From NCBI GenBank assembly GCA_017991415.1, contig JAGOQR010000001.1, positions 212,490 to 276,489 on the forward strand: a DNA stretch of 64,000 bases, written 5' to 3'. The position numbers and the translations under genes are program-made. How positions within the stretch are numbered: the stretch's first letter is position 1; every line of letters starts with the position of its first letter. Below the pieces are notes generated by a model. It was not told where the DNA came from. It searched no databases and was given only the letters and a program-made list of their open reading frames with translations. The stretch comes from Candidatus Magasanikiibacteriota bacterium (lineage in GTDB: Bacteria; Patescibacteriota; Patescibacteriia; Magasanikbacterales; GWA2-37-8). Of this stretch, positions 1-64,000 are shown piece after piece.

Positions 1-65
1 ACTTTTATATGTTTTTATAATATGCTCAATTTCAATCATACAATTTTTGGTGAATCAAACGTGGC

Positions 66-1886
66 CTATCTTGCTTGAGTTCGAAATGTTGCATTTCCTC
101 CACCAGTACGAGCGCCGCCGATATTACCAAGAATACTTGGTGCCTGCGTCGTTGTTTTAGAATTAGCAGCGCTTATCGTTCGCACTACCACCATATCGCC
201 TTCTACAAGACCGGACACAATTTCTGTTTGAGTATCATTAGACAAGCCAGCCTCTACTATCTGCTGACCAGGCGAAACAGCCGAAACAACACCCTGACTA
301 CTCTGCCCAGCACTTTGCTGAACTTCCAAAGACATTTGAGACTTATCAAACATCTCAACATAACTTATAGTCCCCTGACTTTTAACTGCACCACTCGCTA
401 CAAGCAGAACATCCTGCTTAAGTTGCGTAACGATAACTGCACTCACACTCATGCCCGACTTCACCCTATCGTCTTGTGTATCAAAAAGAATTTTTACATT
501 ATAAGTAACTACCCCCTGAGAAACAGTGCCAATACTATCTATCTCCGCTACCTGACCTGCAATACTTAAAGCATCAATTGCATCAAAGGTAAGTGTTACT
601 TTTTGACCAACAGCAACTTTGGAAACATCTACCTCGTTTAATGAAATCTCAGCAGTGTGTTGCTTGGTCGCCAGTGTAAGCAAAGCTCCTCCCGAAGAAA
701 TAGAGTCACCCTTTTTGAGCGTAATTTTTGCCACCACCCCAGCAAATGGTGCACGAATATAGTGGTCCGAAAGGGTCTGGTTCGCTGCAACAAGCGCATC
801 TTGCTTTTGTTGAATAGCTATCTTTTTGGCACGGATATCTAGCTCGTCTGCTGGATTCTTTATTTTAATAAGTGATAGTTCTTTTTCTTCAATACTTCTT
901 TGTGCGCTTATGATAGATTTTTTTGAACTTTCAATAGATTGCTCAATGGCAAGTAGGCTAGATAGATGATTATTTGTCGTACCTGTATAGGAATTAAGAC
1001 TAGAAAGATGAGTATTAGACAGCGAATTTGGTTTTAAATTATGTTCGGTAAGATTATCTTGGTAGAACTGAATTAAATTATTTGCACTTTTTACTGCCTC
1101 GGCAATTAATTTTGTTGTGTCATATGTTTGAGAAATTGCTGCTTCAATAGTTTCGACCGAAGAAAATCGGGTGATTATTTTATAATCTTGAAAATTTTTA
1201 TCATAGGCAATGCGAGCCTTTTCATATGCCGCACTCGCGTTATCTCTATACTCCAAAGCATGGTCATCATAAGCAGTCACTGCACCAGCGTAAAAATCAA
1301 TATTAGATTGGCTAGCATTAAACGAATTGGCAAATAAAATATCCTGAATACCCGTCATAACGGTAGGCAAAGCCAAAAAAGCATTCGAAACTGAATTAAA
1401 GCCATCTTCGTACGATTTTTTAATATCATCTTCTGCTTTTTGTTTTGATTCTTTTGCTTGTATCAAAGAATTTTCTGCTTGCAACACCGTGAGCCCGTCG
1501 GTTGGCTCAAGCACTTTATCCAATTCTAGCTTGGCTGTTTCGAGTGCTGTCTGCGCATCTCGCACAGATCGAACAGCATCTCTCGCATCAACCACTGCTA
1601 AAAGCGCCCCTGCTCTAACTTCCTGACCTTGTTTAACAGAGATAGATGTAAGCTCGCCACTCGCTTTTGCTTTTACATCAACCTGACTCACCGCCGAAAT
1701 TTGGCCACTACCAGAAATAGAAGTAATAAGCGTACCTTTGGTGACTGCAGCTAAAACATAACTAGTAGCTGATTTATCATTCTTAAAATGCTTATAGGCA
1801 AAATTTCCGCCTACACCGATAATACAAATAGCAATAAGCGTGTATGCCTTATGCATTTTTATGAAACCTACAATATTTTTTAACAT
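66..1886 (-). CDS. HlyD-family membrane-fusion / efflux periplasmic adaptor protein (MacA-like)
   Basis: 606 aa with an N-terminal TM segment, long coiled-coil alpha-hairpin region and C-terminal beta-barrel/lipoyl-like segments typical of HlyD/MFP adaptors. Gly-rich C-terminal tail. A partner pump gene is likely beyond the window start. Confidence 0.65.
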   Translation of the reverse strand: MLKNIVGFIKMHKAYTLIAICIIGVGGNFAYKHFKNDKSATSYVLAAVTKGTLITSISGSGQISAVSQVDVKAKASGELTSISVKQGQEVRAGALLAVVDARDAVRSVRDAQTALETAKLELDKVLEPTDGLTVLQAENSLIQAKESKQKAEDDIKKSYEDGFNSVSNAFLALPTVMTGIQDILFANSFNASQSNIDFYAGAVTAYDDHALEYRDNASAAYEKARIAYDKNFQDYKIITRFSSVETIEAAISQTYDTTKLIAEAVKSANNLIQFYQDNLTEHNLKPNSLSNTHLSSLNSYTGTTNNHLSSLLAIEQSIESSKKSIISAQRSIEEKELSLIKIKNPADELDIRAKKIAIQQKQDALVAANQTLSDHYIRAPFAGVVAKITLKKGDSISSGGALLTLATKQHTAEISLNEVDVSKVAVGQKVTLTFDAIDALSIAGQVAEIDSIGTVSQGVVTYNVKILFDTQDDRVKSGMSVSAVIVTQLKQDVLLVASGAVKSQGTISYVEMFDKSQMSLEVQQSAGQSSQGVVSAVSPGQQIVEAGLSNDTQTEIVSGLVEGDMVVVRTISAANSKTTTQAPSILGNIGGARTGGGNATFRTQAR

Positions 1887-1894
1887 ACAGAAAA

Positions 1895-2368
1895 TTATAA
1901 TTTAGATTTTGGCGGAAGCGGCGGCATTAAGCGGATAAGTCTCGCTTCAATTTGCCCTGTACTACTTGGCACTCCTAAAACCACAACTTGCTCATCAACA
2001 TGCACGTCGTTAACCGCTACAGTATCCTGCCATCTACGAATTAGAGTTTTATCACTAATTAAAATACTTTTTTCTACTCCGTCGTCACCTTTAATAATAA
2101 GGGTGCTCGTATCAATTTTAATTACCGAACCCGTAGCGCTATTTGCATCCATAAAACCACGCCCTCTAAAATCACGCGGTAATCGACGAGCACCTCCTTC
2201 AAAAAGGTTATGATAATTTTCTCCCCACTGATAATTAAACCCTGCCTTACGAAAACCAACCATCATGCCACACCAAAATATAAACAAACCAATAATTAGT
2301 GCGCCAAAAATAATAAGCCCTGTTTTTATTATTCTTGCCCCCATTATTTGTTTTGTTTCCTCTGACAT
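1895..2368 (-). CDS. hypothetical membrane-anchored protein (N-terminal TM, extracytoplasmic domain)
   Basis: 157 aa with a single N-terminal hydrophobic helix. Sits between HlyD and the anti-sigma/ECF pair. Confidence 0.35.
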   Translation of the reverse strand: MSEETKQIMGARIIKTGLIIFGALIIGLFIFWCGMMVGFRKAGFNYQWGENYHNLFEGGARRLPRDFRGRGFMDANSATGSVIKIDTSTLIIKGDDGVEKSILISDKTLIRRWQDTVAVNDVHVDEQVVVLGVPSSTGQIEARLIRLMPPLPPKSKL

Positions 2369-2390
2369 ATTTGATAAATTTAAAAAATTA

Positions 2391-2828
2391 TTAACGAACT
2401 CGTATACGTAAAATTGTCTTCATCTGAACATAGGTACGTATCGTCATCCATAAAAGCGCACTTGTTGCCCATATAAAAACAGCTATTAAGATCATCGAGA
2501 TGAGCGGCAAAGATTCCAGAAGTGACAAAACATACTCTCTCCAATATTCTACAATAACTGAAAAATCACTAAATAATAGGGATAGTAGCTGGGCCGCTTC
2601 TGACTGAGCAATACTAGGCCATTCCACTCGCAAAATAAGTACTGAACCTACACTTGAACAGATAGAAAAAAGGCTAAATATACCGAGCCGCACAAAAGCA
2701 TAAAAACGTCTTTTTTTAGCAATAACAGACATAATTTGAGCACTCAAAAAAGGCGGGGGTATAACTGCAGACCTCTCGGCAATTGCTTCTTGTATGGCTT
2801 TTTCAAAAAAAGTTGATATTTTATCCAT
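2391..2828 (-). CDS. putative membrane anti-sigma factor
   Basis: 145 aa, directly downstream of the ECF sigma gene. Short cytoplasmic N-terminus followed by TM helices. Call is positional. Confidence 0.35.
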   Translation of the reverse strand: MDKISTFFEKAIQEAIAERSAVIPPPFLSAQIMSVIAKKRRFYAFVRLGIFSLFSICSSVGSVLILRVEWPSIAQSEAAQLLSLLFSDFSVIVEYWREYVLSLLESLPLISMILIAVFIWATSALLWMTIRTYVQMKTILRIRVR

Positions 2829-2868
2829 ATAATTCTATTACGTATTTTATGTATAGTATGGTGCAATC

Positions 2869-3456
2869 TTATCCTAACAAATAGCCCTCTTCGCCGAGCA
2901 ACTTCCTAATCCGTATCAAAGCTCGACGATGCTTGCTTTTTACCGTATCTATTGACTCGGATAAAATTTCAGCTATTTCTGGCAGAGAAAACCCCTCTAG
3001 ATAATAAAGCTTCAAGACTACCGCATAAATTTTTGGCAACGAATCTACAATACGCAAAATAGCTTCTTTATTTTCTAAAGAAGCAACAACATCGAAAGGT
3101 AGTGGTTTTGGATCAACAAAAAAATTATCTGTATTTTCACCTTCTTCATCGTGCAGATTTTCTACAGATAAAAAAATTTTACGTTGCCGCAAATAATCAA
3201 TGGCGGTATTTTTTGCGATACGATACAGCCAAGGTTTAAACTTTTTAGTCTTATCGAATTTTTTTAAACTTTTCCAAACCTTAATAAAAGTTTCTTGACT
3301 TACATCCTCTGCTTCGGTGCCATACCCTACAAACTGAGCCACAAAATTATAAATCGCCGTCAAATATCTTTGCACCAAAATATCAAGTGATGATTCTTTT
3401 CCAGAAAGATATAAAGACACCAACTGCTCATCCGACTCTGCATACACATCAGACAT
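2869..3456 (-). CDS. RNA polymerase ECF-type sigma-70 factor (sigma-24 family)
   Basis: 195 aa. Region 2 (DVSQETFIKVWKSLKKF) and region 4 HTH (SLPEIAEILSESIDTVKSKHRRA) are recognisable. Confidence 0.85.
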   Translation of the reverse strand: MSDVYAESDEQLVSLYLSGKESSLDILVQRYLTAIYNFVAQFVGYGTEAEDVSQETFIKVWKSLKKFDKTKKFKPWLYRIAKNTAIDYLRQRKIFLSVENLHDEEGENTDNFFVDPKPLPFDVVASLENKEAILRIVDSLPKIYAVVLKLYYLEGFSLPEIAEILSESIDTVKSKHRRALIRIRKLLGEEGYLLG

Positions 3457-3495
3457 AGAGACAATTAAGTTAGTAATGTCTAAAATTGATATTAC

Positions 3496-4020
3496 TTAGG
3501 TGTTACCTAAATTCTTACTGAGAACAGTAAAATCTTTACCCCACCAATGTTTTTTAAGAAGACCTTCCTGGGTATACCCCAAGCTTTTATAAAATTCAGG
3601 GGCCACCTCGGTAGTAAGCGTTATCTTGTGGCAGCCAAGACTAGCTAGCTCTGATTCAACTTTTTTTAATAAATTAGAACCGATTTTCTGTTTACGATAA
3701 TCACTTAAAACAAAAAGCCAATGAACTATGCCAATACTGGCATTATGACTGGCAATAATAAGACCTACGCACTTCCCACCAACTTTTGCTACAAAAATAG
3801 TTCTTTGCTTTCGTAAACGAGCAAAGAATAAACGACGCAAAGAGTTTTTCTTGATAATTCTTTTTTTTACCTGATCATTATAAAAAGAAAAGTCCGTAGT
3901 AACTGCCTGATCAAACAAAAATGGCAAAGAAAAAATATCCGTAATAGATGGCTTGCAAATGATTTGTTCGAGGGTATCTGACATAACTATAAGCAAAAAT
4001 TTTCCCGACTGGTTAGTCAA
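3496..4020 (-). CDS. GNAT-family N-acetyltransferase
   Basis: 174 aa with an acetyl-CoA binding-like segment (RKQKIGSNLLKKVESELASLGCHKITL). Confidence 0.65.
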   Translation of the reverse strand: MTNQSGKFLLIVMSDTLEQIICKPSITDIFSLPFLFDQAVTTDFSFYNDQVKKRIIKKNSLRRLFFARLRKQRTIFVAKVGGKCVGLIIASHNASIGIVHWLFVLSDYRKQKIGSNLLKKVESELASLGCHKITLTTEVAPEFYKSLGYTQEGLLKKHWWGKDFTVLSKNLGNT

Positions 4021-4026
4021 GATAGA

Positions 4027-5544
4027 TTAAACAAAGCCTGGGAAAAAATCGGTTTTAACCTGTCTTTTTGGCACTCCCATTTTTTGCAACATGTCTGTAA
4101 ATGTTGTTACCATGGCATGTGTGCCTGATATGTAAAATGTTCTTTCTTTATAATCTGACACAATTTTACTAATCATATCACTATCAATAAAACAATTCTC
4201 CCCTGTCCAATCTGCGGGGCACGGCTGATCGGTAACGGTATATATAGTCTTAATACCAAGCTCTTTTTCTGCCTGATCAAAAATGTCTTTATAAGCTATA
4301 TCACTCGGCGCTCTATTGGAATAAATCATAACAATATCTCTTTTTTCTTTTTTATCAAGCAAATACTTGATCATACTTCTAAAAGGAGTAATACCAATAC
4401 CGCCTGCCAAAAAAACTAACTTTGTATTTTTATTTTGAGGCATAGTAAAATCTCCTGCCAGCTGAGAAGCAACGATGGTATCACCTGGATTTAAAAACAT
4501 CATGGACTGTTTAAAGCTGCTCGAATTTGGATAAAATTTGATTCCTGCCATAATACCGTCTTCGGTAGGAGAAGATGCGATAGTAAAATAACGACGCATA
4601 CCGCGGATATCCTGAGATTCATGACCTAAAGTCCATTCAAGATATTGTCCTGGAACAAATGATAGTTTTTTTTCTGATTTAAACCAAAAATCATATACAC
4701 TGGTCGCCGATAAAATTTTTTCTTTAAGCTGTAAAACCAATTTTAATTTAGGGCTCACTACATACGAAAATACATTGCCTACAACAAGTGCTAATTCTGG
4801 AGTAAAATAAAAAGATCCAATGTGAACAGCGGGGTTAAATAATAAACCTACAAGCACACCATACATAATTCGCAAATTTCTCGTTGGTGGCGTGGTTGCA
4901 GGTTCGGTAAGCATAGCAAAACCAAAAAACAAAACTGGGGAGTAGAGTAATATCTTCCATAATACTGTTAAGGCGGCTGTACCGTTTAGCGCTCCGATAA
5001 GCACGGTAGAAATAAGCGCAGCTGCAAAAAAACTAAGTACCAAATCAAATCTTCTAATTTTTCTTACTACGAGCAATCCTCCTAAGAAAACAAACGGAAC
5101 CAAATAAACACTGCTAACCCACCAATTAGCAGACCGTCCAAGCGTAAGCATTGTGAGCGTAACAGCAAAAGCAGCGGGATTAAACAGGTGTTTTTTATTT
5201 ATAGCAAAAATATATTTCGAAGCCATTGCCCACACAGCCACCCATGCCAAAAACGGCAAATATTCTGTGGATCGCATCGGAGCCACAATAAGAATTAAGA
5301 AAAATGCTGTAGCATAAACTGATTCGATATTTGTTGGTGCACCAAAAACTCGAGCAAAAATAGCATTGACTACCAGACAGATAGCCAAAATAAAGACCGC
5401 GGAAGTAACCATTTCGACAGGAGTGTATGCTAGTACATTAAAAAAACTCAATACAAAACCAGCAAACCAAAGGCCTGATACATAATATAGTATCAATCGG
5501 TACATGGTAATTTGATTAAGCCACTTATCAATAAAGCTAAACAT
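4027..5544 (-). CDS. polytopic membrane protein fused to a C-terminal FNR-like FAD/NAD(P)-binding oxidoreductase domain
   Basis: 505 aa. About 8-10 TM helices N-terminally. C-terminal RRYFTIAS (RxYS FAD motif) and GGIGITPF (NAD-binding Gly motif). Only two His in the TM region, so not a classic bis-heme ferric-reductase domain. Confidence 0.6.
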   Translation of the reverse strand: MFSFIDKWLNQITMYRLILYYVSGLWFAGFVLSFFNVLAYTPVEMVTSAVFILAICLVVNAIFARVFGAPTNIESVYATAFFLILIVAPMRSTEYLPFLAWVAVWAMASKYIFAINKKHLFNPAAFAVTLTMLTLGRSANWWVSSVYLVPFVFLGGLLVVRKIRRFDLVLSFFAAALISTVLIGALNGTAALTVLWKILLYSPVLFFGFAMLTEPATTPPTRNLRIMYGVLVGLLFNPAVHIGSFYFTPELALVVGNVFSYVVSPKLKLVLQLKEKILSATSVYDFWFKSEKKLSFVPGQYLEWTLGHESQDIRGMRRYFTIASSPTEDGIMAGIKFYPNSSSFKQSMMFLNPGDTIVASQLAGDFTMPQNKNTKLVFLAGGIGITPFRSMIKYLLDKKEKRDIVMIYSNRAPSDIAYKDIFDQAEKELGIKTIYTVTDQPCPADWTGENCFIDSDMISKIVSDYKERTFYISGTHAMVTTFTDMLQKMGVPKRQVKTDFFPGFV

Positions 5545-5587
5545 ACAATTTATTTAATGGACCGCGCGCAATCCACGAATTAATTTA

Positions 5588-6331
5588 TTAAATTACATAG
5601 TTATTAAAGCCACTAGTCATGGTAGCGATACCATCTCTGCCTATCATATACCCTTCTAAACCTGGATAGGTTTCGATAAAACTAATACCTTTTCTTCCCA
5701 TTGCAAAAGCGGCGGTAGCAAATCGATCGGCTTCATACACATTTGACCCAATTACTGTAATACTAACGACATCGAGCAAATTATTTTTTCTATCATGTGG
5801 GTTATAAATATGCTGGCCTCTTATATATGTCCCCGATGTGGCCATACCCATATTATTAAGATAGATCGTTTTTACCACTTCTTTTGCATTAAAGGGATTA
5901 CGAATTCCTACTCGCCAATTTTCATTTTGATTATTTCGGCCACTTGCTTCTATATCGCCCCCTGCTTCTATATAAAAATTTTCAAATTTTTTATTTTTTA
6001 AAATACACGCAGCCCCATAAATAGCCCACCCTTTTACCAAACCAGACGGATCGTAACTACCATCGACACGCTGTATATCAAAGTATCCATTGGTTATCTT
6101 TTTTGTTTCTTCTGACAATCTCAAAACTGTTTTCATGTCAACGCTATACTGCTCTTCTATGATTTCTTTTTTATTTATTCTACTTATTTCACTATCAGTC
6201 TTATAGGTACTAAAAGTATTATCGATATAAGTAAAATAATCAAAAACTTCTTTTATATCTCCGGGGCCAACAGCACCATCTAGAACTGTTACTGTAATTG
6301 GCATTCCCATAAGATCTCTCGTTTCAAACAT
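5588..6331 (-). CDS. apbE: ApbE-family FAD:protein FMN transferase (flavin transferase)
   Basis: 247 aa carrying ApbE signatures (MGMATSGTYIRGQHIYNPHD; AGGDIEA). Confidence 0.8.
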   Translation of the reverse strand: MFETRDLMGMPITVTVLDGAVGPGDIKEVFDYFTYIDNTFSTYKTDSEISRINKKEIIEEQYSVDMKTVLRLSEETKKITNGYFDIQRVDGSYDPSGLVKGWAIYGAACILKNKKFENFYIEAGGDIEASGRNNQNENWRVGIRNPFNAKEVVKTIYLNNMGMATSGTYIRGQHIYNPHDRKNNLLDVVSITVIGSNVYEADRFATAAFAMGRKGISFIETYPGLEGYMIGRDGIATMTSGFNNYVI

Positions 6332-6332
6332 G

Positions 6333-6851
6333 TTATAACTTAGCTTTAACTAAGGCCGAAGCCAAAGACTCTTTAAATGCCTTACTTGTTTCGGTGGCTC
6401 CAGAGACAATGTCTACCTCAGCGCTTTGAGCAGTAATAGCCTCTGTGCGCAGTATCGGTGTAGCCAAGCCACTAATCTCTATAGAAGTACTTCGATCTCT
6501 TGGGTAATCTAAAAACTGTACATCTACCAGCTGTCCGTTTTTTACAACCGCAACTACTTCTACTCGCCCATAATATGCGTCAACGCTCACACCATTATAT
6601 TCTCCATCTCGATATTTTGCGACCATGCCTGTCTCCGTACCTATGTCAGAATTTTGAATATCAGTACTTGGCGTTTGTACCGTAGCGTAGCTACCAAAAC
6701 CTAAGCGCTGATAAGCAACATAGAAAATAAAAGCTGCAATTGTAAAAACAGAAATTAATATTTTTTTCATACGACACGCTATAGGCAAATTAAATAATAT
6801 ACCCTCCAATTTTATCCGTACTATTCTAACATCTCCTCTCAAACTCTTCAA
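6333..6851 (-). CDS. FMN-binding domain protein (flavinylation substrate, membrane-anchored)
   Basis: 172 aa with an N-terminal TM anchor. C-terminal FMN_bind domain carries the flavinylation motif D-I-V-S-G-A-T. The stop abuts the apbE start. Confidence 0.7.
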   Translation of the reverse strand: MKSLRGDVRIVRIKLEGILFNLPIACRMKKILISVFTIAAFIFYVAYQRLGFGSYATVQTPSTDIQNSDIGTETGMVAKYRDGEYNGVSVDAYYGRVEVVAVVKNGQLVDVQFLDYPRDRSTSIEISGLATPILRTEAITAQSAEVDIVSGATETSKAFKESLASALVKAKL

Positions 6852-6959
6852 CCATACTCATAAACGGCTTGTGGATGGGGATAAGAGGCTTTGACAAAAG
6901 AAAGGGAGCCTACTACAATACGTAGTATATTTTATTCGAATTATTAAGGTTTTGCAAGC

Positions 6960-7526
6960 ATGTTTAAAAACAAATTCATCCTACTTAGCTTTATTGCTTT
7001 TGCATTTTTGGTTTTTGCACCACCTACCCAAGCTCACGAACTCAAAAGTAGCGGCTCTATTCGCGCACTCCTCCACATAAACCCGGATGACGACCCTGTC
7101 GCTGGACAGCCATCTGAAATATTGTTTTTAATTACCGATAAAGCAAAAAAATTTAATACCGCAGACTGCGCCTGCGAAGCCTCGGTTGTAGAAAACGGTC
7201 AAATTGTTTTTTCTTCTGCACTCTATAAAGCAAACAGCTCATACCGAGGAATTTTTGCTCCTGCCATCCCCTATACGTTTCCCCACAAAGGTATCTATAC
7301 CATAATCCTCACAGGAAAACCAAAAAACCCCGACAATTTTGAAAGCTTTTCTATATCATACGACGTTCGCATAGAAAAGGATGCAGCTACCCCAAAAGAA
7401 TCACCGTTTAAAAATATAGTCTACTACGCAGTCATACTCTGCATTTTGGCTGGAATGCTTTATTTTGTAAAACTATTTTTTACAAAAAATGATACACACT
7501 ACTCTATCGATAATTTAGAAAAATAA
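6960..7526 (+). CDS. CopC-like copper-binding protein (secreted, C-terminal TM anchor)
   Basis: 188 aa with a signal peptide ending ...PTQA|HELKSSGS. The mature N-terminal His followed by ELKSS resembles the CopC His-brace start (HPKLVSS). C-terminal hydrophobic helix. Confidence 0.4.
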   Translation: MFKNKFILLSFIAFAFLVFAPPTQAHELKSSGSIRALLHINPDDDPVAGQPSEILFLITDKAKKFNTADCACEASVVENGQIVFSSALYKANSSYRGIFAPAIPYTFPHKGIYTIILTGKPKNPDNFESFSISYDVRIEKDAATPKESPFKNIVYYAVILCILAGMLYFVKLFFTKNDTHYSIDNLEK

Positions 7527-7555
7527 TTTTTTATTAATTAATCTCATACGATACT

Positions 7556-8185
7556 ATGAATAAAAAAAAATTATTGCTTGGAGCTCTTGTCGCTTCTTTA
7601 TTTATTACTAACCAAGTTTTTGCTCATGCAACGGTCAAACCAGCAACCACAGGTGTCGGTAAATTTCAAAACTTCGTACTAGGCGCACCATCGGAAAAAC
7701 CCATTGCTACAGTTGGCATTCGCCTTGTTTTACCAGATGGCTTAAATCATGTAACGCCCAATGTAAAAGCTGGCTGGAAAATAACTACAAAAAAAGAAAC
7801 TATTAATAATGAACAAAAAATTACGGAGATCATCTGGACAGGCGGCACTATCCCCACAGAAATGCGCGACGAATTTCTCTTTAGCGCCCAAGTACCAAGC
7901 AAAGCCACAGCCCTTAACTGGAAGGTATACCAAACCTACGCAGACGGCAGTGTAGTTGCTTGGGATAAAGACCCAAGTCTATCACACTCAGATACTATGG
8001 AAGAGGAACAAGAAAACACAGGTCCTTATTCAAAAACAGAGGTGATCGATGACTTAATTGCCACGACAACCAACAATTCTCTAATCGAAACATCCGAAAA
8101 CAAAGAAGCCCGGATCGCAGTATGGCTCAGTGCCGCAGCAGTACTGATAGCCTTAGTTACATTTAAAAAGGCAGCTAAAAAATAA
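7556..8185 (+). CDS. YcnI-like (DUF1775) copper-binding protein
   Basis: 209 aa with a signal peptide ending ...QVFA|HATVKPA. YcnI domains start with a mature His followed by V/T-V-x-P. C-terminal TM anchor. Confidence 0.5.
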   Translation: MNKKKLLLGALVASLFITNQVFAHATVKPATTGVGKFQNFVLGAPSEKPIATVGIRLVLPDGLNHVTPNVKAGWKITTKKETINNEQKITEIIWTGGTIPTEMRDEFLFSAQVPSKATALNWKVYQTYADGSVVAWDKDPSLSHSDTMEEEQENTGPYSKTEVIDDLIATTTNNSLIETSENKEARIAVWLSAAAVLIALVTFKKAAKK

Positions 8186-8225
8186 ATCTGAATCAAAAAT
8201 AAAATTGACCATACTCAGGTCAATT

Positions 8226-9398
8226 TTATTTTTGTTGCACCGCAATTTTTTGACGAGAATAAACCCATGCTGCCAAACACGTTGTGATTGGCACAGCCAA
8301 CACAAGTGTAGCACTACCAACTAGAGTACGCACGATTTCTTCGGCAATAAAGGCGCTATTTATGGTCATTAAAAACGGCTGGGTTTTTTGACTACTATAC
8401 AACAATAGCAATGGCAAAGAAACTCCTACATAGGCCAAGACAAGCGTATTAACAAGAGAAGCGATATGTTCTCGCCCGACAGAAATACCACGTATATACA
8501 ATTCCTTAAACCCCAAGCTACTGTTTGCCAAAGAAATTTCTTCGACAGCAGCGGTTTGACTGGTCGTTACATCATCTAAAACACCTAAGACACCAATTAT
8601 AATTCCTCCGAGAAGAAGTCCGCGCAAATCAATATGTGCGCTGCTAAATTGCAAATAAAATACTTCCTCTGCACCACTTCCTGACAACTTGGCAATACTT
8701 ACAAAAATAATATTTATAACAATTGCGAGCCCAAGAGAAATAGCACTCGCTCCCACAGCTACACTTGTCCGTTTACTAAAGCCGTGTGAAATATACAATG
8801 ATGTAAATAAAATTGCCAAAGATCCGATAATGCAAACTAAAAATGGATTACTGCCATGTATAATACGAGGAATAATAAAATAAAAAACTACCAACACACT
8901 AAAAATTAAGCCGATGATAGAGGTGAGTCCACGTCTACGGCCAAAATAAATGGCTAGGCCAAAAAAAACAACGGTGATAAAAGCCAAATTATGCACCCTA
9001 TATTTATCAGTGATATAGTAGATTTCTCGGCCACCTGGCAAATCTGGAGTTTTTGCAACAAACACCTTTTCTCCCACTGCTACCATCTGACTTTCTGCAA
9101 CCACAAAACTACCTCCATGATCTATGGTAATATGTTTACCTTTTTCATTTCCATTTAAAATTTCTAACTCTAATTTTTGATATTTCAAAACTTGCCCTTC
9201 CTCAACTTCTTTTTCACCTGTTTCAATAATAGCAACTACCTTTGCACGATAATAACTATCAGATAAATCAACTGTGGTTGGGGTGTTTATTATACTCTCC
9301 TCTGGCAATGCCTGAGCGGCAACCATAGAAGCCGTACCCAAAACAAATACTGCAGCGATTGCAATAAAAAAAGTTAGATAAATAGCGTGTTTAGACAT
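8226..9398 (-). CDS. YibE/F-family polytopic membrane protein
   Basis: 390 aa. N-terminal extracytoplasmic segment followed by about 8 TM helices rich in G/I/L/V, as in YibE/F-like proteins. Confidence 0.45.
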   Translation of the reverse strand: MSKHAIYLTFFIAIAAVFVLGTASMVAAQALPEESIINTPTTVDLSDSYYRAKVVAIIETGEKEVEEGQVLKYQKLELEILNGNEKGKHITIDHGGSFVVAESQMVAVGEKVFVAKTPDLPGGREIYYITDKYRVHNLAFITVVFFGLAIYFGRRRGLTSIIGLIFSVLVVFYFIIPRIIHGSNPFLVCIIGSLAILFTSLYISHGFSKRTSVAVGASAISLGLAIVINIIFVSIAKLSGSGAEEVFYLQFSSAHIDLRGLLLGGIIIGVLGVLDDVTTSQTAAVEEISLANSSLGFKELYIRGISVGREHIASLVNTLVLAYVGVSLPLLLLYSSQKTQPFLMTINSAFIAEEIVRTLVGSATLVLAVPITTCLAAWVYSRQKIAVQQK

Positions 9399-9433
9399 GT
9401 TTGTATTATACCAACTTTATAAAAACTATACCT

Positions 9434-9865
9434 TTATTTTTTTGCACAAACACTACAAACGCCAAAAAACTCCAATGAGTGTTCGGTGAGCTTGGCAAAA
9501 CCAACTGAAGATAAAAAACTGTTGTTAATAATTTGCACAGCACACTTAGAAATATCTTTTATTTTACCACAACTACTACAAATAATATGGTGATGATGAT
9601 TTTTTTCAACCAGCTCGTAGTACGCTTGGCGGTCCTTTAAACGTATTTGTTTTAAAACCCCCAACTCTGCCAGAGCTTCCACATTTCTATATAACGTAAC
9701 CTTGTCTGCTTTTTTGTCTTTGAGCAACACAAAGATATCACTCACACTCAGTGGTTTTTTTGCATGCTTTAAAATATCCATCAACTTAAGGCGTGCGCCA
9801 GTGGATTTAAGCTTGCCTTTTTTAAGAATAGCAGCTGACTGCTCGTAATGCTCTTCACATTTCAT
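9434..9865 (-). CDS. zur: Fur-family metalloregulator, probably Zur
   Basis: 143 aa with a winged-helix N-terminus. His-rich HHHHIICSSCGK and a C-terminal CxxC pair. Divergent from znuABC. Confidence 0.7.
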   Translation of the reverse strand: MKCEEHYEQSAAILKKGKLKSTGARLKLMDILKHAKKPLSVSDIFVLLKDKKADKVTLYRNVEALAELGVLKQIRLKDRQAYYELVEKNHHHHIICSSCGKIKDISKCAVQIINNSFLSSVGFAKLTEHSLEFFGVCSVCAKK

Positions 9866-9888
9866 AGTGTGCCTATATTACCATAAAT

Positions 9889-9912
9889 GCAAATAACTTG
9901 CAAGTATTTTAA
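9889..9912. promoter_or_regulatory. candidate Zur/Fur-box operator (imperfect palindrome AAATAACTTGCAAGTATTT)
   Basis: Perfect 10-bp palindrome ACTTGCAAGT with AT-rich symmetric flanks in the divergent zur-znuA intergenic region. Confidence 0.35.
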
Positions 9913-9964
9913 ATATATGTTAGACTGCGAATATACTTATTAAATCCTAGATACATATACTCAT

Positions 9965-10915
9965 ATGAAAATAAAAAAAATATTTAAGATACTACTTATC
10001 GTACTTGGATGCATCACGCTCGCATTCTTAATCTTGCAAAAAATGGCCTTACCAGGTAACGCCCCTTCCTCACCGCAAGATATGCCTGAAAAACTACCAC
10101 TCCAAACTGCTGTCAGTTTCTACCCGTTAGCATTTCTTACCGAACGTATTTCAGGAAATTTGGCTATCATAACAAATGTTACCCCTCCTGGTATAGAACC
10201 ACACGATTTTGAACCAACCTCTCCTGATGTAGCCAAAATATATGGATCAAAGCTTTTTATCTTTAACGGCAATGGCGTAGATGCATGGGCCGAAAAACTA
10301 GCTCCCCAGTTAGAAAACTACCATGTTACCGTTATAAAAATGAGTAATCATATTGAATCTTTAAAATCAGGCTCAGAGAGCGAAGAAGGTTCGGATCCGC
10401 ATTTTTGGCTTGATCCAATAAATATGTCTACCCAAACAGATATTATTGCGGATGCTCTTATAAAAATTGACCCTGCCAACACCGAAGACTATAATAAAAA
10501 TAGAGCTGCTCTTAAACTAGATCTAGCACAACTTGATACAGAATATAAAAACGGCCTAGCCAACTGCCAACTCCATGAAATTGTTACTTCTCATAATGCA
10601 TTTGCGTATTTAGCAAAACGATATAATTTCAACACATTTCATATTTTAGGACTTTCTCCAGAAGAAGATCCTTCACCAAAAAACATAGCCGAGATAATTG
10701 ATGTAGCAAAAAATAAAAATATAAAATATATATTCTTCGAAACCATGGCGAGCCCTAAGCTATCACAGACTATTGCCCAAGAAATTGGCGCCACCACCCT
10801 GGTCCTCCATCCTATAGAAGGTCTGTCTGGAGAAGATATTAGTAATAATAAAGATTACCTACAGCTCATGCGGGAAAATCTAACAAACTTAAGGACAGCG
10901 ATGTTATGCAAATAG
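9965..10915 (+). CDS. znuA: metal (zinc/manganese) ABC transporter substrate-binding protein, ZnuA/TroA family
   Basis: 316 aa with a signal/anchor. Cluster-9 SBP fold with a His/Asp/Glu-rich loop (SGSESEEGSDPHFW). Confidence 0.75.
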   Translation: MKIKKIFKILLIVLGCITLAFLILQKMALPGNAPSSPQDMPEKLPLQTAVSFYPLAFLTERISGNLAIITNVTPPGIEPHDFEPTSPDVAKIYGSKLFIFNGNGVDAWAEKLAPQLENYHVTVIKMSNHIESLKSGSESEEGSDPHFWLDPINMSTQTDIIADALIKIDPANTEDYNKNRAALKLDLAQLDTEYKNGLANCQLHEIVTSHNAFAYLAKRYNFNTFHILGLSPEEDPSPKNIAEIIDVAKNKNIKYIFFETMASPKLSQTIAQEIGATTLVLHPIEGLSGEDISNNKDYLQLMRENLTNLRTAMLCK

Positions 10916-11658
10916 AACCAATAATCGAAGCCAAGAACCTGCATTTTAGTTATAACAATAGCCCTATTCTGGACAACATTTCTTTTGCTATCGAAAAGGG
11001 AGATTACGTAGGCATTATTGGCCCAAATGGAGGCGGCAAAACAACACTGCTGAAAATTTTAACAGGCCTCCTCAAACCTCAGTCTGGCTCACTTTCTATA
11101 CTAGGACAGGATATGGCTCAATTAAAAAACAGATCACAGATAGGCTACGTACCACAGCGAGTAGCCCAAGAAAATACTTCTTTTCCAGCCACGGTGTATG
11201 AAATTGTTGAAAGTGGTCTGATTGCTAAAAAAGGTTTAACAGGGAGCATTACTCAGTCAGATAAAGAAAAAATAGATGCGAGCTTAAAGGCTGCCGACAT
11301 ATTTGAACTAAAAAATCGGCTCATGAGCAGCTTGTCTGGAGGGCAACGACAACGAGTATATGTTACCAGAGCACTTGCAAGCGACCCACAAATACTTATC
11401 CTAGATGAACCATTTACCGGGGTTGATACTGCTTCTCAAAAAAATTTCTACGCATTTCTAAAAAAACTCAACACAGACAAGCATATTACCATTCTATTTG
11501 TTTCTCACGATATTGATACGATTACAGGAGAAATAAAATCGGTTTTATGTCTCAACCGCGGCTTATTCTGTTTTGGAGCCAAAGAAATTATGCATGCAGA
11601 AAATACGATTGAAAAAATATATGGCAAAGAAATAACTCATATTCATCATACTCGCTAA
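10906..11658 (+). CDS. znuC: metal ABC transporter ATP-binding protein
   Basis: 250 aa with Walker A GPNGGGKTT, signature LSGGQRQR and Walker B ILILDEP. The start overlaps the znuA stop by 10 nt. Confidence 0.85.
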   Translation: MQIEPIIEAKNLHFSYNNSPILDNISFAIEKGDYVGIIGPNGGGKTTLLKILTGLLKPQSGSLSILGQDMAQLKNRSQIGYVPQRVAQENTSFPATVYEIVESGLIAKKGLTGSITQSDKEKIDASLKAADIFELKNRLMSSLSGGQRQRVYVTRALASDPQILILDEPFTGVDTASQKNFYAFLKKLNTDKHITILFVSHDIDTITGEIKSVLCLNRGLFCFGAKEIMHAENTIEKIYGKEITHIHHTR

Positions 11659-11659
11659 T

Positions 11660-12460
11660 ATGCTCGATATTTTTCAGTACGACTTCATGGTACGAGCCTT
11701 TATTGCTGGTTTTATAATTGCTATTCTGGCGCCATCTATTGGTATATTTCTCGTAGTAAAAAGATACTCACTACTTACCGATACGCTCTCGCATGTGTCA
11801 CTAGTCGGTGTAGCCCTTGGATTACTCCTTGGCCTTAACCCAATTATTACCGCTATCTGCGTGTCAGCTATAGCAGCTCTTGGCATGGAAAAACTTCGCC
11901 ATAGTAAAAAAATTCTTGGGGAAGCCACACTTACCTTATTTTTATCAGGCGGCCTCGCGTTATCCCTAATTCTATTTAGTTTAAACAGGGGCTTAAATAC
12001 AAATATTTTTAGCTATCTTTTTGGAAGCATCGCTACCGTAACAACCTATGATTTATATCTTATGGGTGGATGCGGAGCAGTAATATTTTTATTAATTATA
12101 TTTTTATTTAAAAGATTTTTTATCGTTGCCTACGACGAAGAACTGGCTCAGGCCAATGGATTACCTATAAAATTTTTAAATTTTATCCTCATGATTTTGG
12201 CATCAATTGCCATATCTATCAGCATGCGTATTGTAGGCGCTTTGCTTGTTGGTGCGCTTATGGTTATACCAGTACTTGCTGCTACCCAATTTAACCATAG
12301 TTTTATAAAAACTTTTTTTTATAGTTTAGGCATCTCCCTCGCATCGGTAACTATGGGTCTATTTGCCTCCTTCTATATCAACTTGCCGAGCGGCGCAACT
12401 ATTGTTATGTCTGCGCTATTATTTTTTGCCCTCAGTTTAGTGATTAATAAAAAATCATAA
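11660..12460 (+). CDS. znuB: metal ABC transporter permease
   Basis: 266 aa, ABC-3 family permease with 8-9 TM helices. Starts 2 nt after znuC. Confidence 0.8.
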   Translation: MLDIFQYDFMVRAFIAGFIIAILAPSIGIFLVVKRYSLLTDTLSHVSLVGVALGLLLGLNPIITAICVSAIAALGMEKLRHSKKILGEATLTLFLSGGLALSLILFSLNRGLNTNIFSYLFGSIATVTTYDLYLMGGCGAVIFLLIIFLFKRFFIVAYDEELAQANGLPIKFLNFILMILASIAISISMRIVGALLVGALMVIPVLAATQFNHSFIKTFFYSLGISLASVTMGLFASFYINLPSGATIVMSALLFFALSLVINKKS

Positions 12461-12475
12461 TGTACGACCCAAAAC

Positions 12476-12507
12476 AAAAAACCACCCCGAAAGGTGGTTT
12501 TTTGTTT
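12476..12507. terminator. bidirectional rho-independent terminator
   Basis: CCACCCCGAAAGGTGG hairpin flanked by an A-run and a T-run, between convergent znuB and the csp gene. Confidence 0.7.
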
Positions 12508-12523
12508 TATAACTTGAAAGTTA

Positions 12524-12727
12524 TTAAGCGCGAACTACATTAGCTGCGCGAGGTCCTTTATCTGATTGTTCAACATCAAAGGAAACTTTGTCTCCTTTTT
12601 GTAAATCAGAAAATTGAAGACCATCACCAAGAGCAGAAGCGTGGAAGAAAATATCTTTTCCGCCATCGTCTGGAGTAATGAATCCAAAATTCTTTTCTAC
12701 GATAAGGCTTTTAATTGTACCTGTCAT
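12524..12727 (-). CDS. cold-shock protein (CspA family)
   Basis: Cold-shock domain signatures GTIKSLIVEKNFGFITPDDGGKDIFFHASAL. The true start is likely Met33 of the listed ORF; the longer ORF overlaps the upstream gene. Confidence 0.8.
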   Translation of the reverse strand: MTGTIKSLIVEKNFGFITPDDGGKDIFFHASALGDGLQFSDLQKGDKVSFDVEQSDKGPRAANVVRA

Positions 12728-12800
12728 ATTATTTTGTGATTGTGAATAAATTGATCGCTGGTCGAAGTCGACTACTTTTCCACCTGTGATTATTTGTATA

Positions 12801-13109
12801 TTAAGGCCTTGTAGGCTCATCACCGAAATCTGAACTATGCACTAATCCCATTTTCTTCAAAACATCATGTCTTTCGGCTTCAAGTTGCTTAGTAAATTCA
12901 GCACTAGGCTCTGTTTCTACTACTACCTCCACATCTTGGACCAAAGACCCATCATCCTCTACAGTAGTATCAAGCGGTGGCACGAAAAGCTCCTCTCCAT
13001 CCACAATTAGTTCGAGCACTGCCTTATCGTCGAGTACTTCCAACTGCCGCTTCTTGCCTACACCTTTTTCTTGATCGTACTGCCCAGAAAAACTTCCCGT
13101 TTCACTCAT
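12801..13109 (-). CDS. hypothetical acidic protein
   Basis: 102 aa, Asp/Glu-rich, no recognisable domain. Confidence 0.3.
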   Translation of the reverse strand: MSETGSFSGQYDQEKGVGKKRQLEVLDDKAVLELIVDGEELFVPPLDTTVEDDGSLVQDVEVVVETEPSAEFTKQLEAERHDVLKKMGLVHSSDFGDEPTRP

Positions 13110-13183
13110 ATGTAATAGTTATATAGTATGTATAGGTTAGTACTATATCCTACTTTACCCTAAAAGTCAACAGCTACTTAAGG

Positions 13184-13741
13184 CTACAACACACGGCTAT
13201 CGTATGCCCAATGCAACAGAGCTTGCCGCTGTCTTGGCCGACAGGTTACATCTCCTGGCCGACAATTTCTCTTGACTTGCATAATATGTCGACTAATAGC
13301 TTTCCAACGTTTTATCTGTCTCAAGTCTTCTGCAGGTAGTCTTCTACCCATATAATACCGACAATACCATTGAAACCACCCTCGCGGATCGTGCGCTTCA
13401 TTTATCCAGCCTTTAGCTCGCCACACCTGGAGAGACTGACTCGCATGCACATGGAAATAATTTAAAGATGCATCGCTTTGATTGGATGAAAGTTTTGCTC
13501 GAGTAAACCAACTTTTTGGAAATTCTTTTTGGCAATCAGTCATATATTTACCACCAAAAACTCCCAGCTCTAACATCTCTTTCGGCGTCAAATGAGGTTT
13601 AAAATCGGGATGAAAATTTCGACCAATTGGTTCGGAAAGAGTATATGCATATTCGGCCTGCATCGTATCTTTAACCATTACTATTTTGTTTTTTATAGGC
13701 ATACAGACAGGCAGGCTCCTAGATCTTTTTTGGGAACACAA
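13184..13741 (-). CDS. conserved hypothetical protein (Trp-rich GWFQWYCRYYMGRR motif)
   Basis: 185 aa, soluble, basic C-terminus. Not assignable from sequence alone. The start is probably internal (MQAEY...), given the overlap with TerC. Confidence 0.3.
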   Translation of the reverse strand: MCSQKRSRSLPVCMPIKNKIVMVKDTMQAEYAYTLSEPIGRNFHPDFKPHLTPKEMLELGVFGGKYMTDCQKEFPKSWFTRAKLSSNQSDASLNYFHVHASQSLQVWRAKGWINEAHDPRGWFQWYCRYYMGRRLPAEDLRQIKRWKAISRHIMQVKRNCRPGDVTCRPRQRQALLHWAYDSRVL

Positions 13742-14639
13742 TTGAGAGAACTATAGAAGATAGCAAGGCAAACATAATGATAGCAAAAGACATAAGCGAA
13801 GAAATATGAAAATCAAATATGCCAGAAAGCATTTTTAAACCAATAAATAATAAGATAAATGCCAAACCTTTTTGCAGATGATGAAATTTATGAAGCACGC
13901 TTTCAATTAAAAAGAACAGGGCACGTAAACCCATAATAGCGAAAATATTTGAAGTAAATACGATAAAAGGGTGCTGCGAGATAGCAAATACAGCTGGGAT
14001 AGAATCAACAGCAAAAATAATATCTGTACCTTCTACTAATAACATAACTAAAAATAGCGAAGTGAGAACAGTTTTACCGCCTTCTTTAACAATAAAATGC
14101 CCACCATGATGATTTGGAGAAAATGGTAATAATTTTCTAGCCCATTTGATAATAAAGTTTTTTTCAAAATCAATATGTTCTTCTTTTTTATCTTGAAGCA
14201 ACTTAACGCCTGTATACAGCAGTAATGCGCCAAAAATATATAAGACCCAATGAAACTGACTGATAATAAGAGAGCCAAAGCCAATAAAAATTGCTCGAAA
14301 AACTATTGCGCCCATTATTCCCCAAAATAACACGCGATGATGGTATTTTTCTTCTAACTTAAAATAACTAAAGATTAACATAATTACAAACAGATTATCT
14401 ACCGAAAGCATCTTTTCTGTAACATACGCGCTTAAAAACTCAGCTGCTAATTCTTTGCTGAGGAATAAAAAAATTAAAAAACCAAAGCCAAGTGAAATTG
14501 CTACCCAAAATAAAGATTGATTAATCGCAGAACTCAGCTCAACTTTATGGACTTTACGATTAAAATATCCTAAATCAAGAGCCAAAAAACCAACAATAAT
14601 TATGCCGAATAATATCCAAAGACCGGTTTGAGCATCCAT
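13719..14639 (-). CDS. TerC-family integral membrane protein
   Basis: 306 aa, multi-TM, with the conserved TerC motif ...KMLSVDNLFV. Confidence 0.7.
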   Translation of the reverse strand: MDAQTGLWILFGIIIVGFLALDLGYFNRKVHKVELSSAINQSLFWVAISLGFGFLIFLFLSKELAAEFLSAYVTEKMLSVDNLFVIMLIFSYFKLEEKYHHRVLFWGIMGAIVFRAIFIGFGSLIISQFHWVLYIFGALLLYTGVKLLQDKKEEHIDFEKNFIIKWARKLLPFSPNHHGGHFIVKEGGKTVLTSLFLVMLLVEGTDIIFAVDSIPAVFAISQHPFIVFTSNIFAIMGLRALFFLIESVLHKFHHLQKGLAFILLFIGLKMLSGIFDFHISSLMSFAIIMFALLSSIVLSIVFPKKI

Positions 14640-14730
14640 AGGAAAAAATTAAATAATAAACACATGAATAATTTATCTATTAAGTATAGCAATTAGGCAT
14701 AAAATAACAAGGATTTGAGTGGTTTTTATA

Positions 14731-14759
14731 TTGACAAAACAGCTAAAATATGCTATAGT
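14731..14759 (+). promoter_or_regulatory. consensus sigma-70 promoter TTGACA-N17-TATAGT
   Basis: TTGACA at 14731-14736, exact 17-nt spacer, TATAGT at 14754-14759. SD AAGGAG at 14771-14776 and ATG at 14785. Confidence 0.6.
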
Positions 14760-14784
14760 GGCTCCCAAATAAGGAGCCCTCGAA

Positions 14785-15006
14785 ATGAACGAACCCTTTC
14801 AACCCTTCGTCTGCGATTGGGACGATGAAAATCAGGGGATTCGTTTATTTGTCGAAGAAACCATCCCTCATTTTTTAATCGCGATTCTCATCGCAATTGC
14901 GCTAAAAAGGTGGAAATGGGACCCAAATCAAGAGCACGAAAAGGTCACTATTCCTACGGCACTCGCACCCCCAACCAGGAGAAGACGGTCATGGATCGAA
15001 TCTTGA
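14785..15006 (+). CDS. small hypothetical protein (first gene of GC-rich island A)
   Basis: 73 aa. Perfect SD AAGGAG 8 nt upstream. Contains one hydrophobic helix. Overlaps the next small ORF by 16 nt. Confidence 0.35.
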   Translation: MNEPFQPFVCDWDDENQGIRLFVEETIPHFLIAILIAIALKRWKWDPNQEHEKVTIPTALAPPTRRRRSWIES

Positions 15007-15221
15007 AGATTCTGGCAGTGATGGTTCTGGTGCTCGCAAGCATCATCGTCCTGTGCTACCTCTGCACGAGCGCCTACCTACTCGTCAACTGCCTGCTCTG
15101 GGGAGACGATGACCCCACCGCCATCGAGGAGATGTTCTCGATCCTTCTGAGCCTTGTTGTCGTTTTCAGCCTCGTTGCTGGGGCTGTGACGCACAGGCGC
15201 GACACGAACATGAAGGAATGA
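14991..15221 (+). CDS. small hypothetical membrane protein (second gene of GC-rich island A)
   Basis: 77 aa (MDRILKIL...) with two hydrophobic helices. SD AGGAGA upstream. GC-rich codon usage unlike the flanking genes. Confidence 0.35.
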   Translation: MDRILKILAVMVLVLASIIVLCYLCTSAYLLVNCLLWGDDDPTAIEEMFSILLSLVVVFSLVAGAVTHRRDTNMKE

Positions 15222-15247
15222 GGCAAGAGGAGAACCGCCTCCTCGCA

Positions 15248-15318
15248 CAAGCCACTCGGCAAGTCACCAAGTTTTTAATACGGATTGAAAGTTTGGTGAC
15301 GGGTGGCTTGTTTTTTTA
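15248..15318. terminator. rho-independent terminator (long interrupted stem plus T7)
   Basis: CAAGCCAC...GTCACCAA pairs with TTGGTGAC..GTGGCTTG, followed by TTTTTTT. Downstream of both island A (+) and the antiporter gene (-). Confidence 0.6.
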
Positions 15319-15321
15319 TAT

Positions 15322-16272
15322 TTATTTATTAGCAAAAAATTCTACCAAAACAAAGATAAGCCAAAATAAAAACAATAAATAACTTTCTCTTTTTGAAAGA
15401 GATTTTCCAGAACGCATAAAAAGAAATAAAATTACTGAAGCTGCCACCATAAATACACCTGTAATATAAATGATCTTTTGTGAAACAGAAAATGGATTGA
15501 TGAGTGCCAGAATACCAACTACCACGGTTGCATCGGCAAGGACTGTGCCAAGTATGTCCCCCACTGCCAAATCATCGTCTTGTTTTTTAACAGCCTGTAT
15601 TGCAAAAAATAATTCAGGCATCGTGGTACCCAAACCGACAAGCAGCATGCCAATTAAAATTGGATTTATATGAAGTAAGTTGGCAAAATTAACTGCAGAG
15701 GTTACCGTAAAATGAGATCCAACAATAAGTATTGCCATTCCCAAAAGCAACATGAAGAAATTTTTATACGGTGAGTGCTTACTTTTTTGAGCCTTAGAAA
15801 AATCAGAGCCACTCTTAAAAGCCATATAATAAAATACTGCTCCAAAAATTATAAGGGCCAGACCCTCTACTCTCGAAAAATAACCATCAATACCCAATAC
15901 AAGAGGTACGAGTAATAAAAAAGGGTATGCAATATTTTTTTTCAAAATTTTACTTTCAATTTTTATTCCACGCTTAGCAAATAAAATAATAATAGTAAAA
16001 ATTAACGTCATATCTGCCACATTGGACCCAAATAAAGTACCCAACCCGAACGAAGACATTCCAGCCAACGCAGAGTTTATCGCTACAAATGTTTCGGGCA
16101 AAATAGAAATAATGGCTACCACAATAAATCCAACCGTGTATTTGGACAAACCAAAGCTACTCGCCAAGTTGCCCGCATATTTGGTTGAAAAAGTTGCCCC
16201 TTTTATTACCAAGGCAAGCGCACAGATAAAGATAAAAATGCTTTCTACCATACTATTTTTTATTCTTCCCAC
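15322..16272 (-). CDS. CaCA-family sodium/calcium (cation:H+) antiporter, YrbG-like
   Basis: 316 aa, 10 TM, with duplicated alpha-repeat motifs GSNVADMT and GDILGTVLADATVV. Confidence 0.7.
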   Translation of the reverse strand: MGRIKNSMVESIFIFICALALVIKGATFSTKYAGNLASSFGLSKYTVGFIVVAIISILPETFVAINSALAGMSSFGLGTLFGSNVADMTLIFTIIILFAKRGIKIESKILKKNIAYPFLLLVPLVLGIDGYFSRVEGLALIIFGAVFYYMAFKSGSDFSKAQKSKHSPYKNFFMLLLGMAILIVGSHFTVTSAVNFANLLHINPILIGMLLVGLGTTMPELFFAIQAVKKQDDDLAVGDILGTVLADATVVVGILALINPFSVSQKIIYITGVFMVAASVILFLFMRSGKSLSKRESYLLFLFWLIFVLVEFFANK

Positions 16273-17645
16273 CGCTGATCTGTTGGATCAAAAATTGATT
16301 TTGACATTTCCTCGTTATTTAAAAACTTGGATATCCTGCTCGCACCGTATATGGATGGCAAAATACCAACCCCATTGCAACCAAGATTATATAGTAAAAC
16401 TGGGTTAATAGGTTCGGGGCCAACCCGACGAATACCGTTAGGCGTATACCCCATAAGCCCATGCCAGCAGAACCAATATTTGTTTTCTTCCGCTGGAAAT
16501 TTATTATAATTATCAAGCAAAAAATCATCTACAGCATTTTTTACTTCTTCGGAACAAGAGTCCTCTCTCGTATATTCTGCCCCATTTGGCAACACCTTTT
16601 CTGGGCCACCTGTACAAACCAAATTATATGTTTTTTTACCTTCATGTTCATGCGGACGGCGCGTCAGATAAAAATAACTTTCACCTGTTGGGTCCTCTAC
16701 TTCTTTCGCTTTAGGAAAATAACTTATAGCGGTCGGCGGATGATTGAGCGGCTCTACGTAACCAGACATATACCCAATTCGCCCTGCCACTGTAGCATGA
16801 AATTTTGTATCTATTTCTACCCCTACCTCATTAATAATTTTAAAATTTTCAAAACCATTTGTACACAAAACTATTTCTTTTGCCCCGACTTTATAATCTA
16901 ATACCTCAACGCTACCCAACCCATCTTGCAAACGAACAATACTCGCTGGACTACCCTCATAAAAACTAAACCTGCCTTTATAACTTGCAATTAAATATCC
17001 AATTAATTCTTCCGAGAATAAGGCGCTATTGGTACAGCCTTTCTGATACGAAAGCGCTGCTATATAATTCTTATTAGTTGTTTCAAGCAGTGCCAAAATA
17101 TCTTTTTGTTCCGTTATAGAATACAGATCACTATATTCAGCTGGCACATCTTTTAATCCGTCCCACTCTTTGGCAATAACTATGCTTTCTGTTGGCATAC
17201 CGCCCTGAACACGACACCTATTATTTTTTAAATGGACTAATAACTGCTCCATATTGGAAAAACCAGCATAACCAGTAAAACGATATATCGGTGTCTGCAA
17301 CTGAGCTTCCGTAACTATTGCATCAAGCAAACTCCAGGCAGATTCAACAGATCGCTGACCATCAATGGCCATATCGAGCCCAAACTCTTTTACTATATCA
17401 TGCAAAGGCCTCTCAAAATAACTTGTAATTTGGCCAGCATTGTGGCCAGTAGCTCCATGGGCAATTTTATCAGCCTCAAGCAACATAACGTTTTTATCAG
17501 TATTTCGTAATGTAAAAAAGGCTGTTGTTACACCAGCTATCCCCCCTCCCACAATAACGACATCTGTTTGCACATCCTGAGATAGTGGCACAACAGGACG
17601 AGTACGTTTTAATTCTTTTATCCAAGGCGAATGATTAGGAATCAT
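16260..17645 (-). CDS. FAD-dependent oxidoreductase (DadA/glycine-oxidase-like)
   Basis: 461 aa with an N-terminal Rossmann dinucleotide motif VVIVGGGIAGVTTAF. Confidence 0.65.
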   Translation of the reverse strand: MIPNHSPWIKELKRTRPVVPLSQDVQTDVVIVGGGIAGVTTAFFTLRNTDKNVMLLEADKIAHGATGHNAGQITSYFERPLHDIVKEFGLDMAIDGQRSVESAWSLLDAIVTEAQLQTPIYRFTGYAGFSNMEQLLVHLKNNRCRVQGGMPTESIVIAKEWDGLKDVPAEYSDLYSITEQKDILALLETTNKNYIAALSYQKGCTNSALFSEELIGYLIASYKGRFSFYEGSPASIVRLQDGLGSVEVLDYKVGAKEIVLCTNGFENFKIINEVGVEIDTKFHATVAGRIGYMSGYVEPLNHPPTAISYFPKAKEVEDPTGESYFYLTRRPHEHEGKKTYNLVCTGGPEKVLPNGAEYTREDSCSEEVKNAVDDFLLDNYNKFPAEENKYWFCWHGLMGYTPNGIRRVGPEPINPVLLYNLGCNGVGILPSIYGASRISKFLNNEEMSKSIFDPTDQRWEE

Positions 17646-17700
17646 AAAAATGGTGTTTATATAGCTATAAGTTTATCAAAAAATGAATATTTTACCAAAT

Positions 17701-17731
17701 AAAATGACCCTTTATATTAAAGGGTCATTTT
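17701..17731. terminator. rho-independent terminator (palindromic hairpin TGACCCTTTATATTAAAGGGTCA)
   Basis: Perfect stem flanked by an A-run and a T-run, downstream of the minus-strand RGG/zinc-ribbon gene. Confidence 0.65.
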
Positions 17732-17748
17732 TAGCCTCGGGAGTAATA

Positions 17749-18285
17749 TTATTTTTTCTTTTTAGAAGCTGTTTTTTTCGCTGCTGATTTTGCTTTAACG
17801 AGAGGCTCTTTTGTCTTTTTTGCTTCTTGCACTGGCTTTTCAGCACTCACTGTAGCAGCTGGAGCCAAAGCCTTTAAAATTTTATCCAACTTAATATGGA
17901 GCGCTTCAAGCTGTTGTTTGATCTGGTCGTTGCCTCCGTTTCCACCGCCAAAAGCAGGTTTTTTATCAAAACTTGGTCGGCCAAAACTATTACCACCAGA
18001 CCTCATCGGCGCGTCGTGTTTTTTATCTTTAAAACAATTACTGCAAAAGACTTCTCTGTCGCCAGTTGGTCTAAAAGGAACTTGGCAAGGCTTACCACAT
18101 TGGCTACATGTTGCATCGTGCATTTGAGGCTTACCAAAACTACCGCCCCCACCAAATTTACGGTCACCGCCAAACCTGCCACCACGGTCTCCACCGCCAA
18201 AACTTTTTCCACCAAAATCTCGTCTTCCAAATCTGCTACCACCTCTGTCTCCGCCTGAACGATTGTCGCGATTAAAACTACCCAT
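17749..18285 (-). CDS. RGG/Gly-Arg-rich protein with a CxxC-x17-CxxC zinc-ribbon and Lys-rich C-terminus
   Basis: 178 aa. N-terminal GGDRGG/RFG repeats, then CSQC-x17-CSNC (matches the CxxC-x17-CxxC domain pattern), a second RGG-like block and a KKxxKK tail. Confidence 0.5.
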   Translation of the reverse strand: MGSFNRDNRSGGDRGGSRFGRRDFGGKSFGGGDRGGRFGGDRKFGGGGSFGKPQMHDATCSQCGKPCQVPFRPTGDREVFCSNCFKDKKHDAPMRSGGNSFGRPSFDKKPAFGGGNGGNDQIKQQLEALHIKLDKILKALAPAATVSAEKPVQEAKKTKEPLVKAKSAAKKTASKKKK

Positions 18286-18345
18286 ACTATTATATTAAAT
18301 ACTTAAAAAACGATTTTACCTTACTTTAGCATAAAATACAATAGC

Positions 18346-18885
18346 TTGAGTATTTTAGATAAAAAATGGTATTATCTATACACTATGCAAGTACCATATA
18401 GAAAACCTGGAAAATACAGCCAGATAAAGCCAGATCCCATGCTCACTGCAGAAAAAGCCCGAGAGCTTGAAAACAAACTGGACAGACTTAAAAACTTTAG
18501 CCGCCCAAAGGCAGCTGAGGAAGTACGGAGACTAGCCGAACTTGGTGATTTTTCTGAAAATGTAGAATACCAGCTCGCCAAAGGAAGGTTGCGAGGAATA
18601 AATAATGGCATCTTATCTATAGAAAACCAGCTCAAACATGCCGAGATCATCACGCCTCAACAGCAAACAGATACAGTAAGTATTGGCCATACTGTTACCA
18701 TACACAATGGAAAAAACAACAAAACATACCTAATACTTGGCTCTTCAGAAACTAATCCACAACAAGGAATAATTTCACATATTTCTCCTCTTGGATCAGC
18801 CCTCCTCGGCAAAAAAATTAATGATACTGTACAAGTAAAAACAGGAGATAGAGAAACTAGTTACAAAATTATCGAAATAAAATAA
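18346..18885 (+). CDS. greA: transcription elongation factor GreA
   Basis: N-terminal coiled-coil (LTAEKARELENKLDRLK...AEEVRRLAELGDFSENVEYQLAK) and C-terminal FKBP-like domain. The start may be internal. Confidence 0.85.
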   Translation: MSILDKKWYYLYTMQVPYRKPGKYSQIKPDPMLTAEKARELENKLDRLKNFSRPKAAEEVRRLAELGDFSENVEYQLAKGRLRGINNGILSIENQLKHAEIITPQQQTDTVSIGHTVTIHNGKNNKTYLILGSSETNPQQGIISHISPLGSALLGKKINDTVQVKTGDRETSYKIIEIK

Positions 18886-18886
18886 A

Positions 18887-18918
18887 GCTACTCGTAATGT
18901 GAGTAGCTTTATTTTATT
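18887..18918 (+). terminator. rho-independent terminator after greA
   Basis: GCTACTCG-TAATGT-GAGTAGC hairpin followed by a T-run. Confidence 0.7.
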
Positions 18919-18926
18919 GCCTAGGA

Positions 18927-19961
18927 TTATTTTTTCCAAATATACACTACGAGCCTCCAACCATACTTAGCAGCGAAGAGTACTATGAGCGCGTAGATAA
19001 AATATGGAATCAGAGTAAAGAGCAAACCGATAAGATTGATAGAAGCATCCTGTAAAGCCCTGTTAATCGTGAAGACAAAATTTTTCACCGCAGCTTGCCA
19101 AGAATCTTTTAAATTTTTACCATCTATATATTTATTTTCATAGACGCTTACACTAAAATAGGTATATTCAAGCCTGTCCATTTGCTCTGTCTTTGCTCTG
19201 GCTAAATAATCTAGCTGCTGATTAATATTTATTCGCTCCTGAGTCATACGTTCTATTAACTGCACCTTACTATCAATAATTTTTGCAAGACTTGAAGCAT
19301 CTTGCGTTTTAACTGCAAGTGCCGTAATTTGATCGTAGGCCGTTAATGCATTTTTTAATGTCTCATCAATCGAAGCTCGTTTCTTTTCTAAAATTTCGGT
19401 TTGACTCGTAAAATCATCTATCTGGCTTTTGATAGTACGGGTATTTTCAGATAAATCCTTTGGATCAAAATCTTTGATAACTGCTAAAATTTCTCCAGCC
19501 CGAACATGCTCTACCTTGAATGTATAAGCACAATTACGATCGGATTCTTGCGCGTTTTCAAAAATAACATGCTTTAATGATTTTAGATTTGCAATTTGAC
19601 TGCAGACCTCAGCTTTGTTTCCTGTTTCTATTACAGCGCTATAATCTGTTACTTCAAAATCTTCAGCTGTATTTCCGATTGTAGTCTGTGATTGCATCAG
19701 CGCCGTATTTCTATAGGACAGATCGGCAATAGGCATGCCTTTTGAAGAATCCATGGCTATCTCTCCCATACGAGCACTGCCATAAAAACTTGGGGCAACC
19801 GAAGAAACACTTTCTCCTGTATGAGGAGTCAGAAAAGGGCGGACGGAGGAATTTATTAAACTGAGAACAAACACGACCGCCACTACTCCAAATAAGCCCA
19901 GCACCGCTACCTTAAATAAATGTAAGGGTTTTTTAAGATCTATATCTTTTAAAAATTGCAT
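18927..19961 (-). CDS. hypothetical membrane protein with central coiled-coil (DUF4349-like architecture)
   Basis: 344 aa with N-terminal TM, an extended coiled-coil and a C-terminal TM helix. Confidence 0.35.
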   Translation of the reverse strand: MQFLKDIDLKKPLHLFKVAVLGLFGVVAVVFVLSLINSSVRPFLTPHTGESVSSVAPSFYGSARMGEIAMDSSKGMPIADLSYRNTALMQSQTTIGNTAEDFEVTDYSAVIETGNKAEVCSQIANLKSLKHVIFENAQESDRNCAYTFKVEHVRAGEILAVIKDFDPKDLSENTRTIKSQIDDFTSQTEILEKKRASIDETLKNALTAYDQITALAVKTQDASSLAKIIDSKVQLIERMTQERININQQLDYLARAKTEQMDRLEYTYFSVSVYENKYIDGKNLKDSWQAAVKNFVFTINRALQDASINLIGLLFTLIPYFIYALIVLFAAKYGWRLVVYIWKK

Positions 19962-20115
19962 ATATTTTAGTTACATTAATAGACTTATAATAACTCTATA
20001 CAGATATAATGCCTCAACAAGGCAATATGTTACAGATACAAGTAATTATACCATATACTACAATAAGCATTTTCGGGTTGACCAGCTATTTCTTCTCAGG
20101 TAATCTTAGATTACT

Positions 20116-20961
20116 ATGAATCACTATCACACAATAAAAAAGGCAATAGAGCTTATAAGCACGGATCGCGCGGACGATTATACTTTTTTAAACGTAGCTC
20201 AATCTTTAAAAATAAGCCCGAGCCATTTACGTAAAATTTTTATTGAATGGACAGGTATTAGCCCTAAACAATTTGATAGATATTTAACACTTACTAAAGC
20301 TAAAAACTTTTTAAGTCAACATAAAAATCATATACAAACGAGCCTTCTCTCTGGACTTAGTAGCGGCGGTCGACTCCATGATTTATTTGTTAATATCGAA
20401 GCCATGACACCAGGTGAGTACCAACATGGCGGAGCCAACCTAACTATACACTACTCAGTTTTTGAAAGTAGGTTTGGCACTGTTCTTGTTGCTTCTACCA
20501 ATCGAGGCGTATGCAATATACTATTTTGCAACAACATAAAAGATGGTCTGGCAGACTTAACAAAACGCTGGCCTAATGCCAACATTCTCCACAAAATAAA
20601 ACCGTCCCACCGAGTCATTCAAAAATATTTTACCCATTTAAAATCAACTTCAAAAATAAAATTTCATGTGCATGGCACCAACTTTCAAATCAAAGTATGG
20701 GAAGCCTTACTCTCTATTCCTCTTGGCATACATACTACCTATGGCAGCATTGCAGCCCATATTGGCAAACCAAAAGCAGTGCGGGCAGTCGGCAGTGCTA
20801 TTGGCGACAATCCTGTTTGCTATATTATCCCCTGCCACCGCGTCCTTCGATCAAATGGCGATATCGGTGGCTACTACTGGGGAGTAGATCGAAAACGAAC
20901 TATGCTTACGTATGAAGAAATAAAAAATAATGGCCACTTGAACCATTATTTTAAAATATAA
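20116..20961 (+). CDS. Ada-like bifunctional protein: AraC-type HTH regulator fused to methylated-DNA-protein-cysteine methyltransferase (Ogt/MGMT)
   Basis: 281 aa. N-terminal AraC HTH. C-terminal MGMT active site IPCHRVL and the helix-turn-wing DNA-binding region. Confidence 0.8.
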   Translation: MNHYHTIKKAIELISTDRADDYTFLNVAQSLKISPSHLRKIFIEWTGISPKQFDRYLTLTKAKNFLSQHKNHIQTSLLSGLSSGGRLHDLFVNIEAMTPGEYQHGGANLTIHYSVFESRFGTVLVASTNRGVCNILFCNNIKDGLADLTKRWPNANILHKIKPSHRVIQKYFTHLKSTSKIKFHVHGTNFQIKVWEALLSIPLGIHTTYGSIAAHIGKPKAVRAVGSAIGDNPVCYIIPCHRVLRSNGDIGGYYWGVDRKRTMLTYEEIKNNGHLNHYFKI

Positions 20962-20967
20962 TTTAAT

Positions 20968-21162
20968 CTACAACGAGTCTGTCTTAGGTCGATTTAATTT
21001 ACCTGCAGCAACTGGATTTGGAAATTTCTTTTTGGTAACCCATTTTTTTCTTTCATCGATCTGATACTTGCCTGTCTTCTGTGGCGAATCACCCTCATCG
21101 GACTGAGAAGCCTTGGCGGCTTTTAACTTATCAATCTGTTTTTTATACCATTTCATACTCAT
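20968..21162 (-). CDS. small basic hypothetical protein
   Basis: 64 aa, Lys-rich, no known domain. Confidence 0.25.
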   Translation of the reverse strand: MSMKWYKKQIDKLKAAKASQSDEGDSPQKTGKYQIDERKKWVTKKKFPNPVAAGKLNRPKTDSL

Positions 21163-21173
21163 TATAATTAATT

Positions 21174-21653
21174 CTAATACTGCGACTTATCAACAAATTT
21201 TTCTCGATAATAATAGAGAACACCAAGAGGCACGGCATCAATTGCAAGAGTTACTACATTCAAAAAGAAATAAATACCTCCATCTCTACCTGGCAGCAAC
21301 ACTGAAATGAGCGCACCTACAAAACTTAACCCCATTATCACCATGGCGCCAACATACGCTTTTTTTTCCATTTTGGCTATTAATCGTGCGTACTTAATAA
21401 TAATGAGCCCTATAATAATAGGGATTAAACCGAGCCCAAAAACTAACAGCATTCGCGCACCTCGTAAAATACAAGCGACTCCAGAAAACCACATCAAAAT
21501 AATAACAAACCGCAACTGCCACGGCAGTTTGCCCGAATTAGCTGAATCTAATTTTTGAGCGTTCACCTCGGAATTGGCTACTTGGCTTGGAGAATCTTCC
21601 ATAGTACACATGTATAATACTAAAATTGTAACAATAAACAAAAAATTCTGCAA
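21174..21653 (-). CDS. hypothetical membrane protein (4 TM)
   Basis: 159 aa, hydrophobic helices only. Confidence 0.35.
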   Translation of the reverse strand: MQNFLFIVTILVLYMCTMEDSPSQVANSEVNAQKLDSANSGKLPWQLRFVIILMWFSGVACILRGARMLLVFGLGLIPIIIGLIIIKYARLIAKMEKKAYVGAMVIMGLSFVGALISVLLPGRDGGIYFFLNVVTLAIDAVPLGVLYYYREKFVDKSQY

Positions 21654-21679
21654 CTACTTTTTTCAAGAAAAGTTTATTA

Positions 21680-23017
21680 TTATATAAAAAATAGATAGAT
21701 AGCGCTACTAAAAATAATGACCAGCGCAGAAATAAAAAATTTAAAAGCAAACTGTTTTGTGCCCTGCAAATAAGAATACACTGTTTTACTAATTAAATTG
21801 GTAGCATTTACTAAAATAAAAGTAATAAATGCAAATTCAAAAGTAATGCTATGCCCAGCCATATCAGCTAAATTTACTAGAATTGCATCAAGCCCAGCCA
21901 GCGATGCAATTACAGAACTAATGACAAACCCTGATTTACCAAAGACTAATAATGATACCTTTGTAATGATTTTTACTGCAATTAAAATGCCTGCAAACTT
22001 GAGCGCAGGCATTAGAGAAAATATTTTTGTTGGTTTTACTTCTTGGCTTGGCGATTCATCTGACTCCTTTTTCTTTAAAAGAACTAGAGCAATAAACCCC
22101 GCCACTAAAATCATCAGCAAAATGCTCGGAGCAATCGAAACAAGCCATTTCGGATTTAATGGACCTACCAATAAAAATATTTGCAAAAAACTGGCTAGGT
22201 TAGCAAGTAGCGCTGCCCCAACTAGATGATTGGCAAAAGAAGAATGCTTACTTTTTTGAGCAAGCGACTGAGTTGCAGAAGTAGAAGAAACAAACCCTGC
22301 AATAAAACTAGTAAGAGCAAACCCTTTTTTATTACCAATAATTTTTCCTAAAATATATCCAAATACATCAATGCCTGTAATAAGAACAACGATAAACCAA
22401 ACTTTACGTGGATTAATGAGTTCCAAAGCACTAAACTGTCCCATTTCGACACCTATACCATTTAGAATAGCTGGCAAAACTGGAAGATCAGAAAGTTTAT
22501 AAGCAACATCAGGCAGAAACGGTAAAACAACTAAAGCAATAACTGCATAACTAATAAAAGACTGTAACTCTTCTCGAGAAATACCAGCAATTAATTGACT
22601 GGTCTTGGATTTTACCGATAAGACAAGCATGAGAATAACAAAAACTGCAACAATTATCTGCAACGGAATAATATCGAGCACCAACAATAAGCCAATTAAA
22701 AAAGTAATAATAACCGAAAGTTCTGTAGTAAGACCGAAATCTTTGGTTACAGAGACACCAGATATATAGTACGAGATAAGTAGCACTAAGAAACCGCCTG
22801 CAATAAGCAGCGCTAAGGAAGCAAAATTATGTACAAAAAATATACCAACGAGTGCTCCGATGAGAGCAATAAGTGAATACGTACGAATACCGCCCAAGGC
22901 GCTAGGCCCTTGTTTACTACCTTCTCGCTCCAAACCAATGGTTGCTCCCAAAATAATTGCTAATACTAATTTAGAAAATAATCCTGTAAACATGCAATAA
23001 ATGTTATAATTTATCAA
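21680..23017 (-). CDS. MgtC/SapB-family membrane protein with C-terminal DUF4010-like domain
   Basis: 445 aa. N-terminal MgtC signature LAIILGATIGLEREGSKQGPSALGGIRTYSLIALIGA. Polytopic. Confidence 0.6.
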   Translation of the reverse strand: MINYNIYCMFTGLFSKLVLAIILGATIGLEREGSKQGPSALGGIRTYSLIALIGALVGIFFVHNFASLALLIAGGFLVLLISYYISGVSVTKDFGLTTELSVIITFLIGLLLVLDIIPLQIIVAVFVILMLVLSVKSKTSQLIAGISREELQSFISYAVIALVVLPFLPDVAYKLSDLPVLPAILNGIGVEMGQFSALELINPRKVWFIVVLITGIDVFGYILGKIIGNKKGFALTSFIAGFVSSTSATQSLAQKSKHSSFANHLVGAALLANLASFLQIFLLVGPLNPKWLVSIAPSILLMILVAGFIALVLLKKKESDESPSQEVKPTKIFSLMPALKFAGILIAVKIITKVSLLVFGKSGFVISSVIASLAGLDAILVNLADMAGHSITFEFAFITFILVNATNLISKTVYSYLQGTKQFAFKFFISALVIIFSSAIYLFFI

Positions 23018-23059
23018 TCTATTTTATATAAAAAAAATTTTACTGTCCAGGCTATAATA

Positions 23060-23092
23060 AAAATCACTTCGTACAATGTACGAAGTGATTTT
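23060..23092 (-). terminator. palindromic hairpin terminator (AAAATCACTTCGTACA/TGTACGAAGTGATTTT)
   Basis: 16-bp perfect inverted repeat with a T-rich stretch after it on the minus strand. Downstream of the island B gene. Confidence 0.55.
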
Positions 23093-23103
23093 ATATTTGG
23101 GAT

Positions 23104-23162
23104 TCTCCAGAGCGCTTCTGGGGCCAATTATTTTTGGCACAAGAAGCGCAAACTCTGGAGAA
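23104..23162. repeat. long imperfect inverted repeat (TTCTCCAGAGCGCTTCT ... AGAAGCGCaaaCTCTGGAGAA)
   Basis: About 18-bp stem with a 3-nt bulge and 21-nt loop, directly 3' of the high-GC gene. Possible terminator or recombination-site remnant. Confidence 0.4.
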
Positions 23163-23205
23163 TTTCTATTTCTCAAAGAGCGCGCTTACTGCTTAGCAAC
23201 CTTGA

Positions 23206-23847
23206 TCAGGCAGCCTTCTTGGAAGCGTTCTCCGACTCGCTGTTGAGGAGCTCGAGGATCGAGGCGAACTGCGACTCGCCGAGGCTGCCGCTCTTCCACT
23301 TGTTCTGGAGGAGCTGACCCACCGTCTGCTGCTGCCCCTTGGATCCGGTGCGGCATCGGAGGGCCTTGCCATCCGAGAGGTGGAACACCTCCGCGTTGCG
23401 GGGGCTGCCGTCCTTCTTGAGGACCAGAACCACCTTGATCACGCCGCACTGCCTGGCGAAGGTCCGCATGGACGCGAAATCCGGGGACCGAGCGGGCTTG
23501 ACGACCGAGGGGTTCGGCGACAGCGGCACGGGGCTGCTGGGGATCTTGACCTTGTTGCTCTCGACCACGATCTTGGGGTCGAACATGCGGAGCTTGGAGC
23601 CCTGGAGCTGGTTGTAGGCCCAGCGCGACACGCCGGGCATCCAGTTCTTGCACTGCTCGATGAGGATCGCCTCGCGCGAACCCGCGAACTCAACCGACTC
23701 GAAGCGGTTGTTGTGATCCACCCGGAACAGGCGCTCCACTCCCTTGAAGTACACGTAGGTGCCTCGAGACGAGGTGCAGGACTGACCGAGGTGGCGAGCG
23801 GGCAAGTTGTTCGTACGCTGCTTGGCGTGAACGAGAATCTTCTTCAT
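23206..23847 (-). CDS. hypothetical protein encoded by high-GC island B (foreign composition)
   Basis: 213 aa starting MKKILVHAKQRTNNLPARHLGQ.... ATG at 23847 with a perfect SD AAGGAG 6 nt upstream. GC-rich codons (GCC/CTC/GAG/CGC) in an AT-rich genome. The longer 268-aa ORF in the track runs through the leader and is unlikely to be the real N-terminus. No confident family match. Confidence 0.5.
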   Translation of the reverse strand: MKKILVHAKQRTNNLPARHLGQSCTSSRGTYVYFKGVERLFRVDHNNRFESVEFAGSREAILIEQCKNWMPGVSRWAYNQLQGSKLRMFDPKIVVESNKVKIPSSPVPLSPNPSVVKPARSPDFASMRTFARQCGVIKVVLVLKKDGSPRNAEVFHLSDGKALRCRTGSKGQQQTVGQLLQNKWKSGSLGESQFASILELLNSESENASKKAA

Positions 23848-24015
23848 CGTGATCTCCTTGGAACGAAACGTGGGCGGCGATCCCATAACAGGATCACCAG
23901 AAATGGTGCAGTAGTTTCTCTCTGATTTTGATGCCCAAAAAAGACAACAAAAACAGAGAGAAACAACGCGTATCTTTGAATTGTAAAGAAATTGTTGCCT
24001 AAAACGCAACAAAAC

Positions 24016-24044
24016 AATATACCATAAAAATCAACTTTTGTCAA
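24016..24044 (-). promoter_or_regulatory. consensus sigma-70 promoter TTGACA-N17-TATATT (minus strand)
   Basis: Minus-strand TTGACA at 24044-24039, 17-nt spacer, TATATT at 24021-16. AT-rich leader of about 165 nt to the ATG at 23847. Confidence 0.55.
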
Positions 24045-24081
24045 TGTACCCTAAAAAACAAAAGGAAGGACATTTACAAAT

Positions 24082-24840
24082 CTATGGAGCTTGAAAATTA
24101 GAAATTTTTTTAAACCGAATAATACTCGGGACTCTGCTATACCCTTCGTGCCAATATCCTTCCCCTTCCCAATTTTTATATATACCAGTCGAAGGACCCC
24201 CATCCAAATTAAGCGCAGCATCAAATTTTATCTGTAATGCCAAAATCTTATTCATCATCTCGTATAAACTAATCTCTGATAGACTTATGAGTATATACGC
24301 ATTCCCCACTACATCCGTAGCCAATACCGATCGATTAGCTTTTTTTCCCGAATCTTCACTCAGAGCAGGTTTTTCATGCTTAATAAGAAACGGATAGCTT
24401 TGGAGAGCAAATTCAAATGATTCATTTTCTTTAATTGGATCTGTGGCCAAATCGCGAATACTAACTACACCTTTTTTAATTACAAAAAGCCCACTCTTAT
24501 CCTGGTCAAACAATCTTTCGCCTATTCTTTTTCCATTAACTACCAAAAAACCAGAGGGAGTGTAATCTTCATTAAAAAATCCTCCGTTAATTACGATTTC
24601 TAAATTATCCGTTCTCCACTCTGATATATATTTTCCCTCTTTATCATATTCAATTTGAGCTGCATAGTTTTTTGGCTCTAATTTTACGACGAGCAAATCT
24701 TCTTGCTGACCAATAATTTTTTGAATAGATGAAATAGGTCCTTTAATATCTGGAACCTCGGGCACCGAACGCACAGAACAACCTGCCATAAGGAGCGACA
24801 TAAGAACAGAAAAAATAATAATTGCTATATTTATTTTCAT
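24082..24840 (-). CDS. phosphodiester glycosidase-family (DUF2233) lipoprotein
   Basis: 252 aa. Lipobox LLMAGCS. C-terminal NLDGGPSTGI motif typical of the phosphodiester glycosidase family. Confidence 0.5.
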   Translation of the reverse strand: MKINIAIIIFSVLMSLLMAGCSVRSVPEVPDIKGPISSIQKIIGQQEDLLVVKLEPKNYAAQIEYDKEGKYISEWRTDNLEIVINGGFFNEDYTPSGFLVVNGKRIGERLFDQDKSGLFVIKKGVVSIRDLATDPIKENESFEFALQSYPFLIKHEKPALSEDSGKKANRSVLATDVVGNAYILISLSEISLYEMMNKILALQIKFDAALNLDGGPSTGIYKNWEGEGYWHEGYSRVPSIIRFKKISNFQAP

Positions 24841-24880
24841 ATATCACATAATAACATATAGAAGTAATGTACGCCTAGAG

Positions 24881-24913
24881 ATAAAAGCACCCCAATTGCT
24901 CAGGGTGCTTTTA
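24881..24913 (-). terminator. rho-independent terminator downstream of marR-doxX
   Basis: AGCACCC-CAATTGCTCA-GGGTGCT hairpin with flanking A-run and T-run. Confidence 0.6.
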
Positions 24914-24936
24914 TCAGCATGTCGCGGTATTACGTT

Positions 24937-25377
24937 TTATACCATGAGTGCCTTACCACCAATTTCAAGTAAAATAGTGGACAAACGTTCAATTTCTTTT
25001 GTTTCATGGGCAGAAACAAAATCTTCCGCAAAAACATCTAACCGCTCTAATGCTTCTCCTAATTTTTCCTTGCCAACTGCCGAGAGCATTACAAAGCGCA
25101 CACGAGCATCGTCTTCTACTGGCCCGCTTTTAACTAAATGGATTTTTTCCATTGGCAGAAGCAACCGAGTTACACCAGAGGCAGTCATACCAATTTTTTT
25201 AGCCAATTCAATACGGCTAATCTTTTGCTCTTCGGCGTGACTAATATAATATAGTATTAAGAACTCATTAAAACCAAGCCCTCCCAGGCCTCTATCAAAA
25301 CGATTTGTTAGGATGGAATGAGTTTTACCAAGATTGATAAAAAATTTAACGACCGGATTAATTGTTTGCATATACAA
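24937..25377 (-). CDS. MarR-family transcriptional regulator
   Basis: 146 aa with a winged-HTH (ISRIELAKKIGMTASGVTRLLLPMEKIHLV). Confidence 0.75.
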   Translation of the reverse strand: MYMQTINPVVKFFINLGKTHSILTNRFDRGLGGLGFNEFLILYYISHAEEQKISRIELAKKIGMTASGVTRLLLPMEKIHLVKSGPVEDDARVRFVMLSAVGKEKLGEALERLDVFAEDFVSAHETKEIERLSTILLEIGGKALMV

Positions 25378-25448
25378 TATACTTAATAAATGATTGATTA
25401 ATCAAGTATATAGCAAGCAAGCTACTTTGTCAAGCCCTTCTTTTTTAA

Positions 25449-25829
25449 CTATCCAGTAGTTTTAACTGAATTAATCTTATGGTAATACACATAAGAAACT
25501 ATAAGTATACCGAGTGCAACCACAGGAAAAAATAATGTGGAAAGTTTTATACCATCTACAACTGCCAAACTCACAAATGCAGATATAAAATCAAATCCAA
25601 AACCAGCATAGGCCCATTCCTTTACTCGTTTTGGAACTACTGGAATAACTAAAGCTAACGAACCTAAGACTTTAAAGACAACAAGCATTACTCCAAAATA
25701 ATCGGGGTAACCTAAATGTCTAATCCCCTCTTTTGCAAATTCTGTTTGCGATGTTAGAGCAGGCATAAGCCCTTCTAGCAAAAAGATAAATCCAGTAGCT
25801 GCCCAAAAAATTATTTTTTCCTTTTTCAT
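25449..25829 (-). CDS. DoxX-family membrane protein
   Basis: 126 aa, 4 TM, DoxX-like. Confidence 0.5.
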   Translation of the reverse strand: MKKEKIIFWAATGFIFLLEGLMPALTSQTEFAKEGIRHLGYPDYFGVMLVVFKVLGSLALVIPVVPKRVKEWAYAGFGFDFISAFVSLAVVDGIKLSTLFFPVVALGILIVSYVYYHKINSVKTTG

Positions 25830-25951
25830 ATAATAATTAATTATTTTCTACAAGTATTAATTTCTCTTTTTCTTAGGGGTCTAAATAAAGGCGCTGGCTT
25901 ATGTTTACAAAACAAGAAATAATACTTGAATTTTTAGCACCTACAGCTATT

Positions 25952-27856
25952 TTACAAATTAGAGATAGCAGATAGTTTACTAGCACGTAATGCATTAAAA
26001 ATAACAAGAACATCAATTAATTCTTGAAAGAGAGCACCCAGTAACGGTGGCACAAAGCCAAATAAAGCGCAGAACATCAAGAAAATACTAAGTCCAATAC
26101 CAACCCAGATACTCTGCAAAGCGATACGAATGGTTCTTTTTGCAATCGAAATTATAAATGGTACCAATGAAAGATCGCCGCCCAAAAATACAATATCCGC
26201 TGCTTCAGATGCAGCCGTATGCTCTTCATTACTAAACACCAAACCGATATTAGCAACAGCCAGTGCAGGGGCATCATTAATTCCATCCCCTATCATCGCC
26301 ACTATAGCGCCGCTTTTTTTTAATTCTTCTACTCGAGTTTTTTTATCTTCCGGCGTACAGTTGGCATAAACCACAATACCTGATGCAGTATCACCTAAAT
26401 GATCTATAATCTTTCGAGCATTTTCTTCTCGATCACCCGTAAATATATATAATACTATACCTAGCGCTCTCAAAGTATCGATGCTTTCAACTGAATCATC
26501 TTTTAAACGATCTTCAAATTCAAAACGGGCGATTACACTGCTATTTCGCAATAATTCTACCGCGTTAGTAGAATGTGTTTGACTTATTTTTTGCAAGGCG
26601 TACTGGTCGCCATTAACGGTCGCAAAAATTCCCGAGCCAATTTTCTCATCAATCTTTTCTGCCATAATACGAGGCGCACCTGCAGTTTTAGCACCAGCCA
26701 CAATTGCTTTGGCCAATGGGTGTAGAGAATTCCGCTCCATGGCTTCGGCAATACTAAATACTTGCGCCATATCAAATTGAGTATCTAAAATTTTTACATT
26801 GCTTACTACTGGTTTTCCAGTAGTAAGAGTCCCGGTCTTATCAAATACAATTGCCGAGACGCGAGATAAAATTTCTAAGCTAGATATTTTTTTGGTTAAA
26901 ATCCTATTTTTTGCAGCTGTGTTCATACCACCAAACAACGCGATCGGCGTCGCCAAAATTAACGGGCATGGCGTAGCTACCACCAACACAGCCAACACTC
27001 GCTCAAGCGAATGATCAATTATATAGGCAGCCGCAGCAAGCACAAGGGTAACCATCGTAAACCATATGCTATATTTATCGGCCAAACGAATAAGCGGAGC
27101 CTTTTCAATCTGAGCTTGTCGCACCAATTCAATAATTTTTCGATAAGTAGAATCTTTATCGACGGCGGTAACGCGCAAAACCAGCATATTCCCCATATTG
27201 ACTGTTCCACTGCGCAACGTGCTGCCTGCAGTTTTTTCTACAGCAAATGGTTCGCCGGTTAGCGAAGATTCATCAAGCATTGCATCCGCTGACACTAGCA
27301 CGCCATCAAGCGGCACCACTTCGCCTTTACGAACTAAAACCTCTTCACCTAACCGTACCATACTAATCGGACGACTTTCTCCAGCATGACCACCATTCCA
27401 CATAATCACATCACTGGGGATGCGCTCTGTGAGTGCAGTCAATGATTCTTTTGCTTTAGCAGTACCATATTTTTCTAAAGTTTGGCCACCTGCCAACATA
27501 AGCACAATTACCATCGCCACTAAATACTGACCACTGACCAGGCCGACAGTAATGGCCAAAATCGCGATATAGTCCAAGGCAAACTGCTTATTCCGCAACG
27601 AAACAAGAGTTTCTTTAACTGTATCAAAGCTGCCGATAGTAATAATACCAAGAGCAATTACCGTCGCCGCTTGATTTAATTTGAAACCATACAGCACAAC
27701 ACTATAGGCCGCGATACCGACCAAAATAACCAGAGGGAGCTTAAAAAATAAAAGTATTTTTTTTACAGAACCGCTCATATTCAAAATATTAGTATACAAT
27801 TTTCCCCAGACCCATGCCCTCAGCATGGCAAAAAAATCAGCATATTCAAGCTGCAA
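25952..27856 (-). CDS. heavy-metal translocating P1B-type ATPase (TM motif PCP, no N-terminal metal-binding domain)
   Basis: 634 aa with DKTGTLT, SLHPLA, GDGINDAPAL and a TM6 TPCP motif. Starts directly with TM helices. Confidence 0.85.
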   Translation of the reverse strand: MQLEYADFFAMLRAWVWGKLYTNILNMSGSVKKILLFFKLPLVILVGIAAYSVVLYGFKLNQAATVIALGIITIGSFDTVKETLVSLRNKQFALDYIAILAITVGLVSGQYLVAMVIVLMLAGGQTLEKYGTAKAKESLTALTERIPSDVIMWNGGHAGESRPISMVRLGEEVLVRKGEVVPLDGVLVSADAMLDESSLTGEPFAVEKTAGSTLRSGTVNMGNMLVLRVTAVDKDSTYRKIIELVRQAQIEKAPLIRLADKYSIWFTMVTLVLAAAAYIIDHSLERVLAVLVVATPCPLILATPIALFGGMNTAAKNRILTKKISSLEILSRVSAIVFDKTGTLTTGKPVVSNVKILDTQFDMAQVFSIAEAMERNSLHPLAKAIVAGAKTAGAPRIMAEKIDEKIGSGIFATVNGDQYALQKISQTHSTNAVELLRNSSVIARFEFEDRLKDDSVESIDTLRALGIVLYIFTGDREENARKIIDHLGDTASGIVVYANCTPEDKKTRVEELKKSGAIVAMIGDGINDAPALAVANIGLVFSNEEHTAASEAADIVFLGGDLSLVPFIISIAKRTIRIALQSIWVGIGLSIFLMFCALFGFVPPLLGALFQELIDVLVIFNALRASKLSAISNL

Positions 27857-27874
27857 AAATTTTTGAAGCCTTAT

Positions 27875-29803
27875 TTAATAAATCACCAGAGCAGTATTAC
27901 CAATATAAGCCCAAAGACTTTTGAAACTAGAAACACTAATTGTTCTTGGTCCGCGCCAAGGATCGTTAACAATGATTGAAGTTGGATTTTCCACATTTCC
28001 AACAAAACCTTTTACTACTACAGAATGCATCCCATGATACCCTGTAGCACCTGAGTCCAATACAAATTTACCTGATGAGCTGAGCTGATTGTGCCCCCAA
28101 ATTATTACTGGATTACCTCTCTGTACTTCTTTTACAAGATCCACCACATTCCAATTTCTTTTTAAGGACACGCTGCGATAGTTATCTATAAAATTAGATA
28201 TTGGCCCCCAATGTACCCCATACCCTTCCACCCAATTTACATTTGGATCTCCGCCTTCACCAATAGCAGCTTTGATGGAATTTTCCGAACGAACGGTGTC
28301 TCGATATGCGAGCACCATTCGGGTGGCCGCAATATTACAAGTAAAGGTTTCGCTTTGGTAATACATTGGAATATTTAAAGAAAAAACTTTATCTTTTGTA
28401 GTAAATGAATAATTATAATCTTTTTCTGAGTCTAGTCCATATACAGTTTTGATGCCTTTTTTTAATTTTATAGTATATTTTGTTGAATTATCCAAAGAAC
28501 GACTTAAGGAATATATCATTTTATTGCCATCCCAAGAAAAAGATCCAGAAATATTTGGAGAAATAGAAAAAGAGTTTTGCGCTGACTCATGTTCCACCTC
28601 CTGATCAAACTCAATTATTACTCTGGATAAATCGAGTGGTAAACCATACGAAGCATTTTTGGGATACACTGACAAAATAGCAACTGCTCCTGCGGGGCTA
28701 AAATGCAATTCTATATCTTGATCAGTTTTGCCACCATATTTATTTTCCATGCCACTCAAAAATTTGATGGTATAGTCAGCACCTTTTCTAAATTCAGCAT
28801 CTGGTAAAAAAATAAAAGTTTTTTCATCTTCCCATTGTATTGTACCAACAGTTGCAGGATTCAAGGAAAATTTTTCGGCTACACTCGCAGGGTTCATCGC
28901 TTCAGAAAAAACTATTTTTATAGGGCTATCCGCTCGCATACCACTCCCTTCTTGATCGTATAATTTAACAAAAGGTGGAGCTACAGTTTTAAAGGTAATT
29001 TTCTGAATAAACTCTAAATCACCCTTTGTAGTATCGGAAAAATCACTCACTCGATAAGAGCGTGCAGCTCTAGAAATTGATAGACTGTACTCACGATCTT
29101 GCAGAAGCGGTTTAGAGAATATTAATTTATTTTTAGTATTGTCTGTTTTGTCGACCGTAAAATTAATTGGCGGACTTATCTCGTAGACCCAATCTACAAA
29201 TTCTCCGCTCGGCGCATCAAATGTTATTTCAAAAGAATCTTTTATACTAACATTTTCTTGACCATCTTTTGGGTAAATTTCTTTAATGTTAGGAAGATTG
29301 GGAGAAAAAAACTCGATAGATTGTTCGTGTGTTGTGCCGCCAGGGAACAATCTTTTTAACCCCACCACATATACTACAATTTTAGTTTCGGGATAAAAAG
29401 ATTCTTTGGGAATAAAAGTCGCCCTATCTGCATATCCTCCAGAAAAAAATGGTAACGCATTGTCAAAAACCCATTCACCGTCAACTTCAGGAGACATATG
29501 CAACGATACATCCTCTGGGTTAATAGGGGCTGTAAAAGATACCTCAATTGGCTGGTGCGCCTCTACAAGATACCCATCTTCGGGCAAAGTTTCCAAACGA
29601 GCAAATGGCCTTGAAAACAGGGCAATAAAAGATAGCAATAAAATCAAAATAACGACAACCGCATCTAATAGAATCAACAAACGATAGTACCTTGCTTTTT
29701 TAAAAATAAAAAACGCCGAGACGGCCAATATTAAAACACCAACAAGAACTATCAAGATACGCATATTAAAATCTAGTATGCCAAAAATTAGGGATGCGTC
29801 CAT
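27875..29803 (-). CDS. membrane-anchored surface protein with Ig-like repeats and C-terminal peptidase C39-like domain
   Basis: 642 aa. N-terminal TM, repeated beta-rich roughly 100-aa modules, and a C-terminal segment with Cys/His (FTCNIAATRMVLAY...GYHGMHSVVV) resembling C39-like/BtrH-type cysteine peptidase folds. Confidence 0.4.
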   Translation of the reverse strand: MDASLIFGILDFNMRILIVLVGVLILAVSAFFIFKKARYYRLLILLDAVVVILILLLSFIALFSRPFARLETLPEDGYLVEAHQPIEVSFTAPINPEDVSLHMSPEVDGEWVFDNALPFFSGGYADRATFIPKESFYPETKIVVYVVGLKRLFPGGTTHEQSIEFFSPNLPNIKEIYPKDGQENVSIKDSFEITFDAPSGEFVDWVYEISPPINFTVDKTDNTKNKLIFSKPLLQDREYSLSISRAARSYRVSDFSDTTKGDLEFIQKITFKTVAPPFVKLYDQEGSGMRADSPIKIVFSEAMNPASVAEKFSLNPATVGTIQWEDEKTFIFLPDAEFRKGADYTIKFLSGMENKYGGKTDQDIELHFSPAGAVAILSVYPKNASYGLPLDLSRVIIEFDQEVEHESAQNSFSISPNISGSFSWDGNKMIYSLSRSLDNSTKYTIKLKKGIKTVYGLDSEKDYNYSFTTKDKVFSLNIPMYYQSETFTCNIAATRMVLAYRDTVRSENSIKAAIGEGGDPNVNWVEGYGVHWGPISNFIDNYRSVSLKRNWNVVDLVKEVQRGNPVIIWGHNQLSSSGKFVLDSGATGYHGMHSVVVKGFVGNVENPTSIIVNDPWRGPRTISVSSFKSLWAYIGNTALVIY

Positions 29804-31335
29804 ATGTTATATATACTTTCTAAATTTTTATATAGTACTGGGCCGCTATCTCTGGAATGCAAATAACCATCTGTATAATTAAACAGGGTATCAACTTTTG
29901 CTTCATCGAGGTGGAACCAATCTGGATGAGTTAAAAAAACTACAAGAGTTCTTTTTTCAAGCGGCTCGCCCACTGCTCCCCAATTTGCATTAAACCGCTC
30001 TATCATCTGCTCTGGACTATACCAATACGAATCAGCTCCATTATTTGGAAATTCCCATATTTTCATATGTGGCGCCATAGCTGAATTTTGATCTTTCGTA
30101 TTGGGCTGGTATGGCTGCGAAGTAACTGACAAATCCCAGAATCCAGGAATTTTATTTATACCAAAATTATATTTTGTCCTACCAGAAGTATCTAGAGAAA
30201 AACCATTATCTTGCATAACTTGCAACGTAGTCATATCTGCAAACCAGCCACCAGAGCGATAGGTAGTCGGTGTTCCAAAACCCAATTCTCTAAAAATATT
30301 TTTTGACCATTTTACTATTTTATCGAGCTCCTGATACTTAAAATTAGTTACCAAAATATCATAGCCATCATCGTATGGGAAACCCCAGTATACTAAATCA
30401 TACAATTGCTTCTTTTTTAATTTACTTACATCAAATAAAGGCGTCGTGCTTGGCGAACTTGTAGCAGAGGCTCCAGTGGAAGCATAAAATTCCGCTTCAA
30501 GATCAGCGAGATCTTTTTTTGGAATATCTATTTTTGCAGCCTCAAGATTCTCATAAAACATATGCAGATGCAGTCCCAAACTATCATCTTTATTATTTTT
30601 TCTATTCACCAACCAATCTCTTATATAATCTTGCTGCGCTTTCGGAATCGTTTTGGTAATAAATAATCTTGGATTTATAACATGGCTCAGTGGAAGATTG
30701 TCATGCTTCTCAGAAAGAGCGTCTATTTTTTCCAAATACTCTTTTTTTACGTTATACCCTTCCCAATCAAAACTCCAAGCAACGTACAACGGATAAGAAA
30801 TAAAAACATTCTCATACCAGCTCAATGATTCTCCACAGGCAAACTCTACTTTTACATTTGCTTTGTATTTACCAGTAGATAAACTATTTATATTTATTTT
30901 TTCCTCAAACAAAAACTCACCCACATCTACGAGAGAGCTTGTAGCAAAGTAACCAGACACCACATTGTTTGTCAGCTGCTCATTCTCTGTATTGACGAGC
31001 TCATAAAAAATTTTTATGGAATCAAGTCGATCAAAATATCTTTTTGCTTTACTGCCTAGCTTCACTTTTAATATTACATTTTTTTCTTCTTCTTTAAACT
31101 CATCACCAATTAAAATCCATTTTTTATCAGGCTTTACCCAATCAATCAACTGATCTTTATTATTTTCAAAATTATTACAAGACCAGTCCTTAAAAAAACC
31201 ATCTGAATTTTCAGATTTAGTTCTTATAAAGAGAAAAATAAAAAAACTACAAACCAAAAAAAACGTTAGCCCGATTAAGGAATACCAAAATCTTTTAGAT
31301 GTTCTTTCTCTGCCAAATAGTAACCATTTTTTCAT
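29788..31335 (-). CDS. hypothetical membrane-anchored extracytoplasmic protein (possible carbohydrate esterase/deacetylase-like)
   Basis: 515 aa with N-terminal TM. No confident motif. Sits between a surface protein and an acyltransferase-3 gene. Confidence 0.3.
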   Translation of the reverse strand: MKKWLLFGRERTSKRFWYSLIGLTFFLVCSFFIFLFIRTKSENSDGFFKDWSCNNFENNKDQLIDWVKPDKKWILIGDEFKEEEKNVILKVKLGSKAKRYFDRLDSIKIFYELVNTENEQLTNNVVSGYFATSSLVDVGEFLFEEKININSLSTGKYKANVKVEFACGESLSWYENVFISYPLYVAWSFDWEGYNVKKEYLEKIDALSEKHDNLPLSHVINPRLFITKTIPKAQQDYIRDWLVNRKNNKDDSLGLHLHMFYENLEAAKIDIPKKDLADLEAEFYASTGASATSSPSTTPLFDVSKLKKKQLYDLVYWGFPYDDGYDILVTNFKYQELDKIVKWSKNIFRELGFGTPTTYRSGGWFADMTTLQVMQDNGFSLDTSGRTKYNFGINKIPGFWDLSVTSQPYQPNTKDQNSAMAPHMKIWEFPNNGADSYWYSPEQMIERFNANWGAVGEPLEKRTLVVFLTHPDWFHLDEAKVDTLFNYTDGYLHSRDSGPVLYKNLESIYNIWTHP

Positions 31336-32335
31336 ATGAGTAGGCTGCCAGTGAAATGCTTATTATAATTAAACATTGTATAAACCAGACTGTTTCTGCT
31401 GCAAACAGTGCGTGATTTAGAAAACGAGATAAACCTAAGATTACAATCACATTAATCAAAAAAATAAACAGCGCTTTTTTACCTAAAAAGATAAAATACC
31501 TGTTTAGGATATTTACTTTGCTGATATATTTGTATAGTAATACTACCCCAAAACTATAAATAATTCCATAGAGTAAAAACAAAACAGACGGTGGGAATCT
31601 ATACCACAAAGAAAGTCCCGAAACTCTTAAAAAAACAAATAAAGCTGAGGAAATTATAAACACGAGCAGCGCGAATGATTTACCTGTACTACTTTTTTCT
31701 GCCCCACCCGTAATGAATCCAAGTACAAAAGTGGGAAAATAAGATAAAACTCCATAGCTATGCATATGCCCATTGCCCACCATCAAGGTTTTTAGAGCCG
31801 TTAAAAAACCACCTCTCACGTCTAAACCATAAAGCCAGTTGGCCAAAAAATAAATAGAGAAAGAAATTAAGACAAGTGCTGCTGGCCACTGTCGTATTTT
31901 TTTTAAAACAGGGGAAAAAATTAAAATGAGAATAATATACAGAAAAAATGGAATAATAAACTCCGTAAAGAGAGGTAAATATCCAAAAGTCAAAATAGAA
32001 CCGAATTCACGAGCTGAAATACCGTTAAACAAAAAATAATGACTACACAAAGCTGCCCCATAATATATACAAAGCAAAAGCAATATTCTTTTTACTTGTT
32101 TTTCTACGTTTAATTTTTTATTATCAGATAATTTAAGACCATATATATAGGCAAAACAAAATAAAAAAATACTAAAACTAACGGTCGCTCCCCACCACGT
32201 CAACTTATCTAACATAAAACTAGGATTCTGCGCAAACACCACATTAATATGAGTAATGAGCATAAAAAAGACTGCGCTCCCTCGTAGAAAGTCAATCTTT
32301 GAAGACCGCTGCTCTGTAGATAATTGTAAAGACAT
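31295..32335 (-). CDS. acyltransferase family 3 (OatA/OpgC-like) membrane protein
   Basis: 346 aa, 10 TM. N-terminal FLRGSAVFFMLITHI, typical of AT3 O-acyltransferases. Confidence 0.6.
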   Translation of the reverse strand: MSLQLSTEQRSSKIDFLRGSAVFFMLITHINVVFAQNPSFMLDKLTWWGATVSFSIFLFCFAYIYGLKLSDNKKLNVEKQVKRILLLLCIYYGAALCSHYFLFNGISAREFGSILTFGYLPLFTEFIIPFFLYIILILIFSPVLKKIRQWPAALVLISFSIYFLANWLYGLDVRGGFLTALKTLMVGNGHMHSYGVLSYFPTFVLGFITGGAEKSSTGKSFALLVFIISSALFVFLRVSGLSLWYRFPPSVLFLLYGIIYSFGVVLLYKYISKVNILNRYFIFLGKKALFIFLINVIVILGLSRFLNHALFAAETVWFIQCLIIISISLAAYSYEKMVTIWQRKNI

Positions 32336-32352
32336 AGATTATTATTAAAAAT

Positions 32353-32793
32353 CTACTCTAACTTATTGCGTTTTACTGCGAGCTTGATGATTTTTTCGAG
32401 CTCTTTTTTGTCGATATCAGAAAGTTTATTAATATAGAGACATCCGCCCCCTTCTTTGTATTTACCTAATTTCAACAGAAAATTATTTTCCTTTCTATTT
32501 TCTTTTAGACCACCTGCCGTCATCTTGAAAATCTTGAGGCCGTAGAGGGCAATATTTTGTTTACGAGGAGAAAAACCTATCATCATCCATTCTGCTTCTT
32601 TGCCATTTGCATACACATATTTCTTCCGACCAAAACCAACAATTGATACGCCCCACATTTCTGGCTTAGATTTTGCCACCTTCTCCATTATTTCTGAAAT
32701 AACAAAACAATCATCACGTTTCTGCTCATCTTTAGTTGCGTTCAAAAACTTCTCCACACTCCCTTTGTTTACTTTTGTTTTTAATTCTGCCAT
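32353..32793 (-). CDS. DUF1801-domain protein (YdhG-like)
   Basis: 146 aa, soluble. Confidence 0.45.
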   Translation of the reverse strand: MAELKTKVNKGSVEKFLNATKDEQKRDDCFVISEIMEKVAKSKPEMWGVSIVGFGRKKYVYANGKEAEWMMIGFSPRKQNIALYGLKIFKMTAGGLKENRKENNFLLKLGKYKEGGGCLYINKLSDIDKKELEKIIKLAVKRNKLE

Positions 32794-32873
32794 AAATTCT
32801 AAAATAAAGTTTTATTCTATAATCAAACATAAAGAATTTTGCTAGATCAGAAGATCTATCTTGACGCCATACT

Positions 32874-33323
32874 TTACACAAAAAGACTAGTCATCAGCGC
32901 AATAAGCAGAATAGTCACTAAATTTGAAAAAATATCCGAGAAAAATTTCTTCCAGGCAATGCTTCGGTCACAATTACTCCAAAGAATGGATGTGCCAATA
33001 GATGGTACCGCAAAACAAAGCCAACTTAATATTGGAAATCCAATAGCCATTGTTACGGACACACCATTACGAACACTTTCGGTCACAACAAAAACCACAA
33101 ACAGCGAGGTAAGTAGTGATAGCGCCATCTGAGCAGCGTACATTTTAAACATCTGCGGCTTTGCTTCTTCCGTTTTTTTCATCTGCTCTTCTTTTGTCAG
33201 TTTATCAAAACCAAGGTATTGCATGTGAATTTTTCCCATTGGCGTGGCATTAGAATACCATAGGGTACCGACAACTGCGGCAATAACTGTTCCGACGAGA
33301 GCGAGCACAAGTGTTGTGATCAT
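32874..33323 (-). CDS. DUF1761-like small membrane protein
   Basis: 149 aa, 4 TM. Confidence 0.4.
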   Translation of the reverse strand: MITTLVLALVGTVIAAVVGTLWYSNATPMGKIHMQYLGFDKLTKEEQMKKTEEAKPQMFKMYAAQMALSLLTSLFVVFVVTESVRNGVSVTMAIGFPILSWLCFAVPSIGTSILWSNCDRSIAWKKFFSDIFSNLVTILLIALMTSLFV

Positions 33324-33347
33324 ATTTCGAAATTAAAAGTTAAAATT

Positions 33348-33779
33348 TTATTTATTATTTTTTAGGTCAAATTCTACTACCCACTCAATACCAAATTGAT
33401 CTCTAAAGCCTCCGTAGTACGAACCCCAAGGGCTGTCACCCATAGGATACTCAATCACTCCCCCTACAGAAAGGCCAGTAAATAACTTATCAGCTTCTTC
33501 ACGACTTTCTGCGCTAACAGATATCTTAGACCTGTTTTCATTTTCACTTACTCGCCCCATAAACTCTGGAACGTCATTGGCCATTAAAATGTTTTGACCG
33601 ATTGACAAGCCAATAAATAGTATTGTATTTGCATCTTTTTCTGCAACGGGAAACTCAGGACTCGATATATCCTTGAGACGAATAATCTTTGTAAACTCTC
33701 CACCAAAGACTGATTTGTAAAAATTGAATGCTTCTTCGGCATTTCCATTGAAATTAATATGCGGATTAATGCGTGCCAT
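33348..33779 (-). CDS. VOC/glyoxalase-fold protein (PhnB-like)
   Basis: 143 aa of the 3-demethylubiquinone-9 methyltransferase/PhnB type of the glyoxalase fold. Confidence 0.5.
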   Translation of the reverse strand: MARINPHINFNGNAEEAFNFYKSVFGGEFTKIIRLKDISSPEFPVAEKDANTILFIGLSIGQNILMANDVPEFMGRVSENENRSKISVSAESREEADKLFTGLSVGGVIEYPMGDSPWGSYYGGFRDQFGIEWVVEFDLKNNK

Positions 33780-33854
33780 AATTTTTTATAAGTAAATTAA
33801 CAGTAATAACTGTAGCATACTGTTGGAATTTCGCCCAGAGGTTAACAAAAAACG

Positions 33855-33916
33855 AGGCTAGGGGTAGCCGCGTTTTTTAGGTGCTCTGTTTGTGAGATAA
33901 GGTTGGAACTTTTTTG
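33855..33916. repeat. copy of the tRNA-Asn-flank-derived intergenic repeat (hairpin plus GTGCTCTGTTTGTGAGATAAGGTTGGAACTTTTTT)
   Basis: Aligns to the consensus GTGCTCCGTTTGTGGAACGATGTTAGAAnTTTT and is preceded by a GGCTAGGGGTAGCC hairpin. Lies 3' of the GLUG surface-protein gene. Confidence 0.5.
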
Positions 33917-33961
33917 GCTAAAAAAGCTCTTGTCTTTAACATTATATTCTTAAATAGAATC

Positions 33962-36955
33962 TTACCTATTTTTACTAACTATTTTTTTAGTCAGTGACCC
34001 AAAATATCCGTCTGCTGGCAATATATTATAATATTTTTGAAAATTTATAAGAGCTTTTTTTGTACCTGAACCAAAATATATTGTTTCTTGCCCTTTTGAA
34101 CCGTAACCCAATTCCTCGACGACAAAACCCTTGTTATTCAACAATACTTGTAATTGTTTTACATCCTCACCGCGCATTCCTTGTTTTAAATTTCTAGCAA
34201 ACACAAAAGTGCTTTTATCCGATTGCACAGTACAGCCTATATGCTTTCGAACAGTACCATCAAAATTACCATAACTAGCAGTATTAACTTTTTGAGTTTT
34301 TTGCATTTGCATTACAGCTTGTTTTGTTTTTACACCAAAATAATCTGATTCATTTCCAATAGAACCATGCCCTGATTGCGAAACTATAAAACCATTTTTG
34401 TTTAAATATTTTTGCAACTGCCTTACATCTTCACCCGACATACCTATCTTTAGATCACGCGTAAATAAAATTGAACATACATTATCTATATTTTCTCCAG
34501 AAACGCTCTTCTCCCTATCTAACAGGGAAGAGACTGTAATCTCAACACGATTTATCCAAATATCCGCAAACACTGCTTTAATATCTTTAATACCATCCCC
34601 GTCTAGATCAATTTCAGAACTACTACCTAAATCTAATTCAAATTGTTGCGGCTCAGACGACACTGTAAATAAAACTTTTTTATGCAGCGTATCCAAATTA
34701 TCAATCCTTAGCTCATGATCCTGCATATCATTTGTTTTACTTACCAGAACATTGAACATGGCTTGTGACCCAATATACGCAAGCAAATTAATACCACTAA
34801 AACTTACATTTCCGACTACAGATGATTCATACATGCCGATAGTTTTTTCAGTATTTGCATTTCCTACGGCCGGCGCCACTGCAACTATTGCCGTGCCAGG
34901 TGTAACCGCAGCCTGATCCTGATTTATAACTGAAGGATCGCTCATTATTGTAAAATTCCAAACGCCAGAATTAGAAACTCCCGCGTAACTATTGCCATTT
35001 ATATCATCAAAGGCAGTGGCAGCAATAAAAACATAATAGCTGGCTCCATACGCAAAGGTAGAAGATGGATTTATAACAATTTGCGCAGTGCTCGTTCCTG
35101 TTATTTGTGACGAGGTTACATTTATTGTTTCAAAAATAGAATTATCCTCTGTTTTATAAATAGTAATTGCCCCTGCCTGTGCAGTCACCGCTTCACTAAA
35201 GTTAATAACTAAATCAGCGGTTGTAGTAACGTCCAGTGCATTATCCGACGGAAACACTGAAGAAACTGTTGGGTTTGTTTCGTCCGCAACAGTAAAATTC
35301 CAATACGTTGCAGAACTAATACCAACATATGCATTTCCACTGCTATCACTAAAAGCAGTGGAACTAACAAGAACATAATAACTAGCCTCACTAGCTAAGG
35401 CACTAGAGGGATTAATAATAATAGTCGCGGAACCAGATCCAGTAACTTGCGATGAGCTCGCAACAATTGACTCAAACACGGAACCATCATTATTATAAAT
35501 AGTAATCGAACCAGTTGTTGAAGGAATTACTGCTTCCGAAAAATTCAAAACTAAATTTACCGTACTCGATGTGGTAGTGGCATTATCAACAGGAAAAAAG
35601 GAATTAAGAGATGGGCTGGTAATATCTGCAACACTCTGTGAGCGTAAATACGGATAACCGTTGTTAGTTGACCCATCAATATTCCATATAGCAGCGAAAT
35701 CCCAACCGACAAATGTCGCTTGATCTTTCATTTGAATAGTTGTTTTACCAGTAGCCCCACCTGCACTTGATGATTTACCCGAGGTCTGCGTATCCCAATA
35801 TACACTTGATGTAGTAACTCCCCCTCCAGGATTTGTTCCAAGCAAACCTCCGATTGTAGCACCGGTATTTGTTACAAAACCCACAGAATACACCCTAGCC
35901 AAATTTGTACCCCAAACTGAACCTAAAAATCCACCAGAACTATTTGCACAAGTGACGTTGCCAGTAGCATACGAATCCTGAATATATAAATATTCATTAT
36001 ACCCACCAAAACCACCACACGCAGAAGTGCCGTATACATTTCCAGTAGCATACGAGCTGGATACATGCGTACCTGAGCTTAACGCACCTCCTTGACTAAA
36101 TCCAAAAAAACCACCGTTCCAACTTCCCGACGAGGTTACATTGCCGGTAGCGTAAGAACTGTATACATACGCCTGATAAATATGGCCTACAAAACCACCC
36201 ACACCGTTGTTACCATTTGTATTTCCAGTTGCATAGGAAGAACTTACTACTGCACTGCCAGAAATAGAGCCTGCAAAACCTCCTAAACGCTGGTAACCTG
36301 TTACATTTCCCGTTGCATACGAATCGTAAATTCGACCTGCGCTTACATTCCCGAACAAACCACCCACACCTAACCCATTGCCATAAACTATAGCCGTTGA
36401 ATAAGAAGAGCTTACTGTACCACCAGAGAAAGTACCCATCAAACCTCCTGCTGAATAAGTACTAGACACAACTCCAGTAGAATAATTATTAGTACTAGTT
36501 ACTGTTCCAATCCCTACCATAATACCAGCTGAAGCTGAAGCATGAGAGCTGGTCACATTAGCATTGGTAATCCCTAAATTTTTAATTGTAGCGTTCTGCA
36601 CATACCCAAAAAGGCCGACATATTGCGTGCTGGTAGAAATAAATAAATTTGAAATGACATGTCCATTTCCGTCTAAAGTACCTTGAAATCTTAATGATAC
36701 ATTTCCAATCACTGTCCATCCAAAACCCGTATTGTACGGGCTGGTGTTTAAATCAATATCGCTTGTAAGTATAAAAAATTTACCAGATGAAGATGTTCCG
36801 TTATAATTTGCCACTTCTGCCAAATCCGTAGCATTAGCAATTTGCCAAGGGCTACCAGATGTACCACTACCCCCAGAAAAAGCATGGGCGAGCTGGGGTA
36901 CAAATAACAAAATTCCCCAGATAATTATAGTAAAGTTTAAAACGTTTTTTTTCAT
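33962..36955 (-). CDS. giant secreted surface protein with GLUG-type Gly/Ser/Thr/Tyr repeats, Ig-like domains and two C-terminal peptidoglycan-binding (PG_binding_1) domains
   Basis: 997 aa with a signal peptide. About 20 short repeats (Y/S-ATGNVTG..GG..G) like GLUG motifs. Two Ig-like modules. Two copies of a PGBD-type ...GMSGEDVRQLQKYLNKNGF / ...GMRGEDVKQLQVLLNNKGF motif at the C-terminus. Confidence 0.5.
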   Translation of the reverse strand: MKKNVLNFTIIIWGILLFVPQLAHAFSGGSGTSGSPWQIANATDLAEVANYNGTSSSGKFFILTSDIDLNTSPYNTGFGWTVIGNVSLRFQGTLDGNGHVISNLFISTSTQYVGLFGYVQNATIKNLGITNANVTSSHASASAGIMVGIGTVTSTNNYSTGVVSSTYSAGGLMGTFSGGTVSSSYSTAIVYGNGLGVGGLFGNVSAGRIYDSYATGNVTGYQRLGGFAGSISGSAVVSSSYATGNTNGNNGVGGFVGHIYQAYVYSSYATGNVTSSGSWNGGFFGFSQGGALSSGTHVSSSYATGNVYGTSACGGFGGYNEYLYIQDSYATGNVTCANSSGGFLGSVWGTNLARVYSVGFVTNTGATIGGLLGTNPGGGVTTSSVYWDTQTSGKSSSAGGATGKTTIQMKDQATFVGWDFAAIWNIDGSTNNGYPYLRSQSVADITSPSLNSFFPVDNATTTSSTVNLVLNFSEAVIPSTTGSITIYNNDGSVFESIVASSSQVTGSGSATIIINPSSALASEASYYVLVSSTAFSDSSGNAYVGISSATYWNFTVADETNPTVSSVFPSDNALDVTTTADLVINFSEAVTAQAGAITIYKTEDNSIFETINVTSSQITGTSTAQIVINPSSTFAYGASYYVFIAATAFDDINGNSYAGVSNSGVWNFTIMSDPSVINQDQAAVTPGTAIVAVAPAVGNANTEKTIGMYESSVVGNVSFSGINLLAYIGSQAMFNVLVSKTNDMQDHELRIDNLDTLHKKVLFTVSSEPQQFELDLGSSSEIDLDGDGIKDIKAVFADIWINRVEITVSSLLDREKSVSGENIDNVCSILFTRDLKIGMSGEDVRQLQKYLNKNGFIVSQSGHGSIGNESDYFGVKTKQAVMQMQKTQKVNTASYGNFDGTVRKHIGCTVQSDKSTFVFARNLKQGMRGEDVKQLQVLLNNKGFVVEELGYGSKGQETIYFGSGTKKALINFQKYYNILPADGYFGSLTKKIVSKNR

Positions 36956-37124
36956 AATATAGTACAGACAATCATTTTGACAAAAATATTATACCATATA
37001 ATATTTTTTCTTAAAAATTTAATTAACAAAAAAGCCAACGCACACCTTAAAGGTGCCTACCATAATAGATGATATTTTCTTCATTTTTTACAACCGAGCC
37101 ATATGAATAACAAAAATGGTACGT

Positions 37125-37175
37125 GCAATATCAAAAAAATGTTTGGGATGAGGCAAATTTATAACTTTTATTTTA
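37125..37175. repeat. weak/diverged copy of the intergenic repeat (TGTTTGGGATGAGGCAAATTTATAACTTTT)
   Basis: Shares the TTTG(T)GGGATGAGG core with the copy at 40001-40038. Lies 3' of the CDP-alcohol phosphatidyltransferase gene. Confidence 0.3.
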
Positions 37176-37195
37176 TTTAACATGCTTGATAGGAT

Positions 37196-37873
37196 TTAGA
37201 CCTTATTTTTATCATTCAACTGTTTTGCCACCATATCCATTTCCCATATTTTTTTCTGCTCTTTACCAATAACAATAACGAGCCCTAAAAATGAAAAGGG
37301 CAAAATAAATTGCATACTAAACGCCAGATGGGTTTTGCCCAAAAAAATTAACAATGTGTTAATAACAATAAATACAAGACGAATTTCTGTGGGCCCAATA
37401 CCAAGATGAGCAATACGAAACTTATTTGTTGCGGCCATCACTAAAAAAGAATTAATCATAAAACCGGCAACAAGAGAAAAGATAAAGAAAAATATCCACT
37501 TTGACTTATCAGGCAACAAAATCATATACCCAATCATAATGGAAGCAAGAAAAAAATAATCAAGTAAATGATCCATATAATAGCCCCATCGAATCAAGCC
37601 CGTATTCCTTGCCCGACCGACTGCGCCATCGAGCGAATCGGTGAGCCATTGCATTACAATCATTACTGAGACACCCCAAAGCCAGAAAACATCCTTCACG
37701 GCAAAAAAACTAAAAATAATGATTAGCAAACTAATCGGGATTGTAGCAAGCGTAAGATGGTATGTCTGAATTGAAGCTGGTACTTTTGGCACAGCCCAAA
37801 CGATAAATCTTTGCTCCAAGTTATGTAATAAAGATTTTCCAACTTTTTTATCTCCAGAAAATATAGCATCCAT
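37196..37873 (-). CDS. CDP-alcohol phosphatidyltransferase family protein
   Basis: 225 aa. D-S-L-D-G-x2-G-R...G...D...D motif (DSLDGAVGRARNTGLIRWGYYMDHLLD). Polytopic. Confidence 0.65.
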   Translation of the reverse strand: MDAIFSGDKKVGKSLLHNLEQRFIVWAVPKVPASIQTYHLTLATIPISLLIIIFSFFAVKDVFWLWGVSVMIVMQWLTDSLDGAVGRARNTGLIRWGYYMDHLLDYFFLASIMIGYMILLPDKSKWIFFFIFSLVAGFMINSFLVMAATNKFRIAHLGIGPTEIRLVFIVINTLLIFLGKTHLAFSMQFILPFSFLGLVIVIGKEQKKIWEMDMVAKQLNDKNKV

Positions 37874-37933
37874 AATAATTTCAATTAGTAGTGTGTGATA
37901 AATAAAAAAATTATCTTTACGTAAATCTACCGA

Positions 37934-38599
37934 TTACGAAGCTACAATTTGCCCATCAGACAAATGTATTATTCGCTCAGTCATATTACCATACTCTTGT
38001 TCGTGCGTTACCATAACAATGGTCTGCCCTTCTTTGTGTAACTCTAGAAATATTTTCATCACTATCAAACCTGTTTCACTATCCAAATTGGCGGTTGGCT
38101 CGTCGGCAAATAAAATTTTTGGCTTGTGAGCAATCGCTCTAGCAATAGAAACACGCTGCTGCTCCCCGCCAGAAAGTTGTCCGGGCACATTATCTTTTTT
38201 GTTTGCAAGCCCCATTTTTTCTAATGCTTCCATGGCAATTTTTCTAGCTTGCTTTTGGGAATATCCTTGCATGAGTAGCGGCACCATTGTATTTTCTATA
38301 GCAGTTAGTTCCGGCAAAATAGCATAATCTTGAAACACATACCCTAGCTCAATAAGCCTAAAATGCGCGCGCTGGCTAGAGGTGAGTTTATTTGTATCAA
38401 CTCCATTAAGTACAATAACGCCTTCATTTTGATGATCAAGCAAACCAAGCTGATACAAAAGCGTACTCTTACCAGCACCAGAACGACCCATAATAGAGAC
38501 GAATTCACCGTTGGCAATACTTAAATCTATTCCTCGTAAAATAGTGGTTTCTACCGTCCCATTGTAAAATTTTTTAATAATATTTTTTGCTTCAATCAT
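37934..38599 (-). CDS. ABC transporter ATP-binding protein (MacB/LolD type)
   Basis: 221 aa with GRSGAGKST, LSGGEQQRVSIARA and ILFADEPT. Confidence 0.85.
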   Translation of the reverse strand: MIEAKNIIKKFYNGTVETTILRGIDLSIANGEFVSIMGRSGAGKSTLLYQLGLLDHQNEGVIVLNGVDTNKLTSSQRAHFRLIELGYVFQDYAILPELTAIENTMVPLLMQGYSQKQARKIAMEALEKMGLANKKDNVPGQLSGGEQQRVSIARAIAHKPKILFADEPTANLDSETGLIVMKIFLELHKEGQTIVMVTHEQEYGNMTERIIHLSDGQIVAS

Positions 38600-38604
38600 A
38601 CTAT

Positions 38605-39876
38605 TTAATTTCTACCTAAAATTGAATCTAGTGTATTTTTTCTTATTACAAGCCAAGCAGGCAATAGCCCGGCCACTACAGCTGTACACATAATAACGCT
38701 TACTCGCACTGCTGTACCAACATATGGCGCCACCAGAATCCCATCAGAAAATGGAAAGTTAATTGGATGCACATCTATATACGGCTTTAAAAACCCATAT
38801 AAGATTGCAAGCCCAATGGTAATACCGAGGGCAGCATAAAATACAGAAAGCATGACGTACGAAATAATAATCGCTTTACCATCTACACCTACACCTTTAA
38901 GGATGCCGATAAATTTACGACGAGTAATGGCGTTGATAAAAATAACAATAAACAGTGTAATAGTGGCAACGATAAGACCAATACTACCAATAACATTTCC
39001 AAGCAACTCAAACGTAAAAGAAATATCTCTAAAAAATTTTCCTTGCGACTCTTCGGATGTTTGTACTGTAGCAAAGGTATCTACCGACTGGGCTAACAAC
39101 CTATTTTTAAATTCAAGCTCGGTGGTATTACCCACAGTTTTAATGGCAATTTCGTCAACATTATAATCGGGTCGGCCAGCAAACTGGCGCAGCTCCCTAT
39201 CAACCAAATAAATGCGGCGATTTACCTGATCTATTTTGCTTTTAATAATACCTTTGACTGTAAATTCTTTGGCAATACCGCCAAGGGTTATTTTTATTTT
39301 AGTACCAGGCACCACACCTTTAATAGTTTGTTCACCAGTAACATTGCCATTTAAAAATTCTTCTAACAGGCCGCTGCCGATTATAATTTGTCCATTATCA
39401 TCTGGCTCGAAATAATTACCAGCAATTAATAATGACGACAAATTGCTTAGTGAGTTTTCGTCAATAGAATTTATACCTGCCAAGATTGCTGCAGCTTGAT
39501 CGGGCAGCTCAGTTAAATTACTTCTATCTCTGTAATTTGCTTCTACAGTAGCTGCCTCTAAAATGCGGCCCGAAAAAGATTGTACACCCTCGGTAGCCTG
39601 GATAATTTTCAAAATTTGCGTAGAATTTTGAATAAACGCTTTATTAGGCAGACTTGTTAACAGGACATCACCGGAATATTGAGAAATATAGGCATTAGAA
39701 GATCCAGCAATTAAGCCAATAAGAATTCCATTTACCACAACTACATTAAGAAAGGTAAACGTCATCACCACAATGGTTAATGGCGTAGTCCAGCGGCTGC
39801 CACGTTTTAAATTAGACCAAGCCAAAAAATGACCAACACGAATAGAGATAAAAAACTTTTTTAACCAGAGAAACAT
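38605..39876 (-). CDS. ABC transporter permease, FtsX/MacB-like
   Basis: 423 aa. N-terminal TM, a large periplasmic domain and a C-terminal 3-TM FtsX domain. Confidence 0.75.
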   Translation of the reverse strand: MFLWLKKFFISIRVGHFLAWSNLKRGSRWTTPLTIVVMTFTFLNVVVVNGILIGLIAGSSNAYISQYSGDVLLTSLPNKAFIQNSTQILKIIQATEGVQSFSGRILEAATVEANYRDRSNLTELPDQAAAILAGINSIDENSLSNLSSLLIAGNYFEPDDNGQIIIGSGLLEEFLNGNVTGEQTIKGVVPGTKIKITLGGIAKEFTVKGIIKSKIDQVNRRIYLVDRELRQFAGRPDYNVDEIAIKTVGNTTELEFKNRLLAQSVDTFATVQTSEESQGKFFRDISFTFELLGNVIGSIGLIVATITLFIVIFINAITRRKFIGILKGVGVDGKAIIISYVMLSVFYAALGITIGLAILYGFLKPYIDVHPINFPFSDGILVAPYVGTAVRVSVIMCTAVVAGLLPAWLVIRKNTLDSILGRN

Positions 39877-39967
39877 ACAATATTATAGATAACAATTTTC
39901 TAGTGCTAGAATAACAAAAAAAGATGCTACTGACAACACAACAGCCGACAAAAATGGCTACTTAAAC

Positions 39968-40040
39968 AAAACAGGCACTTTCGTACCTGCTCATCCTAAA
40001 CTGCTTCATTTGTGGGATGAGGTTAGAAATTTTTTGACTA
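39968..40040. repeat. copy of the intergenic repeat (CTGCTTCATTTGTGGGATGAGGTTAGAAATTTTTTGAC)
   Basis: Lies between the ABC permease start and the EEP gene stop. Aligns to the GTGCTCCGTTTGTGGAACGATGTTAGAA consensus. Confidence 0.5.
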
Positions 40041-40068
40041 AAAACCCTCTAAATTAACCTTTGCATCA

Positions 40069-40872
40069 CTATACCTCAAATTCTAAAATAAGAGGTAGAT
40101 GGTCGGAAATTGACACATCCGGTACTGTAAGACTCTTTGCTTTAATACCAGCAGAGACAAAAGCATAGTCTGCAAACTCTTGCCAGCCGTTTGACCCAGT
40201 ACCATAATGAGGATATAATTTTTTATGAAGGCTTCCGCGTGTAGTTTTTATAGAAAATTCTTTAATTAAATTAAGAAAACCTGCTCTTTCAAACATAGCA
40301 ATACTTTCGGTATCAGGTAAAAGATTAAAATCTCCAACAATAATCTTTTCACCCGATTGTTCATTAATAAAATCAAGAATCTTTTGTGATTGAGCTAAAC
40401 GTTCTGGACTGTCTAATTTATTACCAGGCTCAGATACACCATGGACATTACAAACAGTAAGCTGCTTACCGTTAAGTAAAAACTGCACCCAATGCAAGTT
40501 AGCAGGAAAAGATTCAAAATCATTTAAAATAAATGAATTTAGACTATTACAAACAAAGAACTCACCTGTTTTATTAACAGTAATTTTTTGATTTACAAAA
40601 GTAGCCACTCCTGTATCTACCTCTTCTCGAACTATAGTAGTTTGATCAAAATGTTCCTGTGCAATAGCAAAAAAACTCTGCGATTTTTCTAATCTTTTTT
40701 TAAACTCATCAAAAAGATTAGCTTTGGCACCATTACTTATAAACGACCCTTTAGAAGTACGTAAAACTTCTTGGAAACAAAATATGTCAGTATCACTGGC
40801 ATTTGCTTTAATAAAAGCTACAAGTGGGTCAAAAATCTTACCACCGTAGGTATTTAATGAAATAATCTTCAT
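40069..40872 (-). CDS. endonuclease/exonuclease/phosphatase (EEP) family protein
   Basis: 267 aa with EEP catalytic motifs (N-terminal ...IISLNTYGG...FCFQE; C-terminal SDHLPL). Confidence 0.6.
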   Translation of the reverse strand: MKIISLNTYGGKIFDPLVAFIKANASDTDIFCFQEVLRTSKGSFISNGAKANLFDEFKKRLEKSQSFFAIAQEHFDQTTIVREEVDTGVATFVNQKITVNKTGEFFVCNSLNSFILNDFESFPANLHWVQFLLNGKQLTVCNVHGVSEPGNKLDSPERLAQSQKILDFINEQSGEKIIVGDFNLLPDTESIAMFERAGFLNLIKEFSIKTTRGSLHKKLYPHYGTGSNGWQEFADYAFVSAGIKAKSLTVPDVSISDHLPLILEFEV

Positions 40873-40962
40873 ACTTTAAAGCTCGATATTAATTACAGAT
40901 CTTATTCTATCTTCTTCGCTAATTGTAGTCAATCATGCTCCAAAACTTAGAGCTGGCACATA

Positions 40963-41026
40963 AAATAACCACTTGGTTAAGTGGTTATTTTATGTGCTCC
41001 ACGGATTATGTCTTTTCCGAACTTTT
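40963..41026. repeat. diverged copy of the intergenic repeat (AAATAACCACTTGGTTAAGTGGTTATTT hairpin plus TATGTGCTCCACGGATTATG...)
   Basis: Same two-part architecture (terminator-like hairpin followed by TATGTGCTCC...). Between the EEP and HAD genes. Confidence 0.45.
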
Positions 41027-41047
41027 CAAAATTTATCAAAAACTACT

Positions 41048-41656
41048 TTACTCTAAACTAACATCTATACACCTAAGGTAATCGCCAAAGCTAGCAGCAT
41101 CAGTATACACATAGCCACCTATACCTAACTTAATTGCGGTTTTTACATTGGCCTCTGCATCATCAATAAATATTGCTTCTTCAGGTTTTACATTTAGTTT
41201 CTGTAACGCGTGTAAATAGATATCATCCTCTGGTTTTATCATTCCTACTATAGAAGAAATTACTATTTCGTCAAATAGACTTTTAAAATCAGGATATGTA
41301 GGAAAAACCTTTCGATCAAAGAAGGTATGATTGGCATTAGAAAGTAATCCTACTTTAAAATCTTGTTTTCTAAGGTTTTGTATTATGCGTACTAAATTAT
41401 GATCTATCTCTAAATAGCTATCAATTTCATTTCTAAGATCTTCTTTAGATAGCGTTACTATATCGTAATTCAAAAAGTAATCTAACAGATTATCTTCAGA
41501 TAATTGACCAAGATCAAATTTTTTTAACGTACTTTCTAAATTTTCATCAACTAGTCCGTACTTTTCTCGTTTATCCTTGTGCCAACCACCAATAAAAGGC
41601 TTAAGAATAACACCGAAGCAATCGAATATGAAGGTGTTAATTTTTTGATTTTGCAT
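41048..41656 (-). CDS. HAD-superfamily hydrolase
   Basis: 202 aa. Motif I FIFDCFGV and motif IV-like FIDDAEANV. Confidence 0.65.
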   Translation of the reverse strand: MQNQKINTFIFDCFGVILKPFIGGWHKDKREKYGLVDENLESTLKKFDLGQLSEDNLLDYFLNYDIVTLSKEDLRNEIDSYLEIDHNLVRIIQNLRKQDFKVGLLSNANHTFFDRKVFPTYPDFKSLFDEIVISSIVGMIKPEDDIYLHALQKLNVKPEEAIFIDDAEANVKTAIKLGIGGYVYTDAASFGDYLRCIDVSLE

Positions 41657-41873
41657 ATTAAATCTGCCAGATGATTAAGTAATTATTTTCAATGATTTCC
41701 AAGCTTAAACATGAAGAATAAAAAATTACAATTCCTTCTGGATTTGCTCCCACGCTTGTTTAAATATACTCATAGATATTTATTGTTAGCACAGAATTGA
41801 TCTTATCGTCAATATTATACACCAATGTAGATTGGTGACACAAACTTATCTATCTGCACAAGTTTATAGCGCA

Positions 41874-42395
41874 CTAAACAGACCCATCAACACCCCAATT
41901 CTCACTAGCTACAAAACATTTTATATTGTTATCAATAAGAAGTTTGTAAAAACTTTCTACATGTCTTTGACCACAGATAAAGATGGCTCGGTCATCAGTC
42001 TCTTCCCTAATTTTTTCTAACCAATAAAGCTCCCTGAGCTTAAAATCCTCTTTTTCAATTTTACTTATATCATCTTGTCTATAATACTTATTACCAGGTA
42101 TGCCAAGCTTATGTATAATAGTTTTAGTATCAGCTTCAATCAACTTTCTTTCTTCTTTTCCTGGATCGCAAAATTTATGCCTGACATTCTTTTTTTTAGC
42201 CACCGTTTTTGTAAGACTAGCAGTTGCGCGCCATACCGACAACGCTTCTTCACTGAACTCCTCAGCAACTAGTGTTGCACCGAATCTGTCAATGAGCTCA
42301 CCTAAATATTTAGCGAAGCTATTATTTAAATCAGGGTCGCTGCTGTCGTTTATAAATTGGACTTTATGATTCACTCCAATCAGATACACAATCAT
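41874..42395 (-). CDS. hypothetical protein
   Basis: 173 aa, soluble, no recognisable domain. Confidence 0.3.
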   Translation of the reverse strand: MIVYLIGVNHKVQFINDSSDPDLNNSFAKYLGELIDRFGATLVAEEFSEEALSVWRATASLTKTVAKKKNVRHKFCDPGKEERKLIEADTKTIIHKLGIPGNKYYRQDDISKIEKEDFKLRELYWLEKIREETDDRAIFICGQRHVESFYKLLIDNNIKCFVASENWGVDGSV

Positions 42396-42420
42396 ACTAA
42401 TATCTAAATCTTTTTAACAA

Positions 42421-42466
42421 GTTTTGGATATGCAATCCGTTTATGGGATGATGTTCAAACTTTTTT
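42421..42466. repeat. copy of the intergenic repeat core (GATATGCAATCCGTTTATGGGATGATGTTCAAACTTTTTT)
   Basis: Abuts or overlaps the stop codon of the gene at 42469-43122. Confidence 0.5.
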
Positions 42467-42468
42467 AT

Positions 42469-43122
42469 TTACAAATCAAAACTCTTAACTACTCGTGTTG
42501 CTACATACTTTCTATTTTCCAAAATCAACTTAGATGGCTTTAATTCGGGGTTAATTCTCAGCAAATTCATTATAAGAAAATAGCCTATATTATACCCAGC
42601 AGATTGAGGGATCTTTTTTTCTTTTGAGCCGTAAAACCAATCATCATAACTATATTCTTTGAAAAAGAATTCTTTTTTTGCTTTTTTTAATACTCGCTTT
42701 AACTCTACAGCGCTTAGCCATGCAAAACTATTGGAATAACCTGCCCCTGTAATTTCTGCTTCAAAATGGCTAGCAAGACCTTCTTCAATAAACTCATCAA
42801 GTAAAACTGTCCCGTCCTTTACTTTTTGCGCATGTGTTGTGTGGTATAATTCGTGAGCCAAAGTTCTTAAGAAATTCATATACAAATGTTTCTGGAACTG
42901 TTTTGACTGTGCGTTTAAACGAATATTTATTCCATACTTACCATGTGTTTCACCACTCATCTCACCAAACTCAAGATCATGTTCAATAACAATATCAACA
43001 TCAGATACTGGTATATATTTGGAAATAACACGGATAGCTTTATGTGCTGTATCGAAAATTATTTTTTTATGAGGCTGCAACACTGGATCGTTGGTCAATA
43101 CATGGATATTTATATTTTTCAT
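42469..43122 (-). CDS. putative Zn-dependent protease (HExxH; DUF2268-like)
   Basis: 217 aa with a HELYH zinc-binding motif (LAHELYHTTHAQK). Confidence 0.45.
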   Translation of the reverse strand: MKNINIHVLTNDPVLQPHKKIIFDTAHKAIRVISKYIPVSDVDIVIEHDLEFGEMSGETHGKYGINIRLNAQSKQFQKHLYMNFLRTLAHELYHTTHAQKVKDGTVLLDEFIEEGLASHFEAEITGAGYSNSFAWLSAVELKRVLKKAKKEFFFKEYSYDDWFYGSKEKKIPQSAGYNIGYFLIMNLLRINPELKPSKLILENRKYVATRVVKSFDL

Positions 43123-43187
43123 AAGCTATTATTTTATAATAGCCAAAGAATATCATAAAACATGCTTTCTAGCTATAGCTAGAAACA

Positions 43188-43256
43188 AAACCAAAAAACA
43201 CATGGTTAGGAGGGAATGATATGTGCTCCGTTTGTGGAGCGATGTTAGAACTTGTT
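43188..43256. repeat. copy of the intergenic repeat (degenerate hairpin plus TATGTGCTCCGTTTGTGGAGCGATGTTAGAACTTGTT)
   Basis: 6 nt after the stop of the lipase-like gene. Adjacent to a perfect palindrome TTTCTAGCTATAGCTAGAAA at 43164-43184. Confidence 0.55.
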
Positions 43257-43266
43257 TAGCTAAAAT

Positions 43267-43989
43267 CTAAAATTGTCCTATATTTAAAAATTTTGTGATG
43301 GCGCTAATTACTTCATCTCCATTCATTATCCATGTATGCTCTCGTTCCACAACAAGAAAATCCTTCATATTCTCTAGTGCCGTTCTCTCTTGAGAAACTT
43401 TTTCATCATATTTTCCAGCTATTATTCCCACATCATAGTTTGGTAAAGGAAGCTTATTTACAAAGCTATTTTCATTTGTAGTCAGCTCTCTTAATGCCGG
43501 GCCCATAAAAAAATTCACAAATCGGTTATTAGCCCACTTATCAGCAGTTTCACTCCCTTTATTTGGCGGGGCAAGCATTACAACTCTGTGCAAATTTTCT
43601 ACTTCGTTAGTAGCCAGATAATATCGCACCATCACCCCTCCCATTGAATGGGTTACAAAATTTATTTTCCTGTCTTTATCTGTATATTTTTTATCCAGCT
43701 CATTAATTAAATCTTTTTTAACAAGATTTTCTATCGTATCACTCCTTGATGCATAGTTGAAATTTATTACTCTATATCCCTTTCTACTAAGAGACGTTGC
43801 AAGTTTTTGCATTGAAAAGGACGTCCTTCCAAGGCCATGTAAAAGCACTACGTACTCCCCCTTATTGTCTGTAAGCGATTTTGAAACAGCATGGGTTTCA
43901 TAAAAAAGAAAAACACCTAAAAATAGGACAGTGATTACAATTATATAAAATAAATACCGTAAAATTTTCTTCATATAAATATTCCACAT
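43267..43989 (-). CDS. alpha/beta-hydrolase (lipase/esterase-like, PGAP1-type)
   Basis: 240 aa with N-terminal TM and a nucleophile elbow THSMGG (GxSxG). Confidence 0.6.
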   Translation of the reverse strand: MWNIYMKKILRYLFYIIVITVLFLGVFLFYETHAVSKSLTDNKGEYVVLLHGLGRTSFSMQKLATSLSRKGYRVINFNYASRSDTIENLVKKDLINELDKKYTDKDRKINFVTHSMGGVMVRYYLATNEVENLHRVVMLAPPNKGSETADKWANNRFVNFFMGPALRELTTNENSFVNKLPLPNYDVGIIAGKYDEKVSQERTALENMKDFLVVEREHTWIMNGDEVISAITKFLNIGQF

Positions 43990-44050
43990 ATAACAATATC
44001 ATACATGGTAAATGAAAACAAAATCTAATTATAAAAATAAGACTTGTTTT

Positions 44051-44090
44051 ATCGCTCCGCTGTCTAGACAAAATTAGAACTGATTTTATT
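44051..44090. repeat. degenerate copy of the intergenic repeat (ATCGCTCCGCTGTCTAGACAAAATTAGAACTGATTTT)
   Basis: Shares GCTCCG...TTAGAACT with the consensus. Immediately upstream of the island C promoter. Confidence 0.35.
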
Positions 44091-44150
44091 CACAATAGAT
44101 ATGATATAAACTTTATTATCTAAAAAACGCCGCTTGCCCAACACATTACA

Positions 44151-44179
44151 TTGACAGTCCGTTCTTTTTATGCTACACT
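44151..44179 (+). promoter_or_regulatory. consensus sigma-70 promoter TTGACA-N17-TACACT
   Basis: TTGACA at 44151-44156, 17-nt spacer, TACACT at 44174-44179. About 115-nt leader. SD GGAGAG 6 nt before the ATG at 44293. Confidence 0.5.
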
Positions 44180-44292
44180 CATCGGCTATATTGGTTCAGG
44201 TTCTATATCGATGTCTGTGGCGAATACCACGGAAATCGGTAGGGGTCTGACCCCTAACTACTCGACCACACATCAACATCGGAGAGATCGTC

Positions 44293-44850
44293 ATGGTGAA
44301 TACCTGCCGCAGCTTCGGCTGCATCCTGCTGGCCCTGGTCATCCTTGGTGGCTGCGGCTCGACCGACAAGCCGACCCCAATCTGCGCCCTCATCAGCGTC
44401 AACCCCAACACGCCGATGGGTAGCCAGATCGGACCCGGCGGCACGTGGGATCCGAAGGGAGAGGCCCAGACGGTCCTAGCCTTCACAATGTTCAGGGTGG
44501 ACGGCGAGGGCTGCCAAACGGCAACTTTCACCGGTCTACCCATGAGGGTTGACCCGAACACAAGCCAGTTCGTGATCGGCCGAAACTTCAGACTCGTCAG
44601 CGAACTGAATGGCCGCCTCGTCGATATCTCGGTCGGCACAATCATGAGCGACGGGAAACTCAACGTGAAACTCCAAACGAGAGAAAATCTCGAAAAAGGC
44701 AGCCGCTACTTTCAACTGCACCTGGACACGAGCAGCGCGCAACGTGGCGACAAGCTCGCTATCATCAGTGGCGCCGTCGAGTACGAGATCAGCGGGAAGA
44801 AGTTCACTTCGTACCAGCTGTGGTACGCGCCGCCACCGATCGAATACTGA
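44293..44850 (+). CDS. lipoprotein of unknown function encoded by high-GC island C (foreign composition)
   Basis: 185 aa. Signal peptide plus lipobox LVILGG|CGS. About 60% GC with GC3-rich codons. No recognisable domain. Confidence 0.5.
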   Translation: MVNTCRSFGCILLALVILGGCGSTDKPTPICALISVNPNTPMGSQIGPGGTWDPKGEAQTVLAFTMFRVDGEGCQTATFTGLPMRVDPNTSQFVIGRNFRLVSELNGRLVDISVGTIMSDGKLNVKLQTRENLEKGSRYFQLHLDTSSAQRGDKLAIISGAVEYEISGKKFTSYQLWYAPPPIEY

Positions 44851-44870
44851 TCAGACCACAAGGTCAGATC

Positions 44871-44923
44871 AACTGAACGGCTCGGATTCGCTCACGCGAC
44901 CGAGACGGTCAGACTTCATCCGA
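44871..44923 (+). terminator. 15-bp perfect inverted repeat (CTGAACGGCTCGGAT ... ATCCGAGCCGTTCAG) 3' of the island C gene
   Basis: GC-rich stem with a 23-nt loop. No immediate T-run. The AT-rich repeat terminator follows at about 45085-45112. Confidence 0.4.
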
Positions 44924-45029
44924 GCCGTTCAGATAGTGCAGTAATTTCTTGCTACATTATCTGAGCTCGGATGTTATAAATAACATAAATTTAAAAACAA
45001 CCTTTTAACAGATGGTTGTTTTTATTTTA

Positions 45030-45145
45030 AAAAATACAAATAAATAAAATTCGAACATCCAATAAACGTCAATTCAAAAACCCGCATGGTTAGCGGGTTT
45101 TGGATTTATGCTCCGTTTGTGGAACGATGTTAGAAATTTTCTCAA
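45030..45145. repeat. full-length copy of the tRNA-Asn-flank-derived repeat (AAAACCCGCATGGTTAGCGGGTTTT hairpin plus GATTTATGCTCCGTTTGTGGAACGATGTTAGAAATTTT)
   Basis: Hairpin identical to that 3' of tRNA-Asn. The flanks also match the tRNA downstream flank (GAATTGACGTTTATTGG... vs GTATTGACCTTTACAAGG...). Confidence 0.65.
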
Positions 45146-45153
45146 CCCAATTA

Positions 45154-45963
45154 CTAAGAATGTCGCAATATCATTCTTACCTCAGGCATAGTCTTACCTG
45201 AGGGCAGCTTTGCTAAATCTTCCACTGGAGGCTCTCCTATCTTTTCAAAACCCATTTTCTCATAAATAGTAATGGCTTTATCATTGTACGTCACAACATC
45301 CAAAACAATATTCTTATCTGAACCTAACCAGTCTACACCTTGTTTTATCAGTTGTTTGCCTATGCCCCGCCCTTGATATTCTGGCGACACATAGACAGCG
45401 CCAAGCTTGTTTTCTTTATCTCCTTTTTCTAATGAGATAAAGGCAACAACTGCATTTCCATCTTTAACAACTTCAACTCTATTTTCCTGCTCCAAAAGAA
45501 ACTTCTTCCAACGCGCAAGACGTTCAGGGCCAGTAAAATCTTTTGCTAGAATTTCCTCAGTAGTTATGTCATACTCCTTATTTACGTATGTTGCAAGCCA
45601 GCCAGCTTTCTGCACTTCCATAATACCTGGGATATCATCAAAGGCTGCTTCTTGTATCTGGAAATTTCTTTTATTTCTCAATCGCTTGTATGCGAGAACT
45701 ATTAGATTTAGCAGAAGAAAATAGAAAAGTGTGTTACCGAGAAATGGTAATAAATAGAAATGATCTTCTGGAGGACCCAACATACCTACTATTGATGAAC
45801 AACAATTATCCCTTAGAAATATGAACGGAAAACCGCCTTGAGGTATAGAACTATCACCTTGATATGAAGTTTCGTGAGTAAATGAAACGTAGGCTATAAT
45901 TAGAGAGACTACAATTAAACCAAATTGTTTAAAGATTTTTTTCATATTTAAGCATTTACACAC
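45154..45963 (-). CDS. GNAT-family acetyltransferase with N-terminal membrane segment
   Basis: 269 aa. C-terminal GNAT fold (QGRGIGKQLIKQGVDWL...). Confidence 0.6.
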   Translation of the reverse strand: MCKCLNMKKIFKQFGLIVVSLIIAYVSFTHETSYQGDSSIPQGGFPFIFLRDNCCSSIVGMLGPPEDHFYLLPFLGNTLFYFLLLNLIVLAYKRLRNKRNFQIQEAAFDDIPGIMEVQKAGWLATYVNKEYDITTEEILAKDFTGPERLARWKKFLLEQENRVEVVKDGNAVVAFISLEKGDKENKLGAVYVSPEYQGRGIGKQLIKQGVDWLGSDKNIVLDVVTYNDKAITIYEKMGFEKIGEPPVEDLAKLPSGKTMPEVRMILRHS

Positions 45964-45964
45964 T

Positions 45965-46354
45965 TTACCTTGGATACTTTTCTACCAATTCTAAGGTATA
46001 CACTTTTGCCCTAATCGTTTTCTGTTGTGCCTGGAATGCTTTTACCAACCGGTGAACACCATCAATAACCAACCATTTGTCATTTTTGTTTAGTAGAAGA
46101 ATAGGAAATTGCAGGTCTGCCTGCTTAACTCGTTCTTGGTGGATACTACTCCCTTCAACTTTATTAATAACATCCCAAGGAGTTAAGTTCCAATCGTCAG
46201 TGCCGTCTTTTTCCCAAAGCGGTAGATCAAAATTCCAGATTAGTTTATCTATGTCAAAATCTACGATTGGCAAATCTAGCTCTCGTAATTTTACGGTATC
46301 ACAATAAATTTCATAACCAGCGTCAGTGAGGATTTTATATTTTTCATTTATCAT
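45965..46354 (-). CDS. hypothetical protein
   Basis: About 129 aa. The track ORF begins with a non-ATG codon; the first ATG is MINEKYKI. No domain recognised. Confidence 0.3.
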   Translation of the reverse strand: MINEKYKILTDAGYEIYCDTVKLRELDLPIVDFDIDKLIWNFDLPLWEKDGTDDWNLTPWDVINKVEGSSIHQERVKQADLQFPILLLNKNDKWLVIDGVHRLVKAFQAQQKTIRAKVYTLELVEKYPR

Positions 46355-46372
46355 ACCATTTAATCTTATCAA

Positions 46373-46470
46373 AGGTTCGAGCGTCTCGTAAAGGTCAATT
46401 CAAAAACCCGCATGAATAGCGGGTTTTAGATATGTGCTCCGTTTATGGAACGATGTTAAGACTTGTTGAA
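46373..46470. repeat. full-length copy of the tRNA-Asn-flank-derived repeat (AAAACCCGCATGAATAGCGGGTTTT hairpin plus GATATGTGCTCCGTTTATGGAACGATGTTAAGACTTGTT)
   Basis: Near-identical to the tRNA-Asn 3' flank over about 100 nt, including GAATTGACCTTTACGAGACGCTCGAACCTTTGAT vs GTATTGACCTTTACAAGGCGTTAGAACCTTTTGT. Confidence 0.65.
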
Positions 46471-46491
46471 TTGTTAAAAACAAGATAAAAA

Positions 46492-47391
46492 TTAAATATT
46501 TGTAGCAGAAAGCACTGTCTTGGTCTTGTACTTATCAAATACAGTTGCGAATAGTATCGTAAGCATAATAATTATCCCATTAGACACCAGGGCAAAATGT
46601 TGATTTATTAAAAGCAATCCAATGACTATAATAGTAAGTAGCAGGGCGTTTAACGGAGAAAGCTGAGATCTTTCTTCATACCTGGAAGCAGACACTTCTT
46701 TTTCTTCCTCATAACGTTTACGTGCAGCAACTTGGACTTCTTTTTCGCTCATTCCTTTTACATTTATATTATAGAATCGAAATGGAGAGAAATGATATAA
46801 AAAGGAAGCATATAAAGCAGCATGTCCGAAGGCCATACCTAAGGCTAAAAAAGATAGTGGTACGAGCGTGGATATGTTACCCAAAAAATTACCATATACC
46901 TCAACATAATTAAAATTGATGACTGTAGTAGTAATAATCAGAATTAAATACCAAATGATAAACAACAATTCTTGCCATCGCCTAGGCGGAACGGGAATAA
47001 AGGCATTAATAATAGTAAAACAAGAAAAGATCACAAAGAGAGCTAACAACCCAGGAGGCAAATTACTTTGTATGACAAAATAAATAGCAACTAAATTAAC
47101 TACCAATAAAGATGTTTCATTTAAAGAAAAAACAACTTTTTTTCTAAAAAAGAACATGATAAAAAAAGGCAATATGGCAAGCCAAAAAAGGAGAGCGGAA
47201 ACGAAAAAAGTTCCCGGTTGCTGATCTGGAAATAAAAAAATAGTGGCTGGCAATGAAATAAATGAGAGTGCTATAGCTTTCAGAAGTCCGGACAGACTCT
47301 TTCTAAAATCTTCAAAAAAATTAATTGATAAAAAAACTTGGGAAAATACCCCTAGGATAAATACACTGATAAACAGCAGGTTAGGCTCCAT
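46492..47391 (-). CDS. hypothetical polytopic membrane protein
   Basis: 299 aa, 8 or more TM, C-terminal charged region. Confidence 0.35.
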   Translation of the reverse strand: MEPNLLFISVFILGVFSQVFLSINFFEDFRKSLSGLLKAIALSFISLPATIFLFPDQQPGTFFVSALLFWLAILPFFIMFFFRKKVVFSLNETSLLVVNLVAIYFVIQSNLPPGLLALFVIFSCFTIINAFIPVPPRRWQELLFIIWYLILIITTTVINFNYVEVYGNFLGNISTLVPLSFLALGMAFGHAALYASFLYHFSPFRFYNINVKGMSEKEVQVAARKRYEEEKEVSASRYEERSQLSPLNALLLTIIVIGLLLINQHFALVSNGIIIMLTILFATVFDKYKTKTVLSATNI

Positions 47392-47400
47392 ATCTAATTT

Positions 47401-47511
47401 GTTTGTTAGCTACATCGCAATAGTATCATACTAACCCAAAATACAAAAGGTTCTAACGCCTTGTAAAGGTCAATACAAAAACCCGCATGGTTAGCGGGTT
47501 TTTGATATGAG
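47401..47511. repeat. master copy of the repeat: 3' flank of tRNA-Asn (tRNA end GGGAGCTCATATC plus AAAACCCGCATGGTTAGCGGGTTTTT terminator plus TTGACCTTTACAAGGCGTTAGAACC)
   Basis: The dispersed repeats reproduce the last bases of the tRNA acceptor arm (GGAGC-aCATATC) and about 100 nt of its downstream flank. Confidence 0.6.
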
Positions 47512-47583
47512 CTCCCGGGGTCAGATTCGAACTGACGACCAATTGGTTAACAGCCAACTGCGCTACCGCTGCGCTACCCGGGA
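47512..47583 (-). tRNA. tRNA-Asn (anticodon GTT)
   Basis: Minus-strand cloverleaf. Acceptor TCCCGGG/CCCGGGA, D-arm GCGC-AGCGGTA-GCGC, anticodon loop CTGTTAA, T-arm GTCAG-TTCGAAT-CTGAC. CCA not encoded. Confidence 0.8.
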
Positions 47584-47644
47584 ATTTAGGGTGGAAATAC
47601 TATAATATTTTCCACCCAAATTGTCAATACAGAATTACTATTTT

Positions 47645-49795
47645 CTAAAAAACTGCTCTACCCAAGATTTTATCTAGGTCAGCCTTTACCTGTTTATAAT
47701 CCAATTGCGGGTTATTGCTACTGGCAATCCTAAAATCATTTTCACCTTCAATAACAACAAAATTAGCCTCTACAACACCTTCTCGCTCTTTAATAGCAAA
47801 GAGAGTGCTTAGGCCATCTAACTTGCTTTCTACCGCTAACTTTCCTTGTTTTTTAAGAATTCTGCCCAATTTTCTTGCTGCTTCTTCTATATCCTTGGCA
47901 ATTGCAGAGCCTTGCTCAGCTCTCTTAATCGCTTCTAGATGCGCCTCAATTACCCCCTGTTCACTCACCTGATCATTAATATGTTTTTCTGCTTGCGACA
48001 CAACGGTCTTGACTACTCTTGTATTCGTAGCTTTTTTTAACGCAAATAAAAAATCATCCATTTTATCTTTTGTTTGCAGGGCACTATTATTACTAATATC
48101 TACCGCCAAGGTAAGCTCGTCACCACCAATTTCTCCTACCACTAATCCATCACCCAAGCCAAACTCTCTATATACCTGAGCTACACTCTTTCTAAAGTCA
48201 CGCAGCTTATCTGTAGTTCTATCTCCAGCAGACAAAGAAATCTCTTTAATTTTTTCTGCTTTTTTATCTTCATCAACTTGCTCAACTTCTTGCAAAGCAC
48301 TCTCATACTCCAATAATAAATCTACTCCTAAATCTAAAACATCCAGACTAATATAGGCAGCATCTTTCATGGCAACAGCACGTTTATGAAATTCGCTGTT
48401 TGATGTATACTCGGCGTCTTTTTCATTTGCCCGTAATAATTCAGCAACCATTTTTCTTTTATCTGCAGATACATTTTCTTTATTTTTTATAATCTGCGAT
48501 AATTCATGGTTAGCCACCGCTTCATCTTTAGTTGCAGAAAGATCTTCTTTTACAAATGGCTTCACTGCATCTAAAATATTTAATTTTTTTACATATAAAG
48601 CAACTTTTTCAAGCAATTTTTTATTTTCTGCCTTAAACTTTCCTTTACGCACATCGCGCAACAAATCTCGATTAAACGCATACCTACCTTGCTGCTCTTC
48701 AAAAATAACAAATTCATTACCATCTACATCGGCAATTGTATTGCCACTGCCGATAATTTCTTGCCGCAATTCTTGAATATGATTAACCTCCGCAACTGTT
48801 TTTGCTTCACTATATTCTGCGCCATAGCTGCCATCTTTTACCTCTCTAGACATTCGGCTTGTCTGCAATGATTGATTGAGCGCTAAGAGCTGGTTTTGGG
48901 CCAAATCTTCCAAACTTCCTTCGCCGACTGTTGCCACACCATAATTCATCTTAAAACCATTTTTCTTTTCTCCGCTCACGCCTAACAGGTCTTTCTCAAA
49001 TTTTTTAAGCACCGCAATACGATTTGGGTCTTGCTCATGCTCTAAAATACGACTAACCGTTGCTAATACAAATTTTGTCATTTCAACATCAACTTCCTCT
49101 GAAACTTTTTCTAACACACCTTCCTCTAATTGCAACGAACCAGGAACTTTAATAACTTCTGTTTTATAATCAGACTGTAAAAACGAAATATCTGGATTGA
49201 TTTTTTTCATTGCAGTTTCTAAAACCGTTCTTTTTTGGGCAATTATTTCATTGGTTACCTGCGGACCAAAAATAGCATCATTAAGATATTTAATAGAAAG
49301 AAAATCAGCTCCTGGCACTAAAAAACTAAGCACCTTATCACCAGGCTCTAAATTGGTAAAAATTTTACCCCACTTTCTTCGTTCCAAAACACCAGCGACC
49401 ATACCAGCGTCAAATTCCTCTCCCTGCTCTAGATTATCAATCTGTTCGGCGAACGCAATGTCTCTGGATGTTCTAATAACAACTTCGTGATCCACTCGCA
49501 CCTCTCCTTGTTCTAATTCTAGAAACTGCTCTATCTTCTGTTGAAATGCTTGCAACTCTTCTTTTTCCCCTCCCTCTAATTTGTTTATTTCGCGCACTAA
49601 AGCTTCTTTTATTTTAAAGAGCACTTCTTTATAGCGTACGCCGTCTCGTACATCTACACTGCCAAGGGCTTTTTTGATTGCTGGCGAAGACTCAAACAGC
49701 TCTCGTAAATCTGAGACTTCAAATCTTTTTTGACTATCAGCAATAACGGGCTTTTGTTTTTTTTCTTGAGACGCATCTTGTTCTTGAGTAGTCAT
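47645..49795 (-). CDS. large hypothetical cytoplasmic protein (coiled-coil rich; C-terminal degenerate GGDEF-like GGDEL palm motif)
   Basis: 716 aa, no TM, extensive predicted coiled-coil. Near residues 520-600 the sequence ...ISLDVLDLGVDLL...GLVVGEIGGDELTLAVD resembles a diverged GGDEF/nucleotidyl-cyclase palm. Unverified. Confidence 0.3.
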   Translation of the reverse strand: MTTQEQDASQEKKQKPVIADSQKRFEVSDLRELFESSPAIKKALGSVDVRDGVRYKEVLFKIKEALVREINKLEGGEKEELQAFQQKIEQFLELEQGEVRVDHEVVIRTSRDIAFAEQIDNLEQGEEFDAGMVAGVLERRKWGKIFTNLEPGDKVLSFLVPGADFLSIKYLNDAIFGPQVTNEIIAQKRTVLETAMKKINPDISFLQSDYKTEVIKVPGSLQLEEGVLEKVSEEVDVEMTKFVLATVSRILEHEQDPNRIAVLKKFEKDLLGVSGEKKNGFKMNYGVATVGEGSLEDLAQNQLLALNQSLQTSRMSREVKDGSYGAEYSEAKTVAEVNHIQELRQEIIGSGNTIADVDGNEFVIFEEQQGRYAFNRDLLRDVRKGKFKAENKKLLEKVALYVKKLNILDAVKPFVKEDLSATKDEAVANHELSQIIKNKENVSADKRKMVAELLRANEKDAEYTSNSEFHKRAVAMKDAAYISLDVLDLGVDLLLEYESALQEVEQVDEDKKAEKIKEISLSAGDRTTDKLRDFRKSVAQVYREFGLGDGLVVGEIGGDELTLAVDISNNSALQTKDKMDDFLFALKKATNTRVVKTVVSQAEKHINDQVSEQGVIEAHLEAIKRAEQGSAIAKDIEEAARKLGRILKKQGKLAVESKLDGLSTLFAIKEREGVVEANFVVIEGENDFRIASSNNPQLDYKQVKADLDKILGRAVF

Positions 49796-49804
49796 ATATA
49801 AAAG

Positions 49805-50128
49805 TTATAACGATTGAATTTTGTGTAAAATAACTTGCATTTTATTATGATCTTCGGCAGCCATTTTTTCTTTATACAGAGATACTGCCTCCTTTTCAAA
49901 CTGCATCTTTTCATTTAAAATTTGATTATATAATGTCGGATTTTGATTAATAAGTCGCACGGTCACCTCTTCTTGCCAATCAATTAATTCAACAAGCATT
50001 CCTTTTAACTGACCAAGCTTCTCTGCTGAGAGATTAATAATTTTAACAAGCATTCTCTCCTTAAAAGCTGGGTCAAAAACCAAGATATCTTCTACCATGT
50101 TAAAAATTTCTTTTCTAAGCTCCTCCAT
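49805..50128 (-). CDS. hypothetical small helical protein
   Basis: 107 aa, helical/coiled-coil. Confidence 0.3.
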   Translation of the reverse strand: MEELRKEIFNMVEDILVFDPAFKERMLVKIINLSAEKLGQLKGMLVELIDWQEEVTVRLINQNPTLYNQILNEKMQFEKEAVSLYKEKMAAEDHNKMQVILHKIQSL

Positions 50129-50139
50129 ACGATTATATA

Positions 50140-51474
50140 CTACATTAGCTGGTAATTTTTAGCAGGGTCTTTTACACCATTAAATACCACGTCAATAATA
50201 TTTGATACCCCAAACTGTCTGCCATCCAAAAATCCAGCCATAGCTGCCTCTGCTAACCAGCCACTATCTACCCAATCAAACAACCACTCACTCACATATT
50301 TTGGATTATTTTGTGAGATTCCTGCGTTAATAGTTTTGAGCCAGGTACGATTATAATTTTCTTGAGCCCCCACAGACGGCGCCATAATAAGCGGCAGACC
50401 GAGTCCTGCATAAAAAACAAGTTCGCTTGGCTTGGTCCACAGCACATCTGTAGTTTTAAGCATCTGATTAAATTTACCAAAATAATCTTCTTTATCTAAA
50501 GCAAATAAAATATTGATATTTTTACCTAGTAATTTTTTGAGACCAAGTTCACAAATCTTATCTTGAAAATATAAATACACATCATTACGTGTGCCCGCTA
50601 CCAAGTTTAACACAAGCTCTTCTTTCAAAAGTTTTTTTCTAAGGCTGAGCAAGATATCTTTTGCCATAACCTTTTGTGCCCCTGCGCCACCTACGGCAAA
50701 CGTAAGTGTAAGTGGATGATGTGTGTGTGGTGTACCTTCTTCATCAACACTCTTTAAAAACTTAGCCATTGTATCAGCATACTTTTGTCTATATCTTTTT
50801 TGCGGATCAAGATTATGTATTCTTGATAATAAATCTGCTTTTAAAATACCAAGCGTTTTATCTCCCAGATCTTCTTCGGGCAATGGAAAACCTGTCAAAA
50901 AAATATTTTCTTCTTTTACGCCATACAATTTAAGCCTATCAACAACCCGTCTACAAGGCGCCAAATATTTTATTCGGCTTTTCTGCGGACTAAAGGACAC
51001 CCAAGCACGACTAATATCAGTATCACAAATAACCAAATAAATATCATTTTTAAATTTATGCTCCTCTGCCATAAAAGCCACCGAAAAAAAGGTAGTAATA
51101 AGCGGAATATCTTTGGTGTTTAAAAAATCTATAAAATCTTTTCCCCAATCTTTTTTAATAAGCGCATACATTGCTTTGAGCTGCATACTTGGCGCAGACA
51201 AATCTCGACGTGGATAAAAATCTTTTATAGCCTGCAACTTATCGTACAGGTTAAAAAGTTTATTACCAATAAGAGGTATATTTATTAATCGAGAAATAAA
51301 ACCATAAAAAACTTCGGAGCGATGCCATATATTAAAATCTTTTGGCGGAATACCCTGATAATTATTGGCGATAATAACCTTGCCTGTTGGAGACAAATGA
51401 CGTAACGGATAGGCAGCACGCTGATGACCATAGCCCATATCAACTGCCACTACCCACGCTTGTTTTTCTGACAT
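50140..51474 (-). CDS. GT-B-fold glycosyltransferase-like protein (MurG/UgtP/MGDG-synthase-like, family 28-like)
   Basis: About 444 aa from MSEKQAWVVAVDMGYGHQRAA (N-terminal G-rich loop plus His like GT28). C-terminal FAVGGAGAQK. The track ORF start overlaps the upstream gene; MSEKQ at 51474 fits better. Confidence 0.4.
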   Translation of the reverse strand: MSEKQAWVVAVDMGYGHQRAAYPLRHLSPTGKVIIANNYQGIPPKDFNIWHRSEVFYGFISRLINIPLIGNKLFNLYDKLQAIKDFYPRRDLSAPSMQLKAMYALIKKDWGKDFIDFLNTKDIPLITTFFSVAFMAEEHKFKNDIYLVICDTDISRAWVSFSPQKSRIKYLAPCRRVVDRLKLYGVKEENIFLTGFPLPEEDLGDKTLGILKADLLSRIHNLDPQKRYRQKYADTMAKFLKSVDEEGTPHTHHPLTLTFAVGGAGAQKVMAKDILLSLRKKLLKEELVLNLVAGTRNDVYLYFQDKICELGLKKLLGKNINILFALDKEDYFGKFNQMLKTTDVLWTKPSELVFYAGLGLPLIMAPSVGAQENYNRTWLKTINAGISQNNPKYVSEWLFDWVDSGWLAEAAMAGFLDGRQFGVSNIIDVVFNGVKDPAKNYQLM

Positions 51475-51481
51475 ATTATAA

Positions 51482-52180
51482 TTAATCTTTAAATCTTTTA
51501 TTGTGAGCAAACATAAAACCCATAGTTTTATCAAATTTTGAAGGAAAAACTTGAACACCAAAACCACTGGCACGTAATTTTTCTTCTATCTCTTTACTTT
51601 TTTCTCTACTTTCATGGTACTCCAAAATTATATAATTGACCACGGACAAATCTTTCTCGCTCATACCATCAAAGACTTCATACTCGCCTCCTTCGATATC
51701 CATTTTTAATAAAGAAACTTTCTTAATTTTATTTTGTTTAAGTAAATCAGCAAAAGAAACTGCCCTTACTTGCACCGAACCTGGGATACGATCAAAATCT
51801 AGCCCTAATCTATGATTATGACTATCTGGTGCAACCACTAATTGCCTAGAACTAGTTTCCAAAGCCAGAGCCGCCTCAATAATCTCTACCTTGGAAATTT
51901 TATTTTCTTTGAGGTGTTTCTGCAGTGCTTTTATATTTTTTGGTTCTGGCTCTATAGCAAAAATTTTAACTCGGCTATTAAGAGAATGAGCATGCATCAC
52001 AAAAAATCCAGCATGAGCACCAACATCAACTATTGGATCTGTGGCATTTTGTATAACCTCATCAGCTCTACGGTATTCGTGAAGCTTAAAAATTTCGTTA
52101 AAAACACTTTGATCTGCCTCATCTCGGAGGTTAAACTGCCATTTATTCCCTTTTACAATAAGCTCTTCTATATTTTTCAT
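51482..52180 (-). CDS. FkbM-family SAM-dependent methyltransferase
   Basis: 232 aa with VVDVGAHAGFF (motif I) and an FkbM-type C-terminus. Confidence 0.6.
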   Translation of the reverse strand: MKNIEELIVKGNKWQFNLRDEADQSVFNEIFKLHEYRRADEVIQNATDPIVDVGAHAGFFVMHAHSLNSRVKIFAIEPEPKNIKALQKHLKENKISKVEIIEAALALETSSRQLVVAPDSHNHRLGLDFDRIPGSVQVRAVSFADLLKQNKIKKVSLLKMDIEGGEYEVFDGMSEKDLSVVNYIILEYHESREKSKEIEEKLRASGFGVQVFPSKFDKTMGFMFAHNKRFKD

Positions 52181-52228
52181 ATTGGTATATTTTAGCCTAA
52201 ATCAAACCAGGATACAAGGATATAACTA

Positions 52229-52257
52229 TTGACAAAAACTCAGTTAAATGATATGTC
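52229..52257 (+). promoter_or_regulatory. candidate promoter TTGACA-N17-(TG-n-)TATGTC for a small RNA
   Basis: Perfect -35 and 17-nt spacer. Extended -10 TGATATGTC, with the C at the last -10 position weakening it. Confidence 0.35.
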
Positions 52258-52261
52258 TGTA

Positions 52262-52418
52262 TTAGACCCTCTCTTTGAAGTAAGAGCACGCCAACCGCCT
52301 ACGTCTCGACGTAGATGCAACTTGCACAGAAATACTACCAAACACCTCCCCGGGTGTGCGGAGACATTCCAGCAGGTACGGAAGCGTGCGATTCTTCATT
52401 GAGAGGGTCGCTTTTTTT
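52262..52418 (+). ncRNA. candidate structured small RNA (about 150 nt, GC-rich, closed by a long-range stem GACCCTCTC/GAGAGGGTC plus T7 terminator)
   Basis: Local GC about 55% in an AT-rich intergenic region. 5' GACCCTCTCttt-GAAG pairs with CTTC-att-GAGAGGGTC followed by TTTTTTT. Internal helices AGAGCACGC/GCGTGCgaTCT and CTACGTC/GACGTAG. Identity unknown. An SRP-like GGTACGGAAGC motif is present but the fit is not convincing. Confidence 0.3.
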
Positions 52419-52461
52419 ATTTTAAAATTTTTTAAAATATAGATTAATGATATGATACCTA

Positions 52462-52559
52462 TGCTTTCGAAGGAAAAAAGCCAGATACCCAAGCTTCAAT
52501 GTTGGCAGGTAAGCCGATCAGAGTAGGGGTAAACTCGTACCTTTTCTCCTTCGAAAGCA
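52462..52559 (+). promoter_or_regulatory. long-stem hairpin in the 5' leader of the PQQ-dehydrogenase gene (TGCTTTCGAAGGAaAAAAG ... CTTTTcTCCTTCGAAAGCA, 60-nt loop)
   Basis: About 18-bp stem with one mismatch. The loop has sub-hairpins. Ends about 22 nt before the ATG at 52581. Possible cis-regulatory leader or sRNA. Confidence 0.3.
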
Positions 52560-52580
52560 CTTAACTCATTAATACTGAAT

Positions 52581-53807
52581 ATGAAGAAGAAGATTTTTAT
52601 ATCTATAGTACTTACTGTCTTTGTTTTTCTTGGAATACTTGTTGGCACCTTTTACTACAAAAATCTACGAGGAGCTTGGGTTGCTATACAAGACTCCGAG
52701 GAAGTTACTCAAACTCAAGATAATACCCCAGCTACAAACACTTCTTCATCCCCTGCTCTCACAAAAAATAATACGGGCATACCATTGTCACTACCAGACG
52801 GTACCGCTATAAACACCCTCGCAACAGTACCAGGTGCCAGAGTAATGACAGTAGATAGCATGGGAAATCTATGGGTAAGCCAAACAAAACAAGGGCAGGT
52901 TACACTTGTAGAAATCAAGGAGGGCAAGGCTATTAAAACAACAGCCATATTTAAAAAGCTAAAAAATCCTCATGGTCTTGCATTTAATCCTGATGATCCG
53001 TTTGAACTATATATTGCCGAAGAAAATAAAATCTCTAAAGTACGAATCTACTCAGAAGATACGCTTCACAAAATAATAGATTTACCAAGTGGTGGCAGGC
53101 ATACAACCCGCACCATTGGCTTTGGTCCAGATAAAAGACTATACGTATCTATCGGGTCTTCCTGTGATACATGCAGAGAAAAAGACGAGAGACGAGCCAC
53201 TATCTACTCTATGGAAAAAGATGGTACTGATTTTAAACCGTACGCAAAAGGTTTACGAAACACCGTATTTTTTACTTGGAAAAATAACACTATGTGGGGC
53301 ACAGAAATGGGTCGGGATTTGCTCGGCGATGATTTGCCTCCTGATGAAATAAATATTGTACAAAATGAAAAAAATTATGGTTGGCCTATTTGTTATGGTC
53401 AAAATATTCACGATACAAAATTTGATAAAAATACATATATCCGCAACCCATGCATGACGCCATTTGAAACGCCAAGCCTCTACGATTTGCCAGCACACTC
53501 TGCCCCATTAGGCCTCGCTTTTATCCCAGACTCTGGTTGGCCACAAGATATGCAAGGTGATTTACTCGTTGCGTTTCATGGCTCATGGAACCGAACAACC
53601 CCGACTGGTTATAAAATTGTAAAATTAAAAATAGACTATAGCCAAGAACAACCGAAAGTTGTAGGCATGGAAGATTTTATTTCAGGCTGGTTGGGTACAA
53701 ACAAAAAAACCTACGGACGACCCGTAGATATTTTGACACTACCAAATGGAATTATGTACATTTCCGACGATAAGGCTGGTAAAATCTACGCTGCTGAGCT
53801 TAAATAA
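52581..53807 (+). CDS. PQQ-dependent soluble sugar (glucose/sorbosone) dehydrogenase family protein, beta-propeller
   Basis: 408 aa with N-terminal TM/signal. Motifs of the sGDH/YliI family (...IGFGPDKRLYVSIGSSCDTC..., HGSWNR). Confidence 0.65.
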   Translation: MKKKIFISIVLTVFVFLGILVGTFYYKNLRGAWVAIQDSEEVTQTQDNTPATNTSSSPALTKNNTGIPLSLPDGTAINTLATVPGARVMTVDSMGNLWVSQTKQGQVTLVEIKEGKAIKTTAIFKKLKNPHGLAFNPDDPFELYIAEENKISKVRIYSEDTLHKIIDLPSGGRHTTRTIGFGPDKRLYVSIGSSCDTCREKDERRATIYSMEKDGTDFKPYAKGLRNTVFFTWKNNTMWGTEMGRDLLGDDLPPDEINIVQNEKNYGWPICYGQNIHDTKFDKNTYIRNPCMTPFETPSLYDLPAHSAPLGLAFIPDSGWPQDMQGDLLVAFHGSWNRTTPTGYKIVKLKIDYSQEQPKVVGMEDFISGWLGTNKKTYGRPVDILTLPNGIMYISDDKAGKIYAAELK

Positions 53808-53882
53808 TTGGTTCCGAGGCTTGGAATCGAACCAAGATAAACAGCTTCAAAGGCTGCTGTCCTACCTTTAGACGACCTCGGA
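53807..53882 (-). tRNA. tRNA-Gln (anticodon TTG)
   Basis: Minus-strand. Acceptor TCCGAGG/CCTCGGA, anticodon loop CTTTGAA, T-arm CTTGG-TTCGATT-CCAAG, CCA encoded. Confidence 0.8.
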
Positions 53883-53885
53883 GTT

Positions 53886-54794
53886 TTAGACTTTTAATTG
53901 CTTTTGCATTGCAAGTGCGCTTGAAACAACAGTAAGAAGCAACACTGCCAGAGCTTGGGCTCCAAACAGCATCAGCATATTAGAATAGAAGTAATTTGTC
54001 AAGGAAAAGCCATTTGGAAGCACTACAGCCAAGTATGGATCTACCCAACGGAGCGCCAAATACACCAGAGCAATGGTACACGCTACACTTAGAAACGTAA
54101 AGACAAAAGATTCGACCAGATACGGCCCACGAATAAACCAATTACTTGCACCAACCAAACGTTTAATACTAATCTCGACACGTTGAGTAACAATGGCCAC
54201 ACGAATAGTATTAAAGATGATAAGAAAAGAGATTATTGCAAAAAGAATCGTAAGGCCAAAACCTACTTTTTCAATTCGATTAGTAATATTTTGCAATCGT
54301 AAAATAGCGTCTTCGTGATTATCAAAACTTTTTGCCTCAATAATAGTTTCATATTCAGGAACATCAAGGGATTCGATTATTTTTTTATAATCCTCTGGTT
54401 CCTTTGTTTTTATAATCATGGTAGGACCAAATGGGTTTGAGCCCAATTCGTCTAAGGCATCTAGTGCTTCTTTTTGCAGTTTGTGCTGCTCACGAAATGA
54501 TGCTAAAACCTCTTCTTTGGACTGAAGTTTTACCTCTGTAACTTCGGGAAACATTTGCACGTACGATTTGATTTCGGTTACATTTTTTTCTGTGGCTTGC
54601 GGAACAAAATAAATACTGACATCTATTTGTTTTTTTACTGCTTCGATGGCCTGTTGAGTTAGCACATCGAGAGACCATAGCGTATTAACAGATAAAAGCA
54701 TTAAGACCAAAATAAAAACTGTCATAAACGACAGGCTGAAATTTCGCCACAAATCTTGAAAAGCAAATTTAATTATTCGTAAAAAAGACAGCAT
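53886..54794 (-). CDS. ftsX: cell-division ABC transporter permease FtsX
   Basis: 302 aa with the FtsX topology (TM1, periplasmic domain, 3 C-terminal TM). Immediately downstream of ftsE. Confidence 0.75.
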   Translation of the reverse strand: MLSFLRIIKFAFQDLWRNFSLSFMTVFILVLMLLSVNTLWSLDVLTQQAIEAVKKQIDVSIYFVPQATEKNVTEIKSYVQMFPEVTEVKLQSKEEVLASFREQHKLQKEALDALDELGSNPFGPTMIIKTKEPEDYKKIIESLDVPEYETIIEAKSFDNHEDAILRLQNITNRIEKVGFGLTILFAIISFLIIFNTIRVAIVTQRVEISIKRLVGASNWFIRGPYLVESFVFTFLSVACTIALVYLALRWVDPYLAVVLPNGFSLTNYFYSNMLMLFGAQALAVLLLTVVSSALAMQKQLKV

Positions 54795-54802
54795 AGTATA
54801 TT

Positions 54803-55483
54803 TTATAGCTTATATTTTCCATCATTTTCGTCACTTATTATTTCACCACCATGCAATGTAATAACTCTGCGACGCAAATGATTTACCACCTCGCGGTTAT
54901 GCGTAACCAGAATAACAGTTGTGCCAAATTCGTTAATCTTTTTTAAAATAGAAATGACTTCTTCGGTATTTATAGTATCCAAATTACCAGTTGGTTCATC
55001 GGCTACGATAATCTTTGGGCGATGCACAAGAGATCGCCCGATAGCAGTTCGCTGCTGCTCACCACCCGACAATTGAAAGGGATAACTCTTACCTTTGTGC
55101 GCCAATCCAACAATCTCTAGAACCTGTGGCACCACCTGATGAATACGAATTTTTGTTTCTCCTGCAACTTCTAAAGCAAAGGCAATATTTTCGTACACTG
55201 TTCTTTGTGGTAATAATTTGTAATCTTGAAAAACAACTCCAATTTGACGACGTAAAAATGGAATATCACTTGAATTAATCTTGGTAATATCCCAACCACC
55301 TATTTCTATAGTACCTTTGTTTGGTTTTTCTTCGCCAATAAGCATTTTGATTAGGGTTGTCTTACCAGTTCCACTCTGGCCAACAATAGACACAAAATCA
55401 CCTGCATCAATAGTGAGATTAAGGTTGCGCAATGCAGGGGTACCTGTAGGATAAATTTTACTAACGCCAGTTATTTTTATCAT
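54803..55483 (-). CDS. ftsE: cell-division ABC transporter ATP-binding protein FtsE
   Basis: 226 aa with GQSGTGKTT, LSGGEQQRTAIGRSL and IIVADEPT. Confidence 0.85.
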   Translation of the reverse strand: MIKITGVSKIYPTGTPALRNLNLTIDAGDFVSIVGQSGTGKTTLIKMLIGEEKPNKGTIEIGGWDITKINSSDIPFLRRQIGVVFQDYKLLPQRTVYENIAFALEVAGETKIRIHQVVPQVLEIVGLAHKGKSYPFQLSGGEQQRTAIGRSLVHRPKIIVADEPTGNLDTINTEEVISILKKINEFGTTVILVTHNREVVNHLRRRVITLHGGEIISDENDGKYKL

Positions 55484-55668
55484 GAAAGTAGTGAATTTTA
55501 TGTATTATACCATACACAAAGAGGCGGCAGGAACTATCAGGGAAAATTAATAATAATTAGTGTATCATATTTACTGAAAAGGCCCAAGAAAATAATGGGG
55601 ACAAATAAAAGAGCACTCTTTACCCCTCTTATACTCCTTTTTTAAGCACAAATACAATAAGAAGAAAT

Positions 55669-55701
55669 AAAAACCACCGTCATTATACTGCGGTGGTTTT
55701 T
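55669..55701 (-). terminator. rho-independent terminator (AAAAACCACCG-loop-CGGTGGTTTTT)
   Basis: Strong hairpin plus T-run between the small gene at 55705 and ftsE. Confidence 0.6.
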
Positions 55702-55704
55702 AAA

Positions 55705-55929
55705 TTATTTATATCGATCTAGTTCAGTTAATATACTATCAATATCTTTATAGCTCTTAAGGAGATAAAATCTAATGTCCTGCATAGTTTTACGCTCATC
55801 CTCTTCACTTTCTAATACATCTTTACTCCTATACTCCAAAATATTTTCTCGAATCGAAGAATTTACTTGCCTGATTCTACCAAGAACATCTTGTAATTTT
55901 TTTCCTGCACGCTGCATATCAAATGGCAT
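55705..55929 (-). CDS. small hypothetical protein
   Basis: 74 aa, charged, helical. Confidence 0.25.
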   Translation of the reverse strand: MPFDMQRAGKKLQDVLGRIRQVNSSIRENILEYRSKDVLESEEDERKTMQDIRFYLLKSYKDIDSILTELDRYK

Positions 55930-55954
55930 AAAAAGATTTTTATTAAATTAATAC

Positions 55955-58900
55955 TCAGGGTAAAGGTGGCGGTACGCTCCAAAGACTAAGTGGCTGCCAA
56001 AAATAGTCTACATTAACAAAGCTTGATGATGACATATTTTTAAAATCAACAACGAGCTGCGATACATTAGATGGGTTGCTCTCCACACCAATTGCTAAAT
56101 TGTTAAAATTAACAGCATCCAAACTAATTGCACCGCTCGAAGTTTTGACACCACGACTGTTGGCATTTTTTATACTTGCACCAATAGTTGTATTAGAGAC
56201 TGTAAGTATAGAATTATTAGACTGGACAGAGCTCGCTTCGCTATCCCACAAATTAGAATTCGTAATAGTTACATTGGAATCATTAACCAAAATCATCCCA
56301 TTTAAATTTTCGGGTCGACCGTTTAACCTATTTCCTTGCTTAAAATGCACAAAATTGAGCGTGGAAGTTGAGTTGTAAAAACGCAGATTGCCCCAACTTG
56401 CCGTCTCTGGGTATGGAAGAAAATTAACTGGCTTCTGAGCTGTTCCAAATACATTCAAAGAACCTCGTACTTCTATAATACCATATAAGGGCACAAATAT
56501 GGATACACCTGGCTCAATAGTGAGGCGGGCCGAAGAGGAAACAGAAAGCGTATTTAACAAATAATTTTGCGACTCGCCAATAACCACCTCTTGATTAGCA
56601 ACAGTAACATTCTCTAGATATGGCATATTGAGAATATTATTCGCGTAGGTAATACCCGTGAGGGCAGGCCACCTATCCTTAATGTATAATGGTCCGTTAT
56701 TATTAGAAAAATAATTAAATTCTGAATCTGAAATAATAAGCGAACTATTTTCTGACTGGATAGCTCGGTCGCCACCAGCAAAAACTGTATGGGTAATAGT
56801 AGTTGTTGAATCTTTTTCAAAAAAAGTGAGCGGACCATTATTAGAAAAAGAAGAATTGGAAATAGAAAGAATAGAGTTATCTGCTCGTATTGCCTGAGAA
56901 ACAGGGATGGCAAATGGCGGCACTACAAAACCTTTCCCTGCATAACGAAGAACCATATTATTTAAAGTCCCGACAGAACCAGGCTTAAACCAAAATCCCT
57001 GCCAATCCTGAGCCGAAGAAGAAGCTGCAGACCACGGACCAACTACTGTTCTGCTGCCTAATTCTTCGAAAGACACATCTCTACCAGAAGTAAAAATAAC
57101 TTTTTCATCGGCACTACCAGAAACTGTAAGATTGCCTAAAATATCTATCTTAGAATTATTAAAATAACTTTTAATAATTACACCTGGTTCAATAATTAAT
57201 TTTTTACCGACAGGTATAGAATAATATTGTAAAATATACGGAGAATTATTTTTGGTTAAGACTCTAACAGAATCTTCCTGATCAAAATTTAAATTAATAA
57301 ATCCAAAATTCGACCTCTTTGGAGAACCATAAATCTGTCCTCCGTTAAACGTTCGACCATTTTCTCGGAAACCTTGATTGCTCTGCCAATTTTGAGCATC
57401 ACTGCCATTCCCTAGCGGATTGATTCTTTCCATTGTTTTGTATTTAACTGCATCTCCCGCAAACCACCCCGCACTTGCGTTTACCTCATCCGCAACTTCT
57501 CCGTTTGGCTTAATAATCTCTAATTTTTCACCACTATTGCTTAAACTTCCCGTAAAAATAGCGTCGGCAGCTATTTCTTTAATAGTATTATCAGTTGTTC
57601 GCTCAAATAAATAAAAACTACGAGCTGGCACAATTGTAGAATTTACTTTTGACCAATTTAAAACCTTATTGCTTATTATAAGTTTCCAGTCTTTTAGATC
57701 TATAGCATGGTCTGTATTATTATAGAGTTCAAACCACTCATGCGTTGAATAGTCGGCTGAAGTGCCAGACCAAGCAATTTCGTTAATAACTACTTCCCTA
57801 CTCCACTGTATCAAATTTGGAAGAGAAGGTTCGCTCCAAGCAGAAGTATTACCACTTATATCAATGGCTCTAGCTCTAAAATAATATGATTGTCCTCGTG
57901 CACCAGAAAAAGTAAAAACTGTGTTAACGGTACTTGTCGCAATACTTTGCCACTGCATACTATTGGTAGAAAATTCTACTTCAAAATATATGGCCAAAGA
58001 TGATGTATCACTACTAGTTACATGAACTAAAATACTGACAGAGTCTAGCCCTGATTGATTGGTAATACCCAGAATCGGAACTGTCGGTGCCTCAATACCA
58101 GGAACTACTTCCTGGCTACTGGTAGCACTAGCAGGGTTATTTGAATTGACTTCTTGAACTATAGTTGATGATGGCGCAGCGGCTGAAGAAGTGGGCTCTA
58201 CGACCTCTACAGAACCTTCTAGGGTTAATATAGGATATGAGACCATTGGCTCCTCATATGCTTGCTTATTAGCACCTTGGATACCGCCACCATAGACAGC
58301 TTGGCTTGGAGCTGGCTCAAATACAGGATTAATAATTTTTACCCCTAAAACACTTGCCTCCACTGGTATAGAAGTTTGAATATCTACTTTTTTTATTAAT
58401 TTATTTTGCACATTACTATTAACCTGAGAAATTTTAGCAATTTCTACATTAGATATAGGAGAGGCTGCTGGTAATTGAGCAGGCTGATTAAAGTTTTGCC
58501 CCACAGGATTCTCAACCGTTATTTGATTCTGCAAACCTAATCCTACTTTTACAGAATCCAAAACACCATTAAAAAATCCCAACAGACTGGACCCGAGAGA
58601 TTTTTGCCCCTCTGCAATACCAGAGGTAGCAGCAACAATAGTATTGTGCATATCTTTGCAAGTACTTTCTGAATAACTACAGATTTTAATAACACTTCTT
58701 TTTGGAAACTGTTGCAGCGCAACCAAAAAAGAAGTATTACTATCTGAAATAATAGGTTCGAGTGCATCAGGATTTTGTTTGTATTTTTCTACTTCTTGAA
58801 AAAATAAATTAATAACACTGGCTCCTGTTAGCACAGCTTCTGGAAAAAGTTTGTCTCGATAAGAAGGGAGAACAAAATCTGTTTCATTTATAGAATAAAT

Positions 58901-59773
58901 TTCTTTTCTGTTAAAAACAGAATCTTGAGGATTTGCTTTTGCTAAATTAATTTTATTATCACTATCAAACAAAATTTTTAACTCTCCTTTGCTAGTTTTT
59001 ATATAATTAACTTTTAGCAAACTGAGTGCTGGAAAATTAAACTCGGTATTATTAATAGTATCTTCGGAAAAAAAGTTTTTATTTGTATATATAGCCAAAT
59101 CCTTAATTGCCTGACTTACTGAATTTATTCTTTTAAAATTTGCATTATTTTGTAATAAATCTTTGGCAACACGCAAAGCACCTTCATCGGTTTGAACTTT
59201 TGAATATGCTTCATAGGGAGAGCCGGGATCTCCTTCAATTCCAGGATGCGAATCATCCCGAACATGATCGGGCACACTTACATCTTCCACTAAATGAAGT
59301 ACATGACCCAAAGCAATAAATGCTGTTTTTGTATCACCCTCGATATAGGACCTGAGTGCCCTCTGCCAAGTTTGATTACCGTACTGACGACCATATGCTG
59401 ATTGGTATTCCTGGTTAGTTACCCACTTAATTGATGGCAGCGCATGCTTTGGAGCTATATCTCCACCTAGCTGATAGCCCTCCTGCTCCGAAAGATTGCC
59501 CAGATGTTTACCAGACCACCCAACATCATGCACTGGATCGTAGAAATGATTGATCCATCGGGCTGGTCCATCTTCTTCTACAGCACCCTGTTTAAGCCAA
59601 TTTATTTCACTGGATGACAAATTATAGTTTGGATTTAAGTTTTTAGCATTAAAAAATAGAGCCATTTCGTAAGTTAAGGCTGGATGGGTAGAGCGCTGAT
59701 CGTAGGCCCCTACTGGATGTATAAATAGCAACGAAAGAAGAATACTAAAAATCATAACAAAGAAATTTTCCAA
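55955..59773 (-). CDS. giant secreted multidomain protein: N-terminal zinc-dependent phospholipase C/P1-nuclease-like domain, FN3/Ig-like modules, lamin-tail domain, C-terminal right-handed beta-helix repeats
   Basis: 1272 aa with a signal peptide. PLC-like motifs NHFYDPVHDVGW and FIALGHVLHLVEDVSVPDHV (compare B. cereus PLC SHFYDP / LHYLGDVNQPMH). LTD signature VINEIAWSGT...EWFELYNNTDHAIDLKDWKL. C-terminal N/S/T-rich beta-helix repeats. Confidence 0.5.
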   Translation of the reverse strand: MENFFVMIFSILLSLLFIHPVGAYDQRSTHPALTYEMALFFNAKNLNPNYNLSSSEINWLKQGAVEEDGPARWINHFYDPVHDVGWSGKHLGNLSEQEGYQLGGDIAPKHALPSIKWVTNQEYQSAYGRQYGNQTWQRALRSYIEGDTKTAFIALGHVLHLVEDVSVPDHVRDDSHPGIEGDPGSPYEAYSKVQTDEGALRVAKDLLQNNANFKRINSVSQAIKDLAIYTNKNFFSEDTINNTEFNFPALSLLKVNYIKTSKGELKILFDSDNKINLAKANPQDSVFNRKEIYSINETDFVLPSYRDKLFPEAVLTGASVINLFFQEVEKYKQNPDALEPIISDSNTSFLVALQQFPKRSVIKICSYSESTCKDMHNTIVAATSGIAEGQKSLGSSLLGFFNGVLDSVKVGLGLQNQITVENPVGQNFNQPAQLPAASPISNVEIAKISQVNSNVQNKLIKKVDIQTSIPVEASVLGVKIINPVFEPAPSQAVYGGGIQGANKQAYEEPMVSYPILTLEGSVEVVEPTSSAAAPSSTIVQEVNSNNPASATSSQEVVPGIEAPTVPILGITNQSGLDSVSILVHVTSSDTSSLAIYFEVEFSTNSMQWQSIATSTVNTVFTFSGARGQSYYFRARAIDISGNTSAWSEPSLPNLIQWSREVVINEIAWSGTSADYSTHEWFELYNNTDHAIDLKDWKLIISNKVLNWSKVNSTIVPARSFYLFERTTDNTIKEIAADAIFTGSLSNSGEKLEIIKPNGEVADEVNASAGWFAGDAVKYKTMERINPLGNGSDAQNWQSNQGFRENGRTFNGGQIYGSPKRSNFGFINLNFDQEDSVRVLTKNNSPYILQYYSIPVGKKLIIEPGVIIKSYFNNSKIDILGNLTVSGSADEKVIFTSGRDVSFEELGSRTVVGPWSAASSSAQDWQGFWFKPGSVGTLNNMVLRYAGKGFVVPPFAIPVSQAIRADNSILSISNSSFSNNGPLTFFEKDSTTTITHTVFAGGDRAIQSENSSLIISDSEFNYFSNNNGPLYIKDRWPALTGITYANNILNMPYLENVTVANQEVVIGESQNYLLNTLSVSSSARLTIEPGVSIFVPLYGIIEVRGSLNVFGTAQKPVNFLPYPETASWGNLRFYNSTSTLNFVHFKQGNRLNGRPENLNGMILVNDSNVTITNSNLWDSEASSVQSNNSILTVSNTTIGASIKNANSRGVKTSSGAISLDAVNFNNLAIGVESNPSNVSQLVVDFKNMSSSSFVNVDYFWQPLSLWSVPPPLP

Positions 59774-60225
59774 ATCTTATTATATGGATTCAGAATAAAA
59801 ATAACTGATGAATTAATTTGTTTTCCATTTTCATTAATAAGACGATAATAATATGCTGTATTTTCTGTCTGAGAATCGAATGTTATGTTTTGTAGACTAG
59901 CAATATCTATAGCGCCCTTTTCTCGTATCGTATCTTCGATGATATGTTTCCAACTAGCTTGCTTCTCTAATACAAAATATTTACTTGCTAAGTCTATATC
60001 ATTTGTATGCAAGGCACTCAAAAATAAATTCCAAGTTTCTTGGGGTGTTTGGCCACCATATACATCATCTCGGTAAGGCTTACTTAATCCTGCCTGAAAT
60101 TCTTCTATCTTTTTTTCAAAGATATGCCCTTGCCAGGTAAAATAGACCGAAATACAAACCCAGATTAATAAGATTAAAAGAACCAGGCTGCCACAAGTAA
60201 AAATAAGTATTTTTGTATAACGCAT
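59752..60225 (-). CDS. hypothetical protein with N-terminal TM anchor
   Basis: 157 aa. Confidence 0.3.
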   Translation of the reverse strand: MRYTKILIFTCGSLVLLILLIWVCISVYFTWQGHIFEKKIEEFQAGLSKPYRDDVYGGQTPQETWNLFLSALHTNDIDLASKYFVLEKQASWKHIIEDTIREKGAIDIASLQNITFDSQTENTAYYYRLINENGKQINSSVIFILNPYNKIWKISLL

Positions 60226-60549
60226 AATAAAAAAATTAATTTGCAGCTATTATAAATAAGTTCTAGTAAAATATTTCTAAAAATAAAAACAAAAATCGAC
60301 TGTTATCCACAGTCGATATACACCAGATACGCTTACCAAATAAACAATGAATTATTTTTTCTTTCGAACTTTAACAATAATAAACAGCACAATCAGAAGC
60401 AGCACAAAAGGTATTGCGGGTTGCAGCGAATAAAAAACCTGTTTAGCAGTACTTATAATATAACTGAACATACTGATGATTAGAAATATATTTTTTTATA
60501 AACACATAACCCCTCCGAACAAGGAAGGGTTATCTGTATACGAAAAATT

Positions 60550-60786
60550 TTACATTGTTGGTTTAGGCTCACACATTTTACAATCTTTTTTATGGCAAAG
60601 TAGCAATTCCAAGGCTGAGACACCTACTAATACGTAGATAACTCTGGAAACTAAAGCAGCTTGACCACCAAAGAGAGACCCCACATCCCAACCAAACAAG
60701 CCTACGAGCAACCAATTAAGGCCGCCAACAATCACTAACAAAAAGGCGATCATGTGAACAACTTTATTTTCTTTCATACTTTTCAC
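60550..60786 (-). CDS. DUF378-family small membrane protein
   Basis: 78 aa, two TM, GGLNWLLVGLFGWD motif. Confidence 0.5.
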   Translation of the reverse strand: MKSMKENKVVHMIAFLLVIVGGLNWLLVGLFGWDVGSLFGGQAALVSRVIYVLVGVSALELLLCHKKDCKMCEPKPTM

Positions 60787-60854
60787 CCCCTCTCGATTAG
60801 ACAGATTAGAACTCTAATTTGCAAACCAATTATATCTTACCATACTACACCAAA

Positions 60855-61715
60855 CTATAAAATAACTCCCTCTCTATTTTCTTCTTCTTTATTTAAAATA
60901 TAGACATCAGCATTATATTCATCATTACCTACAAATTCTGCTTTTTTATTTAAAATTGCCTCCATTGGAAGGCAGGCCATACAACCATCACCATTAGGAC
61001 ATTTAAAACGCTCCAGCTGTCTGGCTAATTTTAATTGTCTGGCAACATCTAAGATTTTTTTATGCGATGATTCGAGATCTGGTAATTCTTTGGCAGTTAA
61101 CTCGTTACTGTTGTCTAAATACCAATAACTAGCTTTGGAGGCATTATACTTTTGACAATTTTGAACTAACAGCCTATATATTGGAAGCTGCAAAGACTCT
61201 CCGTCTTCTTCGGTCTTACCAGTTTTAAAATCAATAATATGAACACTCTCTGTTTCGGGCAGATACTCAAGCCAATCTATTTTTCCACACAAAATAATAT
61301 TATCTTCTTCTGATAACCAAAATTGCGGTAAATCCATTTGGATTTTTACCGCCAAACCAGAAATAGGTCCTGGATTATTCATTACCCGTCGGATCATATC
61401 CTGACCACGAGCCTTATATTTATATTCTGTTTCTTCACTTGTAAAACCGCCTTTTTTACCGGTAACTTTTGTCCAGGATTTATCAAATTTATCCATCAAA
61501 GAATCTGAAAACCGTACATTTTTTGGCAATACTGATAATGACTCCAAAACCTCATGCACTGTTTGACCCAAAGCCAAGGCAGGACTCATGATTTTTACCT
61601 TATGATTTGTTTTAGGGTCTCGATATACATTTTTAAGATAGTAAGCGCGCGGACAACGCAAAAAATCACTGATCGAAGTATGGGAAACCCAGGTGGCAGT
61701 ATACTTGTCCGACAT
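60855..61715 (-). CDS. PD-(D/E)XK nuclease superfamily protein, Cas4/AddB-nuclease-like with Cys cluster (standalone)
   Basis: 286 aa. N-terminal Cys in ...DFLRCPRAYYLK... Catalytic D...E.K region (IIDFKTGK). C-terminal CPNGDGCMAC, giving the 1+3 Cys arrangement of Cas4-family FeS nucleases. No CRISPR array or cas genes nearby. Confidence 0.55.
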   Translation of the reverse strand: MSDKYTATWVSHTSISDFLRCPRAYYLKNVYRDPKTNHKVKIMSPALALGQTVHEVLESLSVLPKNVRFSDSLMDKFDKSWTKVTGKKGGFTSEETEYKYKARGQDMIRRVMNNPGPISGLAVKIQMDLPQFWLSEEDNIILCGKIDWLEYLPETESVHIIDFKTGKTEEDGESLQLPIYRLLVQNCQKYNASKASYWYLDNSNELTAKELPDLESSHKKILDVARQLKLARQLERFKCPNGDGCMACLPMEAILNKKAEFVGNDEYNADVYILNKEEENREGVIL

Positions 61716-61741
61716 ACAGAGTTTTAATTTGAAAATTTATG

Positions 61742-61936
61742 CTACGCATCCATTACCTGCGACAAGGCATCTTCCTCATCATAACCCTCATCTTCTAATT
61801 TTTCCAATTTCTTTGCTTGGCTTTCATCCAAGTCAAATTCATTCATAAGGTCGTGCACGGCTTTTTCTAAATCATCAGTTAAGACCTCCTCATTCTGAGG
61901 CAAGCTACTACCATCTTGTGATTGATTATTTTGCAT
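61742..61936 (-). CDS. small highly acidic protein
   Basis: 64 aa, about 40% D/E, helical. Confidence 0.25.
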   Translation of the reverse strand: MQNNQSQDGSSLPQNEEVLTDDLEKAVHDLMNEFDLDESQAKKLEKLEDEGYDEEDALSQVMDA

Positions 61937-61957
61937 ATATTATAATTAAAAATAAAT

Positions 61958-62305
61958 TTATAAATCTGTATATTTTGTATGTTTGCCTTTTGCTTTTTCA
62001 ACTGGATATTTTTTAGCTGTTTTTTCTATTTTACGTTGTGCTGCTTGAAACAAGTCTATGTTAAAATCATTGGCCATTAATAATAAAAAATATAATACAT
62101 CAGCAAGTTCATCTCCGATTTCTTCTGAATGATTTTCTATATGCTGCTGCAACTCTTCTTTGTTCTTCCATAAAAAATGTTCTGCCACCTCGCCCGCTTC
62201 TAAAGTTAACCCTATAGCCAAATCTTTTGGCGTATGAAACTGTTTCCAATCTCTGGCATTTCTAAATTCTAAAATCTTATCTGTAAGCTCTTTTAATTCT
62301 GACAT
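61958..62305 (-). CDS. MazG-like nucleotide pyrophosphohydrolase domain protein
   Basis: About 115 aa from MSELKELTDKILEFRNARDW.... EXXE-type motifs (LEAGEVAEHF; EIGDELADVLYF). The upstream extension in the track is unlikely. Confidence 0.55.
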   Translation of the reverse strand: MSELKELTDKILEFRNARDWKQFHTPKDLAIGLTLEAGEVAEHFLWKNKEELQQHIENHSEEIGDELADVLYFLLLMANDFNIDLFQAAQRKIEKTAKKYPVEKAKGKHTKYTDL

Positions 62306-62306
62306 A

Positions 62307-62579
62307 CTAGTCTTTTTTTCCCCATCTCCATTTAAGTTTCTCACCTGTAAAATAACAAGTAACAAGTAAAATAATAGTTGATAAAATAAATGGTAAAACA
62401 AAATTAATTAATGCATCACTCGCAGAGTGCGATAACTTGTCTATATCTCTAAATATGTAAATATTAAAAATAATATAAACTAACAATACTAACCAACCTT
62501 GCCAACTACTTGGCAGCCCCCAGCCCAAACCATACGTTTTTGCTCTAAACCAATATTTTTTTGGCTGTTCCATATACAT
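62307..62579 (-). CDS. small hypothetical membrane protein
   Basis: 90 aa, two TM. Stops 2 nt before the MazG-like start. Confidence 0.3.
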   Translation of the reverse strand: MYMEQPKKYWFRAKTYGLGWGLPSSWQGWLVLLVYIIFNIYIFRDIDKLSHSASDALINFVLPFILSTIILLVTCYFTGEKLKWRWGKKD

Positions 62580-62618
62580 GTAATTTTACTCTTGTTACAA
62601 CTTTAAAACAAGAAACTA

Positions 62619-63065
62619 TTACTCACTTGCCTTGACAGACTCTAAGTCTGCTAACACCGTGGCCACATGCGTATCTGGATCTACCGCATTATAGGCTTTA
62701 AAAATTTTTCCGTGTGGATCTATGAGATAAGAAATCCGTTTGGTAAAAATACCACCAGCCTCATAGGCACTAATAGTGTCTTTTTTACTATCAGATAATA
62801 ATGTAAAATGTAAACCATATTTTTGGGCAAAGTTTTGATGGCTCTGTACAGGGTCAGCACTTATTCCTAAAACTATAACATGCAACTGTTCAAATTTTGA
62901 TAAATTTTCCTGCACAGAACATGCTTCGGTAGTACAGCCAGGCGTATCATCTTTTGGATAAAAATATAATAACACCCACTGACCAATATAATCGGACAAT
63001 TTATGATTTACAGAATTTTGATCGGGTAAATTAAAATCTGGAGCGACTGCAGCAACATGTAACAT
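62619..63065 (-). CDS. bcp: thiol peroxidase / peroxiredoxin Bcp (thioredoxin-dependent)
   Basis: 148 aa. Peroxidatic Cys motif DDTPGCTTEAC and the AhpC/TSA fold. Confidence 0.8.
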   Translation of the reverse strand: MLHVAAVAPDFNLPDQNSVNHKLSDYIGQWVLLYFYPKDDTPGCTTEACSVQENLSKFEQLHVIVLGISADPVQSHQNFAQKYGLHFTLLSDSKKDTISAYEAGGIFTKRISYLIDPHGKIFKAYNAVDPDTHVATVLADLESVKASE

Positions 63066-63090
63066 AGGCCAGAATAATTTAATTACTATT

Positions 63091-63162
63091 GAGCCCCCTG
63101 TCAGAATCGGACTGACGTTTATGGTTTACGATACCACCGTTCTGCCACTGAACTAAGGGGGC
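63091..63162 (-). tRNA. tRNA-Thr (anticodon CGT)
   Basis: Minus-strand. Acceptor GCCCCCT/AGGGGGC, D-arm GTTC-AGTGGC-AGAAC, anticodon loop ATCGTAA, T-arm GTCAG-TCCGATT-CTGAC. Confidence 0.7.
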
Positions 63163-63186
63163 TTTATGTTTTCTAATTCTACCGTA

Positions 63187-63258
63187 GAGCAGGCGATGGG
63201 AATCGAACCCACGGCTCAACCTTGGGAAGGTCGTATATTACCATTATACTACGCCTGC
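63187..63258 (-). tRNA. tRNA-Gly (anticodon CCC)
   Basis: Minus-strand. Acceptor GCAGGCG/CGCCTGC, anticodon loop TTCCCAA, T-arm TGGGT-TCGATTC-CCATC. Confidence 0.75.
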
Positions 63259-63367
63259 AACGAGAGTGCATAGCTACACCGTACAACGCACTAGCTAATA
63301 CACGCTTATTTGCAAAGGCTCTCCGTTTTTACATGGAGAGCCCTCACTTACCTATAATTTCAATATA

Positions 63368-64000
63368 CTATTCTGTAACTTCTCCCTCTAACTCTGCAAA
63401 TGGATTATGAGTCTTGAGATATAATTTTGGTTTAGCTTCTTTTACTACACTCTCTATATAATTTCCTAGGTTAGAGAAAGGAAACAAGATATGACTTGCG
63501 CGCACCTGCTCCTGATTTTCTGTCTTACCTGCCGCATTTTTTACTTTTTCCATCTTACGATCGTCTAATTTTATTATATGATAACCGAACTGAGTTTCTA
63601 CAAGTGTTGGATAAACCTCACCTTTTTTAAGAGAAAAAGCAGCCTGCTCAAACTCTTTTACCATCTGACCCTTAGAGAACCAACCCAAATCTCCGCCATT
63701 CTGAGCGGAACCATCTGAACTGTGTTGCTGAGCAAGCGCAGCAAAGTCTCCACCGTTTTTTACTTGATCAAGTACTTGTTGAGCTTGTACACGTAATGGT
63801 TCTTTCATGTCTGGGTCGGATTGAATTTTTTGAGCTAATTTACTTTGCAAAATAAAAGGACGAATTACTTTATTTTCATAGTTAGCAAGAGTCCAACCAT
63901 ATCTTTTTTGCAATTCTTGATCCAACTCTGATTCATCTTTAAAATTCTGCAACATTTCTTTCTTAAGATTTTCTACGTCCTGATCTTCAACGGTTACATT
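63368..64000 (-). CDS. parvulin-type peptidyl-prolyl cis-trans isomerase (PpiC/PrsA/SurA-like), probably continuing past the window end
   Basis: Rotamase domain VRASHILFP... and GGDLGWFSKGQMVKEFEQAAFSLKKGEV...TQFGYHIIK. The reading frame stays open to position 64000. Confidence 0.65.
   Translation of the reverse strand, partial: NVTVEDQDVENLKKEMLQNFKDESELDQELQKRYGWTLANYENKVIRPFILQSKLAQKIQSDPDMKEPLRVQAQQVLDQVKNGGDFAALAQQHSSDGSAQNGGDLGWFSKGQMVKEFEQAAFSLKKGEVYPTLVETQFGYHIIKLDDRKMEKVKNAAGKTENQEQVRASHILFPFSNLGNYIESVVKEAKPKLYLKTHNPFAELEGEVTE

Follow-up and report, generated by a model that had tools for sequence, protein, structure and literature searches.

A GC-rich, self-contained gene cassette with a structured leader RNA in Magasanikbacteria-like Patescibacteria

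Layout of the cassette

Island B, a self-contained module, occupies about 1 kb on the minus strand (24044–23052) of the window, by which we mean the whole stretch of 64,000 nucleotides that was analysed. Its neighbours, encoding MgtC, a phosphodiester glycosidase (NAGPA), a MarR-like protein, and a P-type ATPase, are cellular genes. A sequence-only reading of this DNA had described a promoter, a leader, a Shine-Dalgarno (SD) sequence, an open reading frame (ORF), a hairpin, and a terminator, in that order. This layout is correct, and each element was found on the minus strand where it had been placed.

The sigma-70 promoter (24016–24044, minus strand) consists of a −35 hexamer TTGACA (24044–24039), a 17-nt spacer, and a −10 hexamer TATATT (24021–24016), with the TG of an extended −10 at 24024–24023. 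It matches at 11 of 12 positions, making it the top promoter match of the region, and transcription is predicted to start at about 24009. The promoter, ATTGACAAA...TG(G/C/A)TATA(T/C/G)T, is kept in the related loci L002, L003, L005, L014, L022, L023, L024, L036, L037, and L038. Of eight related loci in which it was measured, seven have a distance of 196–202 nt between the −35 hexamer and the ATG, the exception being L023 with 101 nt. Allowing at most one mismatch, TTGACA-N14-TGNTATANT occurs four times in the 64-kb window, compared with 0.21 expected from shuffles. One of the three other copies drives a tRNA-Asn gene.

The SD sequence, AAGGAG (23854–23859, minus strand), lies 6 nt before the ATG at 23847. 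The coding sequence of 213 aa (23206–23847, minus strand) ends with a TGA stop at 23208–23206, and its N- and C-terminal sequences are those quoted previously. The ATG at 23847 is the real start, as had been proposed, since the start codon and the SD are conserved in all relatives; a GGAG-type SD is kept at the same place in all loci. The NCBI start 13 codons upstream (P0001, ATG 23886) was rejected, this codon being ATA or GTA in the two closest relatives. The leader has in-frame stops in seven of ten loci, which excludes it as an N-terminal extension or leader peptide, and its indels are not multiples of three. The 268-aa version of the ORF is therefore an artefact, as already suspected.

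Structured RNA in the untranslated regions

A leader is present upstream of the SD, but it is not simply the AT-rich spacer described earlier. It is a conserved structured RNA of 162 nt that folds at −57.5 kcal/mol (z = −5.0). Its three hairpins, P1, P2, and P3, are supported by covariation. P1 (GUUGC...GCAAC; 23992–24010, minus strand) begins the predicted transcript at its extreme 5′ end, and three of its six pairs have compensatory changes (AU<->GC, CG<->UA, and UA<->CG). P2 (UUUCUCUCUGUUUU...AAAAUCAGAGAGAAA; 23911–23967, minus strand) is a long hairpin identified by inverted-repeat search and covariation, with 16 pairs, four of them changed on both sides, and 98.8% of cells paired. P3 (GGUGAUCCU-GUUAU-GGGAUCGCC; 23876–23898, minus strand) lies 16 nt upstream of the SD and has nine pairs, three changed on both sides. 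For the whole leader structure, 96.6% of cells are paired versus 44–56% with the partners slid, and ten pairs change on both sides versus one to three in the slid controls. None of 500 shuffles reached these pairing and covariation values.

Between P1 and P2 is a single-stranded, U-rich, and almost invariant motif, UUUCUUUACAAUUCAAAGA (23973–23991, minus strand), of which the window holds one copy. It is identical in L002, L003, L005, L014, L024, and L036, has one change in L037, and differs at the 3′ end in L022 and L038. Because base pairing between its UCUUU and the SD is predicted, the motif is a candidate anti-SD or ribosome standby/S1 site. The predicted anti-SD helix is 98% paired in ten loci, with variation that is one-sided (U-A/U-G only) rather than two-sided. 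Since U pairs with both A and G, covariation is a weak test of this helix. Leaders that sequester the SD are known from the fourU and ROSE RNA thermometers and from riboswitch expression platforms, and a standby site is known from tisB. Island B is similar to the former in that UCUUU is predicted to pair with the GGAG SD across a multi-helix leader. Alternatively, the tract might stay unpaired and give ribosomes a U/A-rich place to land ahead of a structured ribosome-binding site, as in tisB. Unlike the SD-sequestering leaders, however, the pairing predicted here is long-range (~140 nt) and lacks two-sided covariation, and no known ligand or temperature logic applies to it. Neither the leader nor the 3′ hairpin matched Rfam 15 at gathering thresholds, where only four tRNAs passed in the whole window, and a permissive search of 22500–24600 returned only chance hairpin-type matches far below threshold.

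On the 3′ side of the ORF, a spacer, AAGCAGUAAGCGCGCUCUUUGAGAA (23170–23194, minus strand), resembles the 3′ arm of the hairpin that follows. It is kept in L001, L002, L005, L014, and L024, and in part in L003, L036, and L037. The interrupted inverted repeat reported earlier is present, and its arms span 23102–23163. They form a 3′-UTR hairpin (AUUCUCCAGAG-UUU-GCGCUUCU...AGAAGCGC-UCUGGAGAAU; minus strand) of 62 nt and ~22 bp with a 3–4-nt bulge, built from repeats at 23102–23112/23153–23163 (11 nt, 100% complementary) and 23112–23127/23134–23149 (16 nt, 88%), with no U-run after it. The arms are nearly invariant across nine loci, and L014 carries a compensatory C-G to U-A change (TTCTTCAGAG/CTCTGAAGAA). 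For the 3′ region, the folding energy is −62 kcal/mol (z = −8.05 relative to shuffles). The intrinsic terminator (23052–23092, minus strand), a palindrome and then UUUUUAUU, belongs to the cassette. Its palindrome is a perfect one of 16 bp (23060–23075/23077–23092) with a T-run after it, confirming the earlier description. A GTACA..TGTAC core is common in the terminators of the other loci, and their stems have changed in a compensating way.

Hairpins at both ends of a message are known mRNA stabilisers, as in the 5′-terminal stem-loop of E. coli ompA and the STAB-SD and 3′ 'positive retroregulator' hairpin of the Bacillus thuringiensis cry genes. Island B is predicted to share this arrangement, with P1 at the 5′ end, a stable 3′-UTR hairpin before the terminator, and a strongly promoted monocistronic gene. 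Its hairpins have no sequence relationship to the ompA or cry elements. In contrast to those elements, the 3′ hairpin has kept both its sequence and its shape, suggesting that it has a specific partner.

The encoded protein, its relatives, and their composition

The 213-codon ORF is a real coding sequence and, as modelled, encodes a folded two-domain protein of a new family. The domains lie at residues 12–90 and 120–205, with a disordered Pro/Ser linker, a C-terminal helix, and the tail ...KKAA. An AlphaFold2 model from 13 sequences has a mean pLDDT of 80, with 88–97 in the C-terminal domain; a model from three sequences only (pLDDT 54.6) was too poor to use. The indels that separate relatives come in multiples of three, further supporting coding. 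The family could not be assigned earlier, and this still holds. Pfam, PHROGs, PADLOC, and NCBIfam gave no family match for the window protein and all 13 family members, a PDB profile search found nothing, and neither profile nor structural searches gave a significant match to a described family or fold. The two domains have the same predicted topologies. A detectable duplication within the protein was considered and rejected (hhalign E = 0.11, not significant).

The C-terminus is -AA in nine of 13 members and Ala in 11 of 13, after a polar tail. ssrA-tag-like C-terminal degrons (…LAA-COOH) are recognised by ClpXP, and by analogy the Ala-Ala of Island B (...KKAA) and of the other members that carry it is a putative degron. 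Unlike the ssrA tag, this tail is gene-encoded rather than added by tmRNA, its preceding residues differ, and it is missing from two members, P0013 and P0014.

The family is rare. Its host here is an AT-rich groundwater bacterium that has not been cultivated, represented by a Candidatus Magasanikbacteria MAG. P0001 is a 'Candidatus Magasanikbacteria' protein, close homologues number only two among 5.8e9 protein clusters, and related clusters only 13 among 1.84e9 representatives. A word-indexed profile search recovered only four proteins. The cassette is present in L002, where it is syntenic, and in L001, L003/L004, L005, L014, L022, L024, L036, L037, and L038. The gene is flanked by rplU and recR in L022 and L023. 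All 11 related loci that were read have AT-rich flanks and the same promoter, nine of the 11 have the same leader, and eight of the nine with a readable 3′ end have the same hairpin. The 3′ hairpin is absent in L023 and L038, and L023 has a short leader; thus, neither the hairpin nor the full leader is obligatory for the family. A search of genome contigs with the leader 19-mer gave one true locus (L014) and 15 chance matches, and a gapped leader pattern gave chance matches only in metagenome contigs. Judged by sequence identity, the non-coding ends of the cassette are more strongly conserved than its protein. L003 and L036 share 85–87% identity in the UTRs, 60% in the nucleotides of the ORF, and 37% in its amino acids, and their flanks outside the promoter and terminator are unrelated (45–48%).

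The ORF has a GC content of 0.63, compared with ~0.36 for the window. By codon position the values are 0.56, 0.43, and 0.90, and the periodicity is confined to one reading frame. GC3 in the host genes is about 0.30. The codon usage of the ORF inverts that of the genome. Lys is encoded by AAG at a frequency of 0.97 where the host uses AAA at 0.88, Phe by TTC at 0.97 where the host uses TTT at 0.94, and Ile by ATC at 0.97 compared with 0.12 in the host. Family members have a GC3 of 0.67–0.96, versus 0.27–0.41 in their neighbouring genes, with proteins that are only 19–37% identical; at only 20–37% identity GC3 is still 0.86–0.96. GC1 in the family is 0.52–0.61 and GC2 is 0.37–0.44. The amino acid composition of the protein (GARP 0.256, FYMINK 0.255) is close to that of the host (0.213, 0.318), and its preference for C or G within four-fold codon families follows that of the host (r = 0.91, n = 8). 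Among the tRNAs of the window, Thr-CGT and Gly-CCC read only G-ending codons.

We compared the window with the syntenic locus L002. The ORF has a dS of 0.13–0.30 and a dN of 0.16–0.37 (dN/dS about 1.2), whereas the flanking genes, represented by only 72 + 59 codons, have a dS of 0.66–0.80 and a dN of 0.015–0.048. On this small flanking sample, synonymous sites of the ORF have changed two to five times more slowly, and amino acid sites three to 25 times faster, than those of the flanking genes. Exchange of the cassette between lineages could account for part of the low dS. A second, unrelated cassette, Island C, shows similar behaviour, with a pS of 0.34 versus 0.70–0.74 in housekeeping genes. 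In the Island B ORF, third-position changes number 41 S>S versus 24 S>W and five W>S; at strictly synonymous sites of the three closest sequences, S>W changes exceed W>S changes by ten to one. This excess is compatible with some ongoing decay. Selection of the GC-rich coding sequence for a specific RNA fold was rejected, its structure being no greater than that of codon-shuffled controls (z = +0.8, −2.2, −1.0). Therefore, any selection at the RNA level would act on composition. The raised GC extends into a short untranslated stretch after the stop codon. Selection on nucleotides would account for this no less well than selection on codons.

Origin and possible role

A gene of unusual base composition is, as a matter of routine, taken to be foreign, and the name 'island' had implied a foreign insert. 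A recent horizontal transfer would have brought the gene from a GC-rich donor, whether a host bacterium, a phage, or a plasmid, to a position behind a resident promoter, with too little time since to drift. The sharp boundaries of the GC-rich segment, its orphan gene, its patchy distribution, and a relative, L034, that lacks the cassette and the adjacent NAGPA gene between MgtC and the MarR-like gene would all agree with such an event. However, no homologue was found in any GC-rich context, the 11 related loci that were read being uniformly AT-rich with the same promoter, and tblastn and two viral-contig scans gave no phage, plasmid, or viral match. The high GC3 persists in diverged relatives. 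GC1, GC2, and amino acid composition are near the host's and unlike those of a 65–70% GC genome, C versus G choice follows the host as well, and amelioration was not seen, synonymous sites being more conserved than in neighbouring genes. These results contradict a recent insert, and we consider that explanation quite improbable and already largely refuted. GC-biased gene conversion would instead combine diversifying selection with frequent recombination, the conserved UTRs acting as homology arms and the composition itself being unselected. It is consistent with conserved ends around a hypervariable centre, a dN/dS of about 1, modestly raised GC1 and GC2, and the GC-rich stretch after the stop codon, which is untranslated. 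Patescibacteria are also generally held to take up DNA. Nevertheless, the GC3 shift is ~60 points, and no bacterial effect attributed to biased conversion is known to come near it. The AT-rich leader, moreover, remains AT-rich inside the same recombining unit. We find this explanation unlikely.

The 3′ inverted repeat had been suggested as a candidate att or recombination site, which would make Island B a mobile gene cassette ending in an integron attC, an att site, or a MITE-like end. An imperfect hairpin with a one-sided 3–4-nt bulge directly after an ORF does have a superficial likeness to attC, and the genomic context differs between genomes. However, the window search gave a single copy in 64 kb, and hence no array, and in eight other loci the hairpin is always directly 3′ of this one gene family. 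attC sites are conserved in structure rather than in sequence and carry a GTTRRRY core, whereas the arms here are nearly invariant in sequence, with no GTTRRRY seen at the hairpin borders on reading the sequence. Unlike an integron cassette, which is a promoterless ORF in an array beside an integrase, Island B has its own strong consensus promoter and a terminator, with MgtC and the phosphodiester glycosidase as neighbours. Its borders have no terminal repeats or target duplications, the hairpin and terminator lie inside the predicted transcript, and the compensatory change in L014 also speaks against a recombination site. A mobile cassette is thus very improbable. Equally little is to be said for the protein as a prophage remnant of the phage-type DNA-binding or anti-repressor kind, a guess made previously, and for this we see next to no likelihood. 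Autonomous promoter-ORF-terminator units, or morons, occur in lambdoid prophages, and Island B is similar to them in that it has just one ORF, a sigma-70 promoter and an intrinsic terminator of its own, an atypical composition, and unrelated neighbours. In contrast to a moron, Island B lies outside any prophage, among cellular rather than phage genes, and has no phage homologues. PHROGs gave noise only (E = 0.1), the best BFVD Foldseek match had an E of 0.086, and no helix-turn-helix or other DNA-binding fold was detected. Morons also lack the long conserved structured leader and conserved 3′-UTR hairpin, and the composition of Island B persists in a diverged family and appears selected. It is just as hard to credit that the ORF is an accident of GC-rich, stop-poor sequence and that the true product is a long structured non-coding RNA. 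Such a product might explain why the UTRs are more conserved than the protein and why dN/dS is about 1. Other long ORFs overlap this one on either strand, one of 181 aa on the plus strand and two of 155 aa and 84 aa in further frames, as an accidental ORF would lead one to expect. Yet the antisense 181-aa ORF is an expected by-product, since NNS codons give no stops in its register. The three-base periodicity is strong and in one frame only, no indel breaks the frame, and relatives conserve the start, SD, and stop. A profile search recovers relatives by protein sequence, with as little as 19% identity to the window protein when the family is aligned, the 13-sequence model is confident, the coding sequence is no more structured than codon shuffles, and Rfam gave no match.

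The explanation that we favour, with as much doubt as confidence, is that Island B represents a single copy of a self-contained cassette that only Magasanikbacteria-like Patescibacteria carry and that has long been kept in them, rather than a recent insert, a recombination site, or a phage remnant. The codon usage has apparently been long kept and selected and is not a foreign trace, and the GC-richness would be maintained by selection on the message or its decoding instead of being inherited from a GC-rich donor. From its sequence features, the cassette would make an abundant, long-lived, monocistronic mRNA, protected by its 5′-terminal and 3′-UTR hairpins in the manner of ompA and the cry genes. 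Translation might be gated by the U-tract of the leader, which would either sequester the SD or serve as a standby site. Decoding of the ORF would rely almost entirely on G/C-ending codons that are rare elsewhere in the genome. Because the C-terminal Ala-Ala is ssrA-like, the product may be short-lived. The outcome would be a conditionally produced, rapidly evolving accessory protein. Our best guess is that it acts in a setting of conflict or stress, such as defence, counter-defence, host-cell interaction, or dormancy; this is suggested by its fast evolution, patchy presence, and tight control, and by nothing else.

If this explanation is true, the family has kept a codon usage opposite to that of its genome through deep divergence, with silent sites more constrained than amino acid sites. 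It would be a natural case in which selection on synonymous composition is strong enough to override a strong AT mutation bias, contrary to the usual reading of atypical composition. The structured 5′-UTR RNA motif with covariation support is new. The 3′-UTR hairpin, conserved at the sequence level, is new as well, and so, as predicted by modelling, is the two-domain fold family. All three come from a phylum with almost no characterised gene regulation. Filters that strip GC outliers as 'contamination' or 'islands' from Patescibacteria bins would discard such genes. Literature searches for genes of high GC or atypical codon usage in CPR bacteria or Patescibacteria gave nothing of relevance.

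A broader reading, which we regard as doubtful, is that Islands A, B, and C represent an undescribed class of 'codon-inverted' Patescibacteria cassettes, a translational regulon dependent on little-used tRNAs. As pictured, its members would be insulated promoter-leader-ORF-hairpin-terminator modules whose reading frames selection would keep at a GC3 of about 0.75–0.95 in genomes of 36–40% GC. Codon-dependent control is known from the bldA tRNA and the rare TTA codon in GC-rich Streptomyces and from codon-biased stress regulons. The regulon would be a whole-gene mirror of bldA/TTA control combined with new cis-acting RNA elements. Like TTA-containing genes, Island B uses codons that its genome avoids, and its translation could depend on little-used tRNAs such as Thr-CGT and Gly-CCC, which are present. 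It differs in being the mirror image, with GC-ending codons in an AT-rich genome making up ~90% of codons instead of one, and in being only a candidate for such control. A more radical version, in which these messages or genes are adapted to being decoded by a host cell that is itself GC-rich, deserves at most a very small share of belief. Two cassettes analogous to Island B were observed in the same window.

Anatomy and coding content of Island B

All of the elements that the sequence-only reading listed for Island B are in place on the minus strand. The cassette opens with a -35 TTGACA (24044-24039) and, after a 17-nt spacer, a -10 TATATT (24021-24016); since a TG lies at 24024-24023, the promoter is of the extended -10 type. 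It matches 11 of 12 positions and has the top score in the region. A Shine-Dalgarno (SD) sequence, AAGGAG (23859-23854), precedes a 213-codon ORF running from the ATG at 23847 to 23206, and a repeat search places an interrupted inverted repeat (23102-23163) and a perfect 16-bp palindrome followed by a T-run (23060-23092) downstream. GC rises from ~0.30 to 0.60-0.70 across roughly 23900-23100. By codon position the ORF has a GC of 0.56/0.43/0.90, with periodicity confined to this one frame, while GC3 in host genes is 0.25-0.34. Relative to shuffles, the leader folds with z = -5.0 and the 3' region with z = -8.05. These features exceed chance.

The extended -10 promoter pattern occurs four times in the 64-kb window, against 0.21 expected, and the other three copies lie upstream of a tRNA-Asn gene and two more GC-rich islands. 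The tRNA-Asn(GTT) gene (47511-47583, minus strand) is driven by this same promoter type at 47599-47627 (minus strand), so the island promoters are of the organism's own strong housekeeping type. Just past the cassette terminator, a promoter-like TGGACA-17-TAAAAT (23021-23049, minus strand) lies upstream of MgtC; it is kept in the related locus L002 and is a candidate promoter for MgtC.

Four lines of evidence mark the ORF as genuinely coding: three-base periodicity, in-frame indels, protein-level homology reaching down to 19% identity, and an AlphaFold2 model with a mean pLDDT of 80.0 from 13 sequences (54.6 when only 3 were used). Two domains are predicted, spanning residues 12-90 and 120-205; each consists of four strands followed by two helices and one more strand. 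Between them lies a putatively disordered Pro/Ser linker, and a long C-terminal helix comes last. The two domains show no significant sequence similarity to each other (hhalign E = 0.11). The sequence-only reading could not assign the protein to a family, and profile, PDB profile and tblastn searches still give none. Pfam, PHROGs, PADLOC and NCBIfam returned no match, the PDB profile search no fold match (best E = 0.45), and tblastn against phage and plasmid collections nothing. No N-terminal hydrophobic stretch suggesting a signal peptide was seen on reading the sequence by eye. ClpXP recognises the ssrA tag, and by analogy the Ala-Ala C-terminus found in 9 of 13 family members suggests a built-in degron.

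A 268-aa ORF extending through the leader, already suspected to be spurious, is indeed an artefact; the leader carries in-frame stops in 7 of 10 loci and indels that are not multiples of three. The NCBI annotation (KBC69_01285, 226 aa) begins with an ATG at 23886 (minus strand), which adds 13 codons (23848-23886) ahead of the conserved start. This upstream ATG is not conserved: L002 has ATA there and L001 has GTA. An antisense ORF of 181 aa (23380-23925, plus strand) also spans Island B. In its register, sense NNS codons cannot yield stops; such an ORF is what GC3 richness would produce anyway and is no evidence for a gene.

Limits of the module and its conserved RNA elements

A Candidatus Magasanikbacteria MAG has the identical protein, annotated as hypothetical. 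Among 5.8 billion clusters just two others matched, and a profile search of 1.84 billion representatives gave 11 more distant relatives (E 2.5e-24 to 4e-4). We read the DNA around 11 of the family's clusters. All loci are AT-rich, with flank GC of 0.29-0.48. L002 is syntenic with the window, with a phosphodiester glycosidase gene upstream and MgtC downstream of the cassette; the other loci have differing contexts, the gene lying between rplU and recR in L022 and L023. The promoter, ATTGACAAA...TG(G/C/A)TATA(T/C/G)T, is present in every locus that extends far enough upstream, the leader is common to 9 loci, and the 3' hairpin followed by a related terminator is found in 8 of 9 loci with a readable 3' end. 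The 3' end of L038 differs. In 7 of 8 related loci measured, 196-202 nt separate the -35 element from the ATG; the exception is L023, at 101, where the leader is short and the hairpin differs as well.

Island B forms a separate module whose ends are conserved and whose centre varies. Between the window and L002, identity is 91% in promoter and leader, 94% in the 3' UTR, 73% in the ORF nucleotides and 54-56% in the protein; the corresponding values for L003 and L036 are 85%, 87%, 60% and 37%. Outside the promoter and terminator, identity is 84-87% for the first, syntenic pair and 45-48% for the second, which is unrelated there. The unit of inheritance is thus promoter through terminator, ~1 kb.

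Several loci deserve separate mention. At L034 (1352-3237), MgtC abuts a MarR-like gene, and both the Island B cassette and the phosphodiester glycosidase (NAGPA) gene are absent; between these two genes L034 and the window differ by ~1.9 kb. L022 (DATION010000002.1, GCA_035473115.1), which carries family member P0014, is labelled Candidatus Udaeobacter sp. (Verrucomicrobiota). The contig has 38% GC, Patescibacteria-like gene content and a Magasanikbacteria-type cassette, and is probably mis-binned or mis-named. The weakly matching P0012 (118 aa) contains a 20-residue stretch, NNLPVRHLWQRCTNANTIDV, three times in tandem; the stretch resembles the family N-terminal motif NNLPARHLGQSCT, and an AT-rich-looking tail comes after it. 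The repeats could stem from faulty assembly or from a genuine expansion.

The AT-rich leader described earlier ahead of the SD is there, but it is a structured non-coding RNA rather than a mere spacer. An RNAalifold consensus from 10 loci predicts a hairpin, P1, at the extreme 5' end of the predicted transcript, a near-invariant unpaired UUUCUUUACAAUUCAAAGA, a long hairpin, P2, and a third, P3, immediately upstream of the SD. Pair counts support this structure: 96.6% of cells are paired, compared with 44-56% with slid partners, 10 pairs are altered on both sides (1-3 in slid controls), and 0 of 500 shuffles match the observed values. Compensatory pairs occur in each of P1, P2 and P3. A fifth predicted helix joins UCUUU of the invariant motif to GGAG of the SD and is 98% paired, but its variation is one-sided only, and SD sequestration is for this reason a hypothesis and not a result. 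Rfam gave no match for the leader.

The inverted repeat at 23104-23162 had been proposed as a candidate att or recombination site. It is not such a site: the window has a single copy, placed within the predicted transcript and ahead of an intrinsic terminator of its own. Both arms are almost unchanged in 9 loci, and L014 shows a single compensatory change, from C-G to U-A. The hairpin sequence is conserved far more than the fast-evolving protein, suggesting that some conserved factor of the cell recognises it or that its precise shape is important. In our opinion it is probably not bound by the protein encoded upstream. Terminators of different loci share a GTACA..TGTAC core while their stems have changed in a compensating way, and the terminator is therefore also part of the module.

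Codon usage and the origin of the composition

Codon usage in Island B is a mirror image of the host's. The family uses AAG for Lys (0.97; host AAA 0.88), TTC for Phe (0.97; host TTT 0.94), ATC for Ile (0.97; host 0.12) and CAC for His (1.00; host 0.31). This composition appears to be kept and not inherited from a donor. Recent horizontal transfer is argued against by the persistence of high GC3 across diverged members, being 0.67-0.96 in every member with a locus read despite protein identity down to 19-37%, while neighbouring genes have 0.27-0.41. Silent sites are also slower, and amino-acid sites faster, than in the flanking genes: between the window and L002, dS is 0.13-0.30 and dN 0.16-0.37 in the ORF (dN/dS ~1.2), against 0.66-0.80 and 0.015-0.048 in flanking genes, for which the rates rest on only 72 and 59 codons. 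GC values at the codon positions are known to correlate, so that GC3 of 0.9 in a genome would go with far different GC1, GC2 and amino-acid usage. Here these are decoupled from GC3 and close to the host's (family GC1 0.52-0.61, GC2 0.37-0.44; GARP 0.256 and FYMINK 0.255, host 0.213 and 0.318). The choice of C versus G in four-fold codon families follows the host's (r = 0.91, n = 8), and no relatives were found in a GC-rich genome, phage, plasmid or viral contig.

Of 96 synonymous third positions that could be compared in three close sequences, 80 do not vary. Over all third positions there were 41 exchanges within G/C (S>S), more than the 24 S>W and the 5 W>S changes (W, A/T), while the genome's own equilibrium is AT-rich. 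At strictly synonymous sites among the closest relatives S>W (10) exceeds W>S (1), so some decay is possible there, and module exchange between lineages could lower dS. The coding sequence is no more structured than codon-shuffled versions; it is thus the composition that is kept, not a particular fold. For the composition, the strongest competing explanation is GC-biased gene conversion at an often-replaced locus. We rate it lower because it would have to account for a shift of ~60 points of GC3 while the AT-rich leader within the same promoter-terminator module is unaffected.

As a class, recently transferred genomic islands do not accommodate Island B. It is alike in layout to a phage moron but, unlike one, lies outside any prophage, and it fits no integron cassette, no Rfam family and no protein family or fold described so far. 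Codon-inverted cassettes of Patescibacteria did not turn up in searches of the literature. We rate Island B as outside the known kinds.

Proposed mechanism and other GC-rich islands

From the anatomy, leader structure, coding status and constraint pattern we infer a mechanism. The consensus promoter would give an abundant monocistronic mRNA, which the 5'-terminal hairpin and large 3' hairpin may shield from decay, both 5'-end-dependent and 3'-exonucleolytic. We liken these hairpins to the ompA leader and to the stabilisers of B. thuringiensis cry genes, which protect mRNA in such a manner. The invariant U-rich tract may mask the SD or act as a ribosome standby site. Translation would rely on codons otherwise avoided by the genome; the window encodes tRNA-Thr(CGT) and tRNA-Gly(CCC), which read G-ending codons only. 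The Ala-Ala tail may shorten the life of the product. This suggests a product made conditionally and under tight control. Fast amino-acid evolution, patchy presence and changing genomic position (e.g. L034) point to a role in conflict or stress, though an unproven one.

The pattern recurs in two further islands, so Island B exemplifies something these genomes do more widely. Island A (14731-15320, plus strand) has the same promoter type, with a consensus extended -10 promoter (14731-14759), an SD, a 73-aa ORF (14785-15006) overlapping a GC-rich 76-codon ORF (14991-15221, GC3 0.77), and a hairpin with a T-run (~15250-15320). The 76-codon ORF looks like a small two-helix membrane peptide from its sequence. 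Island C (44151-45030, plus strand) has a consensus promoter (44151-44179) and a 185-aa lipoprotein-like ORF with the lipobox LGGC (44293-44850, GC3 0.78). Its leader is conserved and unrelated to that of Island B, and a conserved GC-rich hairpin, GGCTCGGA..TCCGAGCC, is followed by an AT-rich terminator. Its three homologues, P0016-P0018 (L032, L034, L035), keep all of these parts. Silent sites of Island C are constrained, with pS of 0.34 between the window and L034, compared with 0.70-0.74 in housekeeping genes, which are saturated at silent sites.

Spots of elevated GC were also seen in related genomes. In L032 a 108-aa gene (13853-14179) coincides with a 300-nt bin of GC 0.63 (~13800-14100), and directly upstream of the L014 cassette lies a 718-aa gene (3514-5670) with GC of 0.50-0.53.

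Follow-up and report, generated by a model that had tools for sequence, protein, structure and literature searches.

Genes and repeated junctions downstream of tRNA-Asn

The window analysed here is a 64-kb stretch of DNA (64,000 nucleotides; contig JAGOQR010000001.1 of assembly GCA_017991415.1, positions 212,490 to 276,489) from a Candidatus Magasanikbacteria MAG, a tiny-genome candidate-phyla-radiation (CPR) bacterium with an 831-kb genome. About 15 kb of the window next to the gene for tRNA-Asn(GTT) is occupied by small gene cassettes separated by a repeated junction sequence. The features are as follows, in window coordinates, read away from the tRNA; junctions are named by their position in kb.

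47511-47583 (minus): tRNA-Asn(GTT), found by ARAGORN and Rfam (69.8 bits); its 3′ end ...GGGAGC is the fixed left edge of the island
47449-47510 (minus): right half of the first junction, with trailer TCATATC, GC hairpin/terminator AAAAACCCGC-TAACCAT-GCGGGTTTTT, and flank GTATTGACC..GTTAGAACC
46492-47391 (minus): cassette 1, a 299-aa membrane protein with no Pfam family (KBC69_01400)
46374-46464 (minus): junction c46.4, with core 46435-46464, trailer and hairpin 46402-46434, and flank 46374-46401
45154-46354 (minus): cassette 2, a 129-aa hypothetical protein (45965-46354) plus a GNAT acetyltransferase (45154-45963)
45049-45138 (minus): junction c45.1, with core 45109-45138, trailer and hairpin 45076-45108, and flank with inverted core-like CGTTTATTGGATGTTCGAAT 45049-45075
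44293-44985 (plus): cassette 3, reversed, a high-GC (0.50) 185-aa lipoprotein gene (44293-44850) followed by a conserved three-hairpin element (44848-44985)
44052-44082 (minus): decayed core (CAGTTCTAATTTTGTCTAGACAGCGGAGCGA), seen by eye and below the nhmmer threshold
43267-43989 (minus): cassette 4, an alpha/beta-hydrolase (lipase-like)
43191-43253 (minus): junction c43.2, with core 43224-43253 and a decayed copy of the CCCGC hairpin 43191-43223
42469-43122 (minus): cassette 5, a DUF2268 predicted Zn protease
42427-42462 (minus): junction c42.4, a core with trailer CATATC; the hairpin is lost
41048-42395 (minus): a 173-aa hypothetical protein (41874-42395) and a HAD hydrolase (41048-41656), separated by 217 nt that hold a possible GGGAGCAAATCC remnant
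40962-41024 (minus): junction c41.0, with a decayed partial tRNA 3′ end (AATCCG..TGGAGCA) 40995-41024 and a distinct hairpin AAATAACCAC-TTAACCA-AGTGGTTATTT 40962-40994
40069-40872 (minus): EEP (Exo_endo_phos) nuclease/phosphatase cassette
39967-40031 (minus): junction c40.0, with core 40002-40031 and terminator hairpin 39967-39990
37196-39876 (minus): three-gene cassette of an FtsX-like permease, an ABC ATPase and a CDP-alcohol phosphatidyltransferase
37140-37167 (minus): decayed core (AAGTTATAAATTTGCCTCATCCCAAACA), seen by eye and not significant by nhmmer
33962-36955 (minus): 997-aa surface protein (Big_5, PG_binding_1)
33846-33911 (minus): junction c33.9, with core 33882-33911 and terminator hairpin 33846-33878
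32348-33779 (minus): distal island genes with no recognisable junctions (glyoxalase-like, DUF1761, DUF1801)

On the gene-sense (minus) strand, a 30-nt core (AAGTTCTAACATCGTTCCACAAACGGAGCA) follows the stop codon of six cassettes at distances of 6-50 nt, and three more copies are decayed. A profile search recovered six core copies (at 46435-46464, 45109-45138, 43224-43253, 42427-42462, 40002-40031 and 33882-33911), all on the minus strand. The three tRNA-proximal junctions also carry the same GC hairpin terminator and about 45 nt of flank found directly after tRNA-Asn. The hairpin AAACCCGCATGGTTAGCGGGTTT occurs three times, at 45078, 46404 and 47479, with 0-2 mismatches, and the 26-nt core pattern also occurs three times with up to 3 mismatches, whereas for both the number of matches expected in 100 shuffles was 0.00. 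A 92-nt direct repeat joins 45023-45114, 46349-46440 and 47424-47515 at 72-79% identity. The hairpin is intact only at the three tRNA-proximal junctions and decays with distance, and a MAFFT alignment places the core against the T-loop-to-3′-end of tRNA-Asn. Every well-kept junction has a GC stem followed by a T-run, and promoter-like sites, which are consensus matches only, lie between junction and start codon for most cassettes.

The array of repeats reported in the initial annotation is real and non-random, although some of its details needed correction. The copy it placed at about 40963-41026 is not a core but a decayed partial tRNA 3′ end (AATCCG..TGGAGCACATA) followed by a different hairpin. 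Its copies at 44051-44090 and 37125-37175 are visible but too decayed for nhmmer, and its "possible" copies at 6865-6895 and 41743-41770 are not significant, although the second may be a GGGAGCAAATCC remnant. The high-GC gene, which it called foreign, is on the plus strand, opposite to the other cassettes, and its only homologues are in related Magasanikbacteria arrays, so that a foreign origin is not shown. The accessory region, which it gave as about 7.5-14 kb, is 32.35-47.51 kb (about 15.2 kb) by comparison with relatives. Its statement that no integrase is present in the window was confirmed: Pfam scans of 60 window ORFs, and phmmer searches with XerD and resolvase query sequences against six-frame translations of about 230 kb of window and related-locus sequence, revealed no tyrosine or serine recombinase.

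Variation of the island among related genomes

To evaluate whether the array is variable, we compared the window with the corresponding loci of relatives (denoted by L numbers). The conserved flanks end at window position 47506 and synteny resumes at 32347, and the whole 32.35-47.51 kb stretch is a hypervariable island, the content of which differs in every genome sampled. Relatives sharing 77-89% identity in the flanking 716-aa gene (L013, L016, L019, L041 and L044) carry different gene sets after the tRNA, whereas a 59% relative has the acyltransferase block directly after the tRNA. An intact tRNA-Asn is present in the window and in the relatives, in each of which non-conserved DNA begins after ...GGGAGC, and the trailer directly after this sequence differs in most of the nine genomes compared.

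The same cassettes (299-aa, 129-aa, EEP, high-GC lipoprotein and DUF1801) were found at different positions in different genomes. Homologues of the 299-aa gene sit in other array positions in L043 and JGI 3300050046, the EEP cassette is the first cassette after the tRNA in L016 (79% aa identity), and the DUF1801 gene sits elsewhere in L013. The hairpin and flank of junction c41.0 are orthologous to the tRNA-adjacent ones in L016, and the EEP cassette keeps its own upstream hairpin type in both contexts. The 129-aa gene is 90% identical in L019, where an M23 peptidase replaces the GNAT. An independent metagenome contig (L034) again shows tRNA-Asn, hairpin, small ORF and core.

The position of the joint was mapped by comparing junction halves. 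The right half (trailer, hairpin, flank) of junction c46.4, which is joined to a core, is 92% identical to that next to the complete tRNA in L034 and 91% identical to that next to a partial tRNA copy in L019, whereas the left halves are unrelated at 55-57%. This maps the joint to ...GGAGC/AYATATC (the slash marks the joint). Furthermore, L019, a 77%-identity relative, has two exact 18-nt copies of the tRNA 3′ end (AAATCCGACCCTGGGAGC) inside its array, each preceded by non-tRNA sequence, and c41.0 in the window is a decayed copy of the same kind. In the window the identity with the tRNA otherwise amounts to only GGAGCA plus the trailer (6-13 nt).

A profile search with the core in 171 kb, which did not include the rest of the 831-kb genome, gave 15 hits with E<1e-5, all 15 of which lie downstream of tRNA-Asn on the cassette-sense strand. 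There were no core hits in about 49 kb of the window outside the island, nor in the non-island parts of ten related loci. A scan of genome contigs returned only chance hits, and no helper element with this att sequence was found in viral, phage or plasmid collections.

Origin of the array

The initial annotation offered three readings, namely serial site-specific integration at the tRNA-Asn 3′ end, an integron-like array, and a REP/MITE-like module that spreads on its own. Its interpretation is supported, the first of these being the best supported. It had named in advance the combination of no recombinase nearby and invariant cassette order as counting against it; only the absence of a recombinase was found, in the sequence searched, and cassette order is highly variable.

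In the reading that we consider more likely than not, with moderate confidence, the stretch between tRNA-Asn and the conserved acyltransferase gene is a stack of self-contained mini-elements of one to three genes, laid head to tail, and would mark a dedicated hot spot for gaining and losing accessory genes. On the gene-sense strand, each element would consist of a short trailer (YATATC), a GC hairpin predicted to act as an intrinsic terminator, about 45 nt of flank (G-W-ATTGAC ... GTT[A/C]GAAC), in most cases a promoter-like site, the ORF or ORFs, and a 30-nt core ending in GGAGCA that mimics the T-loop-to-3′-end of tRNA-Asn (GTTCgAA ... GGGAGC). New elements would be inserted by site-specific recombination between the end of the element's core (...GGAGC/AYATATC) and the last bases of tRNA-Asn (...GGGAGC/), such that the tRNA stays intact, the site is regenerated, and older elements are pushed outward, where their junctions decay. 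Recombination between any two junctions could delete or excise blocks, which would give the different orders seen in relatives. Because the recombinase is not encoded in the array, in this view it must act in trans from elsewhere in the genome or from a helper element. Our data directly show the repeat anatomy, the position of the joint, the restriction of cores to this locus within the sequence searched, the presence/absence and positional variation among relatives, and true partial tRNA copies in one relative, whereas circular intermediates, the recombinase, its class and its action on the units, and insertion only at the tRNA-proximal end are inferred.

Some observations fit this model less well. 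Apart from the lack of a recombinase or helper element in the sequences searched, the 6-13 nt identity with the tRNA in the window is short for a classical tRNA-type att site. ORFs can be swapped between constant junctions with no junction between them (GNAT versus M23 after the same 129-aa gene, and a cupin versus the 129-aa gene behind the same flank), which simple whole-cassette insertion does not explain. A variable region starting right after a conserved tRNA is also what homologous replacement would give.

A possible but less likely alternative is that there is no dedicated recombinase, and that the junctions are conserved terminator and promoter spacer modules between which, and between the conserved tRNA and acyltransferase flanks, cassettes are exchanged by ordinary homologous recombination (for example, after DNA uptake). 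This is consistent with the junction right halves being 75-92% identical over about 75 nt within and between genomes, long enough to anchor homologous exchange, with the replacement of ORFs between constant junctions, with the lack of a recombinase nearby, and with the tRNA being the natural end of homology. However, it does not explain how the repeat arose or why it copies the tRNA 3′ end and trailer, the exact 18-nt partial tRNA copies preceded by unrelated sequence in L019, the sharp common breakpoint at GGAGC/A, or why cores occur only at this locus in the sequence searched.

An integron-like system appears unlikely, although it remains open as an analogy. In this view each junction (core, hairpin and inverted core-like flank, about 100 nt) would be an attC-type site that folds as single-stranded DNA, the tRNA T-arm and acceptor end plus its flank would play the attI role, and an IntI-like enzyme encoded elsewhere would capture and reorder cassettes. 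The junction begins with (G)TTCTAAC directly after the ORF and its flank carries GTT[A/C]GAA[C/T], in the canonical order and orientation of the RYYYAAC and GTTRRRY boxes of attC (PMC5027507); the individual sequences are TTCTAAC, TCTTAAC or TTCCAAC at the ORF-proximal end and GTTAGAA, GTTCGAA or GCTCGAA in the flank, with about 6 of 7 matches each. The flank resembles an inverted core lacking 3-4 nt, so that the extra bases lie on the AAC arm of the top strand, as attC extrahelical bases do, but this similarity is statistically weak (permutation p from 0.009 to 0.6 per unit). In the minimum-free-energy folds, c45.1 pairs its outer arms around the GC hairpin, whereas c46.4 and the tRNA unit form only the central hairpin. 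The junction length of about 95-100 nt, the co-oriented ORFs and the homogeneity of sites within a genome are as in chromosomal integrons. However, the cassette boundary maps 5′ of the hairpin at GGAGC/A and not inside R′ (G/TTRRRY), as shown by the shared right halves and by the EEP cassette keeping its own hairpin type, and internal partial tRNA copies are not produced by attI x attC exchange. The strong terminators and the promoter-like sites are unlike promoterless integron cassettes read from a common promoter, and no intI is present in the 64-kb window.

A self-spreading REP/MITE-like palindromic terminator element, coincidentally clustered next to tRNA-Asn, is very unlikely, because although the unit is a roughly 100-nt imperfect palindrome centred on a hairpin and always lies between genes, all 15 significant core hits in the 171 kb searched are in one orientation downstream of tRNA-Asn, copies coincide with gene presence/absence boundaries among relatives, and no RAYT or transposase was found.

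Comparison with previously described systems

The tandem accretion of integrase-less att-flanked elements (CIMEs, cis-mobilizable elements) at tRNA 3′ ends, described for streptococcal ICE/IME islands (PMC5704250), resembles this array in that the elements lack integration and transfer genes but keep att-type joints, are stacked in tandem at the 3′ end of a tRNA gene that stays intact, include older, decayed units, and are presumed to depend on a recombinase acting in trans. However, the units here are 0.7-4 kb with one to three ordinary genes, not decayed 10-100 kb ICEs or IMEs, and at least nine are stacked. The joint carries a conserved 30-nt tRNA-mimic core plus a terminator hairpin rather than a plain 20-50-nt tRNA repeat, the host is a CPR bacterium, and no cognate integrative element has been seen.

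The tycheposon-shaped genomic islands of Prochlorococcus (bioRxiv 10.1101/2020.12.28.424599) likewise occur in a streamlined genome next to specific tRNA genes, are built, as proposed for this array, by successive integrations that push older material inward, contain scattered partial tRNA remnants, and carry niche genes. Tycheposons are defined by their own tyrosine or large serine recombinase plus replication modules, none of which is present in this array, and no such recombinase is present in the related arrays. The junction repeat here is a structured core-hairpin module, and the units are mostly single genes.

Integron cassette arrays without integrase (CALINs) and sedentary chromosomal integrons share with this locus a co-oriented array of single-ORF cassettes, each ORF being followed within tens of nt by a roughly 100-nt imperfect palindrome that, here with about 6 of 7 matches to each attC box, starts with a ..YYYAAC-like sequence and has a GTTRRR-like one at its far end. 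In addition to the differences in boundary, terminators, apparent promoters and intI given above, the array here is anchored on a tRNA gene, and partial tRNA copies occur inside a related array.

Tandem ssrA (tmRNA)-specific genomic islands have been studied in Dehalococcoides (PMC3146451). As in the reading proposed for this array, repeated site-specific integration at the 3′ end of a small RNA gene reportedly gives tandem islands separated by direct repeats of that 3′ end, although those islands are large and carry their own integrases.

Repeat units downstream of tRNA-Asn

The region examined is 36-38% GC, with two high-GC patches at 23-24 kb and 44-45 kb, and contains tRNA-Asn(GTT) at 47511-47583 on the minus strand. 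The 716-aa ORF at 47645-49795 (minus strand) is identical to the protein KBC69_01410 of a Candidatus Magasanikbacteria MAG, on an 831,086-bp contig, and the tRNA lies between KBC69_01400 and KBC69_01410. The initial annotation described an array of direct repeats derived from the 3' end of this tRNA gene, and this observation held, although some of the individual copies did not. A 26-nt core pattern (up to 3 mismatches) and a 23-nt hairpin pattern each matched three times, whereas 0.00 matches of either were expected in 100 dinucleotide-preserving shuffles. A 92-nt direct repeat was found to link 45023-45114, 46349-46440 and the tRNA flank 47424-47515 at 72-79% identity. An assembly artefact was ruled out, because an independent Logan assembly is 100% identical over 13.7 kb of the array and relatives show the same architecture.

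On the minus strand, which is the sense strand of nearly all genes here, the unit reads as a stop codon, 6-50 nt, the core AAGTTCTAACATCGTTCCACAAACGGAGCA, YATATC, the hairpin plus T-run AAAACCCGC-N7-GCGGGTTTTT, and the flank G-W-ATTGAC...GTT[A/C]GAAC. MAFFT placed the core against the T-loop-to-3'-end of the tRNA (AGTTCGAATC...GGAGCTCATATC). A profile of the core found six copies in the window and none in the other roughly 49 kb:

46435-64, minus strand, core
45109-38, minus strand, core
43224-53, minus strand, core
42427-62, minus strand, core
40002-31, minus strand, core
33882-911, minus strand, core

Two further copies (44052-82 and 37140-67) are recognizable by eye only. The copy reported at about 41.0 kb is not a core but a decayed partial tRNA 3' end (AATCCG..TGGAGCACATA) with a different hairpin, and the two copies that had been listed as possible, at 6865-6895 and 41743-41770, are not significant. 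The CCCGC hairpin is intact only at the tRNA and the two nearest junctions, is visibly decayed at 43.2 kb, and is replaced or lost further out, a gradient that fits tRNA-proximal insertion. A conserved hairpin within the core itself was considered and rejected, because the possible stems shift between copies. In Rfam searches, only tRNAs reached the gathering score, and so the core-hairpin is not a known RNA family.

To evaluate how specific the core is to this locus, a 15-sequence core profile was searched against both strands of 171 kb, made up of the window plus ten related loci. It was found that 15 hits had E<1e-5, all on the cassette-sense strand and all downstream of tRNA-Asn, whereas the next best hit had E=0.065. 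This argues against a dispersed REP/MITE family within the sequence searched, which leaves out roughly 770 kb of the genome. A scan of genome contigs with a degenerate core pattern, among representatives that do not include the source species, gave 10 single hits in unrelated taxa, which is the chance level (about 17 expected). A scan of metagenome contigs gave 19 hits, of which only two contigs, L029 and L034, are true family members. L034 independently shows the same layout, consisting of the C-terminus of the 716-aa homologue, tRNA-Asn, the CCCGC hairpin and flank, a cupin ORF, a core, and a terminator.

Related loci and the position of the joint

Syntenic loci were fetched with the flanking 716-aa protein. 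The upstream block (Methyltransf_21, DUF6938, a 107-aa gene, the 716-aa gene, and tRNA-Asn) is conserved throughout, whereas what follows the tRNA differs in every genome, as shown in the table.

Table. Genes after tRNA-Asn in related loci (locus; identity of the 716-aa gene; genes after tRNA-Asn).
L013; 89%; DUF1905, DUF1428, a reversed high-GC gene
L044; 87% (same sample as locus L014); 477-aa gene, DUF6624, high-GC lipoprotein
L041; 81%; the high-GC lipoprotein first
L016; 77%; the EEP gene first
L019; 77%; 144-aa, 262-aa, 129-aa plus M23, high-GC, 445-aa
L017; 59%; the acyltransferase/515/642-aa block directly

By blastn, the conserved flanks end at window position 47506 and resume at 32347, so that the island is 15.2 kb. 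The sequence immediately after ...GGGAGC differs in most of the nine genomes compared. Short-read contigs repeatedly break at the tRNA or at a core (L002, L014, L015, L016, L019, and L042), as expected for a repeated or heterogeneous locus.

Five window cassettes were found to recur elsewhere at other positions:

299-aa gene: first in the window; after a high-GC cassette in the related locus L043; directly before the acyltransferase in a JGI contig
129-aa gene: second in the window; third in L019
High-GC lipoprotein gene: fourth in the window; first in L041; last in L044
EEP gene: about eighth in the window; first in L016
DUF1801 gene: last in the window; after the 644-aa gene in L013

The variable zone may extend beyond 32.3 kb. 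In L017, a core copy (16769-16801) follows the 636-aa gene, and gene content after the 642/644-aa gene also differs between relatives: the window has a P-type ATPase there (25952-27856), L044 has DUF3592, a 133-aa gene and Polyketide_cyc2 (3764-5232), and L013 has DUF1801, a cupin and others (14200-17424). The acyltransferase/515/642 block may itself be an old large cassette.

The position of the joint was mapped by comparing junction halves. The right half of the junction at 46.4 kb (trailer, hairpin and flank; 75 nt) is 92% identical to the right half next to the complete tRNA in L034 and 91% identical to the one next to a partial tRNA copy in L019. In contrast, the three left halves, which are a core, a full tRNA and a partial tRNA copy, align only at noise level (55-57%). 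The EEP cassette keeps its own distinctive hairpin (AATAAYCRC type) both next to the tRNA in L016 and deep in the window array. Therefore, the breakpoint is at ...GGAGC|AYATATC, 5' of the hairpin, and the hairpin and flank travel with the downstream ORF.

L019 also has two exact 18-nt copies of the tRNA 3' end (AAATCCGACCCTGGGAGC), each preceded by unrelated sequence, which is the classical signature of integrase-mediated insertion into a tRNA gene. In these two L019 junctions (4148-4241 and 5275-5367), a module of about 105 nt lies between the GGAGCA of the core and the trailer, reading AAAC, the hairpin ATAAACACCTC-ATTTCC-GAGGTGTTTAT, about 45 nt, and then the 18-nt exact tRNA-Asn 3' end. 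The window-type junction is the same thing without that module, a decayed copy of which is present in L041 (4990-5030), and the module may be the fuller form of the att region.

A second, unrelated junction repeat (YTGAACTATWGYAAACCCYACTTGTRTWCTATTGTARTAMTCACTAA, about 80% identity between its two copies) flanks the 299-aa cassette in L043 (955-1010 and 2065-2120), and beside it are a degenerate tRNA-like 3' end (GGTTTGATCCCAACCCTCGGAGCCA) and a terminator. The same ORF can therefore sit between different junction families. In L020 (GCA_016182085.1, JACOYB010000004.1, 12284-12822), a relative with 52% identity in the 716-aa gene, tRNA-Asn(GTT) is split in the anticodon loop by an insert of about 540 nt that holds a 108-aa ORF and a group I intron (Rfam RF00028, 73.9 bits, E=8.6e-19).

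Search for a recombinase and interpretation of the array

No recombinase was found. Pfam scans of 60 window ORFs gave no integrase, resolvase or transposase, and the gene tables of the related loci list no integrase family either. A phmmer search with sequences of E. coli XerD and gamma-delta resolvase, against all six-frame segments of at least 70 aa from the window and related loci (about 230 kb), gave nothing below E=0.18. Searches of viral contigs and of phage and plasmid collections with four DNA patterns, the whole junction and two cassette proteins found nothing, and so no helper phage or plasmid was identified. The 716-aa gene, which always sits immediately upstream of tRNA-Asn in relatives down to about 50% identity, was considered as a hidden recombinase. 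This was rejected, because the protein is soluble and E/K-rich, has a GEIGGDELTLAV (GGDEF-like) motif and no Pfam match, and is conserved in relatives that have none of these junction units directly after the tRNA.

The interpretation that we favor, with moderate confidence, is serial site-specific insertion of integrase-less mini-cassettes at the tRNA-Asn 3' end by a recombinase acting in trans, followed by decay and by deletions between junctions. The repeat units, their variation among relatives and the breakpoint come from the sequences themselves, whereas the recombination step is an inference. Of the origins proposed in the initial annotation, serial integration at this tRNA is the one that the analysis supported best. 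This process corresponds to tandem accretion of CIME-type elements (PMC5704250) and to tRNA-anchored island building as in Prochlorococcus (bioRxiv 10.1101/2020.12.28.424599). The unusual features are the very small units and a structured, tRNA-mimicking junction, in a CPR host.

It is also possible, although less likely, that the cassettes turn over by homologous recombination between the repeated junctions. This would explain the exchange of ORFs inside otherwise constant cassette frames: the same 129-aa gene and downstream core are kept, but GNAT in the window (45154-45963) is replaced by an M23 peptidase in L019 (5842-6270), with no junction between the two genes, and the same hairpin, flank and 5' leader precede a cupin in L034 (reverse complement, 422-760) and the 129-aa gene in the window and L019. 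However, it does not explain the origin of the repeat, the partial tRNA copies or the sharp breakpoint. Both processes probably operate.

An integron-like mechanism using single-stranded DNA appears unlikely. By the published definition (PMC5027507), an attC site has RYYYAAC and GTTRRRY ends, folds as an imperfect hairpin with extrahelical bases on the arm that carries AAC in the top strand, and recombines in the R box. The junction resembles such a site in that it starts with TTCTAAC-like sequence just after the ORF, its flank carries GTTAGAA or GTTCGAA and looks like an inverted core lacking 3-4 nt, and in the junction at 45.1 kb the predicted fold pairs the outer arms around the GC hairpin. 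On the other hand, the inverted-core similarity is weak statistically (p from 0.009 to 0.6 per unit, and the units are not independent), two of three units do not fold that way, the mapped boundary is not in R', each site is a predicted strong terminator with promoter-like sites downstream, and there is no intI within the sequence searched. We therefore regard the array as working somewhat like an integron rather than as a member of that class. A REP/MITE origin is very unlikely on the evidence of the 171 kb searched.

A more speculative possibility, which we consider doubtful although it is not excluded, is a cassette-capture platform specific to CPR bacteria that works like an integron but is built differently. 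In this view, the T-arm and acceptor end of tRNA-Asn plus its terminator would serve as the fixed insertion site, and a roughly 100-nt unit of tRNA-mimic core, hairpin and inverted core would serve as the portable recombination site and would also insulate each cassette with its own terminator. A trans-encoded recombinase of a kind not yet identified would stack and shuffle single-gene cassettes, giving these minimal genomes a dedicated accessory-gene store. If the recombinase proves to be new, or if the site is used as folded single-stranded DNA, this would be a second, independent invention of the integron principle. It is also speculation that the predicted terminator may itself be part of the recombination site: the hairpin has 9-10-bp inverted arms around a 7-nt loop, which is the geometry of a tyrosine-recombinase core site, and the same few loop variants (TAACCAT, TATTCAT) recur across genomes.

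CPR (Patescibacteria) bacteria have genomes of about 0.8 Mb, and full-text searches of the paper library consulted found no description in them of integrons, attC arrays, cassette arrays or tRNA-anchored cassette stacks. The principle of tandem integration at a tRNA is known, whereas the form seen here, with single-gene cassettes that appear from sequence to be insulated, a core-hairpin junction, no integrase found in cis and a CPR host, is not. This locus shows that close relatives differ mainly by which small envelope, hydrolase or transport genes are stacked at one tRNA gene, and that the cassettes, predicted to be insulated expression units, reappear in different orders in different lineages. 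This provides a concrete, testable route by which reduced genomes gain and lose accessory functions, at a junction that is short and well defined.

High-GC genes and other features of the region

Genes of 55-66% GC were found in this roughly 36% GC genome and in its relatives:

Window 44293-44985, plus strand
Window about 23050-23850, minus strand
L013 8779-9315
L019 3465-3899 and 6552-7229
L041 4206-4769
L043 102-797
L044 1098-1826 and 10001-10561

In the arrays, these genes lie on the strand opposite to the cassettes, and the window and L041 copies are preceded by a consensus promoter (TTGACAAAA..TTTTTATGGTATAT). The proteins are mostly unrelated to each other and have no Pfam family. The initial annotation called the lipoprotein gene foreign, but this is not supported: the lipoprotein has only 4 homologues among 5.8 billion proteins, all from related arrays, and so the high GC content is not explained by an obvious foreign donor.

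A conserved element of about 130 nt with three hairpins starts at the stop codon of the high-GC array genes:

Window 44848-44985, plus strand
L019 6400-6562, minus strand
L041 4072-4210, minus strand
L044 10559-10700, plus strand
L043 1-105, minus strand

The element has 48 predicted pairs, 4 of them with compensatory changes among 4 sequences, and has no Rfam match. It is kept even where the adjoining ORF differs (a PRTase-like gene in L019, a lipoprotein elsewhere). A different long hairpin (TTCTCCAGAG...CTCTGGAGAA) follows the 23-kb high-GC gene and its counterpart in L044.

Outside the array, positions 1-27000 of the window hold a dense set of metal and ion homeostasis genes (ZnuA/ABC/ABC-3, Fur, TerC, a Na/Ca exchanger, MgtC/DUF4010, a P-type ATPase, YibE/F, and ApbE/FMN_bind/NQR-like), which is a lot of transport capacity for a 0.83-Mb genome, as well as an Ada-type methyltransferase, an ECF sigma factor and GreA. 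Within the 997-aa ORF, five copies of a 21-nt motif spaced 81-102 nt apart were found at 35954-36322 (minus strand), and these probably reflect tandem repeat domains in the Big_5/Glug surface protein.

Follow-up and report, generated by a model that had tools for sequence, protein, structure and literature searches.

Within a 64,000-nt stretch of DNA from a Candidatus Magasanikiibacteriota bacterium (the window, W) a GC-rich lipoprotein unit lies inverted in an array of gene cassettes. We consider that this unit, island C, is a mobile, self-expressed lipoprotein cassette of higher-GC origin that has spread among AT-rich Magasanikbacteria and is ameliorating, and we assign a probability of about 0.6 to this reading. 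The host belongs to the Candidatus Magasanikbacteria (CPR/Patescibacteria), in keeping with a 100% match to a protein of a MAG of that group. The window as a whole is 37% GC, and the segment 44141–45000 is one of only three large islands in it that exceed 48% GC. The lipoprotein cassette appears to be one member of a wider class of mobile, GC-rich, imported units in these bacteria. The features of the locus are collected in Table 1.

Table 1. Features of the cassette array and of the inverted lipoprotein unit, in window coordinates.
Feature	Position	Strand	Remarks
Cassette array	33846–47583	minus	About 15 mostly single-gene units with ~95-nt repeats between them, anchored at tRNA-Asn
Repeat copies found by nhmmer	33846–33914, 40002–40034, 40956–41000, 42415–42465, 43161–43257, 45046–45141, 46372–46468, 47447–47515
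Array repeat R4	43161–43257	minus	Behind the alpha/beta-hydrolase cassette gene 43267–43989
Truncated tail of older GC-type cassette	44054–44139	minus	Promoter-proximal side of the lipoprotein unit
Predicted sigma-70-type promoter	44151–44179	plus	TTGACA (44151–44156), 17 nt, TACACT (44174–44179); TG extended -10
Long imperfect hairpin, 5′ UTR	44193–44252	plus	Near predicted 5′ end of transcript
Shine-Dalgarno sequence GGAGAG	44281–44286	plus	6 nt before ATG
Lipoprotein ORF	44293–44850	plus	185 aa; signal peptide and lipobox ILGG/C; ORFan
Structured 3′ UTR	44848–44973	plus	H1 44848–44871 (holds stop codon), H2 44873–44912, H3 44917–44973
Predicted intrinsic terminator of unit	44993–45023	plus	AAAAACAACC...GGTTGTTTTT
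Array repeat R3	45047–45140	minus	tRNA-proximal bound of the lipoprotein slot
tRNA-Asn (GTT)	47511–47583	minus	ARAGORN and Rfam

The region 44140–45025 (~885 bp) is a full predicted transcription unit, running from promoter to terminator between array repeats and in the direction opposite to the array. It is conserved as a whole and the sequence beyond it is not. An earlier sequence-only reading of this DNA had picked out the promoter, the Shine-Dalgarno sequence and a plus-strand lipoprotein gene of ~60% GC, and all of these are present. The promoter scores 10/12 and is the sole plus-strand promoter-like site in 43900–45250, and its -35 and -10 boxes are kept at all orthologous loci. The same reading placed a degenerate copy of the array repeat at 44051–44090 with the promoter directly following it. 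The copy is there, but the -35 box lies ~60 nt away. It forms part of the truncated tail of an older cassette, which comprises the 3′ arm of the old terminator, a spacer and an R''-L'' half-repeat (44050–44090), and which matches the tail of the third island in the related locus L012 (88% identity, 75 nt). What had been described as an AT-rich repeat terminator proves to be two separate things, the terminator of the unit and the next array repeat. The terminator hairpin folds in seven of seven orthologous 3′ regions and is conserved in alignments A3 and A4; being symmetric, it is probably bidirectional. Since the cassette points against the array, it carries what it would need for its own expression, namely a near-consensus predicted promoter, the 5′ hairpin, the Shine-Dalgarno sequence, three 3′ hairpins and the terminator.

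Both untranslated regions have conserved structure. The 5′ hairpin folds in five of the six orthologues, with an alternative minimum-free-energy fold in L055, and comprises 25 pairs with 89% of cells paired and compensatory change at 4 pairs, a level found in 5 of 500 shuffles. A conserved leader peptide, VANTTEIGRGLTP, was considered in this region and rejected; its frame is broken in L005 by a 1-nt indel, which excludes a coding explanation. Downstream of the gene there are four copies of a ~15-nt motif, arranged + - - +, and an identical four-hairpin fold is found in seven sequences, with 48 pairs, 92% of cells paired and 12 pairs showing compensatory change (1 of 500 shuffles). Within this region lies the 15-bp perfect GC-rich inverted repeat previously assigned to 44871–44923. 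It is real, with a single-stranded DNA fold of -22 kcal/mol (z = -6.3), but its arms are at 44873–44887 and 44918–44932, giving a span of 44873–44932. The idea that it is a GC-rich attC was rejected, the would-be GTT/AAC cores not being kept in L005 and L012. That idea is also weakened by the better pairing of the first arm with an internal segment (H2), with covariation, and the A:A′ pairing has weaker support (2 compensatory pairs, 81 of 500 shuffles). Searching Rfam at gathering and permissive thresholds returned tRNAs and chance sub-threshold matches only. A pattern scan of metagenomes for the 3′ module gave 19 matches, one of which is real (L046), with the others arising by chance in GC-rich contigs. 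The elements that the unit carries probably make its mRNA more stable and shield it from antisense transcription of the array; these roles for the hairpins, like the activity of the promoter and terminator, are what we infer from the sequence.

The N-terminus of the encoded protein reads MVNTCRSFGCILLALVILGG followed by C, as expected for a signal peptide and lipobox, and the product would be a membrane-anchored lipoprotein. The lipobox is ILGGC in W, L001, L004 and L046 and LMAGC in L005, and is less canonical in L055. With dN/dS = 0.32–0.40 the ORF is coding. There is an excess of substitutions at third positions (differences between W and L005 of 0.25, 0.21 and 0.43 at codon positions 1, 2 and 3), and indels are in frame. 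The protein is predicted to be all-beta, and an AlphaFold2 model from a 4-sequence alignment (pLDDT 40, pTM 0.34) is unusable. No match to the lipoprotein was found in Pfam, PHROGs, NCBIfam, PADLOC or PDB sequences, nor to other GC-rich ORFs in the first four of these; the PHROG comparison covered eight other ORFs from GC-rich units. A search of viral contigs (IMG/VR) found neither relatives of the protein nor the array repeat.

An actinobacterial relative had been anticipated for this protein. None was found, and no homologue outside the clade was detected in 5.8 billion sequences (word-indexed) or by profile in 1.84 billion representatives. The profile search added a single true relative, P0005; P0006–P0009 were rejected as giant repeat proteins lacking real similarity in pairwise BLAST. 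The family has just six members, with genes of 54–63% GC in related AT-rich contigs of 36–40% GC. All six are GC-rich and inverted relative to the array, with different neighbours.

The 3′ end of tRNA-Asn forms the starting point of the array into which the unit is set, and the ~95-nt repeats of the array look like this end followed by the tRNA terminator. The first repeat consists of the tRNA-Asn 3′ end, a terminator hairpin and a downstream L'-R'-like segment. In the other repeats the R''-L'' half aligns with the tRNA 3′ end, but it is diverged and 5 nt longer in the window (alignment A7). A repeat stands after each minus-strand gene in 33.9–47.4 kb. The repeat core is matched 3 times in the window and not at all in 100 shuffles, and nhmmer locates eight copies within 33846–47515; the repeats sort into families D1–D3. 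In repeat R3 the core is TTCGAA, the terminator hairpin in the centre is at 45077–45101, and one half is of the GCTCCGTTTGTGGAACGATGTTAGAA form. The genes of the array include GNAT, HAD, alpha/beta hydrolase, DUF2268, EEP, ABC/FtsX, glyoxalase and other DUF proteins, and the neighbours of the lipoprotein unit are of housekeeping or cassette type. As in an integron array, the cassettes are mostly single-ORF and co-oriented and their content differs among relatives. The distance from tRNA-Asn to a conserved 346-aa gene is ~15 kb in the window against 3.4 kb, with other content, in L012. The array can be described as hypervariable and integron-like, anchored at the 3′ end of tRNA-Asn, with the lipoprotein cassette inverted in one slot.

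The distribution of the unit among relatives is patchy. The sequence-only reading had asked whether relatives carry a different gene or none at this place, and both situations occur. In 29 species-level relatives the gene is absent within 10 kb beyond DUF6938, the tRNA-Asn-proximal region, and in L012 the interval from tRNA-Asn to the 346-aa gene is occupied by three other GC-rich cassettes. Five other related AT-rich lineages do carry the GC-rich gene together with its promoter and UTRs, but at different array positions. Where the lipoprotein gene is on the contig, the unit lies ~2.7 kb from tRNA-Asn in W, ~4.6 kb in L005 and ~7.3 kb in L046. The proposal that the unit occupies an array slot is borne out in L046 and L004, where full array repeats lie on both sides of it; in the window a truncated GC-type cassette tail takes the place of one. 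In L004 a perfect 17-nt fragment of the tRNA-Asn 3′ end directly flanks the cassette. The notion of the array as a landing pad holds insofar as the array is real and variable, but it is not the sole landing site, as similar GC-rich units lie outside it, in islands at 14.7–15.3 kb and 23.0–24.1 kb.

The composition of the gene looks foreign and decaying, in agreement with the original suggestion. The ORF has a GC content of 0.59, with 0.53, 0.46 and 0.78 at codon positions 1, 2 and 3, against a GC3 of 0.28–0.30 in neighbouring cassette genes, and the orthologues form a GC3 series of 0.84, 0.80, 0.78, 0.75, 0.70 and 0.68. Using strict outgroups, the polarised synonymous third-position changes number 13 from GC to AT and 0 from AT to GC, although polarisation by parsimony is skewed in favour of GC-to-AT changes when the gene is GC-rich. 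The counts are small; on the branch to L004 and L046 the ratio is 16:0, and within the W/L001 clade it is only 5:4. It is on the 13:0 excess that we base the view that the gene is foreign and ameliorating. In addition, synonymous divergence is low. Compared with W, the lipoprotein dS is 0.22 in L001, 0.45 in L003 and 0.85 in L005, against 0.58–0.97, 2.0–2.9 and 1.5–1.9, respectively, for host genes, and is thus 2–6-fold lower.

An alternative to import, which we regard as a serious though clearly less probable contender, is that this is a native, vertically inherited gene of Magasanikbacteria. Its high G+C, with a GC3 of 0.7–0.84, would be actively held by selection acting on the transcript, for instance favouring a highly stable and highly structured mRNA or the avoidance of AU-directed RNases, and shuffling and loss in the array would have produced the variable position and the patchiness. 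Several observations accord with this. The family is confined to the clade, lipoprotein divergence follows the same rank order as host divergence, and the non-coding parts of the unit have 76–84% identity between W and L001, no higher than the 72–85% of host intergenic regions. The rank order and the non-coding identity are compatible with vertical descent plus constraint at synonymous sites, and such constraint could account for the low dS. Retention of the UTR structures with covariation indicates that the RNA is under selection, and the GC-rich stretch matches the transcribed region. Island B, moreover, retains a GC3 of 0.90–0.95 at the same syntenic site in two genomes; it is itself a mosaic, with dN/dS > 1. 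Against native descent are the strong excess of GC-to-AT changes and the spread of GC3 among orthologues, together with the absence of the gene from the equivalent locus in the 29 related species. Furthermore, the 181-nt 3′ module is 91% identical to one behind an unrelated GC-rich ORF in L012, and a module common to unrelated ORFs points to a shared mobile scaffold. Finally, another GC-rich cassette family is compositionally at home in higher-GC relatives. In Patescibacteria-like contigs of 51% GC, homologues of a 108-aa GC-rich cassette gene of L005 follow immediately after tRNA-Asn, and their GC there matches that of their own genome. These homologues show that there is a donor pool for the GC-rich cassette class.

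Under the preferred reading of an imported cassette, the high G+C would be a relic of a more GC-rich genome, most plausibly that of another, higher-GC Patescibacterium, and would not be upheld by equilibrium in the present host. As no homologue of the lipoprotein was found in GC-rich genomes, its donor is something that we infer rather than see. The cassette would have reached related AT-rich Magasanikbacteria, and passed between them, only once they had diverged, and would now be ameliorating towards AT. It presumably moves by site-specific recombination at the tRNA-Asn-like repeats, by a recombinase that may be encoded elsewhere.

A different view of that movement, which we think improbable, takes the array for a genuine integron of the sedentary chromosomal kind, or for a CALIN, in which the repeats are attC sites and an integrase elsewhere in the genome inserted the unit. 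The repeat consensus has inverse cores GTTCTAAC...GTTAGAAC that enclose imperfect inner repeats, its L'' arm carries one base more, and a length of ~95 nt is within the attC range. Most cassettes are single co-oriented ORFs of typical cassette types, relatives differ in content, and chromosomal integrons are known to contain inverted cassettes that have promoters of their own. However, no Phage_integrase or other recombinase was found among the 68 ORFs of the 64-kb window scanned against Pfam, the Pfam lists already computed for L001, L003 and L005 show none, and no recombinase was found in related loci. The R' boxes of single copies are GCTCGAA, GGTAGAA or TTTAGAA, and the GTT/AAC triplets have been lost in several. 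In the DNA minimum-free-energy fold the outer arms pair in just one of four tested copies (R3), and RNAalifold finds the central terminator hairpin only. The array also begins in the flank of a tRNA 3′ end and not at attI, and with a terminator in each repeat a single Pc promoter could probably not express it.

That the unit is an artefact is very improbable, whether through contamination or chimeric mis-assembly or because the ORF arose by chance in a structured RNA: GC-rich sequence does yield long chance ORFs in several frames, and the ORFan protein gives a poor structure model, but the unit is found with AT-rich promoter, terminator and repeat flanks in at least six independent assemblies (NCBI, Logan, ENA, JGI), codon periodicity, in-frame indels, dN/dS < 1 and a conserved lipobox are those of a gene, and no Rfam family matches.

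More tentatively, a hitherto undescribed cassette system that works with no integrase linked to it may be present in AT-rich Magasanikbacteria and perhaps in other Patescibacteria too. This system would consist of a tRNA-Asn-anchored array whose recombination repeats mimic the tRNA 3′ end and its terminator. It would traffic GC-rich, self-expressed ORFans on a conserved scaffold of promoter, 5′ leader and multi-hairpin 3′ module, in which the ORFs could be swapped or hypervariable, as suggested by unrelated ORFs with one 3′ module and by the mosaic island B. If true, this would be a CPR-specific moron/cassette exchange network linking lineages whose G+C differs widely.

The genomes of CPR bacteria are tiny, and dependence on a host is assumed. 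Their acquisition and exchange of genes are little described, and this locus offers a concrete tRNA-anchored cassette hotspot with apparent gene flow between lineages of differing base composition. Our search of the literature on integrons or GC islands in Magasanikbacteria and Patescibacteria returned nothing beyond resistome surveys. The self-expressed surface or membrane ORFans of this class may mediate interactions with hosts or phages, and the structures conserved in both UTRs are candidates for new cis-acting RNA elements. The locus is also relevant to the old question of the origin of integron-like cassettes, with the source still visible here as un-ameliorated G+C.

The locus can be compared with three known systems. 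It resembles integrons and CALINs in being an array of mostly single-ORF co-oriented units with ~95-nt imperfect palindromic repeats, inverse cores of the same type, variable cassette content and typical functions, including one inverted, self-expressed and compositionally odd unit. It differs in that intI, attI and Pc were not found in the window, in its start at tRNA-Asn with tRNA-end-like repeats that each contain a terminator, in the poor pairing of outer arms and unconserved triplets, and in the presence of GC-rich units outside the array. Phage morons are promoter-ORF-terminator units that stand on their own and deviate in composition; their products are often lipoproteins, lambda Bor being one example. 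The cassette is similarly a compact predicted promoter-ORF-terminator unit of deviant GC (0.59 against 0.37 for the window) with a putative lipoprotein product. Unlike a moron it has no prophage context and no PHROG or viral-contig match, lies in a chromosomal cassette array, and has elaborate conserved UTR structures. In common with tRNA-linked genomic islands or islets, which arise by site-specific integration in tandem, the array lies directly downstream of a tRNA gene, has repeats like the tRNA 3′ end and, in L004, a 17-nt tRNA-Asn fragment, and the hotspot is conserved, with another GC-rich cassette family beside tRNA-Asn in distant relatives. In contrast to such islands, however, its units are single genes of ~1 kb without an integrase, and the repeats continue past the tRNA into the terminator and a downstream inverted segment, and are diverged, with the 5-nt length difference in the window.

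The window has a GC content of 37%, and large GC-rich islands occur at only three places (14861-15340, 23081-23980 and 44141-45000). The third, island C, carries a lipoprotein gene within an array of minus-strand gene cassettes separated by repeats of ~95 nt. Every element that the sequence-only reading had named for this island is present in the sequence, and they are listed in the table. The ORF has a GC content of 0.59 and a GC3 of 0.78, with GC3 values of 0.28-0.30 in the flanking cassette genes, and its N-terminus (MVNTCRSFGCILLALVILGG followed by C) corresponds to a predicted signal peptide and lipobox. The upstream half-copy of the array repeat had been taken as a degenerate repeat of the array. 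It is indeed there, but the segment 44054-44139 is the truncated tail of a GC-rich-type unit and matches the tail of the third island in the related locus L012, so this repeat belongs to an older cassette, next to which the lipoprotein unit now lies.

Features of the three GC-rich islands and the array start (window positions)
Feature	Position	Strand	Remark
Island A, GC-rich unit	14700-15330	plus	between TerC and Na/Ca-exchanger genes
Island B, GC-rich autonomous unit	23030-24060; ORF 23206-23847	minus	outside array, between MgtC and NAGPA genes
Array-repeat half-copy	44050-44090
Promoter	44151-44179		TTGACA-17-TACACT, TG extended -10
GGAGAG	44281-44286
Lipoprotein ORF	44293-44850	plus	185 aa; opposite to all neighbours
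Perfect 15-nt inverted repeat	44873-44887 and 44918-44932
AT-rich terminator	44993-45023
Next array repeat	45047-45140
tRNA-Asn	47511-47583	minus	array start

In the alignment of the loci, conservation runs from ~10 nt 5' of the -35 box through the terminator and is lost beyond. Judged by this alignment, island C is conserved as an autonomous unit of transcription. Its 5' UTR folds as a single long hairpin beginning near the predicted transcript start, with 25 pairs, 89% of cells paired and compensatory changes in four pairs (reached in 5 of 500 shuffles). A leader peptide in this region is ruled out by a 1-nt indel in L005. The same three hairpins and terminator occur in the 3' UTR of all seven sequences; there are 48 pairs, 12 of them compensatory (1 of 500 shuffles), and 92% of cells are paired. 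The inverted repeat is real and part of this structure: H2 joins its first arm to an internal segment, and H3 joins its second to a copy further downstream; direct pairing of the two arms with each other is possible but less well supported. No Rfam family matches the unit.

The lipoprotein matches a protein encoded in a Candidatus Magasanikbacteria MAG at 100% identity, and the relatives of a neighboring gene belong to Magasanikbacteria or Patescibacteria MAGs. A word-indexed search of 5.8 billion sequences and a profile search of 1.84 billion representatives yield a family of six members only: that of the window, L001/L002 (86% identity), L003/L004 and L046 (~71%), L005/L006 (56%), and L055. 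All lie in contigs of 36-40% GC, while the genes themselves have 54-63%. Substitutions are most frequent at third positions, indels are in frame, the lipobox is kept, and dN/dS is 0.32-0.40, compared with 0.04-0.22 in host genes. On these grounds the ORF is a real gene. There are no matches in Pfam, PHROGs, NCBIfam, PADLOC or PDB, and an AF2 model, which is unreliable, predicts an all-beta protein.

A foreign gene captured in one slot of the array had been proposed, and the distribution agrees with import. The gene is absent within 10 kb in all 29 species-level relatives retrieved via the neighboring DUF6938 gene; rather than a fixed position in all relatives, we find patchy occurrence and variable placement. 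The unit has different neighbors at each locus, always inverted. It lies ~2.7 kb from tRNA-Asn in the window, ~4.6 kb in L005 and ~7.3 kb in L046, in L004 it sits beside a tRNA-Asn 3' fragment, and full array repeats occur on both sides in L046 and L004. Compared with host genes in the same genome pairs, its dS is lower by a factor of 2-6. Synonymous changes polarized with strict outgroups run 13:0 from GC to AT, and 16:0 on the L004/L046 branch, small counts obtained by parsimony, which is biased in GC-rich genes; GC3 falls from 0.84 to 0.68 among orthologues. Given the AT-biased host regime and a host dS of at least 2, the high GC of a neutral gene resident in this genome should have disappeared long since.

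We therefore consider it probable (about 0.6), weighing this evidence against the cautions below, that the unit was imported, has spread horizontally and is ameliorating. The cautions include a lipoprotein divergence that ranks with host divergence, and a non-coding identity between the window and L001 that is not above that of host intergenic DNA. On the same balance we hold it unlikely, if a serious alternative, that the gene is native, with its GC upheld by selection on the RNA. A further caution is that no donor homologue occurs in any database searched; a suggested actinobacterial source found no support in BLAST. Overall, the proposal of capture is supported in part.

Island C belongs to a wider class of units with a recurring architecture: a TTGACA promoter and long leader come first, followed by an ORF (GC3 0.72-0.90) and then a 3' module of several hairpin arms with a terminator. 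All tested ORFs from these units are ORFans. Islands A and B are such units outside the array. Island A has a TTGACA-17-TATAGT promoter, a small hairpin, a long terminator hairpin and two short overlapping ORFs (73 aa, and a two-TM protein of ~75 aa with GC3 0.76), for which no family matches were found. Island B has GC3 0.90, a TTGACA-17-TATATT promoter, a ~170-nt leader, a three-arm 3' module with terminator, and an ORFan with only three database relatives. Its window and L001 copies are 85% identical over the first 505 nt (promoter, leader, ORF start) and the last ~260 nt (ORF end, 3' module), the non-coding parts alone being 94-96% identical; no alignment is possible across the middle ~270 nt, and dN/dS reaches 1.5. 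L007 has a copy at another place, its ORF 33% identical, and the 3' module of island B also adjoins a different small gene in L003. Behind the L005 lipoprotein gene, the 181-nt 3' module shares 91% identity with one that follows an ORF for an unrelated membrane protein in L012; their homology begins exactly at the stop codon.

In L012 the gap between tRNA-Asn and a conserved 346-aa acyltransferase gene is filled by three units of the class. This interval (12681-16170) spans 3.4 kb compared with ~15 kb in the window, and holds the three self-expressed units in both orientations and one AT-rich 95-aa cassette. A further unit is the 108-aa gene of L005, some of whose family members lie directly downstream of tRNA-Asn in Patescibacteria-like contigs of 51% GC, where gene GC (0.54) and GC3 (0.59) match their own genome. 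This shows that the class has a donor pool of higher GC and a conserved hotspot at tRNA-Asn, and the hotspot seems to be conserved across lineages of different G+C. In L056 and L057 a 60%-identity homologue (the P0015 gene) has tRNA-Asn ~200 nt upstream. Some Patescibacteria contigs with the same DUF6938 gene (L029, L031) reach 58-61% GC as a whole. The wider group thus includes high-GC lineages, which could be a source of GC-rich cassettes.

Alongside the observed anatomy, conservation, covariation, distribution and substitution patterns, a working of the unit can be proposed. Transcription would start ~7 nt past the -10 box, near 44186, and the 5' and 3' hairpins may stabilize the mRNA. The symmetric terminator and neighboring repeat hairpin would block convergent array transcription, and the hydrolase gene downstream could be transcribed anew from a weak promoter-like site on the minus strand (44110-44083). 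The product would be exported and lipid-anchored. Mobility of the cassette would come from recombination at the tRNA-Asn-like repeats by an enzyme presumably encoded elsewhere.

Beside tRNA-Asn (47645-51573) lie genes without assigned function, for proteins of 716, 107 and 477 aa, the last of them with DUF6938. The DUF6938 protein is well conserved across Magasanikbacteria (47-86% identity); among the same genomes the 716-aa (28-77%) and 107-aa (35-63%) proteins diverge very fast. At 52230-52480, between Methyltransf_21 and GSDH genes, a TTGACA-type promoter, a ~190-nt GC-rich stretch and a terminator form a possible unannotated small RNA. The predicted fold of 208 nt is closed and multi-branched, at -68 kcal/mol. 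Neither Rfam, even at E<=1, nor blastn against related loci gives a match; several relatives have a GC-rich patch at the equivalent position.

The array repeat itself is well founded, with three core-motif matches against none in shuffles, and eight copies found by nhmmer (33846-47515). In alignment A7 one half of the repeat lines up with the T-arm and acceptor 3' end of tRNA-Asn, and the remainder is that gene's own terminator hairpin and the downstream segment GACCTTTAC..GTTAGAAC; the likeness is seen at window 47440-47583. In L004 (1040-1110) the lipoprotein cassette has at its flank a perfect 17-nt piece of the tRNA-Asn 3' end, AATCTGACCCCGGGAGC, after which comes a further GC-rich stretch; this arrangement suggests recombination inside or beside the T-loop. 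The cassette genes encode typical accessory functions (GNAT, HAD, alpha/beta hydrolase, DUF2268, EEP, glyoxalase, DUF1801, DUF1761).

The consensus repeat, GTTCTAAC-...-hairpin-...-GTTAGAAC, looks like an integron attC. However, the GTT/AAC triplets are lost in individual copies, the outer arms are paired in only one of four copies folded, and RNAalifold yields just the central terminator hairpin. No integrase or recombinase was found among 68 window ORFs scanned against Pfam. For these reasons we call the array integron-like, anchored at tRNA-Asn and without a linked integrase, and do not class it as an integron. A literature search indicates that such systems are essentially undescribed in the host's phylum; the tRNA-anchored array and the scaffolded GC-rich cassettes may form an exchange system of their own. 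The lipoprotein unit is best described as sharing features with integron-like cassettes, moron-like units and tRNA-linked islets.
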